Shown here: piece by piece, positions 1-64,000 of the stretch
Layout: each line of letters starts with the position of its first letter
Position numbering within the stretch: the stretch's first letter is position 1
NCBI GenBank assembly: GCA_030295235.1
Contig: AP026125.1
Coordinates: 558,001 to 622,000 of the forward strand
From: Fistulifera solaris
Lineage: Eukaryota
Direction of reading: 5' to 3'
Length of the DNA: 64,000 bases
Made by a program: the position numbers and the translations under genes
Notes under the pieces: generated by a model
Seen by the model: the letters and a program-made list of their open reading frames with translations, nothing else
Database searches by the model: none
Told to the model about the DNA's origin: nothing

Positions 1-3000
1 TCCGCTCGGAGGACACGCCGCCGCCGCCACTGATCGGAAATATTGTCGAGAAAAGGAGATCCGATCGAACGAAAAATCTACCATCCTCCTCGTCGACTCG
101 CAAACCGTCGCGGTTTGCCATGCAATCGAAAGGTGGTTTTCCTTCTTTGCAGGCACCGTTAGGAAGTTTAGTACAAAAGAACAACAAGTCGTCTAGCAGT
201 AATACGACAACGTGGACGAGCTCGCTTTCTAACACAGATGAAACGGCATCCGAAACAGACCGCATCATGTCACAAATGTCACCGGAGGAAATTCAGGAAT
301 CGATACAAGAACTCCATCAGGTGTTGTCACCCGAAACGATCCAGTTTTTAAAGACTCGGAGGAAACGAAAAGAAACGTGTTCTATACAACCAGTGGCGTC
401 ACCTAATGAAAACAATTTACAAGCGGAACCAACGATTCCGTCGAACGAGACTCAGAACGAAAAAGAACGCGTAGCAAACTTGCTGGCTTCGGTTCGGAAT
501 CACGATGACATGGATACGTTGTATCGACAAGAAATGGGCTCAGATTTAGTGATAGAACAAGGAAAGAGCGAGTTTCAGACCGCCTGTGAACTTCTTCGAT
601 CGTCTGTGCCCCGTCAAAATCTGTGGGCAGTCCGTCATTTGGAGAATGTGTTGCGGGAGGCCACAAGTGTTTACTGTCTTGGAACTGAAAATGCCAACAA
701 GTGGCCGTATCCGACGTTACTACCCGTATCGCTACGTTGTTTGCTGGATATGTCTCCGTCCACCGTGGTAGGTGCGCCAATACAGATTTATGCACTGGGA
801 GCGTTGTTCTATCTGACCAGTATCCGCGTACCGGTGGATTATGTTGTGTATGATGTGTCGACTGGAGATCTACGACCAACGGCAGCTCATCTCTATTCCG
901 AATATTTCTTAGACGATGCGGTGCCGGCGTCGACCTATACATATGCAACGACGAATAGTATGCAGCCTTTATCTGTTTCCGAATCGACAGTCGCGTATGC
1001 CACTTCTTCGTCCACGACGAGTGCACAAGACGATGGGGAAGCCTTTCTTCGAGATCCCCTCTGGACGTTGCTTTCGCGCATGAGAATCATTCCGTGGCTT
1101 GCCAATTATTTGAGATCCGATATTTCGCCCACCAATGTACGCACAGTAATAGGATTGTTGGTTTTGCTGGTGCAACGTTCTCCTGGAGCTGCCACTGCTG
1201 TCGTTCAGCATCCCACCTTATTGACGAATCTGATGACAAAAGACGCCGGTTCCACCATCATCCTTCAGAGTGTGGCAGCACGACAGTCAAGAGATACGGC
1301 TTGTCATCTGGCTATGTCGGACCAAATCATACAAGATCTAGTTTCCTTTACTGAGTCCGAGCCTTCGGCAAGCGATCCCAAGCGCTGTAAATGGACGATG
1401 GTACTGTGGCGAACATTGCTGCGATACGGCTTGGCATTGGACGCTCTGCCAACGGTTCTCAATTTGGCCGCACGGCATGTTACCTTGGGGTCCGGTTTGA
1501 GCTGTTATTTCTTTTCGGCCTTTTCAGTGCTCACGAATTGTATCGTTGCAGCAAACAAGTCACCGAGAAATAATGAACGAATTGTTTCAAACGATAATCG
1601 CGCATTACTTGCGAACGCAGCTGCATGGTTGTCAGCTAGTCGGCGCCAGGCTCTTCGTCACATAGAACGTGCGGAGGATAACTGGCTCAAAAACACTACC
1701 TTCAATGATTTAACATCTTTAGAGAAAGCTAAGTTCTACGCTTCCGTTTTCCGGTTTTTGGCGGCGTGGACAAGAATGTGCGAGAGTCTCGCTTCCGACC
1801 AGAGAGACGGAGAATTTAAGGCCGAAGATCTGACAGAATCGGAAGAAAAGTTGTGGATCAATGCCGTGTCAAAGTGCTTAGAGTACGACAGCTTACGAGA
1901 GCTGACGAGAAGATCTTTAACGGGAATGTTTGACGGCCAGCGTTATTCTTCGGGTTGTACGGTGCACGATCTTTCCATCGAATCAGCAGCGTGTTCGTTC
2001 ACGGAATCGCTCTTGGAACTTTTATCAACATTGACCAGGCACGACGACAACACGCCCGATACCGTTTCGTCAATGAGATCGATTCACGACCAAATTAGAG
2101 AAATCCGACGGCAAGAGTTTGGTGAAGTGAACTCCCAACGGTCATCAAGAAATTCTTCTATTCGGGATGGAAGGAGTCGGCAATACTGGTTGAATCGAGC
2201 GCACTCATCTTATCTCAAGTTTGTCTCGTCACGAGGCTGGGATTTAAGTGACGACGAAAGAGCAAGTGTTACAGTTTGCTTGCTTAATGTTATCGGGCGA
2301 CTGGACATTGGAGAAGAAAGCATTGCGGCTATTTTATTCAGCTGTGACAACCTGTTGCGTCCGACGTCTCAACATTCCAGTAGCCCTTCGGTCATCTCCA
2401 GCTGGTTTGTACGGTGCCTTTGTTCGACGCCACAAAGGCGAGCTCAGCTAGATCATAGCTTCAAACTCCGAGGAGGGTCTGGGATTTCGGCTGACAAAGT
2501 TGGTCCGTTCGAACTGCAAACCCTATTGAGTATTTCGACGTTTGCGGCATCTGCTACCGACAATCTACTTCCGCTCGGCAGTAACTGGCTTTGGAAAAGT
2601 TTGGCGGGTAGTGTTCTTGATAGTGATGCTGCTGGTGAGGCTCTCCTTGTGCTGATAAGCACACTCGGACTGTCCTGTGAGCTCGAAGCTCTCGACATAT
2701 TCCAAAAGAGTTCCTGGGGATCGGCTAAAAGTGCGGGGTGTAGGATGTATTATGTTATGAATTTATTTCTGAAAAGTGAAGACATTTTAGCCGATGAGAG
2801 AATTCAGACTTTGGCAATAAAGTTCATGGATCTCTTGTTCAAAAAGTGCACTGATGTGAACTTTATTGTTGGTTTTGCCGAAGAATGCGAATCGCACAAT
2901 TCAATTAACGACCAATCTGGCGATAAGTCGGAACTCGGCGAAGAATCAAATGAGTTTCAGCAGCTTTCGAAGTTGATAGACCCGCCTGTGGGACGCGAGG

Positions 3001-3619
3001 AGACCTTTACTAAGTCTCAGATCCGCTCTCTGCAATCCTTTGTAAATGACATATGCGACTCTTTTGTCGAGTATGGGGCGCAATTCGAATTCGGTAGGAT
3101 GTGCATGAGTTTCCTTTTCTCGGCGTATTTTCCGTCAAGAATCAAATGCGAGATAATTCAGCGACTGAGAGGCACCTTACACCTGATCACCGTAGAGAAC
3201 GAAAGAGACTTGGAGAGCTATCTTAAACGATGTCTTCTTGGTGGCGTACCGTGCAGGGATGGCTCGGATCGTGACACCGCTGATATTTTGGACGCTGCAG
3301 CTTCCATATTGTCGCAGAAAGATACTGCTTTGAATCAGTCTGAATTCGTGACGAGATGGGCCATTGCAATATTAGTGCGCGATGTGACAGGCTGCTTCCT
3401 AGCTGGTGAAAACGTGCTTTCTTGTCGTCGAAGAGTACTGGCTCTTCGCAAGGATTACGTTCACGCTATATTGGCAGTGTCGAAGCCTTGGTCAAAACCA
3501 ATGGCGAGGTGGATGATATTATTTCTTTTAGCACAACTTTGCAACTGGAGAACACTACCAACGGTTTCGATTCTGTGGAAGCTCATTGGGATCATATGCT
3601 AGAAGCACGGCTTAGTTAA
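1..3619 (+). CDS. RPAP1: RNA polymerase II-associated protein 1 (RPAP1/Rba50)-like; 5' end probably upstream of or near the window start; apparent frameshift at ~3480
   Basis: 1160-aa ORF with the RPAP1 N-terminal signature 'SQMSPEEIQESIQELHQVLSPETIQFLKTRR' and 'ELLRSSVPRQ' followed by ARM-like helical sequence. The C-terminus reads more naturally in the 3422..3619 frame (VEALVKTNGEVDD...). Confidence 0.7.
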
Positions 3620-4068
3620 AGTAACGAGAAGGCCGATGAAACTGTCATGTATTTTACTGTATTTTTTAAAGTTGTATAGAACATGTACCCGTGTATCCGT
3701 TTTTTATTTAAAAATCCTTTGCGAATGTTAGAGCCTTTCAGAGCTCGACGAGTGAGAGTCCCCCTTGTATCATCTTCTTGATAAAGCTTGGTATCGTCTT
3801 TGTGATCCTCTCGGACGCGCGGTTTGCAAGTGACCGAGCAAAACGTCTCCTCTCGTCCACAACAATCAAAATCAGTCTCGCATCTTCCCCCTATTTTCAC
3901 ACAAGTTTGAAGAAAAGGAACCGACGAAGGTGCATCCGAAGTGGTTACCTCCTCTTTGATGGAACTTGGCTGCTGAGATGCTGTCGACGGTGCGGCCGAA
4001 GGGAAACCGATGAGTTGTCCTTCCACAGCACTCGTCCCCAGAAGACCCACGAGAATACACAACAACAT
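3616..4068 (-). CDS. Small secreted protein with a six-cysteine knottin-like motif
   Basis: Hydrophobic signal peptide (MLLCILVGLLGTSAVEG), S/P/T-rich linker, then C-x6-C-x5-CC-x6-C-x3-C. Confidence 0.65.
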   Translation of the reverse strand: MLLCILVGLLGTSAVEGQLIGFPSAAPSTASQQPSSIKEEVTTSDAPSSVPFLQTCVKIGGRCETDFDCCGREETFCSVTCKPRVREDHKDDTKLYQEDDTRGTLTRRALKGSNIRKGFLNKKRIHGYMFYTTLKNTVKYMTVSSAFSLL

Positions 4069-4805
4069 TCTCGTGCGAAGCGAAATAAAGTAGCCACGAC
4101 TGCTTTTTTTGTGTCATTTTTAATGTGCTATTCGGTAGAATTTGAAGTAATTATGGCCGAAACATTTGAATGGAATGAAAAGTGTTGGAAATGTGCGCCA
4201 TTCGTATCCTTTTTCACTCCACTCCGATTTCGGCTGGCGCGCAATATCCCAAATGGTACTAGACATTAAGTAGTGAAACTGTATATGTCCGTTCATGCGT
4301 TAAGGAACGCTGGTATTACGAAAATCAATCGCTAATTGAAAACCAATAAAAATCAACGGATATAAAGTTGTTTTATATATATTTGGACATTAGCTTGATT
4401 TTGTCTACTCTACACGAAGAAGTAGAAAAGTCTTCGCCTTTGAATTGACCGAAACCTTGACCGAAACTCCCTCCACGCACGAACGAACGCCAAACCGAGA
4501 TCTTTTTATACTGGATCAGAGTGTAGACGAAAAAAGCGGAACGGTATTGGAGTATTGTCCATAGTGTCGTGGGAAATTGAAGCATCATCGACTGTTTGGA
4601 TAGGAACAAGATCGAGCACAATCGAACAACAGCCCGGGCCGTGTTTCCACCACGCATGTGGCGGCCATTGCGTTCGGAACCATTCGCATCGAAATTTTTT
4701 CCTGTGTTGGCTCGAACGAAATTTTTGAGACAGTCGCACAATTTTTGGCAACTGTTTCTTGTCCAGCGAACACATCCTTTCTCATGATACTTTTTAGATA
4801 ATACA

Positions 4806-5830
4806 ATGAAAAGAAGAATACGAAATGGTGATATTGTCACAATCGACTTGGACTTGAAGCCGGAAAACGGTTTTGTGCCAGAGCCTTTGTTTGACTCTTC
4901 GGGACGAATATCGTTGGTGGTGGGATGGGGCAACTATTTACCCGGTGTTCACGAGTTGTTGTTGGGTTGTCGCGTTGGCGACAACGTCCAAGATGTCTCC
5001 ATTGACGCTGGATACGGGGAGCGAAGCGACGATCTCATTTTGCGGTACCACGAGACCAAATCAACAAGTTAATGAAGAATTGGAAACCGGGTCAGCAACT
5101 TGTCTTGGGTGGTGCACCGGTCGAAGTGCTGTCGTATGATAAAGAGAGAGTCGTGATTGATGCGAACTCTTCACTGGCTGGCTCTAGTTATCTCTGTAGC
5201 TTCACTGTCGTTGCTGTGGACAAAGCGTTTGAGAAAAATTCATTTCAGGAAAGAGATGATGATGTTGTTATCATACCAGTTGGTAGGAAAACGAGTACCG
5301 ACGAAATTACTCTATCCAAGTCGTGTCCAGACCGTTATCAGGTCGCCACTTTTGCTTTGGGATGTTTTTGGGGAGCCGAGCTGGCGTTTATGCGGACACC
5401 CGGTGTTCTTTCGACGCGCGTTGGATATTCGACCGGCTGGCAAAAGAAACGTGAAACTGTCATGGTTGTATTTGACGCGGAGGTTGTTTCTTTTGAAAAT
5501 CTTGTCAAGATTGCTTTGAGCAGGTCTTGGGAAGCACAAGATGCGTTTACCAACGCTACGTTATCCCAGAATGCTGAGAAGGATGATTTTGGTTTGGTCG
5601 ATTTGTTCGGGCAAGACGAAAACAGTGAAGTGTACGCGAACGCAATTTACTACAGGAATGAGGGACAGCGAGTTGCAGCGCGCAAAGTGCTAGAAACGGC
5701 GCGATACAAGGTGGATTTGCTTCCCGCGCGTACCTTCCATGACGCGGCCGAGTCCGATCAGCAATATCTCTACAAGGGCGGCCAGAGCACTCGAAAGAAT
5801 GAACGAATCAAAATAAGATGTTATGGATGA
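4806..5830 (+). CDS. msrA: FKBP/SlyD-type PPIase fused to peptide methionine sulfoxide reductase A (one-base frameshift at ~5045)
   Basis: N-part 'LFDSS..ISLVVGWGNYLPGVHELLLG...DAGYG...VVIDANSSLAG' (SlyD-like) and C-part 'ATFALGCFWGAE...QQYLYKGGQS...IRCYG' (MsrA). Adding one G at cgg[g]ta gives a continuous ILRVPRDQINKLMKNW. Confidence 0.8.
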
Positions 5831-6151
5831 ACGAGCCGCACTGGAAGGTTTCTGTATCAATAGATGCATAAATTGTTTATAGAACTAACATAGAATGATA
5901 TTCATATCGAGCAAAAGGATTGACGTTAGCCCCAAAAACCATGAGTTGTCATGTCGGTACAATTTGAATGAATTTTAGTGTACAGGAGTACCACGTCCTG
6001 CGTGCGCACATTTTTTTCGACTTTTTTCCTCTTCGCGTTTTCCACCATTCACTTTCGGCACATCACACGGAAAGTATTTCAACGAACAACAACGACTTGT
6101 CTAAGATACCTGCTGTTGTTGCTTCTAAGTTTCAATTGACTATCGTAACTC

Positions 6152-8577
6152 ATGTCTCTTTTGGAACCACCTACTAAGCTCTTGAAGCTGCTTCATGACT
6201 CGTTGCCGAAAGACTCTTCTTTATCGGAAGGCGATGAGATTTTGGCCTACACCGCCTTTCTCGCGGCCGGATTGGTAGAACTCCAGGAATTTGAAGTTGC
6301 AACCTGGAAAGAAACCTTAACTCCGTACTTGGAACAAATCGGATACTCGGAAGACGTTGCGGAAGAGTATTGTTACAAAACGCAGAAAGAGTTCTCCGAC
6401 GAGGACGATGCCAGTTCGTACGGTGAGCCGGAGGAAGGCGTGGAAGAACTTTGTAACATTCGTTTCAATCTCGCTTACGGTGGTAAGATTCTGCTACATC
6501 AAACGAAGCTCCGTCTTTTGAGAGGACGCCGATATGCGGTAAGTCAAAATGCCAAGCAGGACGACACGGGCTTTTTGTCGTCTCACAACCTGGTTCTAAA
6601 ATTCAAGTTGGTGGGACAAAATGGAGTGGGAAAAACCACACTCATGAACGCCATCAACAACGGCAAGCTTGAGGGATGGCCGGATCATCTCGTCACGGCG
6701 TATGTGGACAGTGGTTCCAACGTCGATCCTGCCTACGAAAGCTTGCTGGTCTTACCACACCTCATGGAGTCTACCAAGTGCTCGAAGGAAGTCTGCATGG
6801 CGAAATTGAGAGAATTAGACTTTACGGATGCCATGATGGAAGGAAACATCGGGTCCCTCTCGGGAGGTTGGCAGATGAAATTGCGACTGGTCCGAGCTGT
6901 CCTCATTAACCCAGACATTTACCTCATGGATGAGCCGACAAATCACTTGTCCGAGTCCGCTGTCAAGTGGCTCACGGACTATTTGGTTTCCTTGGATCAC
7001 CAGACGGTGGTCACTGTGTCGCACGACACGACATTCTTGGAAGCGACATCTACCGATGTCATTCATTATGAGCAACGAGATGTTTGGGGTCCCTACCGTA
7101 GGCTCGTACATTACAAAGGGAAAATGAGTGAATTTGTCAAGAAACAACCTCAGGCAAAGCACTACTTTGAGCTTGCTTCGACGGATGCTCTGAAGTTAAA
7201 CTTCCCCGAGCCAGGTCGCCTTGAGGGTGTTCGTACATCCACTCAAAAATTTTTGGAGATGGAAAACGTTGACTTTCGTTATCCTGGCAAAGAAAAGAAC
7301 CAGTTGACGGGGATCACATTGAAGATGAGTCTTTCGACTCGAGTCGTTATCCTTGGTGCGAACGGAGCTGGTAAAACGGTAAGAGATCTTTTGCTGCCTC
7401 ATCGTTATTCGATGGAGCCCGAAAGACTAACACCTTTTTCTTAATAAAAGACTCTCGTCAAGATGATCGTGGGAGAAACCGTTCCATCGAACGTTGGAAT
7501 GTGCAAATATTACATCCACCCCAACTTGCGTGAGTGATCAACATGATTTTGTGTGTTGATTATATCAATGTGAACAACACTCTGATTTGACTTGAATTTC
7601 TCTCTTCAGGAATCGCCTATGTTGCTCAGCACGCCTTCTATCACGTTGAACAGCACATGGAAGAAAGCCCCGTTGCATACATCCAGTGGCGTTTTAAAGA
7701 TGGTTGGGACAAAGAAAAGATGGAGAGTGAAGCGTATAGAATCCCCGAGGACGAGCAAAAAGCGATTGATGATTTTGGAATCGAAGGCATTTGGAGTCGC
7801 CGTATGCGTGCCGGTCAATTGGAATACGAAGTGAAGAAGAGAAATGTCCGTGAGAAAGACAACAAGTACTATACGCGAGACGAGTTACTTGCTCTTGGTT
7901 TTGAGCATTTGATCAAACAGACAGATGAAAAGATTGCTTCGAAAGAAGCTGGTCTCGATCTTCGCCCTGTCACCACGTCCGAAATTCAAAAGCACCTCGA
8001 TGGATTCGGTCTTCCTCAGGAGTTCGGAACGTACGGGAAGGTTCGCGGGCTATCGGGTGGCCAAAAAGTTAAGCTTGTCTTGGCTGCTGCATTTTGGACC
8101 AATCCCCATCTTGTTGTTCTGGATGAACCTACAAACTTCTTGGACCGCGAGGCGTTGGGGGCTTTATCCGAAGGATTAAATGCTTGGGGTGGGGCTGTTC
8201 TGATGATTTCTCACAACAAAGAATTCTACAGCTCTGTCTGCAAAGAAGAATGGCACGTTGCTGACGGTCAGCTCTCCATTAGTGGAGTCTCAACAGAACG
8301 AGAGATGAAAGCGGTTGCCCGCAAGAAAAAATTCGAAAAGGAAGCCGGTAGTGATGAGATTCTTGACAAAGCGGGGGGAAACACGAACACCGATGGAGAT
8401 AAGTACAAAGACGCTACTGTTGACTTTTGGGGCAAGACAGTCAGTAAGAAAGATGCCCGTCTATACGAAAAGGCGAAGAAGAAGGGAGATGTAGCAACGA
8501 TGAGAAAGATTTTGCAAATTCCTCCCGGCAAGGTCATGCCCGGACAAGAGGAACTCGGCGACGGGAAGAGTGCCTAA
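6152..8577 (+). CDS. eEF3-like ABC-F translation factor with chromodomain insertion; introns ~6539-6607, 7379-7450, 7530-7609
   Basis: Two ABC cassettes (GQNGVGKT / LSGGW / MDEPTNHL; GANGAGKT / LSGGQK / LDEPTNFLD). The spliced '[33 protein letters not shown]' is typical of eEF3. GT..AG boundaries restore the frame. Confidence 0.85.
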
Positions 8578-8647
8578 TGGAAATTCAAACTCCAGCAAAA
8601 TCAAATAATTGGTTTAATCTTTACATAGTCTCTAATATGAAAACAGT

Positions 8648-10774
8648 TCATGATATTGACCCAGGGACATAGCTCCCGTTGAGACTCCCTGCAACAGGCG
8701 TTTCCATTTCTAATAAGGCGCTTCGATCCTGTGAGATCTCGTAGGTACCGACTTCGGAGGACAAAGACGTGTCTGTATGTAATAAGTGATTCGTCAAAGT
8801 TTCCCTTGTTGGTCGGTTTTGTGAACTTGGCCAATCGCGCCGTATTGTATAGTAAGTCATCGCGCCGAACGAAAACAATAAAACAACAATGGTTGCAGAA
8901 GTCATTGCTCTAAGTTCTCCCTTGAAATGCGAGCCAATTTTTGTGACTGAATTATACACAGGGATGTTCTGAACCAACGCATACGACACTGCTCCTCTCA
9001 CTCCCGCAGAAAAAAGAATCAACTGAGTTCTCTTGTCTAGGTAGACTTTTGTGCTTGAATTTGCAAAGTCGTAGAAAGTCCCCGAATCCCGAGAAGCGGT
9101 CACATACCGCCAACATCTTCCAATGTGTCCCTCTACGTCGAACCATACACACGCGTTTACGACCAAACTGAGACATATCACCATTCCAGCTCGACTTGTG
9201 ACACACGCTATAATACCCGACATCATTAAAATGAAATCGCCTTGTTCATTGAACAGAAAAAGGCCAAGATAGGCGAATATTGCAGTCTCCATGAGCGTCG
9301 CAACCACTTCGGAGAAAAAGTGAACATGCTTTCTGGATTTGGAGTGAATGTGACCGCGTCCCGAAAACGCTCTTGTCATAGCATCCTTAAATTGTTCCAT
9401 TGCCGGTTCTAAAGGCGGCGCCTCATCGGAGGAATGTCGAAGTTGCATGTATTCCATTCGTTCACCCTCCTCAGTTTGATGACCGCCAACAACAAAATAA
9501 TCCATCATAAACCCCATCACCATGATGGAAATAATACCTGATAAGCCAACTCCGTCCGCGATATAGTAGGGTACGAGAGCCCACATGAAGAAAAAGACCC
9601 ACTTCAGCCACTGCTGTCTGCTTTCCTTGAAGTAACCAGAAATACAAGGTAGCCATTGCACCAGACATTACGCCAACCAAAAACGAGCCCGACGTCACGA
9701 AAATAAAGTCTTTCAGCGTGTCATGGATTGTCGCCACATCCACCACGTCCGTGTCTCCCATGTGTCGAACCAAGCTGTCAAACAGAACAATCGAGACCCC
9801 GTCATTCAGCAACGATTCTCCGAAAATCAGGGTAAAAGAGTATCCGTCTGACTCACGCCCACGCTAACTAAAATACTAAGCGTGGCAACGGGGTCAATGG
9901 AGCTCATGAGTGCTCCGAACAAAAGTGAATCCAAAAGTGGCAATGAGGGACCCATCGACCACTTGGACAAGTAATAAGTAATAAACCCAATCGCCGCCGC
10001 ACTGAGACCCGTACCGAAAATGGCAAAGGACAAGATCGGGAAGAGATCACGCCGAAAGGCTCGCTTATCAATGCAGATAGATGCTTGAAAGATGATTGGA
10101 GGCAAGAGAATTTGCAAGAAAAGATCATTGTCAAAGGCAAATCGATCCCTCACAACGTGACCTAATGTCAAACGCATGAGTCCGCCCGTGACGGCTCCCA
10201 CTAGGATGCACACCCCCGCGTTGGGTATCCACGGCACCCCCATCATGAGAATGACACTGCGCATAAAGCCACAAACCACCAAGACACTGACGACTGCCAG
10301 CAAACGGACCGCATCCAAATGCGTTTCTTGACAATTTTTCTCGTAATATTCCGATATGCTTTGACAACATTCCCAATTGTGATAGTCGTCATCAATTCTG
10401 GAATGATTATCGTCGCGCAAAACGGGAAATGTCTGCGTTTCGTCCTTACAATCCGCCGTCTTGAAGGCATCCATGAAAGCTTCACATTCATCGTTGGTAT
10501 CGGTGGTACCGTTCAAAAATTTCCAAATAAATTTCCGACAAATTTCATCCCGGGTGACATCGTCAGTAATATCATTGTCGACTTGTAGTAGTTCGACAAA
10601 ACGATGACTCATGGAAACATGATAGCGTTGCACGGACATCGATGAACTCTGGTGCCAGTTTTTCACGGCGCGGAGCACAATGGCCGCGAAAGCGAGACTG
10701 ATTGCGGACCACATCCATGATCGCGCTTTGAAAGAATCATTGTGAATATTGATGCTCATGTTTGTGTAATCCAA
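8648..10774 (-). CDS. Na+(K+)/H+ exchanger, CPA1 (NHE/NHX) family; apparent frameshifts at ~9835 and ~9595
   Basis: Motifs 'FLQILLPPIIF', 'FGALMSSIDPVATL', 'IFGESLLNDGVSIV', 'GLSGIISI', 'ETAIFAYLGL', 'GVRGAVSYAL' are spread over three consecutive minus-strand ORFs. Confidence 0.9.
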
Positions 10775-11082
10775 GAAAGAAACTCAACGCACGACTCAAT
10801 GCGTGTGACCTTCGTTCGAAAGAATGGATTGCCGCAAGTGTTGTTCGCGCCGAATACTTGCAGTAGGATTGCTGGCGGTGTACTATAAAAATCTAAGCAC
10901 TCAAGCTTGCAAAGACAGAAGCTCTTTTCAAAATAAATGTGCTTTTGCTGATGCATTATGCTCTATTCTTTTTTTGGCTTGCCGCGTGCGGCAGTGTCCA
11001 GACTTTTTCCTTGAAACATGAGTAAACCTGGTAAAAGGACAAGTTTCAAAATATTATTTATACTCATGCTTGAAAACCCGCA

Positions 11083-12115
11083 GCACGGAAAATATTCGGT
11101 CCAGAATTTCTGGACTATCACACAGAATTTCTGTAGGATGAAATCGCGGTTTCCAGAATATCTGAAATTTACACAGAAACGCTGTTTGTTGAAAAATACC
11201 GTGTTTAGACTCTCTGGAAACAATACGGACTCATTGTATGATCCATGACGACAATATACAAAGTATTTGGATCGTGCACACAATTTCTGTGAGATGAAAA
11301 CACTTGGTCCAGAATTTCTGGACTATCACACAGAATTTCTGTATGATGAAATCGCGTTTTCCAGAATATCTGGAATTTAAACAGAAACGCTATTTGTTGA
11401 AAAATACCTTGTTGAGACTCTCTGGAAATAAGTTCGAATGCTTGTTTGATCCATAATGACGAGATACAAAGTATTCTGGATGTGCACACAATTTCTGTGA
11501 GATGAAAACACTTGGTCCAGAATTTCTGGACTATCACACAGAATTTCTGTAGGATGAAATCGCGTTTTCCAGAATATCTGGAATTTACACAGAAACGCTA
11601 TTTGTTGAAAAATACCTTGTTGAGACTCTCTGGAAATAAGTTCGAATGCTTGTTTGATCCATAATGACGAGATACAAAGTTTCTTGAACGTGCACACAAT
11701 TTCTGTGAGATGAAAACATTTGGTCCAGATTTTCTGGACCATCAAACAGAATTTCTGTAGGATGAGATCACGTTTTTCAGAATATCTGGAATTTACACAG
11801 AAACGCTGTTTGTTGAAAAATACCCTGTTGAGACTCTCTGGAAACAGCACAGAATGCGTGTTTGATCCATAATGACGAGATACAAAGTATTTCCTTGAAC
11901 CTGCACACAATTTCTGTGAGATGAAAACAACTTTCAAACAGAATTTCTGTAGGATGAGACCGTCTTTTCCAGAATATCTGGAATTTACACAGAAGCGCTG
12001 TTTGTTGAAAATCACCCTCTCCAGATTTTCTGAAAACAGCAAGGAACTCTTGTAACTTTATGGTGTACGGTGGGATCCATAAAACAACGAGGAATTTACA
12101 AAGTTTCTTGAACGT
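11083..12115 (-). repeat. Tandem array of a ~208-bp satellite unit (~4.5-5 copies), reverse complement of the array at 61.3-63.3 kb
   Basis: GGTCCAGA(A/T)TTTCTGGAC recurs at 11098, 11306, 11514 and 11722 (exact 208-bp period), with degenerate units out to ~12115. Confidence 0.95.
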
Positions 12116-12412
12116 GGCGGATGAAACGAAAACCGCGAAAAGAGATCCTGGAGATCGCGCCTTGACTATACAGTAACGCTTATAGTCTTGTACCGGATTA
12201 AATGTACTGTAACTCGTCTAAGGACGATGTTGACGTGGCTAGACGATGCAAATGAGTGAAAATCCGGGTTTGTGTCTTGTGTCGCCGTTCATTTTCCCCA
12301 CACAAAACGAAAAAATGCGCTCGAGCTGTAAGCACCATTCATTCTCTTTCAATCGCCTTTGACCCTCTTATATCTCGACTTGGTCACAAGAAATACATCG
12401 CCACAACTATTC

Positions 12413-14269
12413 ATGTCGGATTGGACCAAAGTTCCCGTTCGTAGCACGAATGGCGATTCCGCCGACAACTTTCTACTTGTCTCCAACCCGTCGTTCACGG
12501 TCCCCGATGGATTGACCATGGTTTCCGATTTTATCTCTCCGTCAGAAGAAAGCGAGTTATTGGAAGCCATTGACGATAAGAACTATTCGTGGGAAGGCTT
12601 TGAGCAACGCCGCAAGGTACAGCGATTCACCTTTAACGACAAGGCCTCGACACTATCGGACATGTTTTACACTCTTAGAGACAAGATAAAGGAGAAAAGT
12701 GGATGGCAAGCAACACATCTAGCGATCGAGGAATACAATGTCGACAAAGTGGCATTTTCGGGAGAATTCTCTTCCAATTATAAAGTTACCACCTTTGAAT
12801 CACCAGCACCGGGGGACCCTTCCTGCTTCGTCGCGCAAATTCCACTGCGAAAGGCGGCCGTTCAACATTTGAATAAGCCAAAAGAACGACAAGTCGCGTG
12901 CTGGAACTTAGAGTCACCGAATCACTGTTCCGATGTGTTCATGCCCCGGGGCTCTCTTCTACTCAAGTCCAGGGAGTGTCTGGGGGAATGGCGAAGTCGT
13001 ACGGCCGCGTCCCGTGATACAGACGACTGTGTTACTCTGTTAAAGTTCTATTCACTCTCCAGTGAAGCGCTGGATTCCTCGAATCATGCCATCAATCATC
13101 AGAATGGGTCAGACATGAACTCGTTCGGCTATGTGCCGTCACCGAACGACAATGTCCCGTCTCCCGACGAAGCCATGCCACCCCTGGAGGATTTGTTGAC
13201 CATCATTGTGACGACATCACCGATTCGAAGCAATCCGTCCACGGAGGTACTCGAACGCGCTATGGAGACGTTCGTCTTTGGGGGAACTGATTTTGCTTAC
13301 CAATGCCGTAAGGTCATAGTGTGCGACGGCGTCCGCAAGAAAGAAGATGAGGCACCGACGAAAAGTTATTCGAATGTCAAACAAGCACTCCGCAATGGCA
13401 TTGTCTCGAATGAACAAGATGAGAACTATACAATATTCAAACAGCGTCTACGGCAACTTTGTCAGGAGGCACCGGTGAATTCTCCGTTTCACAATACTCA
13501 TGTCGAAGAGCTTTCGGAACGACAAGGGTACGGATTTGCTCTCCGACATGCACTTCGACATTGTGTTTCGACACCCTACGTATGTGTCATCCAGCACGAT
13601 CGAACCTTTATGCGACCAACTCCTATTCGCGAGACGATGGAGGCCATGTGGCGGAATCGTTTTATCAAATACGTGGGAATGAGCATGCGAAGTAACCTTT
13701 TCTACCGTGATATATTTCTCGCCAAATATGGTCGGATTTATCACGAAGAGTTCAAGAGGCTCATTGTTCGAGTTCCTGAACTTTTGGTAAAGAAAGAGTG
13801 TTATGGGCCGGATAGTGCATCGACGAGAGAAATGAATTTACGAAGCGAAATTTTGCGAGAGAATATTCTGGCGCTCGCCAAGAGTTATCCGACAAGTGCG
13901 CAAGGGACTATTGAACAAGACTGGTGCCGACAGAATCCGGTGCCAGAGGAAATGCATCAATTATCGTTGACCCCGACACTCTTTTGGTACGACAATGTGC
14001 ATATATGCGAAACGGAACATTATCGAGATTTTGTTTTCAAGCCCTCTTACAAGATGGTTGCTAAGGGAGGATTTGTTGAAGATAAGCTGAGCCCTGTACT
14101 TTTACGAACTGTAGAACGTCTGGGTCTATCGGATGGTCATTCTCGATTCGGTTGCTACATACTCGATGATCATTCGGGAATGTTTTTTACAGGCCACTTG
14201 GATGGTGGCTCTTACATGACGGATGAATTGAGAAAGGCAATGAAGGGGAAATCAAGCTCTAGCTCTTAG
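12413..14269 (+). CDS. Degenerate AlkB-like domain fused to a GT-A/GT2-like glycosyltransferase domain
   Basis: N-part 'PDGLTMVSDFISPSEESELLEAID...RRKVQRF...MPRGSLLL' resembles ALKBH proteins. C-part 'LTIIVTTSPIRSNPST...KVIVCDG...GFALRHAL..VSTPYVCVIQHD' resembles GT-A folds. First ATG at 12413. Confidence 0.6.
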   Translation: MSDWTKVPVRSTNGDSADNFLLVSNPSFTVPDGLTMVSDFISPSEESELLEAIDDKNYSWEGFEQRRKVQRFTFNDKASTLSDMFYTLRDKIKEKSGWQATHLAIEEYNVDKVAFSGEFSSNYKVTTFESPAPGDPSCFVAQIPLRKAAVQHLNKPKERQVACWNLESPNHCSDVFMPRGSLLLKSRECLGEWRSRTAASRDTDDCVTLLKFYSLSSEALDSSNHAINHQNGSDMNSFGYVPSPNDNVPSPDEAMPPLEDLLTIIVTTSPIRSNPSTEVLERAMETFVFGGTDFAYQCRKVIVCDGVRKKEDEAPTKSYSNVKQALRNGIVSNEQDENYTIFKQRLRQLCQEAPVNSPFHNTHVEELSERQGYGFALRHALRHCVSTPYVCVIQHDRTFMRPTPIRETMEAMWRNRFIKYVGMSMRSNLFYRDIFLAKYGRIYHEEFKRLIVRVPELLVKKECYGPDSASTREMNLRSEILRENILALAKSYPTSAQGTIEQDWCRQNPVPEEMHQLSLTPTLFWYDNVHICETEHYRDFVFKPSYKMVAKGGFVEDKLSPVLLRTVERLGLSDGHSRFGCYILDDHSGMFFTGHLDGGSYMTDELRKAMKGKSSSSS

Positions 14270-14674
14270 TTTGGTGTGACAGGAACTTGCAAAACAGTTT
14301 CACATAGTCTTGACGAGTATGTTGAGAAGCGACGATTATGGAAAAGTAAAGGTAGGCGATAAAAGTCAGCAAGAAGGTCTTCGTCTCAATTTGGGTGCTT
14401 GGAAAAGTCCCGTACTTACGCGCCTAGATTATACTGACATTTTGATAACAAATACGGAGTAGATGCTTTCGAAATGAATTGCTTACGGAGTGTTAACTAT
14501 CAACAGCATTCAGTCTACCTTTACCAAAATATTCCCTTTTTGTTCATCGCATTCATTGGATGGCCATGAGATCCACCGCATTCATTGATCCATCATGGGA
14601 CTAAAAAAATGGTAAGCCTATTTTTTGATTTTGATGTTGCCGAGAAGTTCGCTTTCCATAACGTAACTTTTCTC

Positions 14675-14910
14675 CACGACTGCATTTCAGTCATGAATCG
14701 TGATATTTCAGTGCGAGACCTAGACCTTCGTTCTTTTAGCTAGATTATTAAAATAAACTATAGTAATCCATAGTATGATATGTACCTGCAACAGGATCTA
14801 ATATGCATGCTTTGATGTATCCTTATGTCGAATGGATCCTGCCCTCATTAATAGTATAAGCCAAAGTGTACGGGACTTTTTTCACGACTGCATTTCAGTC
14901 ATGAATTCGA
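14675..14910 (+). repeat. Direct-repeat pair of the palindromic motif CACGACTGCATTTCAGTCATGAAT (copies at 14675 and 14883)
   Basis: Identical 24-bp copies 208 bp apart in AT-rich intergenic DNA. The same motif occurs at 21677(-), 33325 and 33705, with variants at ~47088 and 47318. Confidence 0.85.
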
Positions 14911-15018
14911 GCTGCGAAATAAAAGAGCGCGGCGCGATCGATCGCATATTATCATTGGCAATTTTTCAAGTTCAATGTTGTATTTAATTAAAGCAAGAAA
15001 TAAGATCGCTGCAGCAGC

Positions 15019-16558
15019 ATGAAGATTCTCTTACACCCTCTAAAGGTCTCGTTCGTGTCCTACCTATTTCACGCAACATTCGTGGATGGATTCAGCGGCA
15101 ACACGCTCCCTACCGCACGATCGAGCACAACGGGCGTCGTTTCTATGACGAATAATGACTCGGAAGAACCATCCGACTCGGCAAACTCCAAAGGAACCCG
15201 CAGAGGTGCAGGAAGTGTGCGAAGGCGTTGCGTCGATTATCCGAAGTATGCATACGATGCAGGGACGAAAGAAGTGAAAGTTCTCACCTCCACCGGTACG
15301 TTGCCCTTCGTCGCTGCAACAGTATGAAATCTTCATTAAACTTATTGCTGTTATTTTAGGCTTGAAAGATGGTTCATTGAACGCGGAGGCAATGAGGACA
15401 CGATTATTGGAAGACCGATCGTATGCCCGAAGTGAGCCGTTTCTGATGGACAACATGATGAACCCTCCCACGCTGGCGGATTTGTCACCACCCAAGGAAG
15501 CCTTTCGGGACAAGTTTTTCATCAGCACCCCCGCCAATGTGCTTTCCTTCCTTGTTTCTTACTTGCTCTTTCCACCGATTATTCACGTCATGGAATTCGT
15601 GATCAATACATCGGGTCCGCAGCTCGAGGAAATATTGACGACGTATGCTCCGGGTGTTTCCATCCTGTACGGTACCTTCGTCTCATTGACGCTATCCATT
15701 TTATATAATCGTCAAAGAACAATCCAAGACAACGTCGCAATGGAAACGTCTTTGCTTTCGGTCATTACACGTAGTCTCATCAGTCTTCTCCGAGAGGATG
15801 AATGCAAGTTGATTGAAGCAGGACAGTGCGCGGCGGACCAAATTCGTACTCTGGTGAAAACCTCGAGAGGAGAGGAACTGATGCTGTTGATGTACAATGA
15901 TCCCTATGCGCGAATGATGGAAATCATTGATTTGTACGAATCTCAGCAAGGAGACGAGGTCAAGCAGAGAGCTTTGATCTCGTACTCGAGAGATACCATC
16001 CGCGAACTCATCAAATACCGTTCGAAACGCTTGAGCGACGAATCCTTGGCACTTCCTCCGACTCATTTCTTCATTTTGAACAGTCTTACGCTTCTCATAT
16101 TGTTGAGCTACACAGTGTCGGTGCTCGCTACTCTCGAAGCGAATGGAGATCCCTCGAATACAAGTTCCATACTATTCGGCTCGCTCGCATCGACCTACTT
16201 TCTATTTTACAATTTTGCCAAGGATTTGAACAATCCATTTCAGGGAGTTTATCAGGTACGTTACTGAGTATAAACTATTCTTCCACCTCGTATTGGTCCT
16301 GACGCAATCACAATTGTTGACGCAAAGATACGTCGAAGCTGCGCCGCCAGCCATCTTATGGGAATCAAATGGGTCATTGCGAACCATCCAAGTTTGAAAA
16401 ATTTTGTTGATTTCGAAGAAGTCAAGGAAGAGAATGGAGCAGTTTTAATTCGAAGTCCAGGTGTTGGAGATGTTTGGTTTGAACGCGACGATATTTATTT
16501 CGTGGACGGCAACGGAGACGGTTCACAGCCTCAGTCATCGTTTTGGAAAGGAAAATGA
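15019..16558 (+). CDS. Probable plastid-targeted membrane protein (DUF4239/bestrophin-like); introns 15296-15359 and 16256-16327
   Basis: Signal peptide ending 'VDG-F', several TM helices and the 'DLNNPFQGVYQIR' motif after splicing. GT..AG introns join the three ORFs in frame. Confidence 0.6.
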
Positions 16559-16673
16559 AAGATGAGCCTGTATCATCAAGGTCAAGCGTATTTGTCGTCG
16601 TATCGAAGAGTGGCTTCAAAGATTTCGTTGCAATGCTTTCGTTGAAAAATAATAAATGAAAATACAGGCTTCA

Positions 16674-17738
16674 TTACGCCCCACCGAGAAAATCCAAGAC
16701 GCTCTCATACACAACAAAAGTGACGGCGGCACCGGGTGCCACACGGAGTGCATTCGGTATAGCACCCTTGAAAAAGCCTATAAAACCTTCTCGTTGCCAC
16801 AAATGTCGGCCTGTAGCTAGCATACCTACATACTCACGACGTACTGCTTTAATTTCACCGTTTGCCATGAGTTCCAATGACTGAGAGCGTTGCTGCAAGC
16901 GTGCTTTGATCACCTGAAGGGGATACGTCGTAGTGCTGGCGGCACTAGAGGTTCCAGAAAGAATAGCACAGTATCAGTAACTGGCTTGTTTATCCGAGTA
17001 GTACTTTGTAGGTGTCAGAAAAACTTACACTTTTGCCACCGCTCCCATACAAAGATACCCCAGGGAAAGTTCAAACCGTTCCCAGACATTACTCGTATCT
17101 TCCCGCCTGGCTCGTTGGTAATGAAAGTGCTTTTTCAGATATTCATACACTACAAACTGAACTCCGCCATGCGAAGTCAGCAAGAGAGCGGGCCCGCTGC
17201 CGCGATACAACGCTAGAATGCCTTCTTCTCGAACAATGGTCCGAAACGCGTCTCTCATTCCCGCATACGGTTGAATGTTATGCATTTCACTGGATCGTTT
17301 CATTTGTAGTTGCATTCTCGTCTTCATGAGCCATATTGGATTGGTGAAGGCTACCATAATTCCTCCGGCAGCGACCGCCAGGGCAAAATTATCGAACGAC
17401 GTCAAAATCGACGCCCTTTCTCGACTCGTCATCGAATTTCCCATACGATGCTGTACTAACTGCTTTTTAAAGCCTTCATAAAAGAAAAAATATCCACCCC
17501 AGGATATCGCAGAACCAATGACCGCCGGCGTCCATCCCGCAAAGAACCCTCCCAGTCCTTCGTACTTGTAAATCAAGCCCGCCGCTCGCAACGCTCCCAG
17601 TCGTGATGACCTTCCCTCGCTTTCGTGTACTTGCAATCGCACTTTTATGATATCCAGCGGAAATAGAAGAGTCGTGGATACGGAGCCTCCCAAAAAACCC
17701 GCAATCAATGGAACGATGTTCTTCTGCTCCGTCGTCAT
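16674..17738 (-). CDS. Mitochondrial carrier family protein (folate/FAD carrier SLC25A32-like); one intron ~16945-17028
   Basis: Three Px(D/E)xx(K/R) repeats: PLDIIKVRLQ, PIWLMKTRMQ (the W variant typical of folate/FAD/NAD carriers), PLQVIKARLQ. Confidence 0.9.
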
Positions 17739-18044
17739 GGTTATGCTTTGGTTGTGCGAGCGATACCGACGAAAATGAAAAAAAAGGACGAGAGGAACAA
17801 AGCGAAACCGGCGCAAACACATCATCGTGTCGCACAAGTACCGAACTGTCGTTGCGGCATCTGAGCTGTCAAACGATAGTACCGACGTTGTTTTACGTAC
17901 CAACTCTACTACGTACGTAATTTGCCGTACATCGACGCATATCACACGCCGCTAAAGTGCCGCATTGCATTGCTTCATTATTCATTCACATAAAAGAAAA
18001 ATAAAATCGATTCTGCTGCTTATATCAAAACACAATTAACAAAA

Positions 18045-19263
18045 ATGTCAATAGAAGGACCGTTCGAATGGCTGGCGGGAGGTCTCTTTTCGGGAAGCAA
18101 CAAAAGGCGGCATTGAAAGCATCGATTCGTGCGGGGATGCGGTCGTATTGTTGAAGGGCATTGCGCAGTCGTTGCAAGAAATACTGGCTCAGACCGAGAA
18201 CAATGAGGCACCCGAAGAACCGGCGAATCTGTTAGCGGCACGCTTGCGTCGCTTGCGATTTCTCTTGTACGACGAACGAAGAGTACCGAAAGAAACCAGT
18301 AGTCGATGGGGTAACCATGCTCCGACCATGGTAGAAAACACTCTGCAAGGATTGCTGGGACCAGAGATGAATGATTTGATTCCCACATTACTCGAACATC
18401 TGGTAGTACTGCCCTTTGAAAGTCGAAAGGATGTTGCTGCTATTTTCAATTACTTGCTCGTGTCCGGGTTCGACGGAACGGACGCCGAAATTTATCGACG
18501 GCACATGATCCGGTTTCGAGACCATGTGGAACAGCACTTTCCGCGGGTGATATCCGCGATTCTGGCCGGACATGACCCCGCCGTGCACGGTCAAAAAGAC
18601 GTGTGTCTCCATTACGGCTCCATGTACCGCGCCTGTTTGAGGCACCCTGCCTTGTACCATCGCATGGTGGGAACGACCGAGTCCGTTCGGAGTTACGTAT
18701 TTCCTTTTCTGGATATATTTGTACATTTACCCAACTTTGAAGTGGCAAGTGATGCCATGGAAAGTCTGCGAGAGGTTATGACCGCGGGTCAAGGGAGTAG
18801 TAGTAGTCGCGATCCGCAGATCCAGCAGGAATTGGCGGAAATCGCCGCCACCTTTCTCGCTCGCGACTATGATGAAATATGGAATCGACGGTTTAATACC
18901 AATCTACTATCGGAGTCTGCAAATTACATGACTCGTCGAGTGGCGTTGCAGATTCTATCCACTGTTCTGTTGACAAGATCGAACTATTCTATCATGATAG
19001 AATTTGTGGCCAGCAAAACAAATCTAATTCTCATTATGAAGTTGCTCCGCGATACATCCCCGCATATCACGCTAGATGCTTTTCATGTGTTTAAAGTGTT
19101 TGTGGCGAATCCCAACAAACCACCCGAAGTTGTTCAAATTCTTCGGGACAATCAGGTCAAGCTCGTGAATTATTTGACGTCACTTCATCAGGAGAAAGAG
19201 GAAACAGACACTCAGTTCAGAGACGAGAAGGCTCTTATCATTGCAACCATTCAAGCACTATAG
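18045..19263 (+). CDS. MO25: MO25/CAB39 scaffold protein (5' end disturbed by indels ~18100-18140)
   Basis: 'NYMTRRVALQILSTVLL...NLILIMKLLRD..PHITLDAFHVFKVFVANPNKP...QFRDEKALII' matches the MO25 C-terminal signature. Confidence 0.9.
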
Positions 19264-19280
19264 ACACGAAGAATTTTGGC

Positions 19281-21567
19281 TTAAACATAATCGATTTGAT
19301 AAAGGCGAATATACCCTCGGGTGCTGAAGCCGAATTGCATTGCTGACAGCGCATACAACAGGAAGATAGCGGCAAAGGAGGCGCTCGATTTGGCTTGCGA
19401 TTGCAGGACTTTTGTCACATCATCGGTCGTCCACTCGGGGCATCGGATAGAATCAGACGGATCTTGGTCGCAAGCCGTACAGGTGTTGGCTTGATCAAGG
19501 AAGCAAGCAATGTTTCCCCGCACTTCCTCCGACAATGGATTTTCAACTAATGAAATCGAGAATGCTATGCTTCCGCCCACGATCCAAACAAGTAAGATGA
19601 AGACGATGGCGATAATGATTAGAAAGCAATTCACGGCGAGCATTTTGTACCGCTTATCTCTTGTGTTCAATATAGTGTACGAGCTGATGAACCACCCTAA
19701 AATCGAAGCAACAAAGAAAAGTCCTGCGCAAAGGGTTAAAAGATGATCTCATCGATTAGGTGATGGCCAAGGAGTGAAATGGAACAACTACACTTACCTC
19801 CTGCGGCAACGAAAAGCAAACCGACCCAAAATGTAGATGACCGGTCGGCTTGATTAATTAGCTCCGACGAGGACGAAAATACAAATAAGAGACCGTTACC
19901 AATACAACCCAAAATTGGAAGAGAGAACCACGCAGGGACGTTCGATTCTCTCGATTTTTGCACCAGGGGTCTCGAGATGATGCTTTCTAGGATTTTTACG
20001 ACCAGCAGTAGCTGAAAAGAGTGAAGAGGACGTCAGGAAAGCGTTCAACATCCTGTGCATAGGAGTAGAATAGTCTCACTTACCAGGAGCACTAGCACGA
20101 TTCCCCAGATAGCATTTCCGTAATAATATGCAATCATGAATTTATCAAATCTTTCTTGAGCATCCGCTCGAATCTCGCCACAATTGGTCACATTGAAATT
20201 GACCAAACACCAGCTCGTCACATTTTCCACTTCCGGAGCCGCACATAAGGTATTGTATGAACTACTTGGTTCACAAAAGGCTCTTCGAAAAGCGGCCAGG
20301 GACTCATCTCGCCACCCTGTAAATAGAGATAATGATATGAGCGACGAGAATCTCAAGGTTGTCAACAGAGACACCACAACTTTCTGACAACTTACAGTGC
20401 TTGACCCAAACCCTTGTTACTCGAAAGTAATCAAATAAACCGATCACAGAGTAAATCTAGATCGCAGTCGTTCAATTTTGAGAGCACGACATAAGCGATA
20501 CGCGTTCAAACGGTAGATGCACTTACCTGAATTGGAATGATCCAGAGGAGAAGCCACAAGTATCGAATGGCTCCCTTCAAGTTGACACTCCGTACAACAG
20601 GAACTATTACAATCGTCATGACCAGCAAAAGGAACGCAATACTACCCATGGTAAAGACAGCTCCATTGATATTCCATACGTGAGACAAAACCTTGATGTC
20701 GGCGGGGGTACTGTCCGGTCCTCGTACCGTACCCGTCGCATCATACTCCGTCACATCATGCTCCGCGATATCGGCCGTGAGGTACACAAACAGCATCGCC
20801 GCCGAAAACAACTGTATAAAGGCAAAGATGGCACAAAGAATATTTAAACGCTGCACAATGGCTCGATCGGTCGTTTGCGACAAGGGAAAGCACAGGAAGC
20901 AAGGTGCTTTCATGACCACACAGGCCGCCAGTCGATTCCAGCTGGGGCGTTTCTTCGCGAGCCAAGTGGGCAAGGGAATACCCCAGAGCGACGGTGGTGT
21001 TCGTTCATTATTTCGTTCCGTAGACCCGTCCGCAGGATGCGACGAGTCGTCATCGTCGTACAATTCGCTGGTAGGACTCGACAAGCCGACCATAGATGGC
21101 TGAATTTCTGTCGGCTCTTTTGAGGACGACCGTGTCGGATTCTCCGAGTCATCCTCCACATTCGTAGTGGATCGATTGTAGGATGAAAGACTCAATCGTG
21201 GAATGAGGCGCCTTTCGCCGGCAGGCGATGGCTTTGTTACGTTATCATTGAAAAGATCTTCTTCTGTAACTTGATATGCTTCGCCCGGTTCGGATGGGTT
21301 TTTGGAATATCGCCTCAGGAATCCTCGTTTCGGATGAAATTTTCGTTCTGGAGACCGCGGATCAGGAAAACTAGCCCCTCCGCTACTCCAAATCCTAGCT
21401 CGACCAAAGCTATTATTTTCCTCCGTGATTCCTCGAATGGGTAATCCGACCACATTTCCCTCGCTGAACGCTCGGCGCCGCGCCGATCGGTCGTCACGTG
21501 GTGAAAAGTCATGTTCATACTCTAAATCCTGGATGGAATAGTCTTCATACTCGTCGTCGCTTCCCAT
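19281..21567 (-). CDS. Multi-exon, multi-pass membrane protein of unknown function
   Basis: Consecutive minus-strand ORFs (20506-21567, 20045-20377, 19736-19963, 19281-19670) with TM segments and Cys-rich loops, separated by GT..AG-like gaps. Confidence 0.6.
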
Positions 21568-21676
21568 GTTCGATTATCTTTATGCATTCGAGATTTTTGA
21601 ACTGAGCGTTTATTCTTACACACCTTACACAAGGCCGTCTCGTGACTCAACACGAAGTTCGATCGTGGTTCTCTTT

Positions 21677-21733
21677 GATTCATGACTAAAACGCAGTCGT
21701 GCTTAAGCAATAGAGAGTACACTTTAGACTATA
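21677..21733 (-). promoter_or_regulatory. Minus-strand copy of the TATA..AAGTGTA-N16-CACGACTGCGTTTTAGTCATGAATC module
   Basis: Reverse complement of 21677-21701 is CACGACTGCGTTTTAGTCATGAATC, with TACACTT at 21718-21724. It lies ~110 bp upstream of the ATG at 21567. Function is inferred only. Confidence 0.5.
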
Positions 21734-21905
21734 TTTGTTGCTTGTGTCGCACCAATACACCCATCACAGCCACCAAAGAAAACATCGCAAAAGCATGATG
21801 ATTCTTTTCACTTGCATCACAACAAACCATTCTCCTAAAAAATATCTTTCATTGAGATTGATACCAGCATCTCCTACTCCTCATTTCCTTTGTTCTTTAT
21901 TCATC

Positions 21906-24550
21906 ATGATATATTTGTTCTTGGTGCTGACGCACATTCTTACTGACAGCGGTATTGCTTGGACAGCCTCCTTGTCGGATCGGCATTTTGTCAATTACAA
22001 TACACCCCGTTCTGTCAAACGTTACGCTTCGACTCCCTTTGAATCAGACTTGTACATTCCTCCGGAAAATGAAAACCCGAGATCAGCATTAGCTGTACCA
22101 GATGATACGCAACTTATACTGGGGATAAATAAATATTCGCATGATACGTCATTATGTGCGGCCGACGCCAACACGGGTAAAGTCCTGTTCGCCCTGTCCA
22201 AAGAGCGCATCACTCGTCGGAAGCATGATGCGGGGAATGTTGCTTCCTTGGTAGAAGTCTGTCTTGAGTCTCTCGATTTGCAGCTCGAAAATGTCCAGAA
22301 AGTTGTTATGAACAATCACCATCATCGAATCTTACCGATCGAAGAGAACAAACAGTATCACATGGAGTGGGAGTCGGCACTCCAAATCAATGCGGGACAC
22401 GAAAGTGGCTATGACGAACCCGAAAACACTCTATTCGATGCGGAACGCATGGAACTGTCGCATCATTTGGCGCACGCGTACAGCACAGCCGCGCAGGCCC
22501 CGTTTGATGCCGGTCTCTGTGTTGTCATGGACGGTATGGGTGACACCTACCGAACGATGTTGCAAGCACACGTGCAAAAGGATCACTCGTATGTGAGTGA
22601 CCTTAATTTTGGTGCAGATACGTTCCAGTGTATACCCAGTAACATCCAGGAATTGGCCGCCTCCAGTCCGTTTGATTTCCGTGAAGCAGAAAGTGTATAC
22701 CAGTTTCGGAAACAGACATCGGAAAACGGCGCAAAGATCGATATCTGGCCTATTTTCAAGCGTTTTACCCGAGAGAATTCTCCCCCGACTCTTTATAACC
22801 ATGGATTTGAAAACATGGACAGTTTGGGAGCCGTCTATTCGAGAGCGAGTACTCACATTTTCGGTGACTGGAATAGTTGTGGTAAGGTGATGGGACTAGC
22901 TCCGTGGGCCGGACATCGTTGGACCGATAGCAACGGATATGAATTAGCCCCGAGATCGATACCGGATCCTACTATGACCGGGTCCGTATATATTGGACAA
23001 GGCGACAATGTTTTGAAACTGGATAAGACATTGATGGAAAAAGAACCCTACTGCACACGAAATGATCCGGAGTTATTCAACCCAGTGGATGGTAGCATGA
23101 GAAAACGCTATGATTTTGATGACGACGACTTCACTTCTGGTGACAAAGCTGGACGGCGGTTACCTGCGTCGGTAGCTCTCAATGCGATATCGTTGGCAAG
23201 CCGTGTACAAGAAGACCTTGAAAATGTGGGACTAGATTTTGTGAAGCATTTCAAGGAAAAGACTGGCGAGACGAACCTTTGTCTTGCTGGAGGTGTTGCA
23301 TTGAACTCGGTGTTGAATGGTCGATTAGCTAGAGACATCGGATTCGAACAAACATTTATTTCTCCGTATCCGGGAGATGATGGCATCGCTGTTGGCTGTT
23401 GTGCTTTCGGGCTGTTTGGAAATAGTCGTCTGGGTATCAGCTCATCTATCCAGTCTGAGAATAACGCAATGAAAGTTTGGGACAAGCCTCTTTCCCCGTA
23501 CCTAGGGCCTAGCTACTCCGACGAGGAAATCAAAGAAGCAATCGAACATGCACGTCCTTGGCTCGAAATCGATATTGTACGAGATGAAGACCAACGACTT
23601 GAGATGATGGCTCGAGAGGTAGAATCTGGCGGGGTCGTAGCATGGTATCGTTCTCGCTCAGAGCTTGGTCCTCGTGCACTAGGACACCGCAGCATTCTTG
23701 CTGATCCTCGAAAGAAAGGCTTGGTAAGGTTTATCAACGAAGAAGTCAAAAGCCGCGAAAGTTTCCGTCCGTTTGCACCAAGCGTATTGGCCGAAGAAAC
23801 AGATGAGTGGTTTGCTATAGGGAAAGGCAGCCTAAACAACAATGTCAGTCCTTTCATGAGCATGACAGCGATTGTTCACAAATCAAAGCGAGCCCTTATA
23901 CCCGCAGTCACACACGTTGACGGTTCATCGCGCCTACAAACAGTAACGCGTGATGACGAACCTCTGTATCACAAATTTATTTCTAAGTTTTTGAGATAAC
24001 CGGCGTTCCGATGGTGCTGAATACGTCTTTCAACACCCTTCCTAGTGAGCCCATCGTCGAGACACCACACGACGCAATTCGGAGTTTTCTCTACTCCATG
24101 GGTTCAATTGAAATGCTCGTGATGGAGGACTACATTATCAAGCGAAAAAGAGCGGATGTTCGTAAACTACTTGGTGAAGCTTCAAATTCTGGAACGATAA
24201 AAACAGAACCCTCTTTCCCAAGGCGTACAGGCCCTGCTCACTTTGAATCATCCTTTACTCTAGAAGACGGAAACAACGAGAGCGTATCACCCAAAACACG
24301 TGTAAAAATGCCGGATAGACCCATGCACGGGAACAAGAACGAATGGTTTGAGCTTCTTGACGATCTCGAAGGAGAGATCCTGTCAGTTTGCGATGGAAAA
24401 GTATCATTGAATGATATCATGACATTCTACACTGCGGTAGATCAAGAAGAAGCTTTGGGCGAGAAGAACGTCGCCGATGCGCAGAACATTTTGCAAAACA
24501 TAGTCCACCGTTTAGTTCGACTTTATGAACATACGCTAATAAGTTGGTAA
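21906..24550 (+). CDS. Carbamoyltransferase, NodU/CmcH family, probable plastid presequence, C-terminal winged-helix-like extension; frameshift at ~23990
   Basis: 'SHHLAHAYS', 'VMDGMGD', 'GKVMGLAP', 'LAGGVALNSVLNG', 'ELGPRALGHRSILADPR', 'RESFRPFAPS', 'AVTHVDGSSRLQTV', 'VPMVLNTSFN'. One extra T in the T-run at ~23990 joins the two ORFs. Confidence 0.9.
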
Positions 24551-24627
24551 TTATAAAACCATTTGTTCTATGTAAGAATGTATAAAGTTTATTCTGATCT
24601 TCATCTATGATTCTAAAAGAAATAGTT

Positions 24628-26001
24628 TCATGCGTGTTCAAGACGGTGCTGTAAAATCTTTTGCAGCACCTCTTGGATCAACATCTTCCTATCCGCATTT
24701 ATCATGTCATCTTTCTTGACGTTTTCTAAGAAAAAAGAGACTTTCTCTGCTAAAAAGCCCGTCAATTCTTTATCGGCGACAAGAATAGTCTGAATGGCAT
24801 CACCAATCATAGCCATCACATTGCGGTCGTCAGAATGGCCATGCTTCATTGCATGAAGAAATAGATTGAAAATAATGGCTCGTTTCTCTCCCAAAGATGG
24901 GGCGTCGATTACAAGGTCCCAAGGAAAGCGGAATGCACGAGTAGTCTCCAAAATGCTGTGTACAATAGATATCCAAAAGAAGAACAAACGGTAATTGGCA
25001 ATATCGGATGAGAGTGCCAGCTCGGTCTTTGAAGCGTAGTCATGACACCAGCGAATGGCATTGGAAAGTATACTGGCGCCTCCGTCCGATGAAACAATAG
25101 CCAGGCACTGATCTGCAGAAAGATGTGCATTCCATGATGTGAACCAGGTCGCAGCTGGGTCAACCTCGATCACGCTTTGTCCGGCGACAGACATTCTACC
25201 TTCGGCATCCGTTTGAAGCCATTTCCAAAAGCATTCGCCTATACTCTGCACCCGTTTGTCGTGTACATAAAGGCCTCGTAGCATCCAGTCTTCAAACATG
25301 AGCAACGCCAACTCAACATAATCGCGAATTGTATTGTTTGTTTCTGTCGAGAGCTCTTTCCCAGAAGCCAGTTGTTCATTAATAACGGTGACTAAATTTT
25401 GGCACAGACCAATCTGCATGGTACGAAACTCGTTTGATGCGCGGCTCTTACTAAACCAACGCTTGTGAAGTTCGAAAAAGTCGCGTGACGACGAGCTAAG
25501 CTCGTTGCGTAGACTTTCCAAAAAGAAGGGAGCCACGTGATCGTCCCAATCGAGCAAAATATCCTGTAAGTGCTCAAGATTCAGCAAAATCTGGACCCTC
25601 TTTTCCGTGCTTTCGCCCGATTCTTCCACCAAACGCTCCCACGACATGAAAGAGCCCAGAGACGTGCCGCCGAATAACAAGGAAAACTGCGAAGACTTTG
25701 CGGCTGTCTTCAATACCGGCAACTGGACGGAATTGCCCTTCCAAAGACGAACGGCATCTTCGCGAACGCGGGTTAGAAAGTCTTCGCCGGGTCCATCGCC
25801 GCATCTGCGTCTTTCCTGACATTCCTCCGCAATTTTTTGCAAGTAGCCATCGATCGTTTCCTGACTGGGCTCCCTCTTCTCATCACTGGAGTACAAGATA
25901 GAAAGATTCTCCGCTAACGACGTTGCAGCAAGATGACCCAGTTTTCCCTCCACAGGATCTTTCCATTCGTACGTTTTCTCTTCCGCCAATTTTGTCGTCA
26001 T
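24628..26001 (-). CDS. Hypothetical helical protein (457 aa)
   Basis: Long intact ATG-initiated ORF with normal composition. No motif confidently recognised. Confidence 0.7.
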   Translation of the reverse strand: MTTKLAEEKTYEWKDPVEGKLGHLAATSLAENLSILYSSDEKREPSQETIDGYLQKIAEECQERRRCGDGPGEDFLTRVREDAVRLWKGNSVQLPVLKTAAKSSQFSLLFGGTSLGSFMSWERLVEESGESTEKRVQILLNLEHLQDILLDWDDHVAPFFLESLRNELSSSSRDFFELHKRWFSKSRASNEFRTMQIGLCQNLVTVINEQLASGKELSTETNNTIRDYVELALLMFEDWMLRGLYVHDKRVQSIGECFWKWLQTDAEGRMSVAGQSVIEVDPAATWFTSWNAHLSADQCLAIVSSDGGASILSNAIRWCHDYASKTELALSSDIANYRLFFFWISIVHSILETTRAFRFPWDLVIDAPSLGEKRAIIFNLFLHAMKHGHSDDRNVMAMIGDAIQTILVADKELTGFLAEKVSFFLENVKKDDMINADRKMLIQEVLQKILQHRLEHA

Positions 26002-26563
26002 GGTGAATCAAATAGGGGCTTTACCAACACACTATAACACTCGCAAATAACAAGATTACGGATGCTGAATCGTTTGAAAAGCGTTGCACGATCGCTGGTT
26101 GTTCTTAGGAGCGACAAGGGTTCCTCACATTCCGATGATCTCCAAAGCGCATCACGCCCATCAACATCGACATCACGACCTTGTCGGATCTTCGGAGGGA
26201 GATTTCCGCGGATGCACGACTGACTGCCACGCTTTTACTATACGTTTTACAGTTGAATGGTATGCAGTTTTTTGTTTTCGGATTACGTAGCTTTTTACAA
26301 AACGGGATAGGCGTTGTACATTCTCAAGCTAGTGTGACGTCCCTCTTTGCTGTTGACGGGAACGGCTCTGGAGCCCACCAAGGATGAGGATATATCAGTT
26401 GGTTTTTCAACGACGGGCGGAGGATAGACCACACGACGAAGCGTCGGATCGAAAAAAATTGACGGCTGCCGAAGCCAACATGACGATGAGCGGATCGAGG
26501 ATGCACAATAACTTTCCGGTAGCTCATCGTTTTGAAGGATAAGCCTTTTACAACTCGATCAAG

Positions 26564-27292
26564 ATGTTTTCTATCATTCGAAACTGGAAACAACCCGCTT
26601 GTAGAGGATGCAATCTGATGCATCGAAAACTTTCGGAACCTTTCCTGTCACCTGTTGCTGCAACACTACCTACGAATCATCATCTTGTTCCCAACCAGCA
26701 AACTCGATCTCGATGGACCAAGGCGAAAAAGAAGCGTTTTGCTCGTTTTGAGTTGCGCAAGAAACTAGAAGAGGAAGGAAAATCATTACCGAAACCGGCC
26801 TACTATTTTCCCCGCGACACCCCCGTCGTCAACGCTCTTAGTAACGCCGAGCGAGAAGCACAGCGCACCGCCTTGAACGAAAAGGCATCCACCGAGATGA
26901 AAGCACGCTTGGAACAGAAAGAAGCCGAATTGGCACAGACTCCTATTCTGCGTCATCACTTTGGTGGTATTCAAATGAGTGAGCGCGTGCAAAAGCTGTT
27001 CGATTTGCAGAATGCCAGTCAAATGGAGCGAATCAAGTCACAGAAGCAAAAGGTGATGCAGATTTTTCAATACCGCCCGGGTGATACAGGAAGTTCCGCC
27101 GTTCAGATTGCTGCCCTTTCCACTCGCATTCAACAAATGCAAGCGCACATGACCAAACACAAGAAGGACAAACATAGTAAGCGAGGAATGGAAGCACTCT
27201 TTTCGCGACGTCGAAAGATGCTTGATTACTTGGAGCGAAAAGACTTTGAAAGCTATCGTCGCGTGGTGAAGGCACTTGGATTAGCCCGTTAA
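26564..27292 (+). CDS. MRPS15: Mitochondrial ribosomal protein uS15m
   Basis: 'DTGSSAVQIAALSTRIQQMQAHMTKHKKDKHSKRGM...RRRKMLDYLERKDFESYRRVVKALGL' S15 signature plus a basic N-terminal presequence. Confidence 0.92.
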   Translation: MFSIIRNWKQPACRGCNLMHRKLSEPFLSPVAATLPTNHHLVPNQQTRSRWTKAKKKRFARFELRKKLEEEGKSLPKPAYYFPRDTPVVNALSNAEREAQRTALNEKASTEMKARLEQKEAELAQTPILRHHFGGIQMSERVQKLFDLQNASQMERIKSQKQKVMQIFQYRPGDTGSSAVQIAALSTRIQQMQAHMTKHKKDKHSKRGMEALFSRRRKMLDYLERKDFESYRRVVKALGLAR

Positions 27293-27390
27293 TACTAGTC
27301 TTAATACCTTCTGTTTAATTTGAAAACTGATTGGCAAAGGACTTCGAATAACATTAGTGCGACAGAGTCCTAGTCTAACTATAGTCAAGC

Positions 27391-29205
27391 TTATAAACCC
27401 GATGTAGACTGGGAGGATAATACAGCTTTGCGGAGGACTTCGTTCTGTTCTCGGTAGCCATCGCGTTCGGCTTGTAGAACCATCATTTGTTTACGACAGT
27501 TCTTTACTTCCTTGACAAGAAGCTTCTTGGTTGCCCTCCATTCGCGTTCGTTTTCGGTCCATTTTTCCCGCTCAAACTGCAACATGTCACCCATGACGAC
27601 CGCCTTTTGTTCGGCTTGTTGTTTCATCGTTGCCATTTGACCACGCATCTCTTCGTCATTCTTCTTGTGCATCTGAGCTTCTCGTTCCAGCTCTTGCACT
27701 CGCCCGTCTAGAAATGCAATGACTTCTTGATCACTGGCGATTTGTTGAGATATTTTGGATTCATTGTCTCCAATAGCCGCCAAAGTCCCTTCCATATCCC
27801 TTACTTTAGCGATCAAAAACTGCTTGACTCCTTCCGTACTTTCTAATGTGGCGGCCAGTTCTGACTTTTCCTGCATAAGTTTCTCCACCAAACTTTCCTT
27901 TTGGCGCAACCGTTCCGTCATCACTATAATTGCGTTCAATTCCGCATCCGAAAGTTTCGATGCCATCGAGCTTGCCAGGGCGGCGTTCATAGGTTGCTGA
28001 GCGTCTGTATTGGATCGTAACGGAGTTCGTGGAGGTGACGGAGCGAATTTTCCTCCCCGAGAAGGCTGTAGCATGGATGAGAATAAACCGCGTATCCCTT
28101 CCGCCGCGGAAGCGGTCGTCATGGGGCTACTCTCGGAGCGGCGTAAGAAATGATGAGACGGAGACGATGACAACGGTGGTGACGAAGGTCCTGTCTGTGG
28201 TTCGGGATCGTTGACTTTACTGGACATTCCCGAAGCAACTTGAGTAGTTTGAGATGATGTGGCGGCAGTTTCCGTTGTCGCAATCGTCGAATTGTCAACA
28301 CTGTCATTTCCACTCCCATTTCCTAGCCCAAACAGTGTATCAACTCGACTGTACATGGATATGTTCACTTGAGCTGTATTGAGGATATCGAGAGCGTCGA
28401 GGTAGGCAAAAATTTGCATAAGAATCTTTGTTTCCAGGCTTTCCAGAGTCGGGGTATCTTCTTGGATATCTTCTTCGAGAGCGACGACAGAATGAGGCTG
28501 AACCACAGTCTCTGTAGAAACGAGCGTGTCTTCCGACTGTTCTAAAACTGGTTGCTGTATATTTGGTGGAACGTCTGTTTCTATCGTAAGTGGTGCGGGT
28601 ATCTCGATGGAAGCTGATTTTGTTACAGGAACGGAAGGCTCTGGCAATTGTACAATGGTGGCCTCTAGTGTCATCTTCGTTCCCTCTGTCTCTTTACTTT
28701 CTTCCTTTGCTTCTTCTCCTAACCTTTCAATTTTGGGTTTCTCTGGCTCCTCAGATGTCGGGTTTTGCTGAGAAACAGTTTCTTCGACGGGCGGTTCTTC
28801 CTGGCGACCTCGACTATCATTATTCCGCTTGGCTTCCACCAGTTCTTCCTCCATTTGAATGAGCTTCGCAACAACTTCATCATATTGCATCAAAAGATCT
28901 TCATGTTTTTGTTTAATTAGTTTCAGTTCACCCATTTGTCGACTCAACGCCCAAAGTTCTCGAACCAATTGATCCGCCACCTCTCGTTGCAAATGATAGC
29001 GTTCCTGAAGGAGCACTTTCGATTCTTCCAAGGCCCACTCCTGTTCCACCACCTTATCCTTCAAAAACTTTAGTTCCTGTGCATTGGCTAGCTGCTCCTC
29101 CAACTTTTCCGCAATTTCGACATCCACGACCATTTCTTTGAGGCATGTTTCGACCTTGGAACGAAGTTGGACATCCTCCAACGCACGGAGGAGTGTCGCC
29201 TCCAT
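27391..29205 (-). CDS. Coiled-coil protein with a central F-box-like motif
   Basis: Heptad-rich ends, with 'LESLETKILMQIFAYLDALDILNTAQVN' resembling an F-box. First ATG at 29205. Confidence 0.65.
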   Translation of the reverse strand: MEATLLRALEDVQLRSKVETCLKEMVVDVEIAEKLEEQLANAQELKFLKDKVVEQEWALEESKVLLQERYHLQREVADQLVRELWALSRQMGELKLIKQKHEDLLMQYDEVVAKLIQMEEELVEAKRNNDSRGRQEEPPVEETVSQQNPTSEEPEKPKIERLGEEAKEESKETEGTKMTLEATIVQLPEPSVPVTKSASIEIPAPLTIETDVPPNIQQPVLEQSEDTLVSTETVVQPHSVVALEEDIQEDTPTLESLETKILMQIFAYLDALDILNTAQVNISMYSRVDTLFGLGNGSGNDSVDNSTIATTETAATSSQTTQVASGMSSKVNDPEPQTGPSSPPLSSSPSHHFLRRSESSPMTTASAAEGIRGLFSSMLQPSRGGKFAPSPPRTPLRSNTDAQQPMNAALASSMASKLSDAELNAIIVMTERLRQKESLVEKLMQEKSELAATLESTEGVKQFLIAKVRDMEGTLAAIGDNESKISQQIASDQEVIAFLDGRVQELEREAQMHKKNDEEMRGQMATMKQQAEQKAVVMGDMLQFEREKWTENEREWRATKKLLVKEVKNCRKQMMVLQAERDGYREQNEVLRKAVLSSQSTSGL

Positions 29206-29857
29206 TTTGGATCGCTTTTTTCCAAGTCGATGCACGCACTGCCTCCAAAAAAATAACTCAGAGCTTGCGTTGAACGACTTTTTGGCTTCCACAACGTTCG
29301 CAAAGCCGAATGGTTGTTCGAATACAACCAAATACCATCAACTTCAAAATATTTGGAGTGACGAGAGAGTTTTGTTGTTCTTCACACGACACACTGCGCT
29401 GAGTGAACTTTTCACGTACCAGTACAATTACACTATAGCTGCGTCAAATGTCGCAACAGGACCCATTTGGAGGAGGAAGGAGGAATGTCGTTGAGTGTTT
29501 CGGACAAGGCCACACGCGTAAAGAGTCGTCCGGAAATTGAGTACCACTCTATTGACATCTATGTACTTATTAGACTGTACGGATCCTCGTATTTATGAAG
29601 ATGAACTACAGTTCCACGCATAGAGTTTAGAGAACGTTTTGTGTTTATGATAAAGCGACGCCATGGTCAATCTGCTGCATGCTGCATGCGGTGTGCTGCC
29701 TGCGTACGACAATCCTTCAAACAGCAAGAGCGGTATCAGTATCAATGCGTGTTGTCGTGCTTTAAACACAGACCGCATGCCAATATCAAAAGGCTGCCTT
29801 TCGTAACTAAGCAACAAATACAATCCTCAGTAATTCATTCAACAACTAGATTTACAA

Positions 29858-31885
29858 ATGACGACTCCCGAAATGTCTCTAAAGGCCGCCCAAGTCAAGG
29901 CGGTGCACCGTATGTTGGCCTTCAACGAAGAATCCGCCGCCACATACGACAACGACTTTAGCTTACCCCCGGCCGGATCCAGCAACAATCAGTGGAAGAT
30001 TCTAATTTATGACGCAGCCTGTCGTTCGATCATTTCCCCCATCCTGTCCGTCCAGCAATTACGCCGACGGGGAGTGACGCTGCATCTGTTGTTGAACTCG
30101 GAACGCGAAGCCATTCCGGATGTGCCCGCCATTTACTTTTGTCGCCCCACGAAAGAGAACTTGGCAATCATCGCTCAAGATTGCGCGAAAGGTCTTTATG
30201 CTCGAGCGCATTTGAATTTTGTTACCAAGTTGGATCGAGAATTGATGGAAGAATTTGCCAAACTGGTGGTGCAAACGGGAAGTTTAGACAAGGTGGCGTC
30301 GGTGCATGATCAATATCTTGATTACGTTTGTCTAGAAAAACGCCTTTTTAGCTTGCATAAAGTCAATTCTTATGCAATATACAATGGTTCGGGGACAACC
30401 GAGGCAATGATGGAGCAGGCAATGACAGATATAGCTTACGGTTTGTTTTCAGTCGTTGCGACGCTGGGCCATATTCCGATCATTCGCTGTCCCAAGGTGA
30501 GCTGCAGAATGTGTGTTTTTGTCGTACATTCTTGTCAGACACGTTTCGACTTAATTTTGGATTTTCTGAAAGGGCGGTGCACCTGAAATGGTAGCTAGAA
30601 AATTAAACCGAATGATTTCCGAGCATCCAACACTCCTCCGCAACAAGAGCTCAATTACTCGGCCGCTGGTGGTAATATTGGATCGAAATGCCGATTTGAT
30701 AACACCTATTCAACACACGAGTACTTATCAGGCTCTCATTGATGATTTGTTGAAGCATCAAGCAAATCGAGTCGAGTTCGAAGTCGTGCAGGACCCAGAC
30801 TCCAACCGCCCAAAGAAAACGCAAAAGCGTTTTGATCTCGATCCCGACGAGGATCGATTCTACTCTGCACATAAATTCCAACCATTTCCAGAGGCGATCG
30901 AAAGTAACGGCGCTGAATTACAGGAAGTCACTGCTCGTGAACAAGAAATTCGATCCAAAACGGGGGTGCCGATCCCGCCGTCGATCCACTTTCGAGTGGG
31001 GCGAACGACCTGGCCAATGCTGTTGAATCGCTACCAGCACTACTGAATCGAAAGAAACAGCTAGAAATTCACACAAGTATCCTTCAAGCTGTCATGAACG
31101 AAGTGGCGGCTCGTGATGTTCCCCAATTCTACGAACTGGAGTCGGCCCTTGCCACCGGAACCTACAAAAATGACCCCGCCAAGGCCAAGCAAAAGGTTTT
31201 GGCGTTTGTTGGTGATGCAGACAAGGGTAGTGTCGAAGACAAAATTCGTCTCATCATGGTCTATGCTCTTACTACGGCTGCGAAGACTGCGGAACTCGAC
31301 GAAGTGGGGACAGCATTACAACAAGCGTGTGAAATGAAAGCGGCTCAGGACGCTTCGGTACGCCAAGTTCTTTCCAACGGTCTAAAGGCAATTAGTTATT
31401 TGAAGAAGTTACGGTCGATGCATATGATACCATCGGCCGCCGATATGCTGCAGGAGTTGCAGGCTACACCGGGTGGTGAAAAGTCCTCTTCGCATGTATT
31501 TAGCAGTCTCATGGCCAAAGCAACGACACAGGCGACGGATCTACTAGCCAAGGCAACCGATAAAGTTACTTCTATGCTGGGAAAGATCAATAAGCACCAC
31601 GCAACTGTTGTTGTAGAAAATCTTTGCGAGATGAAACCAGGCACGGAAGATGAAACATATCTGTATCTCGACCCAAAGGTCAAAGGTGACGTCGATGTTA
31701 TCAAGTTACAAGCGATGACACGTGCTACTGTGCGAGAGGCCATTGCCTTTGTGATCGGAGGAGGTTGCTACGGCGAGTATCAAAACTTACAAATGGTTGC
31801 GAACGATCGACGACAAATCAGTTACGGCAGCACAGAACTTTTAAATGCCAGTGCGTTCTTGTCTCAAGTAGGACAGTTAGGCTAA
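29858..31885 (+). CDS. SLY1: Sec1/Munc18 family protein SLY1/SCFD1; intron 30497-30572, frameshift ~30965
   Basis: 'WKILIYD...IISPILSVQQLRRRGVTLHLLLNSEREAIPDVPAIYFCRPT', 'RPLVVILDRNADL', 'AIAFVIGGGCYGEYQNL...YGSTELLN'. Confidence 0.92.
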
Positions 31886-32018
31886 ATTGATTTTTTTTAA
31901 AGTTGAGTTTGTCCGGCAGCTAGAAATATTACAGACACATCATGTCCACATTAAAACATGTTGCAAAAAACACCAACCTAGCAGAAATTATCGTATAAAC
32001 ACTTTCTAATGACATCAA

Positions 32019-32951
32019 TCAGGAAAACGGTACAGGGCCGCTCCCGTCGATGATATCACGACAATTCGGCTTGAATTCTTGCCCAAATTCGGGTAGCATC
32101 AAGTGCGCATCCCGGCAACGAACTCGCTGCACGTAATCCACAAACTCCTCCCTCGCCATTAATTTCGAGCCGAGTGTTTGCTTGTAGGCCATATCCATAC
32201 CCAAATCCCACAACTCGAAACCGCACCGCGACAATATACGTCCCAAAGTCAGCAATTGCACCGATCCGGCCGAATCTTGTATTGTAAAACCCGTCAAGGA
32301 CGTATAGATACTACCCACCGTATACCCCAACTCGCCCGCCACCAAATGGCCCCCATCATCCCACAGTTCCATCGAATACAGACGAACCGGACAACGCGCG
32401 GCATCCATCCGCGTCAACATACCGTGGGGATGCGTCCGATGAATGGCGGCGAACGCTTCGACCAGTGGCGGAATGAGCCAGCAATTGACACCGTGTTGTT
32501 GTCGACATCCCTCCACCACTTGATCGAACGCTTGATTGAACGATGCTTGATATTTTTTCGACTTTTTACGAGCCGATTTGGAAATGTATAGATTGTTCGG
32601 TAATGGAATGACGCAACGATGTTGATGCAATTTGGGCAACAAGAAGTGTTCGGTAGCAATCGGTAAGAACCCTTCCGCCATGAGTTGGGAAACGACATCC
32701 GGATGAAAGACGGGAGAGACACAGAAATCTCCATGATACGGGATGACAACGCGTTTGAGTGATTCGGGGATAAAAGATTGCAAGCACCGGCGTTTTTCGG
32801 TCATTCGTGGGCGCACGCTGGCGTCGGTTGGTGTGGTCTTTCTCATTGCGATGGGATGATGTTCCATGTCAGATGGTGCGGCCGGTGATGAAGAGTTTTC
32901 TTGTTCTGTGATCAGTTCATTTGAACGGTCATGTTTGATATTGGGGGCCAT
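32019..32951 (-). CDS. Leucyl/phenylalanyl-tRNA-protein transferase (Aat/ATEL-like)
   Basis: 'LLPKLHQHRC', 'ISKSARK', 'FNQAFDQVVEGC', 'YSMELWD..HLVAGELGYTVGSIYTSLTGF...SAGSVQL...LWDLGM'. Confidence 0.85.
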   Translation of the reverse strand: MAPNIKHDRSNELITEQENSSSPAAPSDMEHHPIAMRKTTPTDASVRPRMTEKRRCLQSFIPESLKRVVIPYHGDFCVSPVFHPDVVSQLMAEGFLPIATEHFLLPKLHQHRCVIPLPNNLYISKSARKKSKKYQASFNQAFDQVVEGCRQQHGVNCWLIPPLVEAFAAIHRTHPHGMLTRMDAARCPVRLYSMELWDDGGHLVAGELGYTVGSIYTSLTGFTIQDSAGSVQLLTLGRILSRCGFELWDLGMDMAYKQTLGSKLMAREEFVDYVQRVRCRDAHLMLPEFGQEFKPNCRDIIDGSGPVPFS

Positions 32952-33324
32952 TCTGTAAAGCGTAATCGTATAGCGTCTAGACGAACGGGGTGCTTGTGCT
33001 TCCGATTCGGAAAGGGGGTGCGTTTTTAGACGTCTTTCGTCGCAATTTTTGTTTAGGCAAATGAAAACGAGATAGCTCTTGTGTGTGATAGAAAGAAACC
33101 GGGGTAGCCACTTGAAATATTACAAGCGTTCGCAGCACGGTGCCAGCAAATGAGAAAGGAACGAATGGCATTCTATTTTTCATCTTTTCTCGCCAGTTCG
33201 CAAAAAACGAAAGGGTCGTCAACAAAAATCTCCGCCGCTCACGATTGAGTACCGTTGTGTGCGGTAGGACGGTCTGCGTATAAGCAAACACGGTACTATA
33301 GACAATAGTGTTGTCCGTTTTCGC

Positions 33325-33732
33325 CACGACTGCATTTCAGTCAGGAATCATGATTCATTCGAGCAACACTGCTACCTCTCTTCCAATGATTCTGCTAATT
33401 TAAAAGGTGTAAATTGTCTTATCTATTTATAATAGCGCGCTGTGTCCGTGTGTGTGTCACGTAACGTAACGCTGGTCCCGGGTGTCCGAATCACGGGTGT
33501 GACGCTATCCCCGGGGATCGAGCCACCCGCTTGCGGGAAGGGCGAGAACGAAAAAAGCCCTGCAGGGGCTAGACGCCGAAGGCGGCTAGTTCTTAATAAA
33601 AGTAATAGTATTCATCAGTTTTTGCAATGCAGCGACGATTCATCATTCCGAAAGATCGGAAATCTCCGTATTTACTATAGGCCTCAAGTGTATATCAACT
33701 TGTCCACGACTGCATGTCAGTCATGAATTCGA
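33325..33732 (+). repeat. Second direct-repeat pair of the CACGACTGCAT(T/G)TCAGTCA motif (33325 and 33705)
   Basis: Left copy followed by GAATCATGAT and right copy by GAATTCGA, as at 14675/14883. Spacing is 380 bp, or 212 bp once the 168-bp Helitron-like insert is removed. Confidence 0.85.
33422..33589 (+). mobile_element. Non-autonomous Helitron-like element (168 bp)
   Basis: Starts A|TCTATTTATAATAG...GTGTGTGTGTCACG and ends with GC-rich hairpins (CCCGC-TT-GCGGG; CGCC-GAA-GGCG) then CTAG|T. Inserted between A and T with no TSD. It forms a GC-rich island in AT-rich DNA. Confidence 0.7.
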
Positions 33733-33883
33733 ACCAAAACCGGTGCGCCAGACAAAGACACACGTTGAAGCAATCGTCATCGCAAAAATGGAGGGAGACG
33801 AGAAAATGAACATCAACATCCAACATAATTGCCTTGCTCACATCCAACAAGAATACAGAAACGTCTCCTTGCACCTTTCCATC

Positions 33884-35381
33884 ATGAGAATACAATCCGC
33901 TGCTATTTTAGCTCTCACCAGTGTCACTTCCGCCTTCGTGGTGACACCACAGCCAACGAGTTCCGTCGCGTTACACGCCGCCCCGGGCTCGTTGGGGACG
34001 GGCGAAGGATGGATTGATCCTTCGGCACCCGTCGGGAGTGCCGCTTCTCTCAAATTAACACTCCAAAAATCATTGGAAGGATGTGAAAACTTTACCAAAC
34101 GTTTGAGTTTGCTCGGATCGACGGGATCGATCGGGACGCAGACGCTCGAAATTGTCGACGCGTGTCCCGACAATTTTGTCGTCGATGCACTTTCGGCGGG
34201 GACGAATGTGGAACTGTTCGCGAAACAAGTTTTGAAATATAAACCGAAAGTGGCGTCGTTGGCGACCGCGGAAGCGGCGGCGGAGTTGAAGGAGCGTTTG
34301 GTGGCGGCGGGGTGTACGGAGATGCCCGAGATTGTTTTTGGGGATGAAGGTATTTTGGAAGCGGCGACCGTCAGTTCGGCGGATACGGTCGTCACCGGTA
34401 TTGTCGGCGCGGCGGGTCTCAAGCCGACCATTGAAGCCATCAAACTCAAAAAAGACATTGCTCTTGCCAACAAGGAAACATTGATTAGTGGTGGGCCCGT
34501 CATCAATCCTCTCGTTGAAGAATACGGCGTCGGAATGGTGCGTCGCACGCCAGGAAACTTTCTTTGCATCCACTTTTCTCTCACTCATTCTTTGTATAAC
34601 ACAGCTCCCCGCCGACTCCGAGCACAGTGCCATCTTTCAGTGTTTGCAGGGCGTCCCGGAAGGAGCTCTGCGTCGCATCATTCTTACCGCCTCGGGTGGG
34701 GCCTTTCGGGATTTCTCCAAAGAAGAACTGTTCCGCTTATGCCAAGAAGATCCGCGCATGATTCAGGCCAAGGCCACCACTCATCCCAACTGGGATATGG
34801 GGGCCAAAATTACTCTCGACAGTGCCACCATGATGAATAAAGGACTGGAAGTCATTGAAGCGCATTACTTGTTTGGCGCCAGCTACGACGATATCGATAT
34901 TGTGATTCATCCTCAATCGATTGTGCATTCCATGATTGAAACACAAGACACGTCGTGTTTGGCGCAATTGGGATGGGCCGATATGCGTTTGCCGTTGGTA
35001 TACAGTGTGTCATGGCCGCACCGACTCCGTATGCCCTACAAGCCACTCAATTTGGCGGAGTTGGGAACGCTCACGTTCCAAGCGCCGGATACGGAAAAGT
35101 ATCCTTGCATCAAGTTAGCGTACGAAGCGGGAAAGATGGGTGGAACCATGACCGCCGTGTTGAATGCCGCCAATGAAGCGGCCAACGAAATGTTCCGGGC
35201 GGATGTCGGTCTCGGGTTTCTCGACATTCCCCGATTAATTGAAGGAGCCATGGAAGCACACAAGGAAGAGTTAAAGACAAAGGACATTGTTTTGGATGAT
35301 ATTTTGAATTACGATCAATGGGCACGCGAACATGTTCGTATTGCGAGTGAAAAATTGGACAAGAACCAACTTTTCGTATAA
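33884..35381 (+). CDS. dxr: 1-deoxy-D-xylulose 5-phosphate reductoisomerase (MEP pathway), plastid-targeted; intron 34538-34604
   Basis: '[13 protein letters not shown]', 'ALANKETL', '[12 protein letters not shown]', '[31 protein letters not shown]', 'NAANE'. Bipartite presequence with TSA-FV cleavage motif. Confidence 0.97.
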
Positions 35382-35526
35382 AAGCTAGGTCCGGTATAAC
35401 ACTCTTTGATAATGCTGTTTCTTTTTATGATTAGTCCCTAAGGCTCCATCGTTTATCACTACATCTCTAGCCAAACATAAAATGACGACGTGGATCGACG
35501 CAATAATGAAGTACTATACTATTCAT

Positions 35527-36740
35527 TCAATCCGCTTTCGACTGACTTTTGGTAGTGAGAGGCCTGGCAATTCCATCCTCACCCAGTTGCAAGCAACGAT
35601 TCGAATAAATGACTTCATCCGTCACAAATTTGGACTGCCCCGGAGAAATGACGCAAAAATCAATGCCATGTTTTTCTAGAAACATGAGATCGGCTTTCGC
35701 CGGTGCCTCGGCAATCACTTCATCCACACAGGACACGGAACACGCATTCAATATTTTGTCCGTCATGTTTTCTCCGGGAACTCCAACGTATAGCTTTGAA
35801 CCCATGGCTTTTGCCTGAATCCAAAGTCGAATCGTTTTGTGATCGAACGAAGTGACATCGCCAGTGACATAGACCACCCGACGGATCACTTTGCGACGCA
35901 CGGACTCGTAGGCCAAGGGAACTGCCAAAAATAACACCAAAACTCCCAAATAGTGCGTGAGCGGGAGAATGAACAGAGCCGTTCCCATCATTTCAAAGGT
36001 TTGTTTGGCTTTTCCGACGTGATCGGCGGTGACCGCACTGGTGGAAAAGTCAAAGCCTTCCACTTTGGGTGCAGGTAATCCCCCGGACGTGAAATAGGCA
36101 CGAAATCGAATGCATCCACTCGCTGTTTCCGCCAAAATGAGCGAAAATAGTGTAAAATACTGCAGCAACTTGATATAAGTCGAGTTGGGGACCGTGTTCA
36201 GCAACAAAATCCAGCAGGGAATCACAAACGCCTTGTCACAAACGGCATCGACGAATCCACCATAGGAACGTTGACGATGAATGGTGACCCACGAATCCAA
36301 GCAATGCGGTGATCCAGTGACTACCACTTCAAACGAGTCCTTGTCCGAGTTGGTGGGCGAGGCCGCCCGTTTTTCCGTTCTATCATCATCTGATGAAGTT
36401 TCTTTCGCCTTTTCATCATTCCAATAGCGCGCCACGACTCCATCGAAAAAATCCCCCAAATCCACCAACACCACGAGAAAAGACGGCACGACCGTGTGTC
36501 CCCACGCGAGCAACAGGAGCGTCGGTACCACCAAAATCGTGCGGGCGTACGTGATGAAATTGGCGCTACACCATGCCGGAATGCCGTGATCGTCCAAGAG
36601 TTGCCGCAACATTCGATTGATGGCGCCGTAAAACGTTTCGTGAATGGCAACAAACGGACGAATGAATGACCCGAGATACAGTTCGACGAGAACGTCGACG
36701 AAATCCACCAGAGGCGTGAAAAGTTCTTTTGCGTCGTCAT
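35527..36740 (-). CDS. CDP-alcohol phosphatidyltransferase fused to a C-terminal cytidylyltransferase-like domain (start uncertain)
   Basis: 'ANFITYAR', 'DLGDFFDGVVAR...YGGFVDAVCDK' (CDP-AP motif), then 'VVYVTGD...AKAMGSKLYVGV...CVDEVIAEAP...FLEKHGIDF' (CCT/ECT-like). Confidence 0.8.
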
Positions 36741-37336
36741 GGCAATGCTCTTCGAGGATGGCTTTCAGTGTAAGGGAAAATCTAAAAAGTAGTTGAGAGA
36801 GCAGCAAAACGAGAAGAGCCTTGTTGAATAATAAAAGGATCAATCCTCGCTCTAGAATCACCTCCAATGTTGTCGAATGATGTTTGTATCGACAAGAGCA
36901 CAACAAGAATAACAACGTGGAGATCTTGTGTGTGGACGGAGTTCTGGTCCGTTCGGTGCGCCGCAGAGTGGAGGGAGAATTTCGTTCGCCTTGTTGAAAA
37001 TCGTTGCGACATGCCACGGTACTCAACTTCGCTCCATTCCGTTCGTTATGTAACGCCCTTAAAGTAGGTGGACACCATTGTGGAAAGGAGAGTAGCAACG
37101 TAGTACTCTATCTGGTAGAGTCAAAAAGAATGAATCTCTCGACATCGACAAGAAGGAGATCATTCACCACATCACATGGTTGCAGCCATCCATCACATGA
37201 ATGAAACATAACTTCCTCCGCAGTGCGTGAAGTTGGATTGCAACAGAATTTCATTGTCAACGAGAACAAACATTAAGATTAATATTTTTCAAGAAACAAA
37301 GAAGACAAGACAAGTGAAGAATAGTAAAGAGAGACT

Positions 37337-39546
37337 ATGAAAGCACTCACCAATCTCATTGCTCACAAACGAGACAAACACGTAGATTCGTCGTCTCCGG
37401 ATGAGCTCGATATTCATATGAAGCGCAATCATACGGTAACGATATCATCGACGATGATTGCTGCCGAAGAACCTTCGGATTCCTGTATAAGTTGGGACTG
37501 GCGTGCGGATGCGAGTCGATCGCCCCCTTGCAAGACGAAGCACGAACGAATTTGGAGTCGCCTCCTTTTCCACCAAGAAGAAAGATTATTACGCTGGTTC
37601 GGCAGAAATTGCGACCGAAACATCCTTGACAGTCACAAGGTTGGAACCGGTAAGTATTCCGTTGCATCAAGAACATTCTGTGCTTTGTTCAACTCACACA
37701 ATCTGACACCTTTCACCGTCTTTAGAGGAGAAAACTCACGAAAGATTCGACCCGCCTGGTGATTGCCTTGGTCGGCCTGCCCGCCCGCGGAAAATCCTTT
37801 GTCGCCCGGAAATTAGAAGCGCATTTGCAGTGGAGTGGGGCGCAGTGTAAAATATTCAATGTCGGAAAGTACCGCCGCAAGGCGTACGGAGAAAACCATT
37901 CAAAAAGAACAGCGGTTCATCACGGAGCGTGACCAGAAAGGGGCGTGCAACGCCGATTTTTTCGATCCCGGCAACAAACAGGCGGCGGATTTGCGGCAGC
38001 AAGTCGCGGAAATGGCACTGCGAGATATGTTGCGGTGGTTGGATTGTGAGGACGAAACCGACTACGACGATGATGCCTCGTGTCAGGGAGAGTATCATCG
38101 TCAAAATACGGGCTGTTCCTACGGAACCACCCGCGCGTACGTCGAACACGGTAGGATTGCTATTTTCGATGCCACCAATTCCACCGATAAGCGTAGACAG
38201 TGGATTCTGGAAGAATGTACCTCTCCGGAAAAGAGAGTAGGGAAGCAAACGGGAGTTGTTTTTGTCGAGTCGGTGTGCGATGATCAGGAGTTGTTGGATG
38301 AAAATTTTAGGTACAAGGTTGCCAACAGTCCCGATTTTGAGGGCATGTCGGCGGAGGAAGCGCTGGCTGATTTGAAAAATCGCGTGGCAAAGTACGAGTC
38401 CAGTTACGAAACGATTCAGGACGATTCGCTCTCGTATATCAAAGTGTTTAATCTTTCGACAAAACTCTTGGTGAATCATATTTATGGACGTATGGCGAAA
38501 GACTTGGTCCCTGCCTTGATGGCTTGGCACATTGGTACAAGACCTGTGTATCTTTGCCGTCCCGGACAGACCATGTCTGGCATTGTGACCGACGGTGAAG
38601 ACTATGTAGCAACGAACTCCATCGACCCCTCCGATCCCCGGTTTCTGGACATGTCAACCAAAACGAGACGTAGAAGTATGCGCGGGGATAGTCTCGGGCC
38701 GAATGGGACCAAGTTTCGTGAGAGGCTTTTTGATTTTTGTTATCAAGAAGTTCGCGAGTTTGTTGCCAAACGCGCCAGCGTCCGAGATAATGTGTTCACG
38801 GGCACGTCAATCTCCGGTTTGGCAATTTCTTCCGCACCGAGCGCGGATGGGACGTACTCCCGAAACGATCCATTCCCATTGAAACTCATTACAAGTACGA
38901 TGCCTCGAGCAGTCGATACAGTTCGATGGGATGACAACGAGTTCAGCATCACTCAGATGTCGAACTTGAATCCACTGGACAAGGGTGATTTTGTAGGAAA
39001 AGAGATTGACGAGTGGAAGAGCTTCGATCCTGCGTGGTTTGCCAAGCTGGAACGAGATCCTTTCGGAACACGGTGCGTGTCTGACTTCGTATTGATTTTC
39101 TTCACCCATCCCTTGGCTCACATTATTTTATCAACTCTTAGATTTCCGGGGGCGAAAGCTACCATGACTTGATACGCAGGTTAACTCCTGTTATCATTGA
39201 TGTTGAGCAACAGGTTGTTCCGACCCTTGTCGTTAGCCACGTCAGTATCTTGCAATGTCTTATGGCATATTTTCGCAACTCTCCGGTGGACAAATGCATG
39301 TCGATTGAGGTTCCACTTCACGCGGTGATAAAGTACACACCAGTTCGTGGCGGCGGATGGAGCGAGACCATCATTTCCTTACATGACGATACGGAAACGA
39401 TGCCTCTCGTGCCAGTGCTGTCGACGGGGGAGTTGAGTGCGATGAGTGGTTCGGAGCACGGTCCTATCTGGAGCGACCATTTGACGGCGAATCCGTGTGC
39501 ATCCCCGTCTCCGAAACCTACAAAACCAATCCGTTTTGTCACGTAA
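37337..39546 (+). CDS. 6-phosphofructo-2-kinase/fructose-2,6-bisphosphatase family protein; introns ~37650-37726 and ~39073-39141, apparent indels ~37500 and ~37905
   Basis: DNA encodes 'VIALVGLPARGKSFVARKL..HLQWSG..CKIFNVGKYRR', 'IAIFDATNST', 'FVESVCDD', 'RFPGGESYHDL..RLTPVIIDVEQ', 'VVSHVSILQCLMAYF'. Confidence 0.9.
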
Positions 39547-39694
39547 TAGGTATGGGTGAGCTAGCGTAATTGAACAATATACTTGTAATCAACATTTACT
39601 ATGTATTTCTTAAAGAACATTTTACATTTGGGCCGAACAAGGATGACACTCAACTCGTGGGAAATATCACCAGATACTTTTACAAGCTTATAGC

Positions 39695-40652
39695 TCAAAT
39701 GGACACAATGTGATCTTCTTCCATGACCTTTGCTTCTTTACTTTCCATATCGGACTCGTTCTTTACTTTAGAAGCATCTTCGTGTAGACTCTGGTCCAGG
39801 TGCGAAGCTGACGTCTGGCTATCCCCTCCCACGGAGCTCTGCAATGTTGATAAAAAGTGAAGAACGATCAGATACGGATACAAGTGGAGATGCAATAACA
39901 AGACACGATCCACTTACCTTATCGCCGTCTTTCTTCTGGCGTGCGTTCGCGGCGCGCTCTCGGCGTTTGCGATTCTTGATCTCCAGCTCGGCGGGGCTGA
40001 GTTTTTGATACCGTTCCCTTTCGAGTTTCGCGCGCCGGGCGTTTCGCTCTTTGGCATCGTCCGTCGTGAGAGAATGGTAGCGGTTGCGTTCTCGCTCCCG
40101 GCGCTTCTGGCGACTGTTTTCGGACTGACGATGATACTGCTCGCGTCTCTTCGAGTTGTATGCACGACGCTGCTCGGGGGTCATGGTAGCATAGCGCTGA
40201 CGGTCTTTCAATCTTCGAGCGGCCAGCTGCTCTTCGTGTGACAAAGAGCCTTTCTTTTTGGGTGGGCCAGGCTTCACTTCGTCCTCAACCGTCTTCTCGC
40301 GATAGCGTTTTCGGCGCTGCTCATTTTTCTTCTGTTGCGCTGCTTCTTCGGCGGCGGCAACCGCCTTATCGGAGTCTTCCACAGCCTCAACGGCCAACGC
40401 AGCGGCAAGAGCAGCTGCGTCATCGACCGCAGATGCTGCCTCCACAGCGGCAGCTGCCGCTTGCGCGATTAACATAGAAGTCGTGTCATCGGCTTTCGAT
40501 TTCTCGTCCTCTGCATCCTTGACATCGTCCAGGTGATCAACCTTGACATCGTCCAGGTGATCAACCTTGACATCATCATCGTGATGCTCTTCGTTCGTAA
40601 CGGGTACCGCGTCTTCCGCATCGGCGCTGTGAGAATGGTTTTCGTCGACCAT
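39695..40652 (-). CDS. Low-complexity protein with Ala-rich and R/E-rich basic repeats (possible nucleic-acid binder); intron ~39839-39917
   Basis: 277-aa ORF with repeated 'R.R..R.RY' units. A GT..AG intron joins it to the 39695 frame. Confidence 0.7.
40517..40574. repeat. 24-bp coding tandem repeat (2.4 copies; DDVKVDHL)
   Basis: CCTTGACATCGTCCAGGTGATCAA x2 plus a partial copy. Confidence 0.9.
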
Positions 40653-41327
40653 GATGGATGTTGGTCTTGACGTCTGTTCTTGGATGTGATGGGTCTGTCG
40701 AGGTCAGCCGTCTGTTAGCTTGTCTCGTTCGCTTGTTGACGTTATGTTGCGATGCAAGACCGCAAGACGGTCGGTTTTTGGGCCGGTCTGTTGTGTGCAT
40801 GGTGCGTGTGGTTTCGTTCGTTCGTTTCGTTTTTGAAATTTCCTTCGGATGGAACTTTCTCTGTAGGTTTTGTACTAAAGCCTACGGACATCCGGGCGAG
40901 ATAGATTTATTTAGCTACACACGACTACACAATGAACCATACTTTGTTTAATAATCGTAGAAAGATTACTGGACCTACGTAAGATGTGGATCTGAGTACA
41001 TTAGCTACTGGATCGAACGCGTACATTGTGTCCTATACTCATTCCAGTCTATACGGAAACAGTTAGTTACGGGGCAGACATACGACAAAACGTTATTTAC
41101 AAAACCACCTCACCGCTTACCGGTACCGAGTCGTAACCTGGATCAACCTTACAAGTACTTGTAGATGCCGGGGCCGGGTAGCTCTTTGATGCCGGTTTGA
41201 ATTTATTCTAAGGTTAACTTACATTCAACCAACTTTTACTAATTTCCAGAACCGACACATCATCACTCTTCGCGAAGCTTATAGTGAACTCATCCAAGTA
41301 GCTGACAATACCCAAATCCGTGACATG

Positions 41328-41885
41328 CTATAAGCTTTTGTGACGGTACCGTGCCTCTTTCAGCTGCTCAATGGATCTTTGTATAGAAAACGAGTCATTC
41401 CGAAGCCATAGAGCAGCCAATGTGGTTAGAAAGTTCCCCAGCAACAGTCCTTGATGGTACGTTACTGTAATTGAGGAGATTTCGTCTTCCCCTTGAATAA
41501 TCCTTCGAGCATGAAACAGAATCGAAGATCCCAATAATAAGCTTATCATCCAGGGAAGAACAAGTATCCACCGAAGTCGAGTTGTAGGAGTCGACGGCAA
41601 TGCCACACCGGGAGTCAACACATGCAAAGTTGCCGTCACTAGCACGTGAATCCAACGAAAGAGTCTTCCCGATGGAACCAAAGCGCCGCGCAGTTCCAAG
41701 AAAAGAAGCACACAAATAGAAAGTATAGCTGATCCTATACAAAGACCACGGAAGGCTTGATGGATCTCTCGTTGTTGCTTGTCCATTTCTTGCGCGAAGC
41801 GATGGATCATCTGGTCTTGATCGTCGGAGTCTAAGAGTTCCACCGCCTCGCTCCGTTGCGAATCTTGATTATTTCGTCTTCTCAT
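41328..41885 (-). CDS. Small multi-TM membrane protein, unknown function
   Basis: 185-aa ATG ORF with ~4 hydrophobic helices, 'LLDSDDQDQMI' N-part and 'L..ARYRHKSL' C-terminus. Confidence 0.7.
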   Translation of the reverse strand: MRRRNNQDSQRSEAVELLDSDDQDQMIHRFAQEMDKQQREIHQAFRGLCIGSAILSICVLLFLELRGALVPSGRLFRWIHVLVTATLHVLTPGVALPSTPTTRLRWILVLPWMISLLLGSSILFHARRIIQGEDEISSITVTYHQGLLLGNFLTTLAALWLRNDSFSIQRSIEQLKEARYRHKSL

Positions 41886-42195
41886 ATTCTTCTTCGGTAC
41901 AGCGAATTGTTCATTGATTTATTGTTGTTATAATGAATATCCTTGTCGATCAAACAAAAAGAATGGGCTAGTATTGCCGTTTGGCGTTTGCTTCTTTGCG
42001 CCCGTTTTTGCTTTCTGTCGTCGTTTTGCGTCGCGTTTCTCGTCCGCTGAGTAACGGTCCGACGCGCGAACAGTATTCCGCGGTGCGCGGTTCGTCGCGT
42101 TTTTCAAAAACTCTTCTCAACGTGACCTGCTATTATTGTTGCCCTTGTCATTCTACTTCCAACAGTAGCTTTTAAACTCGATTAACGAAGCAAAA

Positions 42196-43574
42196 ATGAC
42201 ATCGATGAAGCCACCGAATCGATGGGATGTTGCGGGATTTCCGGTATTCGCGCTGTCGTGGTTTGGCGATCCGGAGGACGGCACGTCCATTGTGGCCTGC
42301 AGTGGCGGTGGAGGCAGCGCCAAGACGGGGGTCAAGAACTACATTGCGGTAACGATCAATGCCGATCCGGAAGCGCGTCAAATTAGTACCAGAACCAATG
42401 TGAGTGAAGAGAAACTTGTGTTTTCTGGACGCGGAAGCGAAATTCTGACCTTGTCTTCTAGCTCGGCACGAAATTGCACATTTACAAAAGTCAACAAACA
42501 CAACAGTTATGGCTCCTTGCGGCAGTAGCACTGGAGAAAAGCGACATGGGAGGCGAAATTCATCGCTACAGTCTCCCCGATTGTCACCTGGATTGCTCTA
42601 TGAAGTTAGAGACCCCCGTGAGTGCATTGGCGGTCAGTCCGATGACGGACGTGATGGCGGTTGGTTGTGAAAATGGTACCGTGGCGGCCTTTGCATTGTC
42701 CGACGAAGGGTTTGGTGAACAGCTGTACACCTGTCAAAAACATACAGAGGAAGTGTGTTGCCTCACATTCGCCGTTCGAGGATCGAAGTTACTCTCTAGT
42801 GCGAAAGATGGAACGTGTCTTGTCTGGGATGACAAAAATGGATCTTTGTTAAGCGAGGTCACATGCGAGATTCCAGCGGAAGATCCTGCTTTGAATAAAA
42901 ACAACAATAAGAGCAAAAGAAAACCGAGGGCGAAGGGCAACGTGATTGTCAGAGGCTGCGCATTTGGAGATCTCGAAGGAAATATCTTTTATTCTGTCGC
43001 ATCGTACCGAATGGGAAGCTCCTATCTGTACAGATGGTTCGCGGATCGAAACAACCCATCACAGTATCAATTGCATGATCGAGTGGCTTGTACACAGTCA
43101 CCAGTATCGGCCATGTCCTTATCACAGGATGGTGGACTGCTTGTGATGGGAACAACGGAAAGCTCGGTGACGCTTTGGGGAACGGCCGAGTGGCGGCCGC
43201 TCAAAATCTTCCGCGACGTTCACGGATTTCTCCCTACCTGTGCGGCTGCCAGACCTTATCCCGTCGCTCTTCAAGGAGAAGAAGATGGAGTACAAGTTCA
43301 TGCCCGAACCGGATCAGGGGATGGCACCATTGCTTGTATGACTCTGCAAAAGTCAGCTCCAGGTGCGATATCGAAAGGGTCGTCGGGGGGATATTCATTC
43401 ATGTTATTTATGCACCGGCTACTTGTGGCGCTGATACTTGGCTGTATCTTTTCGCCAGTTGTGAAAGAAGCTCATACCCGATGCCGTACCTCTGAGACCA
43501 TGGTAACATGTCTATTGCAAGAAGGTTTCTATATCCCGAGTTCAAAGCTTGTCATCGAGACAAGGCCTTACTAG
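42196..43574 (+). CDS. SEC12: SEC12/PREB-like WD40 Sar1 GEF; intron 42400-42461
   Basis: K-loop 'GGGGSAKTGVKN', WD40 repeats and a C-terminal TM helix. The intron restores the frame. Confidence 0.85.
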
Positions 43575-43741
43575 GTACAAGTTTTTACGTGAAAGAAATA
43601 ATGAAAACGCTAAAAGGCTTACAGTGGTATTATCATTACAGTAGCTTTGCCCGGCGTAACTACGGAAGAAAGGTGTTTTCTCGTATTATCTGTACAGTGT
43701 GGGTGGACCAAGAAATCTGCCAAACTTCGTTGCGTGAACTT

Positions 43742-45035
43742 TTAAGATGATTCTTGCCCTGATGCCGCAAAAGCTCGAACGGTCCTTATGAATCCAACCA
43801 AGGCCTCGGCATCTTCTGCCGTTCGCAAGCGCTTATCGGCTGGCTCGGTATCGGATCCGCTCGTCGCTGTGGCCTGATCGTCGGATTGGTCGGAAAGCAC
43901 GCCTAGGCCGGCTGTCTTCTCGTGTATTTCGGGGCCTTCGTGAATGAGCCGTTGAACTTCTTTCATTTTATTCTCCAGGCTCCTCGATGCGTCGTCGCTA
44001 GAGGGGGCTTCACTGGTTGGGTCTTCAAGCAGTGACTGTGCTCTATCTAGCCAGGCTGCAGTTTGAACAACTGCAGTTTTCTTTGAATATAAGTGGCCGT
44101 CTTGTGGTTGTACTCCGGCGACAGCGGCAGTTGTCGCGGCTAACTTCTTGGCTGAATCACGTTGTTGTGATTCGAGTCGTCTATGCCATCGTTTCTCGAG
44201 ATGTAATAGTTCAGCCTGTAGGGAAAAATCAGTTAGGCTCAGTGTAAACGCGTAATGGAGATACTAGTATAAAGAGAGAATCCACAATACTTACTTGAGC
44301 TTTGTCGATGGTAGACACATTGTTTGGACTTCGGACTGCAGGATGAAATACGCGCTTACCAATACACGCGTCGCCAGTAAACTTTTTAGTTATCCTCATA
44401 GGGTCACACTGAAGTTTCTCGGAGAGATAAGTGCGCAAAGTTGTACCAGCGGGTGCATCAAGAAATCCTGAGTTGAAGTCTTGTATAACCCTTGCAACAT
44501 AAGCTTCCTCTTCAGCGGTCCATTTACCGCGCCTTAGTCTCCCATTCCTCTCTGAACCTAACAACTTTGATGCATCCGTATCAGAAATCGAAGTCACAAC
44601 AATCTGCGAAGGAATGAGGGCGGCAGCACTGTCGTCGGAACCATTCGACCTTGGCGACGTATCTTCTTCGGTTTTCTTCGCTCTCAATTTTCCCTCGGAA
44701 AACTCGTGCGCATTTGAGGGTTCTGTCATCTTGATATGCTGTTCTGGAGGCGCAAATTTCCCTGAAACACCTGCAGTCTCCTTTTCTAGTTTCGTATCGG
44801 CATCCTCATTTTTCAAAGCATTAACTTCAAGCAAAGCGGCCGGTAAAGTCGATGCTTCTTTGCCATGCACCTCATCTTTGTTGCTGCTACTCGTAACAAC
44901 ATTATCGGCGTCTGATACTGAGCGCTGAGCTTTCGCGTCGGGAGTTTGATTGTCCTGCTCAGTGGAGGGAACGCCTTCCAGCTTGGGCGACCCTTTTTCT
45001 GTCATTTTTAGCATCCCCGACAGAGAAGACTGCAC
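43742..45035 (-). CDS. Stramenopile Myb-like putative DNA-binding protein; intron ~44220-44295
   Basis: 'LRRGKWTAEEEAYVARVIQDFNSGFL....GTTLRTYLSEKLQCDPMRITKKFTG', followed by a coiled-coil exon and an 'EDAEALVGF' tail. Confidence 0.7.
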
Positions 45036-45497
45036 CTCTCTCCTTGCCCTATTTGGAGTCGATTTCCAACAAAACTTGACACTCCGTAGGCTCCACTGTA
45101 TGCAAGGCCCTCTTCAAATTACTCCATTGACTTGAAAAAGATACTTTATGTTGCAAGTTCATCGAAAAGAGAGGAGCAGATGGCCGGCCAGGATCAAGGA
45201 GATGATGGGAACTTTTTCCAATGGAGATTCGAGATACCGACTTCAACCTCCCAAACCTTCAAGCTGTCCAATTGGCTGTTGTATTATCCCAAGAGTACTT
45301 ACCGCGAACAGGTTGAATCGTGAACTTGATTACCGGTAAGAATCGATGAACTGTAGGAGAAACACAAGCTTCAATGAAGACAGCCAATGAGAATTCACCA
45401 CCAATTGCCCAAGCTTCCGACTATGAACGAAACTGTAGAACGGTTACTTTCTCTTTCGCGGTTTTTTTCTTTTGGTTGCGAGCTTGGTTGCGAGTGC

Positions 45498-45516
45498 GGG
45501 GGGGGGGGGGGGGGGG
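45498..45516 (+). repeat. Poly-G tract (19 G)
   Basis: Direct read of the sequence. Confidence 0.9.
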
Positions 45517-46181
45517 AAGCGCGGAACAAATGGGAAAATCAGCTGCTATTTTAATGCTGAAACTTCACTTACAAAACCGTCGACAACAATTGAAATGATG
45601 ATGCTGTGACTCCGGATTTTTTGTTGGCCTTGAACAAAGACGGACGACACAGAGTGGCACGATCGATTGACATTACCCTCGCGCCATTTTTAATGGAATT
45701 TCTTTCAACTCCGCCTCGATGAATCACGAATGACTTCTTTGCAATCACGAGTTCCATTGCTTTCCACTTTCTCTAGCATCGATTAGCTTATAGTACAAAA
45801 CATGTTTGATGTTTCGGAGCTAAGTTCACCATCGATGTGTCTCACAGTTTGATATATAGTAACTTTATCATATTGATAATTTTAGTACCGTTTGAAGTGA
45901 GTATATGCTCTGATAACGGTTGCGTGATTGATTTTAACGGTAATCGCTAATTGACTTCCGTGGTCCAAACGTCTCACAAGGTTATTTGCACGAGCAACGT
46001 CATTGGGGTACTTTTTGTATCGAAGTGCTCGCTCCTCGCTTTTGCTGTGTTGTCCGTTGCACGGCGCTCGAGCGAGGCATCGCAACAAAACCACAAACCA
46101 CCACGTTGTGTGCTGCAATTGGCTGTTGTTAACGATTGAAAGGCAGCACATCGTTTTGTTTATACCAAATTTAATTGAAAT

Positions 46182-46838
46182 ATGGATAATCCGTCAGCGT
46201 TTGACACCTGTCCAACCATTGCGCCCTTCCTGGGTTACGCGGGTGTGGCTTTATCGATTATTCTCGCGAGTGAGTGACCTACGATGTCCACAAGAACGAA
46301 TACTATATCGTTTGCTGACTGTGTTCTCTTTTCTATCATAGACACTGGGGCTGCAATGGGAACAGCTAGAGCAGGAGTGGGTATCATGCAAAGCGGAATA
46401 AAGAGCCCTGACCTTGTTTGGAGGAACTTAATTCCAATTGTCATGGCCGGTGTAAATGGTATTTATGGTTTGATCACCAGCATCGTTGTTCTTGGGTCGA
46501 TCGCTATGCCTGCTATGGGAGGAAATAACCGTTATTCACTGTATACTGGTTGTGCGCATCTCGCTGCAGGGCTTTGTTGCGGTTTAAGTGGCCTCGGTTC
46601 CGGCGCCTGCATCGGTATTGCTGGTGATGCCGCCATTATGGCTTGCGGATCGTACGATGTCGAATCAAAAAGATCGATTGGAAGACGCCGAGGCGACGGA
46701 AAGAAGAAATCTGGTGGCGGAGAAAAGTTATTTGTTGCAATGGTGTTGGTACAAGTTTTTGCTGGCAATATCGCTCTATACGGCTTGATTGCATCAATCA
46801 TTCTTAGTCAACAAATATTTTATTGCGGGGGTGAATAA
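46182..46838 (+). CDS. V-type ATPase proteolipid subunit c-like (divergent); intron 46270-46341
   Basis: Spliced 'MDNPSAFDTCPTIAPFLGYAG...NTGAAMGTARAG...NLIPIVMAGVNGIYGLI...HLAAGLCCGLSGLGSGACIGIAGDA...LYGLIASIIL'. Confidence 0.9.
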
Positions 46839-47084
46839 ACAATACAAAGTATACAGGCAAAGTAATTTCAACTTCGTCAATTCTACAAGAATAAGTTACC
46901 ATATAAACTCCATGAACACACTTCAGTCTCGAGGCATTGTCAAATTTTTATTTAAAGCTTTATATTATATCGTTGAACCAAGATCGCAAGAGGCCAATTG
47001 TTTCTGGTTACCAGCAGTTTCTGCAATGAGCTATGTGGTCCATAGAGCCATGATGATTGGCGTCGTCGACACAACTTGATCAAG

Positions 47085-47338
47085 GAGTTCAGTCGTGACT
47101 CGTGACACGACGGCGAAAAATATAATGATAACCAGATTACCAACTAAGAAGTATAATTCAAAGATTTCGTCGCGATTAAGGATTCGTGCCTAGACTAGCT
47201 ACTTTAACAAATAACTAAGATGAATTGCATTGTTTTCTACGATATTTTTGCGTCAAAATGCTGGCTGATTGTTGTCTGCTGAAAATATACTATAACAAAA
47301 AGTGTACCGCAATTTACCGTGACTGAATTTCAGTCACG
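47085..47338 (+). repeat. Divergent third pair of the palindromic module (partial copy ~47088, perfect palindrome 47318-47338)
   Basis: TTCAGTCGTGACTCGTGA at 47088 resembles left copies. CGTGACTGAA-T-TTCAGTCACG at 47318 is preceded by ACTATAACAAAAAGTGTA. Confidence 0.55.
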
Positions 47339-47879
47339 ATCACAACCTCACAAGATCGATTGATTGAATGGGCAGGAGCTAGGTCCACAATACAGTAGCA
47401 ATAATTGTTCTGTTATTTAGCAATAACAGTAAACAACAACAAACAGCAACTTTGAAATGATCTTCTCGATTGATCGCATCAAAGTTCCTCCCGTTCCTTG
47501 GTTCTATGTTCTTAGGTTCTAAGTATGACAATCTGACTCACCGGTACCCGATGATTTTTAGGAGATTTTGCTTCGTTCTCGCGGCCTCTCGTTGAATTTG
47601 AATGGAGCCCCGTCGCTTCATTCTGTTTTAATTCATCAAGACTGCTTCGATTAAAAAGTGACGGCAACTTACTAGTCGCAAGCACAGGAGAGCAGAAAGG
47701 TGAGAAGGGACAGGCACGCTGTTCGCGAAATTTCTGTTGCCGTGTGATCCTTATTTGATCGGCAAATACCTTGTACTCTCGAATTTGATGCCAGACAAAG
47801 TCAGCATACAAAGAGCGCAAGTATCTTTTCGTAAAGCTGATTTGTGAGTACCTGACTGGAAATTTGAGTGTTTTTTACA

Positions 47880-50016
47880 ATGGATCGTATGCCAGGGCCT
47901 GCGAGATCGCAAGGAAGATCAAATAATAGCGCTGGAAGAGGTCCATCCCAGCCTTACTTTGATAGACGAGAACCGCGGAGGGGGAGGGCCTGGCAATTAT
48001 CTTGGGATGCCTGCCGATCCCGGATGGCGAGGTCATCCAGGACCAGGCCGCTTTCTCGAGCATCGTCCTCCCGGGCCTATTCATGTTAGAGGAATGCCTA
48101 TACCCCGCCCAGGACCTCCACCACCTCCTCCTCGTCAATCAATACCACCCCCTCCGCCGCCGATATTTGCCCGTGCTGCACCGCGAGAATCTTTTGTACA
48201 TCTCGGTCGCGGACGAAGCCCCCTATGACAAGGCCACCCATACACCGGGGTGCAAGGCACGGGCCTGGTTTTTCGCTTCACCCCCTCGACCTCCTCTCAT
48301 TCCCCCTCCCCCTCCGCTACCCCAGGCGTATCCGACACCTTCGCAAAGCAATCCTGTCTTTCCAACGATCCCGCCACCGCTAACCGGCTATATTCTTCAA
48401 CCAAGCATACCGCCTGTACATCCACCTGTTCATACAAGTACCAATACCGTCAATAACAACAACAACACCTCCGTTTGGTCCGAATTCACATCTCCTGCTG
48501 GTGTGAAATACTATTACAATTCCGTCACGAAAGAAAGCACTTATGAGAAACCAGCTGGGTTTGTGTCGCCTCAGTTAAGGTCCACTGCTCCGCAACCAGC
48601 TACGACAAACGCTTCGGAATGGAAAGAATACACCGACAACGCTACCGGCAAGAAGTATTACTCGGATGGCGTCACAACCACTTGGGAAAAGCCAGTAACT
48701 TTCACAAATTCTACGCTTCATTTGTCAACCGATAAAGCAAGTTCTTCATCGAGTTCCAGCGATCCTCCAAACAAAAGGCTGAAAGTTTCGGCTAGGCCGA
48801 AGAGCGAGTTTGAGAGCAAAGAGGAGGCAGTAGCTGCTTTCAAAGGATTTCTGATTGCAAAGGATGTGTCCCCGACAACGAAATGGAGTGAGCTTACAAA
48901 ATTGTATTCCTCAGATCCTCGTTGGATGATCTGCGAAGACGCCTTGGCAACTGGAGAAAGGAAGCAGGCCCTTGCGGAATATCAGACCAAACGAGCCAAC
49001 GAGCTCCGCCAGATGGAGCGCCAAGAAAAAATTCGTGCCCGGGAAGCATTCATGGAACTTCTAACAGATTCTTTAACAAAATTGAAAGCCTTATCGTCAT
49101 GGAAAACATCCTTCGCCGATATTCGTGACTCTCTAACACGAGACGACCGATTTCACGCCGTAGCTGACGAATCGACACGAGAGAGCCTCTTCCTAGATTT
49201 TTGTGAGGAAATAAGGAAAAGGGAAGAAAGAAAGAAGCGCGACCTGCGTCGACAAGCTAAGGAAGATTTTATTGCGTTTCTATCTGAAAAACAAGAGGGA
49301 GGATATCTTAGTTTTGCTTCAACGTGGAACTCCTTCGTGGCATCACTTGACGAGAACGACAAGAACGATGAACGATTTGGTGAATCAATCCACATGTCGG
49401 ATTCTGACAGAGAGATGTACTTTGCCGATTTTGTACATGACCTTCGGGAATCTGAGGAGGACAAACGTTGGCGTCGTCGTGATGCGAAACGGAGGTCGGG
49501 AGAAGTGGAACGGGATGCGTACGAAGACTTTCTTTGTCGACTTGCCCGTGACGACGAAAAGCTTTTTCCTTGGTCTGAGTGGAGAGATATCGAAGACACC
49601 GTAAACGTTGATTCGAGCTACAAAGCGCTTTATGAGCTTGATTCAGACGCTCCGAAAGAATTATTCGAAGATTTTGTTTCCGATTGGAACCACCGTTACC
49701 GAAAAGATCAAGAAGTTTTGGCGGAATTGCTGAGACCGTCGTCACACACAAAAGTCGTCGTTGACTGTGAAACGTCATTCGATACGTTCAAAAAGGCATT
49801 TTAGAAGCGGCACAAAGGTCTCCTGGTCTACTTGACGAGATTACTGATATTTTCAACCAAGTCGAACCTGTATCCAGTGCCAAAGTCTTTTTGAAAGAGA
49901 TGCAATCAAAGAACGGAACCGGAAGATCCGTTATCCGTCGCACCGGAGCGTTGCGCATAGGTCATTACGATTCTAGCGAAGACGAAGGGGAGATCACCGA
50001 AGAAATTGAGAAGTGA
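47880..50016 (+). CDS. PRP40/TCERG1-like WW + FF domain splicing factor (indels in the Pro-rich 5' part and at ~49800)
   Basis: Two WW domains ('WSEFTSPAGVKYYYNSVTKESTYEKP', 'WKEYTDNATGKKYYSDGVTTTWEKP'), FF repeats and a terminal 'DSSEDEGEI'. Confidence 0.85.
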
Positions 50017-50129
50017 GGAACGCACGACACACAGCGAGCAGAACAACTAAGTTAGAAGGGAATATGTTTGAAAAGCGCCGTTAACGGGGAATTCCAAAGG
50101 TGTTGTAATCCTTGGCAGCTGACGTGGGA

Positions 50130-51809
50130 TCAAAGATATATTGCAAGAAGCGAAACAGCATGCAATGACCGCCGTCTTAGTTTCTCTCCTGCATCTTGTC
50201 GTACACCAAAACATGCCAAACTTTCGACCAACCCGTACTGCTTGGCCAACCGCGGATGTGCGCTTGTCATACCGGTGAAAGTTAGCAAGAGCTCAATCGT
50301 TTCACGTGCAACTGTACTTTGCTGAATTTCAGCTGTGGCATGATTCACTACAGCTTCTATCAGTTCTGGATTGTAAATCAAACGTTTCATGCTCGCTAAA
50401 TTGGAGGCTATACGGAGCATTGTTTGTATCACAAGAATTCGCGTGCTCTTTTCCGAATCATTGGCTAATGTAACAAGTGCTTTGATGGCGAATGGTAATC
50501 TGGCGAGAGTGAAAGCGCTGAACTGATTCTTCGAGTGTTCCGACAGAGCCAATGCTGCCCAAAGGCGGATGCTTGCATTAAAAGAGTTGGACAAGCATAC
50601 CAAGACCTCCATCATCTTGTGGTAAGCGTTATGACCGACTGCAATGTATCTCGCAAGTCGCATCAAGGAATAAGCGGCCACTGTAGCTACTTCATCTTCC
50701 GTCGACGCGTTTGATGCAATACGAATTAGACGAGGGACAATTTCGGCACATCGATTTATCAGTGCACCAGCAGTTCTCCTCTGTATAAGACGAAAAATGA
50801 CTTTTGCCGAATCGACTCTGACGTCGAGTGATTTAAGATTGGAAACCATCAACTTCGCAATCGCTCCTTCGTTGTGGTAACAGATCAGTGATTTGAATTT
50901 ATTGTCCGATACCACTATCTCCACCGTTTTAATGGCAAGCAACTTTGTTGGGGTATGACTGACGCCAAGGAATAGTTCAAGGGATTCTAGAAACCCACCT
51001 GTCTGCACCAACTTTTTCCGATTCCGTTTTTCCGCTGCCAAGTTGTGAAGAATCTGGGCAACATGGAAGCGCACTACGTAATCTTTTGTGACCAGCGCGC
51101 AATGGATTAGGTTTTCTGCTGCTTTTGGTAGTTTAGCAACGTACATTCCATTTCCTCGATCGCGGGTCCACGCACTCAGAAGCATAGCAGCACATTCCGC
51201 CCGATCGTCGTTACATTGCATGAAATTGAGTAGCAACCCAATGAGGACGTGTCCGTTCTTAATGAAAAGGAATGATACTTTGATCTCTCTTAGTTGATAA
51301 AGGAATGCCAACAACGCCTTTTGTGACAACATCCCCTTTTGTTTATCCAACAGTACAGAAAGAAGTGACAATAGCTCGGCACCGCTATCGTAGAAGAAAG
51401 GACTGGCTACTTCAGCTGCGTTGAAGAGAAGGCTGCTAAGCAAATTGCATTTTAAAGCAGTTGAACGATCATCACTCGATTGTCGGCACCGAGTAAGACA
51501 TTTTAGAACAAGCGTGGCGGCACCATTGTCACAGAGAAAGCGACAATCAGTCGGGCTGAGTTCTGAGAAGAATGCATTCGTTACCTCTATAAGTTCGATC
51601 TCGGTTTCCACGTCCGGCGCTTCGACTAGCAATTCTAATAGCCGCACGCTTTCCCCTATTCTCTTCGAGCTGCTCGTCGAGTGTATCATCATGGTTTGGT
51701 TTGTGATAGTTGATGAGAAGGCATCGACCGCTTTGTTTATGCAAATAATGAACCTATGATTATGAATTTGTATGTGCTTAACGGCAATTTTGTTTAATAC
51801 AGAACCCAC
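50130..51809 (-). CDS. Armadillo-repeat protein (start probably ~51692)
   Basis: Leu-rich helical repeats such as 'VAQILHNLAAEKRNRKKLV' and 'RLWAALALSEHS'. Confidence 0.7.
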   Translation of the reverse strand: MGSVLNKIAVKHIQIHNHRFIICINKAVDAFSSTITNQTMMIHSTSSSKRIGESVRLLELLVEAPDVETEIELIEVTNAFFSELSPTDCRFLCDNGAATLVLKCLTRCRQSSDDRSTALKCNLLSSLLFNAAEVASPFFYDSGAELLSLLSVLLDKQKGMLSQKALLAFLYQLREIKVSFLFIKNGHVLIGLLLNFMQCNDDRAECAAMLLSAWTRDRGNGMYVAKLPKAAENLIHCALVTKDYVVRFHVAQILHNLAAEKRNRKKLVQTGGFLESLELFLGVSHTPTKLLAIKTVEIVVSDNKFKSLICYHNEGAIAKLMVSNLKSLDVRVDSAKVIFRLIQRRTAGALINRCAEIVPRLIRIASNASTEDEVATVAAYSLMRLARYIAVGHNAYHKMMEVLVCLSNSFNASIRLWAALALSEHSKNQFSAFTLARLPFAIKALVTLANDSEKSTRILVIQTMLRIASNLASMKRLIYNPELIEAVVNHATAEIQQSTVARETIELLLTFTGMTSAHPRLAKQYGLVESLACFGVRQDAGEKLRRRSLHAVSLLAIYL

Positions 51810-52505
51810 ATGAAAGCTCGGAGTACTGGAATGCTATAACAAGTTTGCTTTTACCCTAAGAATACCGTTTTATTTCAAATTCGGTGTTTCTTATTTGTTC
51901 AATTTAGAGTTTTACTAAAGTGGGCGAGTAACGATCTTTGTTATATGAAGCCTTACGTAGTCTATCTCAGCTCTCTAGTAGGCGTTTTGCACATAGCGCC
52001 GATCCCGATTCATCGTCACTAAACCTCCTAACGCCAACGCCTTTCATTCAGCGGTAAGGTTACAGGTTACCGACGTGACGAAAGCAAGCTCAATCTCCGG
52101 GTCTTGTTGAATACCGGTCAGCGACGACCTTGCGAAGAATTTAGATGGCCGGTGCACATTTGACTCTACCGCAAATAGTACGCGGCTTCTTGCATTGGCT
52201 CTTGGCTCTTCGCTCTCGCACCTCGCAGAGCCACAGAGTGGGCCCAATGGTTGCAGACCGCACGACGCACGACTTCGTCGATGGTTGGGTGTTACGTTAT
52301 TTTATTCCTCTACAAGAATCTTGGTTATTGAATAAACTCAAACGTTCGCTATTGTATTCAACAATTGAAAACGACGACTGGGTTTCTTTTCGAGCGGAAA
52401 GGCTATAACACTTCGTGGGTATTCCTTTCGATTGAAAAAGGAGGAGAGGAGAAAAAGGAGAAGATTGTAAAACGTTTTGTGCGGCAAACACGTTGCCAGC
52501 TGACA

Positions 52506-55500
52506 ATGAGTGTGGAGAAACAGAACGGGGCGAAAGAAATTTCTGTGAAGCAAATAGAGCTTCAAAAATCATCGAGCATGCATAACCAGTCTTCAGTGAA
52601 TCCGGAAACTTTGGAAAGGTTGCCTCCATCGACGTCGGCCCCACATGTTCTCAAGACTGCTAATATTACTGAAAATGAGTCTTTTCGAAACGGGAAAAAC
52701 GAGGTGCGAGACTGGTTTGAAGCCATGGACGCTCGGGAGCGTAGTTCTGTCCTCGCTTTCGTGGATGAATCGTTTTTGACGGCGCTTTTATCCTTTGCAT
52801 CATGGTCCAATTCGCCTTCAACCACCCAAGGGGGTACCAGTAAGTACAATAGCGTTTAGAGTACAATCCCACGTCGTCCCGGCGTCTGTTCGTCGGTCAG
52901 CGATTCCCGGCACGTTGAATGATGAAGATTCCATTCGACTAGGGCGAAGAGCCATCGACAACTTTGATGTCGGTCGGTCGGGTTTACTTTGTTTACAAAT
53001 CAATTCAAATTATTTATGTATTCACAAATATTTTTTTCTTAATTCAGGCAAACGAATCGACTGGACTGCTACGGTGGATGTCAATGCTTTCTTGGATTCC
53101 ATGCATGGGCGTCCGCATGATATATTATTGGGATCTAGCACAGAAGATGACAATGTCGAAGCAAAAGATGAAGTCGACCAAAGCACGAACGCGGCAGATG
53201 CGACTATCGAAGAAGCAGGGCGTGAGCTTGTTGATTCTAATGCGTTAAGGATACCCAGGAACGAAAATTCGGTTGCACGAGAACTTGCACTTAGCGATAT
53301 CAAATCGATATCACGCGTTATCAACAAGGTATGCCTTGTCTTTCCGGCTGCTTTTCGCCACTTTAATGCAGAATTTGGAGACGAGAAGAGCCCCGCAATC
53401 GTTATGACTCATGACGATGAGACCGAGTGGCAACAAGCGCTGAATACATTCGACCAAGTTTTTACACACTTCTTTGGTTCGGGTTTTCTGATGAATGTCG
53501 ATTTGTCTGAAACATCGATCGACACGCTCTTGCTCTTACGGTTGGAGCACTTGAAGAAAGCGAACAATTGTGTTCCTTTGGCACTTATCTTTTTCGTTCG
53601 GCTCGAAATGGCCGCTGTTTTGTCCTTCAGAGATGAGTTTCGTTCAAGCCATGACTATACGGTTAGATTACGGAAGCCTTTATCTCGATTATTATCCAGC
53701 ACCACAATGCTTGCGTCGAATACTCAGGTTGATTCTTGCTTGGGTCCTTTTCTGTCGGCTTTCTGTATACCAAGTGATGATTCATCGATCGACATTACTT
53801 CTCTTTGGCTCACGCCTCTCAACTATCTTTCATACGTTGAACGCAACAACATGAACTACGACTGGGTCGCCTTAGATAACGCCATCGGTCTGTCATTGAA
53901 TCAAATCGGGGCTCCGAATTCTGTCGACGACGGAATTTGCATTCGTAGCGAAAGTACCGATGCCGAGTTGAAAGAACCTTTAGAGGTACAGAATGCGACA
54001 AGCGACACCCTCGACAATCTGTCCATTCACCTAAAGAAGAAGAGGAAATCGAGAAAGCGAAAGGTGCGTAGTTTTTGGCGAACTTCCTTTTGTTCTTCCG
54101 TTGCAGCAGTCTTACATGTTTTCTGACATTTTCAGGGAGGGAAGAAAAGTTCTCACAGCGAGAAACATAGTATCGAAACGGTTGACGTGGAGCCAGAGCG
54201 TGGAATGAAAGAAGTTGTCATAGCAGCGGCGGAGATGCCTCCGAGAAATTCTGAAAGTCTGGTGATAAAGCCAAATCTTCCTCCCCACGTTGTCGCGGAC
54301 GATATTATCGAACAAAGTCTTGAACGCAAAACGGCTGAAGTGCCGCTACATCTTAATCATTCTATTTCGGTATCAAGTGAAGACTCTGATCACTCTCTGA
54401 GTGCTAAAGACGATTTGGGAGGAAAAGACACCTCAGCAGCAAGTAAAGTACCGGTACCGATTGCTTCGCCCGAGTCGCATCTTTTACATGCGGCTCGAAA
54501 CGCTGAGGTTGAGGAGGATGACGAAGATGCTTGGGAAAGGGTCGAAGTTCGTGGAAGAGGTAACCGCAGAAAGGGCAGCGATCAACAGATGCTTCCTGTG
54601 AAGAATCGTCCCCACAATGGGGGGCCCGACGGAACGAGCGGATTGAAAAAGGCAAAAGGTGCTAGATCCGTAGCATCGAGAAAGAAGGTTGCGAACCGTA
54701 AAGTTGCAAAAGACATAATTTCTTCCGTTTTGGACAAGGTAGCGGACGAAGTGCAAGTCAAGAAAGCCATTAGTTCGAAGCAAGCAGACAATCCTTGGAA
54801 AGTTACAAACAATGTCCCGTCCACCCGAATAGAACCGAAAGTACTTTCTCACGCCCCGTCAGCAAAAATGACTCCCCCGCGCGAAAAGACCATGCGAGAT
54901 GTTCTGCTAGGGCCTCAAGAGAGTACCTACAGTGGAAAGCAGCCGCCTATTGTGCAGAACACCAGCTCTCCTAAAAAAGATCAAGTCGGTCGAACGAAAA
55001 TCACCCCAAATAAAGTGGACAAAGACATTTCAACCACTGCTCTGGCAGATCAAAATACTGCTCCTACGTACCAGGAAACGGTCTCCGCCGTTTCAACACC
55101 GTCAAACGTCGCTACAAAACAAGATCGAAATTCGTCTGAGGAGAGAGTTTCGAAGAGTGACTCCTCCAGCGTCGACGAAACAAACGGAACGCCTCTAAGC
55201 AATGGTCGGCAGTCCACACAACCGAAGCCTGGTACAAGCAGTGACAGTCCACCGCTTCCGACCTTGTTGAACCCGGATAATGCCAACAGTACAACTTCTT
55301 CCGTAGCGTCGAGCCTTGAAATACCCAGCGGTTGTCATCGACACCACGCAGGCACCGGAGACGTCAATGACGTTGGTTATCACCTTTTGGACGTCTGCGA
55401 CCAGTTAAGCCGAGACATGTGCTTGTTTATGAGCAGGCGAGCGTTAGCTCTCGGTGCGCGTCGTCGCGAAAGAGGGGCCATCCTCTATGCATTGCAAGAT

Positions 55501-57614
55501 GTACTATCAAAGATTTGGCCTAACAGTTGTCATGTAGAGATGTATGGTAGCTGTGCGACTCAATTGGATCTTCCTTCATCAGATCTTGATGTCGTTATCA
55601 TGGGATTGGATAGAACCCAAAACATGATGATACACGCTGCCCCTCCTATGCCCGAAACACCTTCGAGTCCCTCACTTCATAAGATTAGACCTGTGAAAGC
55701 CTCTACGAACGAGACGTCAGGCACAAGCAATTTAAAACCCCAAGCCCCGGCGAAACAACATCAGGTGCCACCGTATCCTTCATTCATTCCTTTGCCTATA
55801 CAATCAAACGCCGATCGAGTGCTAAGGTTAGCTGCAGAGTTAGAATTGCAACCATGGGCTGTACAAGTAAATGCTATACCAACTGCATCGGTCCCGGTTG
55901 TAAAGGTGCTTTGTGATCCTTCTCGTCTTGTTGGAGGTACGATCAGCGGTGATTGGATGGCACATCATCAACATCTAGCTACAGACGCGGCTGCAGCAGC
56001 TGGGCAATCTCTCAAAGATGGTATTAAAGATAAGGATTCTAGGAGTAAGCAGCAACTGCATTCACCGCCGCAACCATTGCTATCTTGGCGTGGATCAGAC
56101 GTAATGAACGGATTGTTGAAGCTTGATATTACTTTCGAAGGCCCTGAACATGGTGGTATTGGATCAACTCAATTTTCTGCCAGAGTAGTTAACGATGCTT
56201 GCCTACAAGCCAACGTAGCCCCAGATGCAACTCCCTTGGTTCAGGTTGTGATGGTGCTGAAAGAGCTCCTTGTCCAGCGCAAGTTAAATGAACCGTACTC
56301 TGGAGGCTTGAGCAGTTACGCGCTATTGCTACTGGTAGTTGCACTGCTAAGGGAACGGGAAGTGATTCGAAAGGAAATAGAGAGAGTTGAACTCCAAAGG
56401 AAAGCAATGGCCCAAGGCGACGCAACGGTTGTATTCACCAACACAGGAGCAGTAGGACGAAGCGAAGGTGTGATGCCTGGTGCTTCAATAGCCGAATGTT
56501 GGACTCACGTGGAGGCTGGGCAGCAAGCCATGAAAAGTGCTGAAAACAGGTCAGGGAAGGTTAAGACTAACGCTTCACTTGGAAGCCAGGTACCGAAGCT
56601 TTCGACAAACTCATTGAAGAACAAGGCTGGTATAGCGACTGAGACCATCGGCAGTACCACCACCGGGTTGTCGTCTTGGGCATCAGTTGCCAAAAGGTTC
56701 CACAGCATTCGTCGCCGCGGCAACTAGAATCAGCTGGAAAGAAAGCAGCAGGGGACACTGCTGCAGCAATTCGAGAAGCGCCTTCCAAAGAAAAGGCAAA
56801 AGCAACGTTTGCGGATGCTGTTTCAAAAACAGCAGCACCAACAGTGACGACCAAGATCAATGGGGTTGATTCGAACAGCAAACAGAATGGATCCCATTCG
56901 GTGCCTAATTTTGCACAGTCTTCTCAACAAGATGATAAACGCACGCGCACCTTAGCTTCAACGAATGGAGCAGATACATCGGTTCGATCTAATTCCAAAG
57001 ACGATGAGTCAAAGTTCAAGAAACATTCCAAATCGGAAGCGGTGTCTGTCGACCCTTCCATTATCCAGGGGTCCTATTTTGCCCAAGGCTTCAACGACAT
57101 CGTTGAAGTTTTATGTTCTGGTGAAACCACTGCTGGCAAATTGCTGATGCATTTCCTCCTGTACTATGGTCAACACTTCGATGCACAATCCACTGCTATT
57201 GATATTTCTGGAAAGCATGAACGACCCTATTCCAATCACGTGTTTCCATATGCACACATATCACCATACATACAAAGACGAGCGCATGGCACGATTGATC
57301 CTGTTACAGGGATGCTCACGGTTGATCCGATTGTTATATTCGATCCTCTTGAAGGCGCGGAAAATACTAACGTGGCTCGTCGCTGTTTTGCCTGGCTTAG
57401 CGTTCGATGGATTTTTGCCCAATCATACAACACCCTGTCGAGCGCCGTTGAAAGAAGCGCTTCACCTTCGACTCCGGGCGCAAAGCATACAGCAGAGACA
57501 AGAGGCGATCCTAGCGACTCGAAACCTCGAGCTTCGTCTACCGTCACTAGCGATGTTTCAAATGATACTACGGATCCTCAGTCTCCCCTTTTGAGATGCT
57601 TGCTTTCATTCTAA
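52506..57614 (+). CDS. TRF4/PAPD5-like non-canonical poly(A) polymerase with long N-terminal extension; introns ~52840-53048 and ~54063-54135, frameshift ~56695
   Basis: 'VEMYGSCATQLDLPSSDLDVVI' (GS..DxD), 'ASVPVVK', 'LDITF', 'KLNEPYSGGLSSYAL', 'FLLYYG..FD', 'IFDPLE...NVAR'. Confidence 0.85.
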
Positions 57615-57694
57615 ACAAGTATGAAATTCTTATATAGAAAACATGTGTTTACTGCGATGCTGCATAATTAAAGTAATTGTAGTGCTTTAAATTT

Positions 57695-59557
57695 TCAAGA
57701 TGGCGTCGGATCTCCAAGATCGCATAATTCGTCTTCCGTGAATAATTTCGGTAACAGGTACGACCGAATCACCATGAGAAGGCCGATCATGCTTGGAAAA
57801 AAGATTGCAGTCGCGCTATTTTGTTTGAAGAACCAAAGCCCAAGTAGGCACGCAATTTGGGTGACAGTGAAAATTGCCGTTTTGGTCCTGCCAATGTACC
57901 TGATCGGATGATCCTTGGGCAGACGGCTAGTTTCGACAAAGCTGTCTCGAACGCGCTGCAGAAACGAATTGCCCGACATCAGCTTTCGCCCCAAGAAGAT
58001 GAAGGTTCCAGCAACAACTGGGATCGGAACGAACCGTAGTAATGGCAATAGGAATACAGTGGCAGCCAGCAACGCATGAACAGTGAAACCTGTGACACGA
58101 GTTTCCGTTACCTTGACGATTTCTGGTTCGCCCGTTTCCTCGTTAAATCTGGTCTCCGTCATGGCTCGAACATGGCTCAACGATTGTACGGTTGCGCCAC
58201 ACATCCAAGGGAGTCCGACCAGTGACAAGGCACCTGTAATGATACCAAGAGCGACCATATCAAGGTTGTAGGCCGCACCTTTACTCAATTTGTTATCAGG
58301 ATTATTGACAACCCTGACACTGATATTTTGGTCCATGAAAAACAGACTGGATAAAAGCATAGCTGGGAATGCACAGAGAAGCTTCACTCGCATAGGGACC
58401 GCATGGAGATCAATGAAAAGGTTCCTGTTTCCGGCCAGCTGAAAGGTGCTGGGTACAACAAGAGTGGGAACTGCGAATTTCTTGACCCATTGTTGTTGAT
58501 TCACAAGAGACATCAAAACAAAGATTGTTACAGGGCCGAAATCTTTGACGAATGTTCGTGCTTTCTGATTAAAGAATTTGCTTGTTTCGAATGCGGCTAC
58601 TTGCATGGTCGACCAGAATGTTGTCAACGCCATAGCCAGCGCAACAAAAGGCATAGTGAGATTCATCGGATCAGCTGTCTCGAAGTTTCGCTTGAGTGAA
58701 GCTATTGCTTCGTAGAGAAAATTCATACTGAGTAACGCATTGAATATTTCGTCCGTGAAGCGGGTGCAGAAGCGAATTAATTGACTGGAACCCTTTAGTC
58801 CCAAAACGACAAAGAAAAAGCTGGTCCACAGACCAACCCAGCTGTACACTGGAAAGAAGGGCAAGCCTCTTAGGGTACAAAAGCGAAAGAGTCCCGATAT
58901 AAATGCCAGCGTCAATCCAGTGGGTGCAATGAAGGCCATGGGCTGCCCGCATAAAATCGAATACGCGACGCCACTAAGACCAGCGCTGAGTAGAAACTCG
59001 ACAATCCCCATGGCTCCATTGGTGATTTCGGTGGCTATTGTACCAAAACTAACCGCGGGTGATAGGCACGCAAAGTAAAGGAACAAAATAGCAGGAACTA
59101 CTGTCTTCATATTGGAGAAAGCATCCGTCCAGTCCGAAAGATATACCCCGCGTCGTAACTCAAAATCCTCTTTCATTTCTGGTGAAATAATATGACCAAG
59201 AAAGCCTTTATTTTGAGAAGATGCGGTGGCGTTGTAAAGCTTGCGCAGAAAGATTCTACGACGATAGCCCCGGTATTTGTCGATTTGTTCGAGATACGAC
59301 GGCGAAAAATCATAAAACGGACCCTCGCCGTCGTCGTCTTCCAAAGTCGCAAGTTGTAGAGAGGCGCGATAATTCCCTGCCGAAGTGCGTGCTCTTCCAT
59401 TCCGCAGGGTTGCCTGGACATCTCGCAGCGTTCTAGTTTGCAAGAATGGAGCGGTTATACTAGGCGGTGTCGGTTGCTGCAATAACGGGAATGATATTAC
59501 ACAAAGAGCAATATTAGTCCACAAGCTAAGTTTGAGAAGTTGTCTTAGAAAGCCCAT
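57695..59557 (-). CDS. SLC4: SLC4-family bicarbonate (anion) transporter, membrane domain only, with signal+transit presequence
   Basis: 'YLSDWTDA', 'FLYFACLSPAVSFG', 'GQPMAFIAPTG', 'TRFTDEIF', 'FFMDQNIS', 'GLPWMCGATVQSLSHVRA', 'VTETRVTG'. N-terminus '...IALCVIS-FPL'. Confidence 0.92.
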   Translation of the reverse strand: MGFLRQLLKLSLWTNIALCVISFPLLQQPTPPSITAPFLQTRTLRDVQATLRNGRARTSAGNYRASLQLATLEDDDGEGPFYDFSPSYLEQIDKYRGYRRRIFLRKLYNATASSQNKGFLGHIISPEMKEDFELRRGVYLSDWTDAFSNMKTVVPAILFLYFACLSPAVSFGTIATEITNGAMGIVEFLLSAGLSGVAYSILCGQPMAFIAPTGLTLAFISGLFRFCTLRGLPFFPVYSWVGLWTSFFFVVLGLKGSSQLIRFCTRFTDEIFNALLSMNFLYEAIASLKRNFETADPMNLTMPFVALAMALTTFWSTMQVAAFETSKFFNQKARTFVKDFGPVTIFVLMSLVNQQQWVKKFAVPTLVVPSTFQLAGNRNLFIDLHAVPMRVKLLCAFPAMLLSSLFFMDQNISVRVVNNPDNKLSKGAAYNLDMVALGIITGALSLVGLPWMCGATVQSLSHVRAMTETRFNEETGEPEIVKVTETRVTGFTVHALLAATVFLLPLLRFVPIPVVAGTFIFLGRKLMSGNSFLQRVRDSFVETSRLPKDHPIRYIGRTKTAIFTVTQIACLLGLWFFKQNSATAIFFPSMIGLLMVIRSYLLPKLFTEDELCDLGDPTPS

Positions 59558-60315
59558 CGTTTTTGTTCTCTAAGGTGCGAGTTCGCTGATGTTGATTGAC
59601 GGTGAATGATTTGGTCGATCGAAGAGATTTCAATCCTTGAAGGTTGTGTTGCGCGACGGGCTTTATATCTGACCACGTCGATTGATACTCGATAATAAGA
59701 TAGAGAAATAATAGCTTTTGGTTGTAGCGTAAGGAAAAGAAAACGCGTCTTCTACTATAGCTGTCAGCATCCGCATCCGATCACTCATCGAAGTCATTCA
59801 TCTGCGATGCGAGAAAGGACGGATGCCAAGAGAAAAAATTTCAAAATCTTTTTCTCGTGCCAGCACACACGTGCGTATGCTCGGTCGTCTTACAGACATT
59901 GCGACATAAGATGACGTGGCCACACGGGACACGTTTCTTTCACGTCGCGTGGAAAAAAATCGTTCGGGGATTCTAAACACTGAAAATGGCTGCTTTATAG
60001 AGTACACAGTAAAGTGTTACTTAAGGGTCAAAGTTTCCGTTGAGGGCTTTTTGAATTCGTTGTTGGAGGGAGACTCCACAAAAATGAGTGGAGCCGACGC
60101 GGGAGGCGGAGTTTCGTTTTTTGTGTCACGGCGACGTTTTCGACGAAACGAAGTGCACGTTGTTGTTTGCGTCCTTTCGAGGTCGACCGTTTCACAACGA
60201 AACCGGAACAAAACTTGCACATCATAATCTCCATAAAGCTGCGTGAGAAAAGGAATACAAAGTAGGCGTAGAGGAGCTTTGCCGGCAACGATTAATTTGA
60301 ACATTTGCCTAGAAC

Positions 60316-60924
60316 ATGTTGCCCCTTTCGCCGGTCGATAATCCGCAATGCAAACTCCGCTTCGGTAAGCGCGGGAGGCCAAGACTCTTCCCAGAACAGA
60401 TACAGAAGGATTTTTCCCGTCTCGATTCATCGACCGATTCGGAGTCTGACTCGGATGCCGAGAACGCGGAGATCTGCAATGATCAGACCCTTTATTGTCC
60501 GACATTGCTTCCTTTGCTGCAAGAAGAAGAGTCGCCACCCAAGGGTGGTTTCCGTGTCAGCTCTAGCGACAGTGTATTGTTAAACACATCTTTGGAGAGC
60601 GATCGAATGGATTACATCGTCACTGAAACCCATAACTACGAAAACACGGTCGACGAAAACTCCAGCTTTCAAAATTCTCGTCGAGTCCAGTTTGCTCTCG
60701 AATTGGAACAGGTAGTAGAGATTCCCAGTCACCACAGCTTGGATCCGAAGGTAAAAAGCGACCTGTACACGAGCATGCACATTATTTACGCGGAAGCAAA
60801 TCGCAATCGGAAGGAATGGGATTTTGAGTTACGAAGAATAGAGAACGTGATCGAAGAAAGTGATTTCATCCCAGACTGCAATGGCCACTTATGGCATCCA
60901 GCACATTGGAATCCTGTCATCTGA
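60316..60924 (+). CDS. Hypothetical protein with diatom-type 'RRVQF...VVEIPSH' motif
   Basis: 202-aa ATG ORF. The RVxF-like motif followed by 'VVEIP....L.......LY' is a pattern I associate with diatom hypothetical proteins. Confidence 0.65.
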   Translation: MLPLSPVDNPQCKLRFGKRGRPRLFPEQIQKDFSRLDSSTDSESDSDAENAEICNDQTLYCPTLLPLLQEEESPPKGGFRVSSSDSVLLNTSLESDRMDYIVTETHNYENTVDENSSFQNSRRVQFALELEQVVEIPSHHSLDPKVKSDLYTSMHIIYAEANRNRKEWDFELRRIENVIEESDFIPDCNGHLWHPAHWNPVI

Positions 60925-61314
60925 TTCACATTCTAGGGCAACTGCTGCTCTGTGCATCCCCTATGGATGATATTGAAAGATGGTGTAATCTGTTCTTTAC
61001 CTGCAACTTCTAGCTGACGAAAAGCTTTAAGGTGTCGTTACGATCGGTCGTTGTTGCCGTTTATCATTATTTATAGAGTATTTTGCTCGGCATCCAATTT
61101 AGTAAGTCTGCATATTAGCTGAACATCTTAAGTTTTTGATTGAACTCATTGTCCCTTGAACAGATATTTTAGCTTACAAAAATGGATGTTTCTCGCTTAC
61201 AGTGCCCCGACTATAATTGACGATTTGCAAATCAAATAGATTACCATTCACGGTGTCGATACTAGAGGATAACTAGTAATCAGCTTCATTCGATGTGGAG
61301 CCCCTAAATTGCTG

Positions 61315-63305
61315 TGCACTTGTACTTTCCAAAAATTCTGGAAATCGCCACTTCAACATACAGAAATTCTGTGTGATGGTCCAGAAATTCTGGACCAGGT
61401 GTTTACATCTCACAGAAATTATGTGAACGTTCAAGGAACGTTGCACCTCGTTATAATGGGTCATACAAGAATTCTGTGCTATTTCCCAAAAGTCTGGAGA
61501 TGGGATATTTCAAAAACAGCGTTTCTGTCTAAATTCCAGAAATTCTGGAAAACGCCAACTCGTCATACAGATATTCTGTGGATGGTCCAGAAATTCTGGA
61601 CCAGGTGTTTACATCTCACAGGATTTATGTGGACGTTCAAGCAACGTTGCACCTCGTTATAATGGGTCATACAAGAATTCTGTGCTATTTCCCAAAAGTC
61701 TGGAGATGGGATATTTCAAAAACAGCGTTTCTGTCTAAATTCCAGAAATTCTGGAAAACGCCAACTCGTCATACAGATATTCTGTGGAAGGTCCTCTGGA
61801 CCAGGTGTTTACATCTCACAGAATTTATGTGGACGTTCAAGCAACGTTGCACCTCGTTATAATGGGTCATACAAGAATTCTGTGCGATTTCCCTAAAGTC
61901 TGGACACGGTGTTTTTCAACAAGCAAATTCCAGAAATTCTGGAAAGCGCCAACTCGTCATACAGATATTCTGTGGATGGTCCCCAATTTCTGGACCAGGT
62001 GTTTACATCTCACAGAAATTATGTGCACGTTCAAGAAACGTTGCACCTCGTCATAATGGGTCATACAAGGATTTCCTGCTATTTCCCGAAAGTCTGGACA
62101 AGGTTTATTCCAACAAACAACGCTTCTGTCTAAATTCCAGAAATTCTGGAAAACACCATCTCATCATACAGATATTCTGTGGATGGTCCGGAATTTCTGG
62201 ACCAGGTGTTTTCATCTCACAGAATTTATGTGGACGTTCAAGAAACGTTGCACATTTCAAAAAACAGCGTTTCTGTCTAAATTCCAGAAATTCTGGAAAC
62301 GGCCGTCTCATCATACAGAAATTCTGTGGATGGTCCAGAATTTCTGGACCAGGTGTTTTCATCTCACAGAAATTATGTGCACGTTAAAGAAACGTTGCAC
62401 CTCGTTATAGTGAGTGATACAAGGATTATTCCCTGCTATTTCCCGAAAGTCTGGACACGGTATTTTTCAACAAACAGCGTTTCTGTGTAAATTCCAGATA
62501 TTCTGGAAAACGCGATCTCATCATACAGAATTTCTGGACCAAGTGTTTTCATCTCACAGAAATGTGTGCACATTCAAAATACTTTGTATATTGTCGTCAT
62601 GGATCATACAATGAGTCCGTATTGTTTCCAGAGAGTCTAAACACGGTATTTTTCAACATACAGCGTTTCTGTGTAAATTCCAGATATTCTGGAAACCGCG
62701 ATCTCATCATACAGAAATTCTGTGTGAAGGTCCAGAAATTCTGGACCAAGTGTTTTCACCTCACAGAAATGTGTGCACATTCAAAATACTTTGTATATCG
62801 TCGTCATGGATCATGCAATGAGTCCGTATTGTTTCCAGAGAGTCTAAACACGGTATTTTTCAACAAACAGCGTTTCTGTGCGAATTCCAGATATTCTGGA
62901 AAACGCGATCTTTTCATACAGAAATTCTGTTTGAAGTGTTTTCATCTCACAGAAATTGTGTGCACGATCCAAATACTTTGTAAATCGTCGTCATGGATCA
63001 TACAATGAGTCCGTATTGTTGCCAGAGTGTCTAATTACGGTATTTTTCAACAAAAGCGTTTCTGTGCGAATTCCAGATATTCTGGAAAACGCGATCTCAT
63101 CATAATGAAATTCTGTTTGATGGTCCAGAAATTCTGGACCAAGTGTTTTCATATGTACTACGTACCTCGTTGTTATGGATCGTACCTGGTACAGTACCAG
63201 GTATAAGGGTTCTGTGCTAGTTTTTCAGAAAGTCTGGAGACGGTGTTTTTCAGCAAACAGCGTTCTTGTGTACATTCCAGAAATTCTGAAAACCGCGATG
63301 GACCT
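61315..63305 (+). repeat. Tandem array of the ~206-208-bp satellite (~10 units, some internally deleted)
   Basis: GGTCC-anchored units at 61378, 61584, 61790, 61978, 62185, 62332, 62729 and 63122. Reverse-complement match to 11083-12115. Confidence 0.95.
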
Positions 63306-63406
63306 TTTCCGTCTTGTAGGCGTGAGCCCCTCGCAAATATCGCAACATCGACATCACCATTGTTTATACTTGTCTCAGCTTGTTTTTCATATGATCAGAA
63401 AATAGC

Positions 63407-64000
63407 ATGTTCGCACCGCGGCAAATCTCTGTACGAAGACAACACTTTGCAAGTCTTCAATGGCGCTTATTCTCGTCGTTTCGCGTCTATCCGGCAGTGG
63501 AGGCGGCTTTGAAGGAAGGCCGACCCGTCGTGGCGTTGGAATCTACCATTGTAGCGCATGGCATGCCCTTTCCGCAGAATCTGGAACTCAGCCAAAAACT
63601 AGCATCCATATTACGCGCAAAAGGTGTGGAGCCGGCCACCATAGCATTGCACAAGGGAGATATCAAAATTGGCTTACATCCGGACGAATTGCACGAGCTG
63701 GCTGAATCGGGCGACGCTGTGAAATGCACGACGCGACAACTCGGACTGTTCTTAGCGAACCAAAAAGGTCCTTCCTGGGGAGCAACGACGGTAGCTTCAA
63801 CTATGTTTTTAGCGCATCAAGCAGGAATACAAACATTTGTGACGGGAGGAATCGGGGGAGTGCATCGGTACGGACAAGACACACTGGATATTTCGGCCGA
63901 TCTACTCGAGCTATCACGGACGCCTGTAGTAGTTGTATCGGCAGGCATTAAATCCATTCTCGATATTTCCAGAACTTTAGAAGTTCTGGAAACCTACTCA
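63407..64000 (+). CDS. psuG: Pseudouridine-5'-phosphate glycosidase (PsuG/IndA family), mitochondrial-type presequence, runs off the window end
   Basis: My translation from ATG 63407: 'GRPVVALESTIVAHGMPFPQN...GATTVASTM..AHQAGIQTFVTGGIGGVHR...DISADLLELSRTPVVVVSAGIKSILDISRTLEVLET'. Confidence 0.92.
   Translation, partial: MFAPRQISVRRQHFASLQWRLFSSFRVYPAVEAALKEGRPVVALESTIVAHGMPFPQNLELSQKLASILRAKGVEPATIALHKGDIKIGLHPDELHELAESGDAVKCTTRQLGLFLANQKGPSWGATTVASTMFLAHQAGIQTFVTGGIGGVHRYGQDTLDISADLLELSRTPVVVVSAGIKSILDISRTLEVLETYS

What the first reader, a model, noticed from the sequence alone, without database searches (positions are those of the whole stretch)
14675..47338. Dispersed, architecturally conserved intergenic module: paired palindromic direct repeats ~210 bp apart plus a fixed TATA..AAGTGTA box
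Seen: the imperfect palindrome CACGACTG-CATTT-CAGTCATG-AAT occurs as direct-repeat pairs at 14675/14883 and 33325/33705, as a divergent pair at ~47088/47318 and as a single minus-strand copy at 21677-21701. At the two clear pairs the left copy continues GAATC(G/A)TGAT and the right copy GAATTCGA, so the two ends are distinguishable. Every right-type copy is preceded by TATA-N3-5-AAGTGTA at a near-fixed distance (12, 12, 11 and 16 nt; 14864, 33686, 47300, 21718-21724). The rest of the internal DNA shows little similarity. Spacing is 208 bp at the first locus, 212 bp at the second after removing the Helitron-like insert, and ~240 bp at the third. All four point toward a downstream ATG (15019, 21567, 33884, 47880). 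Inference: this is either an undescribed multipartite promoter/chromatin-positioning element bound by a dimeric factor, or an old non-autonomous mobile or recombination-site family in which only protein-binding sites are conserved.
Basis: partly seen in the sequence, partly recalled or inferred. Interest (0 to 1): 0.72.

Follow-up and report, generated by a model that had tools for sequence, protein, structure and literature searches.

The report
Diatom repeat with selectively kept palindrome
A short non-coding DNA repeat is scattered between the genes of a hybrid diatom, and at old copies one small palindrome has stayed nearly intact while the DNA around it has drifted, which suggests the cell now uses it as a protein-binding site near gene starts.

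Summary
The palindrome is real but is not a pair of distinct ends. It is one part of a ~218-bp non-coding repeat unit (palindrome, body, TATA/AAGTGT box) found as single modules or short head-to-tail rows: 916 copies within 2 mismatches, 1749 perfect cores against 27 in control.

The genome is a hybrid. All four window sites also exist in the homoeologous contig, so there is no empty site. Across 18 orthologous pairs the palindrome differs at 10.5% of positions, against 24-30% in adjacent DNA and 19.4% at fourfold-degenerate sites. Young copies, spread mostly in one subgenome, show no such excess conservation. Sites avoid convergent gene gaps (1 of 46), but orientation is not fixed.

Best reading (50%): a formerly mobile repeat whose palindrome is kept by host selection as a dimeric protein-binding site near gene starts. 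Binding, function and the mobilising enzyme are not shown. It failed or was inconclusive on tests for Helentron, MITE, TRIM, Crypton, snRNA promoter and a published diatom ARS motif. Earlier scan notes seem to describe the same family in other windows of this genome.

The parts
14675..14698 (+). Palindrome (arms GACTG/CAGTC, 5-bp spacer), first copy of locus 1; no box before it
   Evidence: homoeolog copy differs at 2 of 22
14699..14853 (+). Old unit body, 65% identical to family consensus; no paralogue found except the homoeolog (76%)
14855..14870 (+). TATA-N-AAGTGTA box
14883..14906 (+). Palindrome, second copy of locus 1; 112 bp before the ATG at 15019 (a bestrophin-like frame follows at 15278-16264; that this ATG starts it is inferred)
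21678..21733 (-). Single module (box + palindrome) in a ~340-bp divergent gap between an unnamed gene (ATG 21567, minus strand) and a carbamoyltransferase-like gene (plus strand)
33294..33348 (+). Module (box + palindrome 33325-33348), first copy of locus 2
33349..33675 (+). Unit body, interrupted by the Helitron-like insert
33422..33589 (+). 168-bp young non-autonomous Helitron-like element (A|TC...hairpin-CTAG|T); a later, separate insertion, absent from the homoeolog
33676..33728 (+). Module (box + palindrome 33705-33728), 155 bp before the ATG of the DXR gene (33884)
47077..47098 (+). Decayed palindrome; only the right half-site 47090-47098 remains
47227..47341 (+). Remnant body end, box (47288-47306) and variant palindrome (47318-47338, perfect 8-bp arms), between a V-ATPase c-subunit gene and a WW/FF-domain gene

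Best explanation
SHOWN: a family of non-coding ~218-bp units (palindrome, ~150-bp body, TACTATA/AAAGTGT box, 13-14-bp variable link) lies only between genes, as a lone ~55-bp module or as rows of up to about nine palindromes. It is older than the split of the two parental genomes, and a later wave spread mainly in one parent. At old loci the palindrome has changed about half as fast as neutral DNA.

INFERRED: (1) Copies were spread by DNA copy-and-paste without target duplication. Most likely this was passive use of a rolling-circle (Helitron-type) enzyme (~45%), otherwise repair- or circle-mediated ectopic copying (~35%). Rows then grew in place by tandem duplication. (2) New copies are neutral. 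A subset landing on the 5' side of genes was kept because a two-fold symmetric host protein reads GACTG-N5-CAGTC, probably together with a factor on the box one to two helical turns away, and helps set promoter or chromatin state for unrelated, mostly housekeeping genes in either orientation.
For: Orthologous pairs: 41 substitutions in 391 aligned palindrome positions (10.5%) against 24-30% in four adjacent segments (Fisher p 6e-11) and 19.4% at 27,631 fourfold sites (binomial p 1e-6). A simulation with the same selection rule predicts 16-23%; p<=0.005 in 8 of 8 settings.

Units found by body alone: 14 old units (body 64% to consensus) carry 2.4 mismatches per 22; 10 younger units (79%) carry 4.2. 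In 20 young loci the palindromes differ by 14-16% and the body by 12.7%.

In 165 distinct copies, arm positions are 93-99% conserved and the spacer 64-92%, with 0 compensatory changes in the five core pairs. A subfamily with a broken palindrome still formed rows at two loci.

Gene context: 1 of 46 classifiable loci is in a convergent gap against 13% by length (p=0.013); 0 of 18 on C5 and 0 of 23 on C6. 13 of 18 occupied gaps on C5 are also occupied on C6.
Against: No binding, expression or chromatin data. Several old pairs have decayed in one homoeolog (47087, 193943, 214796), and 5 of 18 occupied gaps on C5 have no palindrome in the homoeolog, so many single sites are dispensable. The box and link are not measurably better conserved between homoeologs than other flanks (23.9% and 23.8% against 24.0-29.5%). 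Many mobile elements also avoid convergent gaps. Neighbouring genes share no function. The 18 pairs come from one 324-kb region, and 20 of 66 loci could not be classified for gene context. Short-tract gene conversion among ~1,700 palindromes is not excluded. No mobilising enzyme was found.
Confidence: 0.5

Rival explanations
1. Purely selfish or neutral repeat. The palindrome is the site needed for copying, or is homogenised by gene conversion, and has no host role.
For: Ragged ends, turnover and row expansion. Young palindromes decay at the rate of the body. The young wave shares a subgenome bias with a young Helitron-like element. The host gaps are hot spots for several other repeats.
Against: A need for copying acts on source copies, not on inserted ones, yet old fixed copies with no close paralogue kept the palindrome through the subgenome split. 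A broken-palindrome subfamily still spread. Conversion tracts limited to ~22 bp would be unusual (own knowledge).
Confidence: 0.23
2. Replication-origin or chromosome-maintenance element: a sequence-specific site marking where replication starts, about every 28 kb.
For: Clusters on C1 are on average 27.7 kb apart and slightly more even than random (CV 0.82 against 0.98, p=0.057). GC skew at fourfold sites rises across 15 shared old sites (+0.07; p about 0.002 at 6 kb and <=0.001 at 10 kb against class-matched gaps) and much less across 6 sites found on C5 only.
Against: The skew jump was not reproduced in 63 independent loci (+0.026, 95% interval -0.03 to +0.08; short flanks), was larger in young loci (+0.096), was negative at 5 of 15 sites, and is absent for T/A skew; 12 tests were run. 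ORC ChIP in Phaeodactylum found no shared motif (10.1101/2024.07.07.602421, passages). A copy resembling published diatom ARS motif 1 does not align with the unit.
Confidence: 0.12
3. Each unit is a small RNA gene or a SINE-like unit, with palindrome plus TATA as an external snRNA-type promoter.
For: Fixed 13-14-bp spacing from box to palindrome in 95 of 126 copies with a box. A conserved box lies ~70 bp before the first palindrome in a subset of young loci.
Against: No module in 300 bp upstream of 2 U6 and 2 U2 genes (read by eye). No Rfam match in 9 loci. Folding z-scores -0.84 and -1.19. The body is the part that decays.
Confidence: 0.08
4. Site-specific recombination site (lox/dif/att-like) of a tyrosine recombinase that inserts or excises ~218-bp cassettes.
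For: Inverted arms around an asymmetric spacer; direct-repeat arrangement.
Against: The spacer is 5 bp and variable between copies. Lone copies usually keep the upstream box and ends do not fall at the palindrome centre. The Crypton-like region has no module.
Confidence: 0.05

Closest known systems
CERP2/CELE2 MITE-derived promoters bound by HIM-17 in Caenorhabditis (PMC9757741; abstract and first part of Results read)
   Same: Hundreds to thousands of repeat-derived copies of a fixed motif arrangement; most copies inert, a subset conserved at gene 5' ends; lineage-specific later expansions.
   Different: Those are MITEs with the motifs inside terminal inverted repeats and have shown binding and promoter activity. 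Here the unit is head-to-tail, has no terminal inverted repeats, and nothing functional is shown.
HINE (non-autonomous Helentron) elements carrying short satellite-like arrays, e.g. Cg_HINE of the oyster (PMC7492417; passages read)
   Same: Short rows of tandem units dispersed between genes, no target duplication, a conserved left box in some young copies.
   Different: No subterminal inverted repeat pair, no microsatellite and no common right end found. The palindrome sits in every unit, not once at the 3' end.
Published centromere/ARS motifs of Fistulifera solaris (10.1101/2021.11.10.468027; abstract, passages and section 7 read; supplements not seen)
   Same: Dispersed multi-motif intergenic repeats with subgenome-specific variants; by eye they share the half-site CGACTG-(A/C)ATTT.
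   Different: A different family: a motif-1-like copy does not align with the unit (24.7% of shuffles score as well) and has no second arm.
Alpha-satellite CENP-B box (recalled, not checked)
   Same: A short protein-binding box better conserved than the rest of a tandem unit of roughly nucleosome length.
   Different: Here the rows are tiny, spread evenly through gene-rich DNA and not centromeric; no AA/TT 10-bp periodicity was seen.
Replitrons (PMC10288648; passages read)
   Same: Copy-and-paste, direct repeats near the ends, fuzzy ends.
   Different: That paper detected none in diatoms; no HUH gene was found beside these copies; the direct repeats here are whole modules.

Membership tests
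HINE/Helentron | 5' and 3' subterminal inverted repeats | tested here: not met
   No inverted copy of the left box at a common downstream position in 27 loci (scattered weak hits in 4)
HINE/Helentron | Single 3' stem-loop module shared by copies | tested here: inconclusive
   Right ends cluster just after a palindrome but vary; some carry 31-bp repeats
HINE/Helentron | Central short tandem array; no target-site duplication | tested here: met
   Rows of units; no consistent duplication in 24 arrays, with three isolated 7-8-bp candidates
HINE/Helentron | Autonomous Rep/helicase partner sharing the ends | tested here: inconclusive
   PF14214 had no hit, but the control was silent too; 0 of 87 frames beside young copies had a transposase, Rep or reverse-transcriptase domain
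Helitron1 non-autonomous | 5' TC and 3' hairpin + CTRR, inserted at A|T | tested here: not met
   Not seen at array ends; met only by the separate 168-bp insert
MITE (TIR transposon derivative) | Terminal inverted repeats and fixed-length target duplication | tested here: not met
TRIM / solo LTR | Fixed TG...CA repeat ends with 4-6-bp target duplication | tested here: not met
   Ends fall at many unit positions
TRIM / solo LTR | Primer-binding site and polypurine tract | not tested
   not searched
Crypton / tyrosine-recombinase site | Site linked to a recombinase gene; crossover within a conserved 6-8-bp spacer (spacer length recalled) | tested here: not met
Replitron | HUH Rep gene between short terminal direct repeats | tested here: inconclusive
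   No Replitron protein was used as query; none seen among 87 flanking frames; the paper reports none in diatoms
snRNA-type external promoter | Present upstream of U6/U2 genes | tested here: not met
   0 of 4 genes, 300 bp upstream
Published F. solaris ARS/centromere motifs | Sequence match to the motifs | tested here: not met
   A motif-1-like genomic copy was aligned without significance; motifs 2 and 3 compared by eye only
Repeat-derived co-opted promoter motif (CERP2/CELE2-like) | Motif embedded in a repeat family and conserved at orthologous sites | tested here: met
Repeat-derived co-opted promoter motif (CERP2/CELE2-like) | Enriched at promoters | tested here: inconclusive
   Depleted in convergent gaps (1 of 46), enriched in divergent gaps (22 of 46 against 34%, p=0.036); transcription starts unknown
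Repeat-derived co-opted promoter motif (CERP2/CELE2-like) | Bound by a factor and needed for expression | not testable with these tools
   needs ChIP/DAP-seq and mutagenesis
Rfam RNA families | Covariance-model match | tested here: not met
   0 matches at E<=1 in 9 loci

The most novel reading that the evidence does not exclude
A lineage-specific, sequence-defined chromosome landmark at over a thousand loci (one per ~28 kb) that was seeded by a tandem-unit mobile repeat and is now read by a dedicated dimeric host factor. It would be either a repeat-built promoter/chromatin network or a sequence-defined replication-origin system in a diatom, still undergoing birth and death, with the two parental genomes of the hybrid carrying different young waves.
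Probability: 0.3. Interest if true: 0.8.

Novelty: new variant of a known kind. Interest (0 to 1): 0.5.

Why it matters
Few cis-elements are defined in diatoms (own knowledge; the motif search, listed none like this). A motif at over a thousand loci, with a built-in contrast between old constrained and young neutral copies and between two parental genomes in one nucleus, makes repeat co-option directly testable. If it acts on promoters or replication it would also be a useful part for expression or episome design in an oil-producing alga. If the selfish reading holds, it is an unclassified lineage-specific repeat of modest interest.

Tried and rejected
Coding repeat: one frame of the consensus is open for one unit, but unit lengths vary freely (204-241) and all copies are intergenic.

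Hairpin selection: no compensatory changes in the core; DNA fold only -3.5 kcal/mol with 5 pairs.

Other organisms: the metagenome scan gave 2 records of one locus, inside a gag-like frame and without the unit, so chance. Viral contigs gave 0. No related diatom genome was available.

Expression: no RNA holder listed. Of 3 runs laid, X1 covers the stretch evenly like DNA, and X2 and X3 are sparse contigs; no conclusion.

Clean empty sites: homoeologous gaps lacking the element are too diverged to read junctions (8 gaps aligned).

Nucleosome periodicity: none. Bacterial promoter scan: at chance level and not applicable.

Link with the 168-bp Helitron-like element: all 9 profile hits (8 distinct loci) lie within 340 bp of a palindrome in the same orientation, but only 2 come from unselected sequence. 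The genome-wide test was not done, so this stays open.

Replication skew: suggestive in one region, not reproduced.

Literature: searches (listings only, apart from five papers read in part) showed no description of this family; subscription journals, Repbase and supplements of the bioRxiv genome paper were not seen.
Full report
**Observation.** All six palindrome sites and four boxes are at the stated places, far above chance. The copy near 47088 is only a half-site. The window lies at G000:C5:558001-622000 in a 51.7-Mb genome of 62 contigs. Earlier notes call it a Fistulifera solaris-type hybrid diatom; that label is theirs. I showed directly that C5 and C6 are collinear homoeologs.

**What the unit is.** Genome-wide there are 916 matches within 2 mismatches of the 24-mer against 0 for the reversed control, 1749 perfect GACTG-N5-CAGTC cores against 27, and 143 exact full modules against 0. 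In 66 loci taken from the first 100 listed exact hits (4 overlapping loci dropped), 36 of 45 gaps between neighbouring palindromes were 196-241 bp. Alignment of 38 such units gave a 218-bp consensus along the whole length: palindrome, body, TACTATA/AAAGTGT box, and a link. The link is 13-14 bp in 95 of 126 copies with a box but very variable in sequence. The box therefore precedes first and last palindromes alike (20 of 25 each), and the proposed left/right tails do not generalise. On the first 1.94 Mb of C1, 100 cores form 68 clusters, 27.7 kb apart on average; scaling gives roughly 1,200 loci (inference).

**Age and turnover.** I compared 324 kb of C5 with 330 kb of C6. Fourfold-degenerate sites are 80.6% identical (27,631 sites, K2P 0.23). 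All four window sites are present in the homoeolog; 13 of 18 occupied gene gaps on C5 are occupied on C6 and 5 are not. The body of the first window unit finds only itself and its homoeolog (76%), so it is old. A different body finds 86 matches at 71-100% (40 of 192 candidates scored), with 10 on C5 and 0 on C6: a later wave biased to one parent, though homogeneous rows also exist on C2 and C4. A subset begins with a 16-bp box; 26 of 28 such loci have a palindrome downstream, mostly at +67 to +85, but only 1 of the 66 first loci has it. Array ends are ragged and show no consistent target duplication in 24 arrays. None of 87 long frames beside young copies carries a transposase, Rep, recombinase or reverse-transcriptase domain (one aspartyl-protease hit not followed).

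**Selection on the palindrome.** In 18 orthologous pairs (those with alignable flanks and at least one side within 5 mismatches, decayed partners included) the palindrome differs at 41 of 391 positions (10.5%), against 23.8-29.5% in four adjacent segments. Simulating the same selection rule under neutrality predicts 16-23% (p<=0.005 in 8 of 8 settings). Against this, alignable non-coding DNA as a whole, which includes UTRs, introns and missed exons, differs by only 12.6%, so the palindrome resembles other constrained non-coding DNA and is not exceptional. Units found by body alone agree: 14 old units with 64% body identity have 2.4 mismatches per 22, and 10 younger units with 79% have 4.2, row ends without a palindrome included. 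In 20 young loci chosen by body, palindromes are no better kept than the body (14-16% against 12.7%). Arms exceed spacer in conservation and the five core pairs show no compensatory change in 165 copies, which fits base-specific reading by a symmetric protein, not a hairpin. A subfamily with a broken palindrome still formed rows at two loci. The box and link showed no excess conservation between homoeologs.

**Gene context.** With a simple gene caller, 46 of 66 loci could be classified: 22 divergent, 14 same-direction with the module pointing to the gene start, 9 pointing away, and 1 convergent (background 13% by length, 19% by count; p=0.013 and 0.0007). On C5 and C6, 0 of 18 and 0 of 23 were convergent. 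Orientation is at most weakly biased (14:9, p=0.40; 24:11 with C5 added, p=0.04). Neighbouring genes are functionally unrelated.

**Rivals tested.** snRNA-type promoter: absent upstream of 2 U6 and 2 U2 genes. Structured RNA: no Rfam hit, weak folding. Recombinase site: no link. Replication origin: GC skew rises across 15 shared sites (+0.07, p about 0.001-0.008 at 6-10 kb in both homoeologs, which are not independent) but was not reproduced in 63 independent short loci and was larger at young loci, so it stays a hint.

**Comparison with known systems.** It works most like the MITE-derived HIM-17 promoter motifs of Caenorhabditis (PMC9757741), and is laid out most like HINE-borne dispersed satellite rows (PMC7492417), but fails or is inconclusive on the defining ends of each. 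It is not the published diatom ARS motif 1. Nine paper searches found no description.

**Verdict.** A real, abundant, apparently undescribed repeat family. Most likely a once-mobile repeat with a co-opted dimeric binding site near gene starts (50%). Interest 0.5; new variant of a known kind.

Noticed in passing
window 11088-12054 and 61321-63300: A separate 206-208-bp satellite built on CAGA-N3-TCTG palindromes. Both rows are absent from the homoeolog; at 61.2-63.4 kb it occupies the gap where C6 has a palindrome pair of the family studied (L079:5683 and 5914). Its reverse complement is weakly similar to the unit (score 37, reached by 1 of 300 shuffles).
   Followed up: partly
window 33422-33589: Young 168-bp Helitron-like element; 46 listed matches at 86-100% identity, none on C2, C4, C6 or C8; often near the palindrome family in my sample.
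   Followed up: partly
L148, L153, L157, L158, L160, L161, L192 flanks: A ~31-bp minisatellite with a CCCAGA-TTT-TCTGG core flanks many young rows; 24 motif hits in the C5 stretch against 0 in the C6 stretch.
   Followed up: partly
L092:501-2016 and L106:3000-4400: Divergent 230-248-bp subfamily with a broken palindrome, in rows of about six, not found at the same places on C6.
   Followed up: partly
L081:6868-8097 and L116:3750-4660: A ~1-kb duplicate on C6 of a gene 3' end plus one unit, lying next to a copy resembling published ARS motif 1.
   Followed up: partly
   Followed up: partly
G000:C7:522012-524085: The module recurs four times at a ~676-bp period, i.e. within a larger tandem unit.
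   Followed up: no
L028, L182, L189: Another small element, starting with an A-run, appears inserted just after or within the module at several loci.
   Followed up: no
window 40514-40585: Three copies of a 24-bp repeat inside a long open frame on the minus strand.
   Followed up: no
L162:2364-3170: Frame with an aspartyl-protease domain beside a young row; host or retroelement origin not checked.
   Followed up: no
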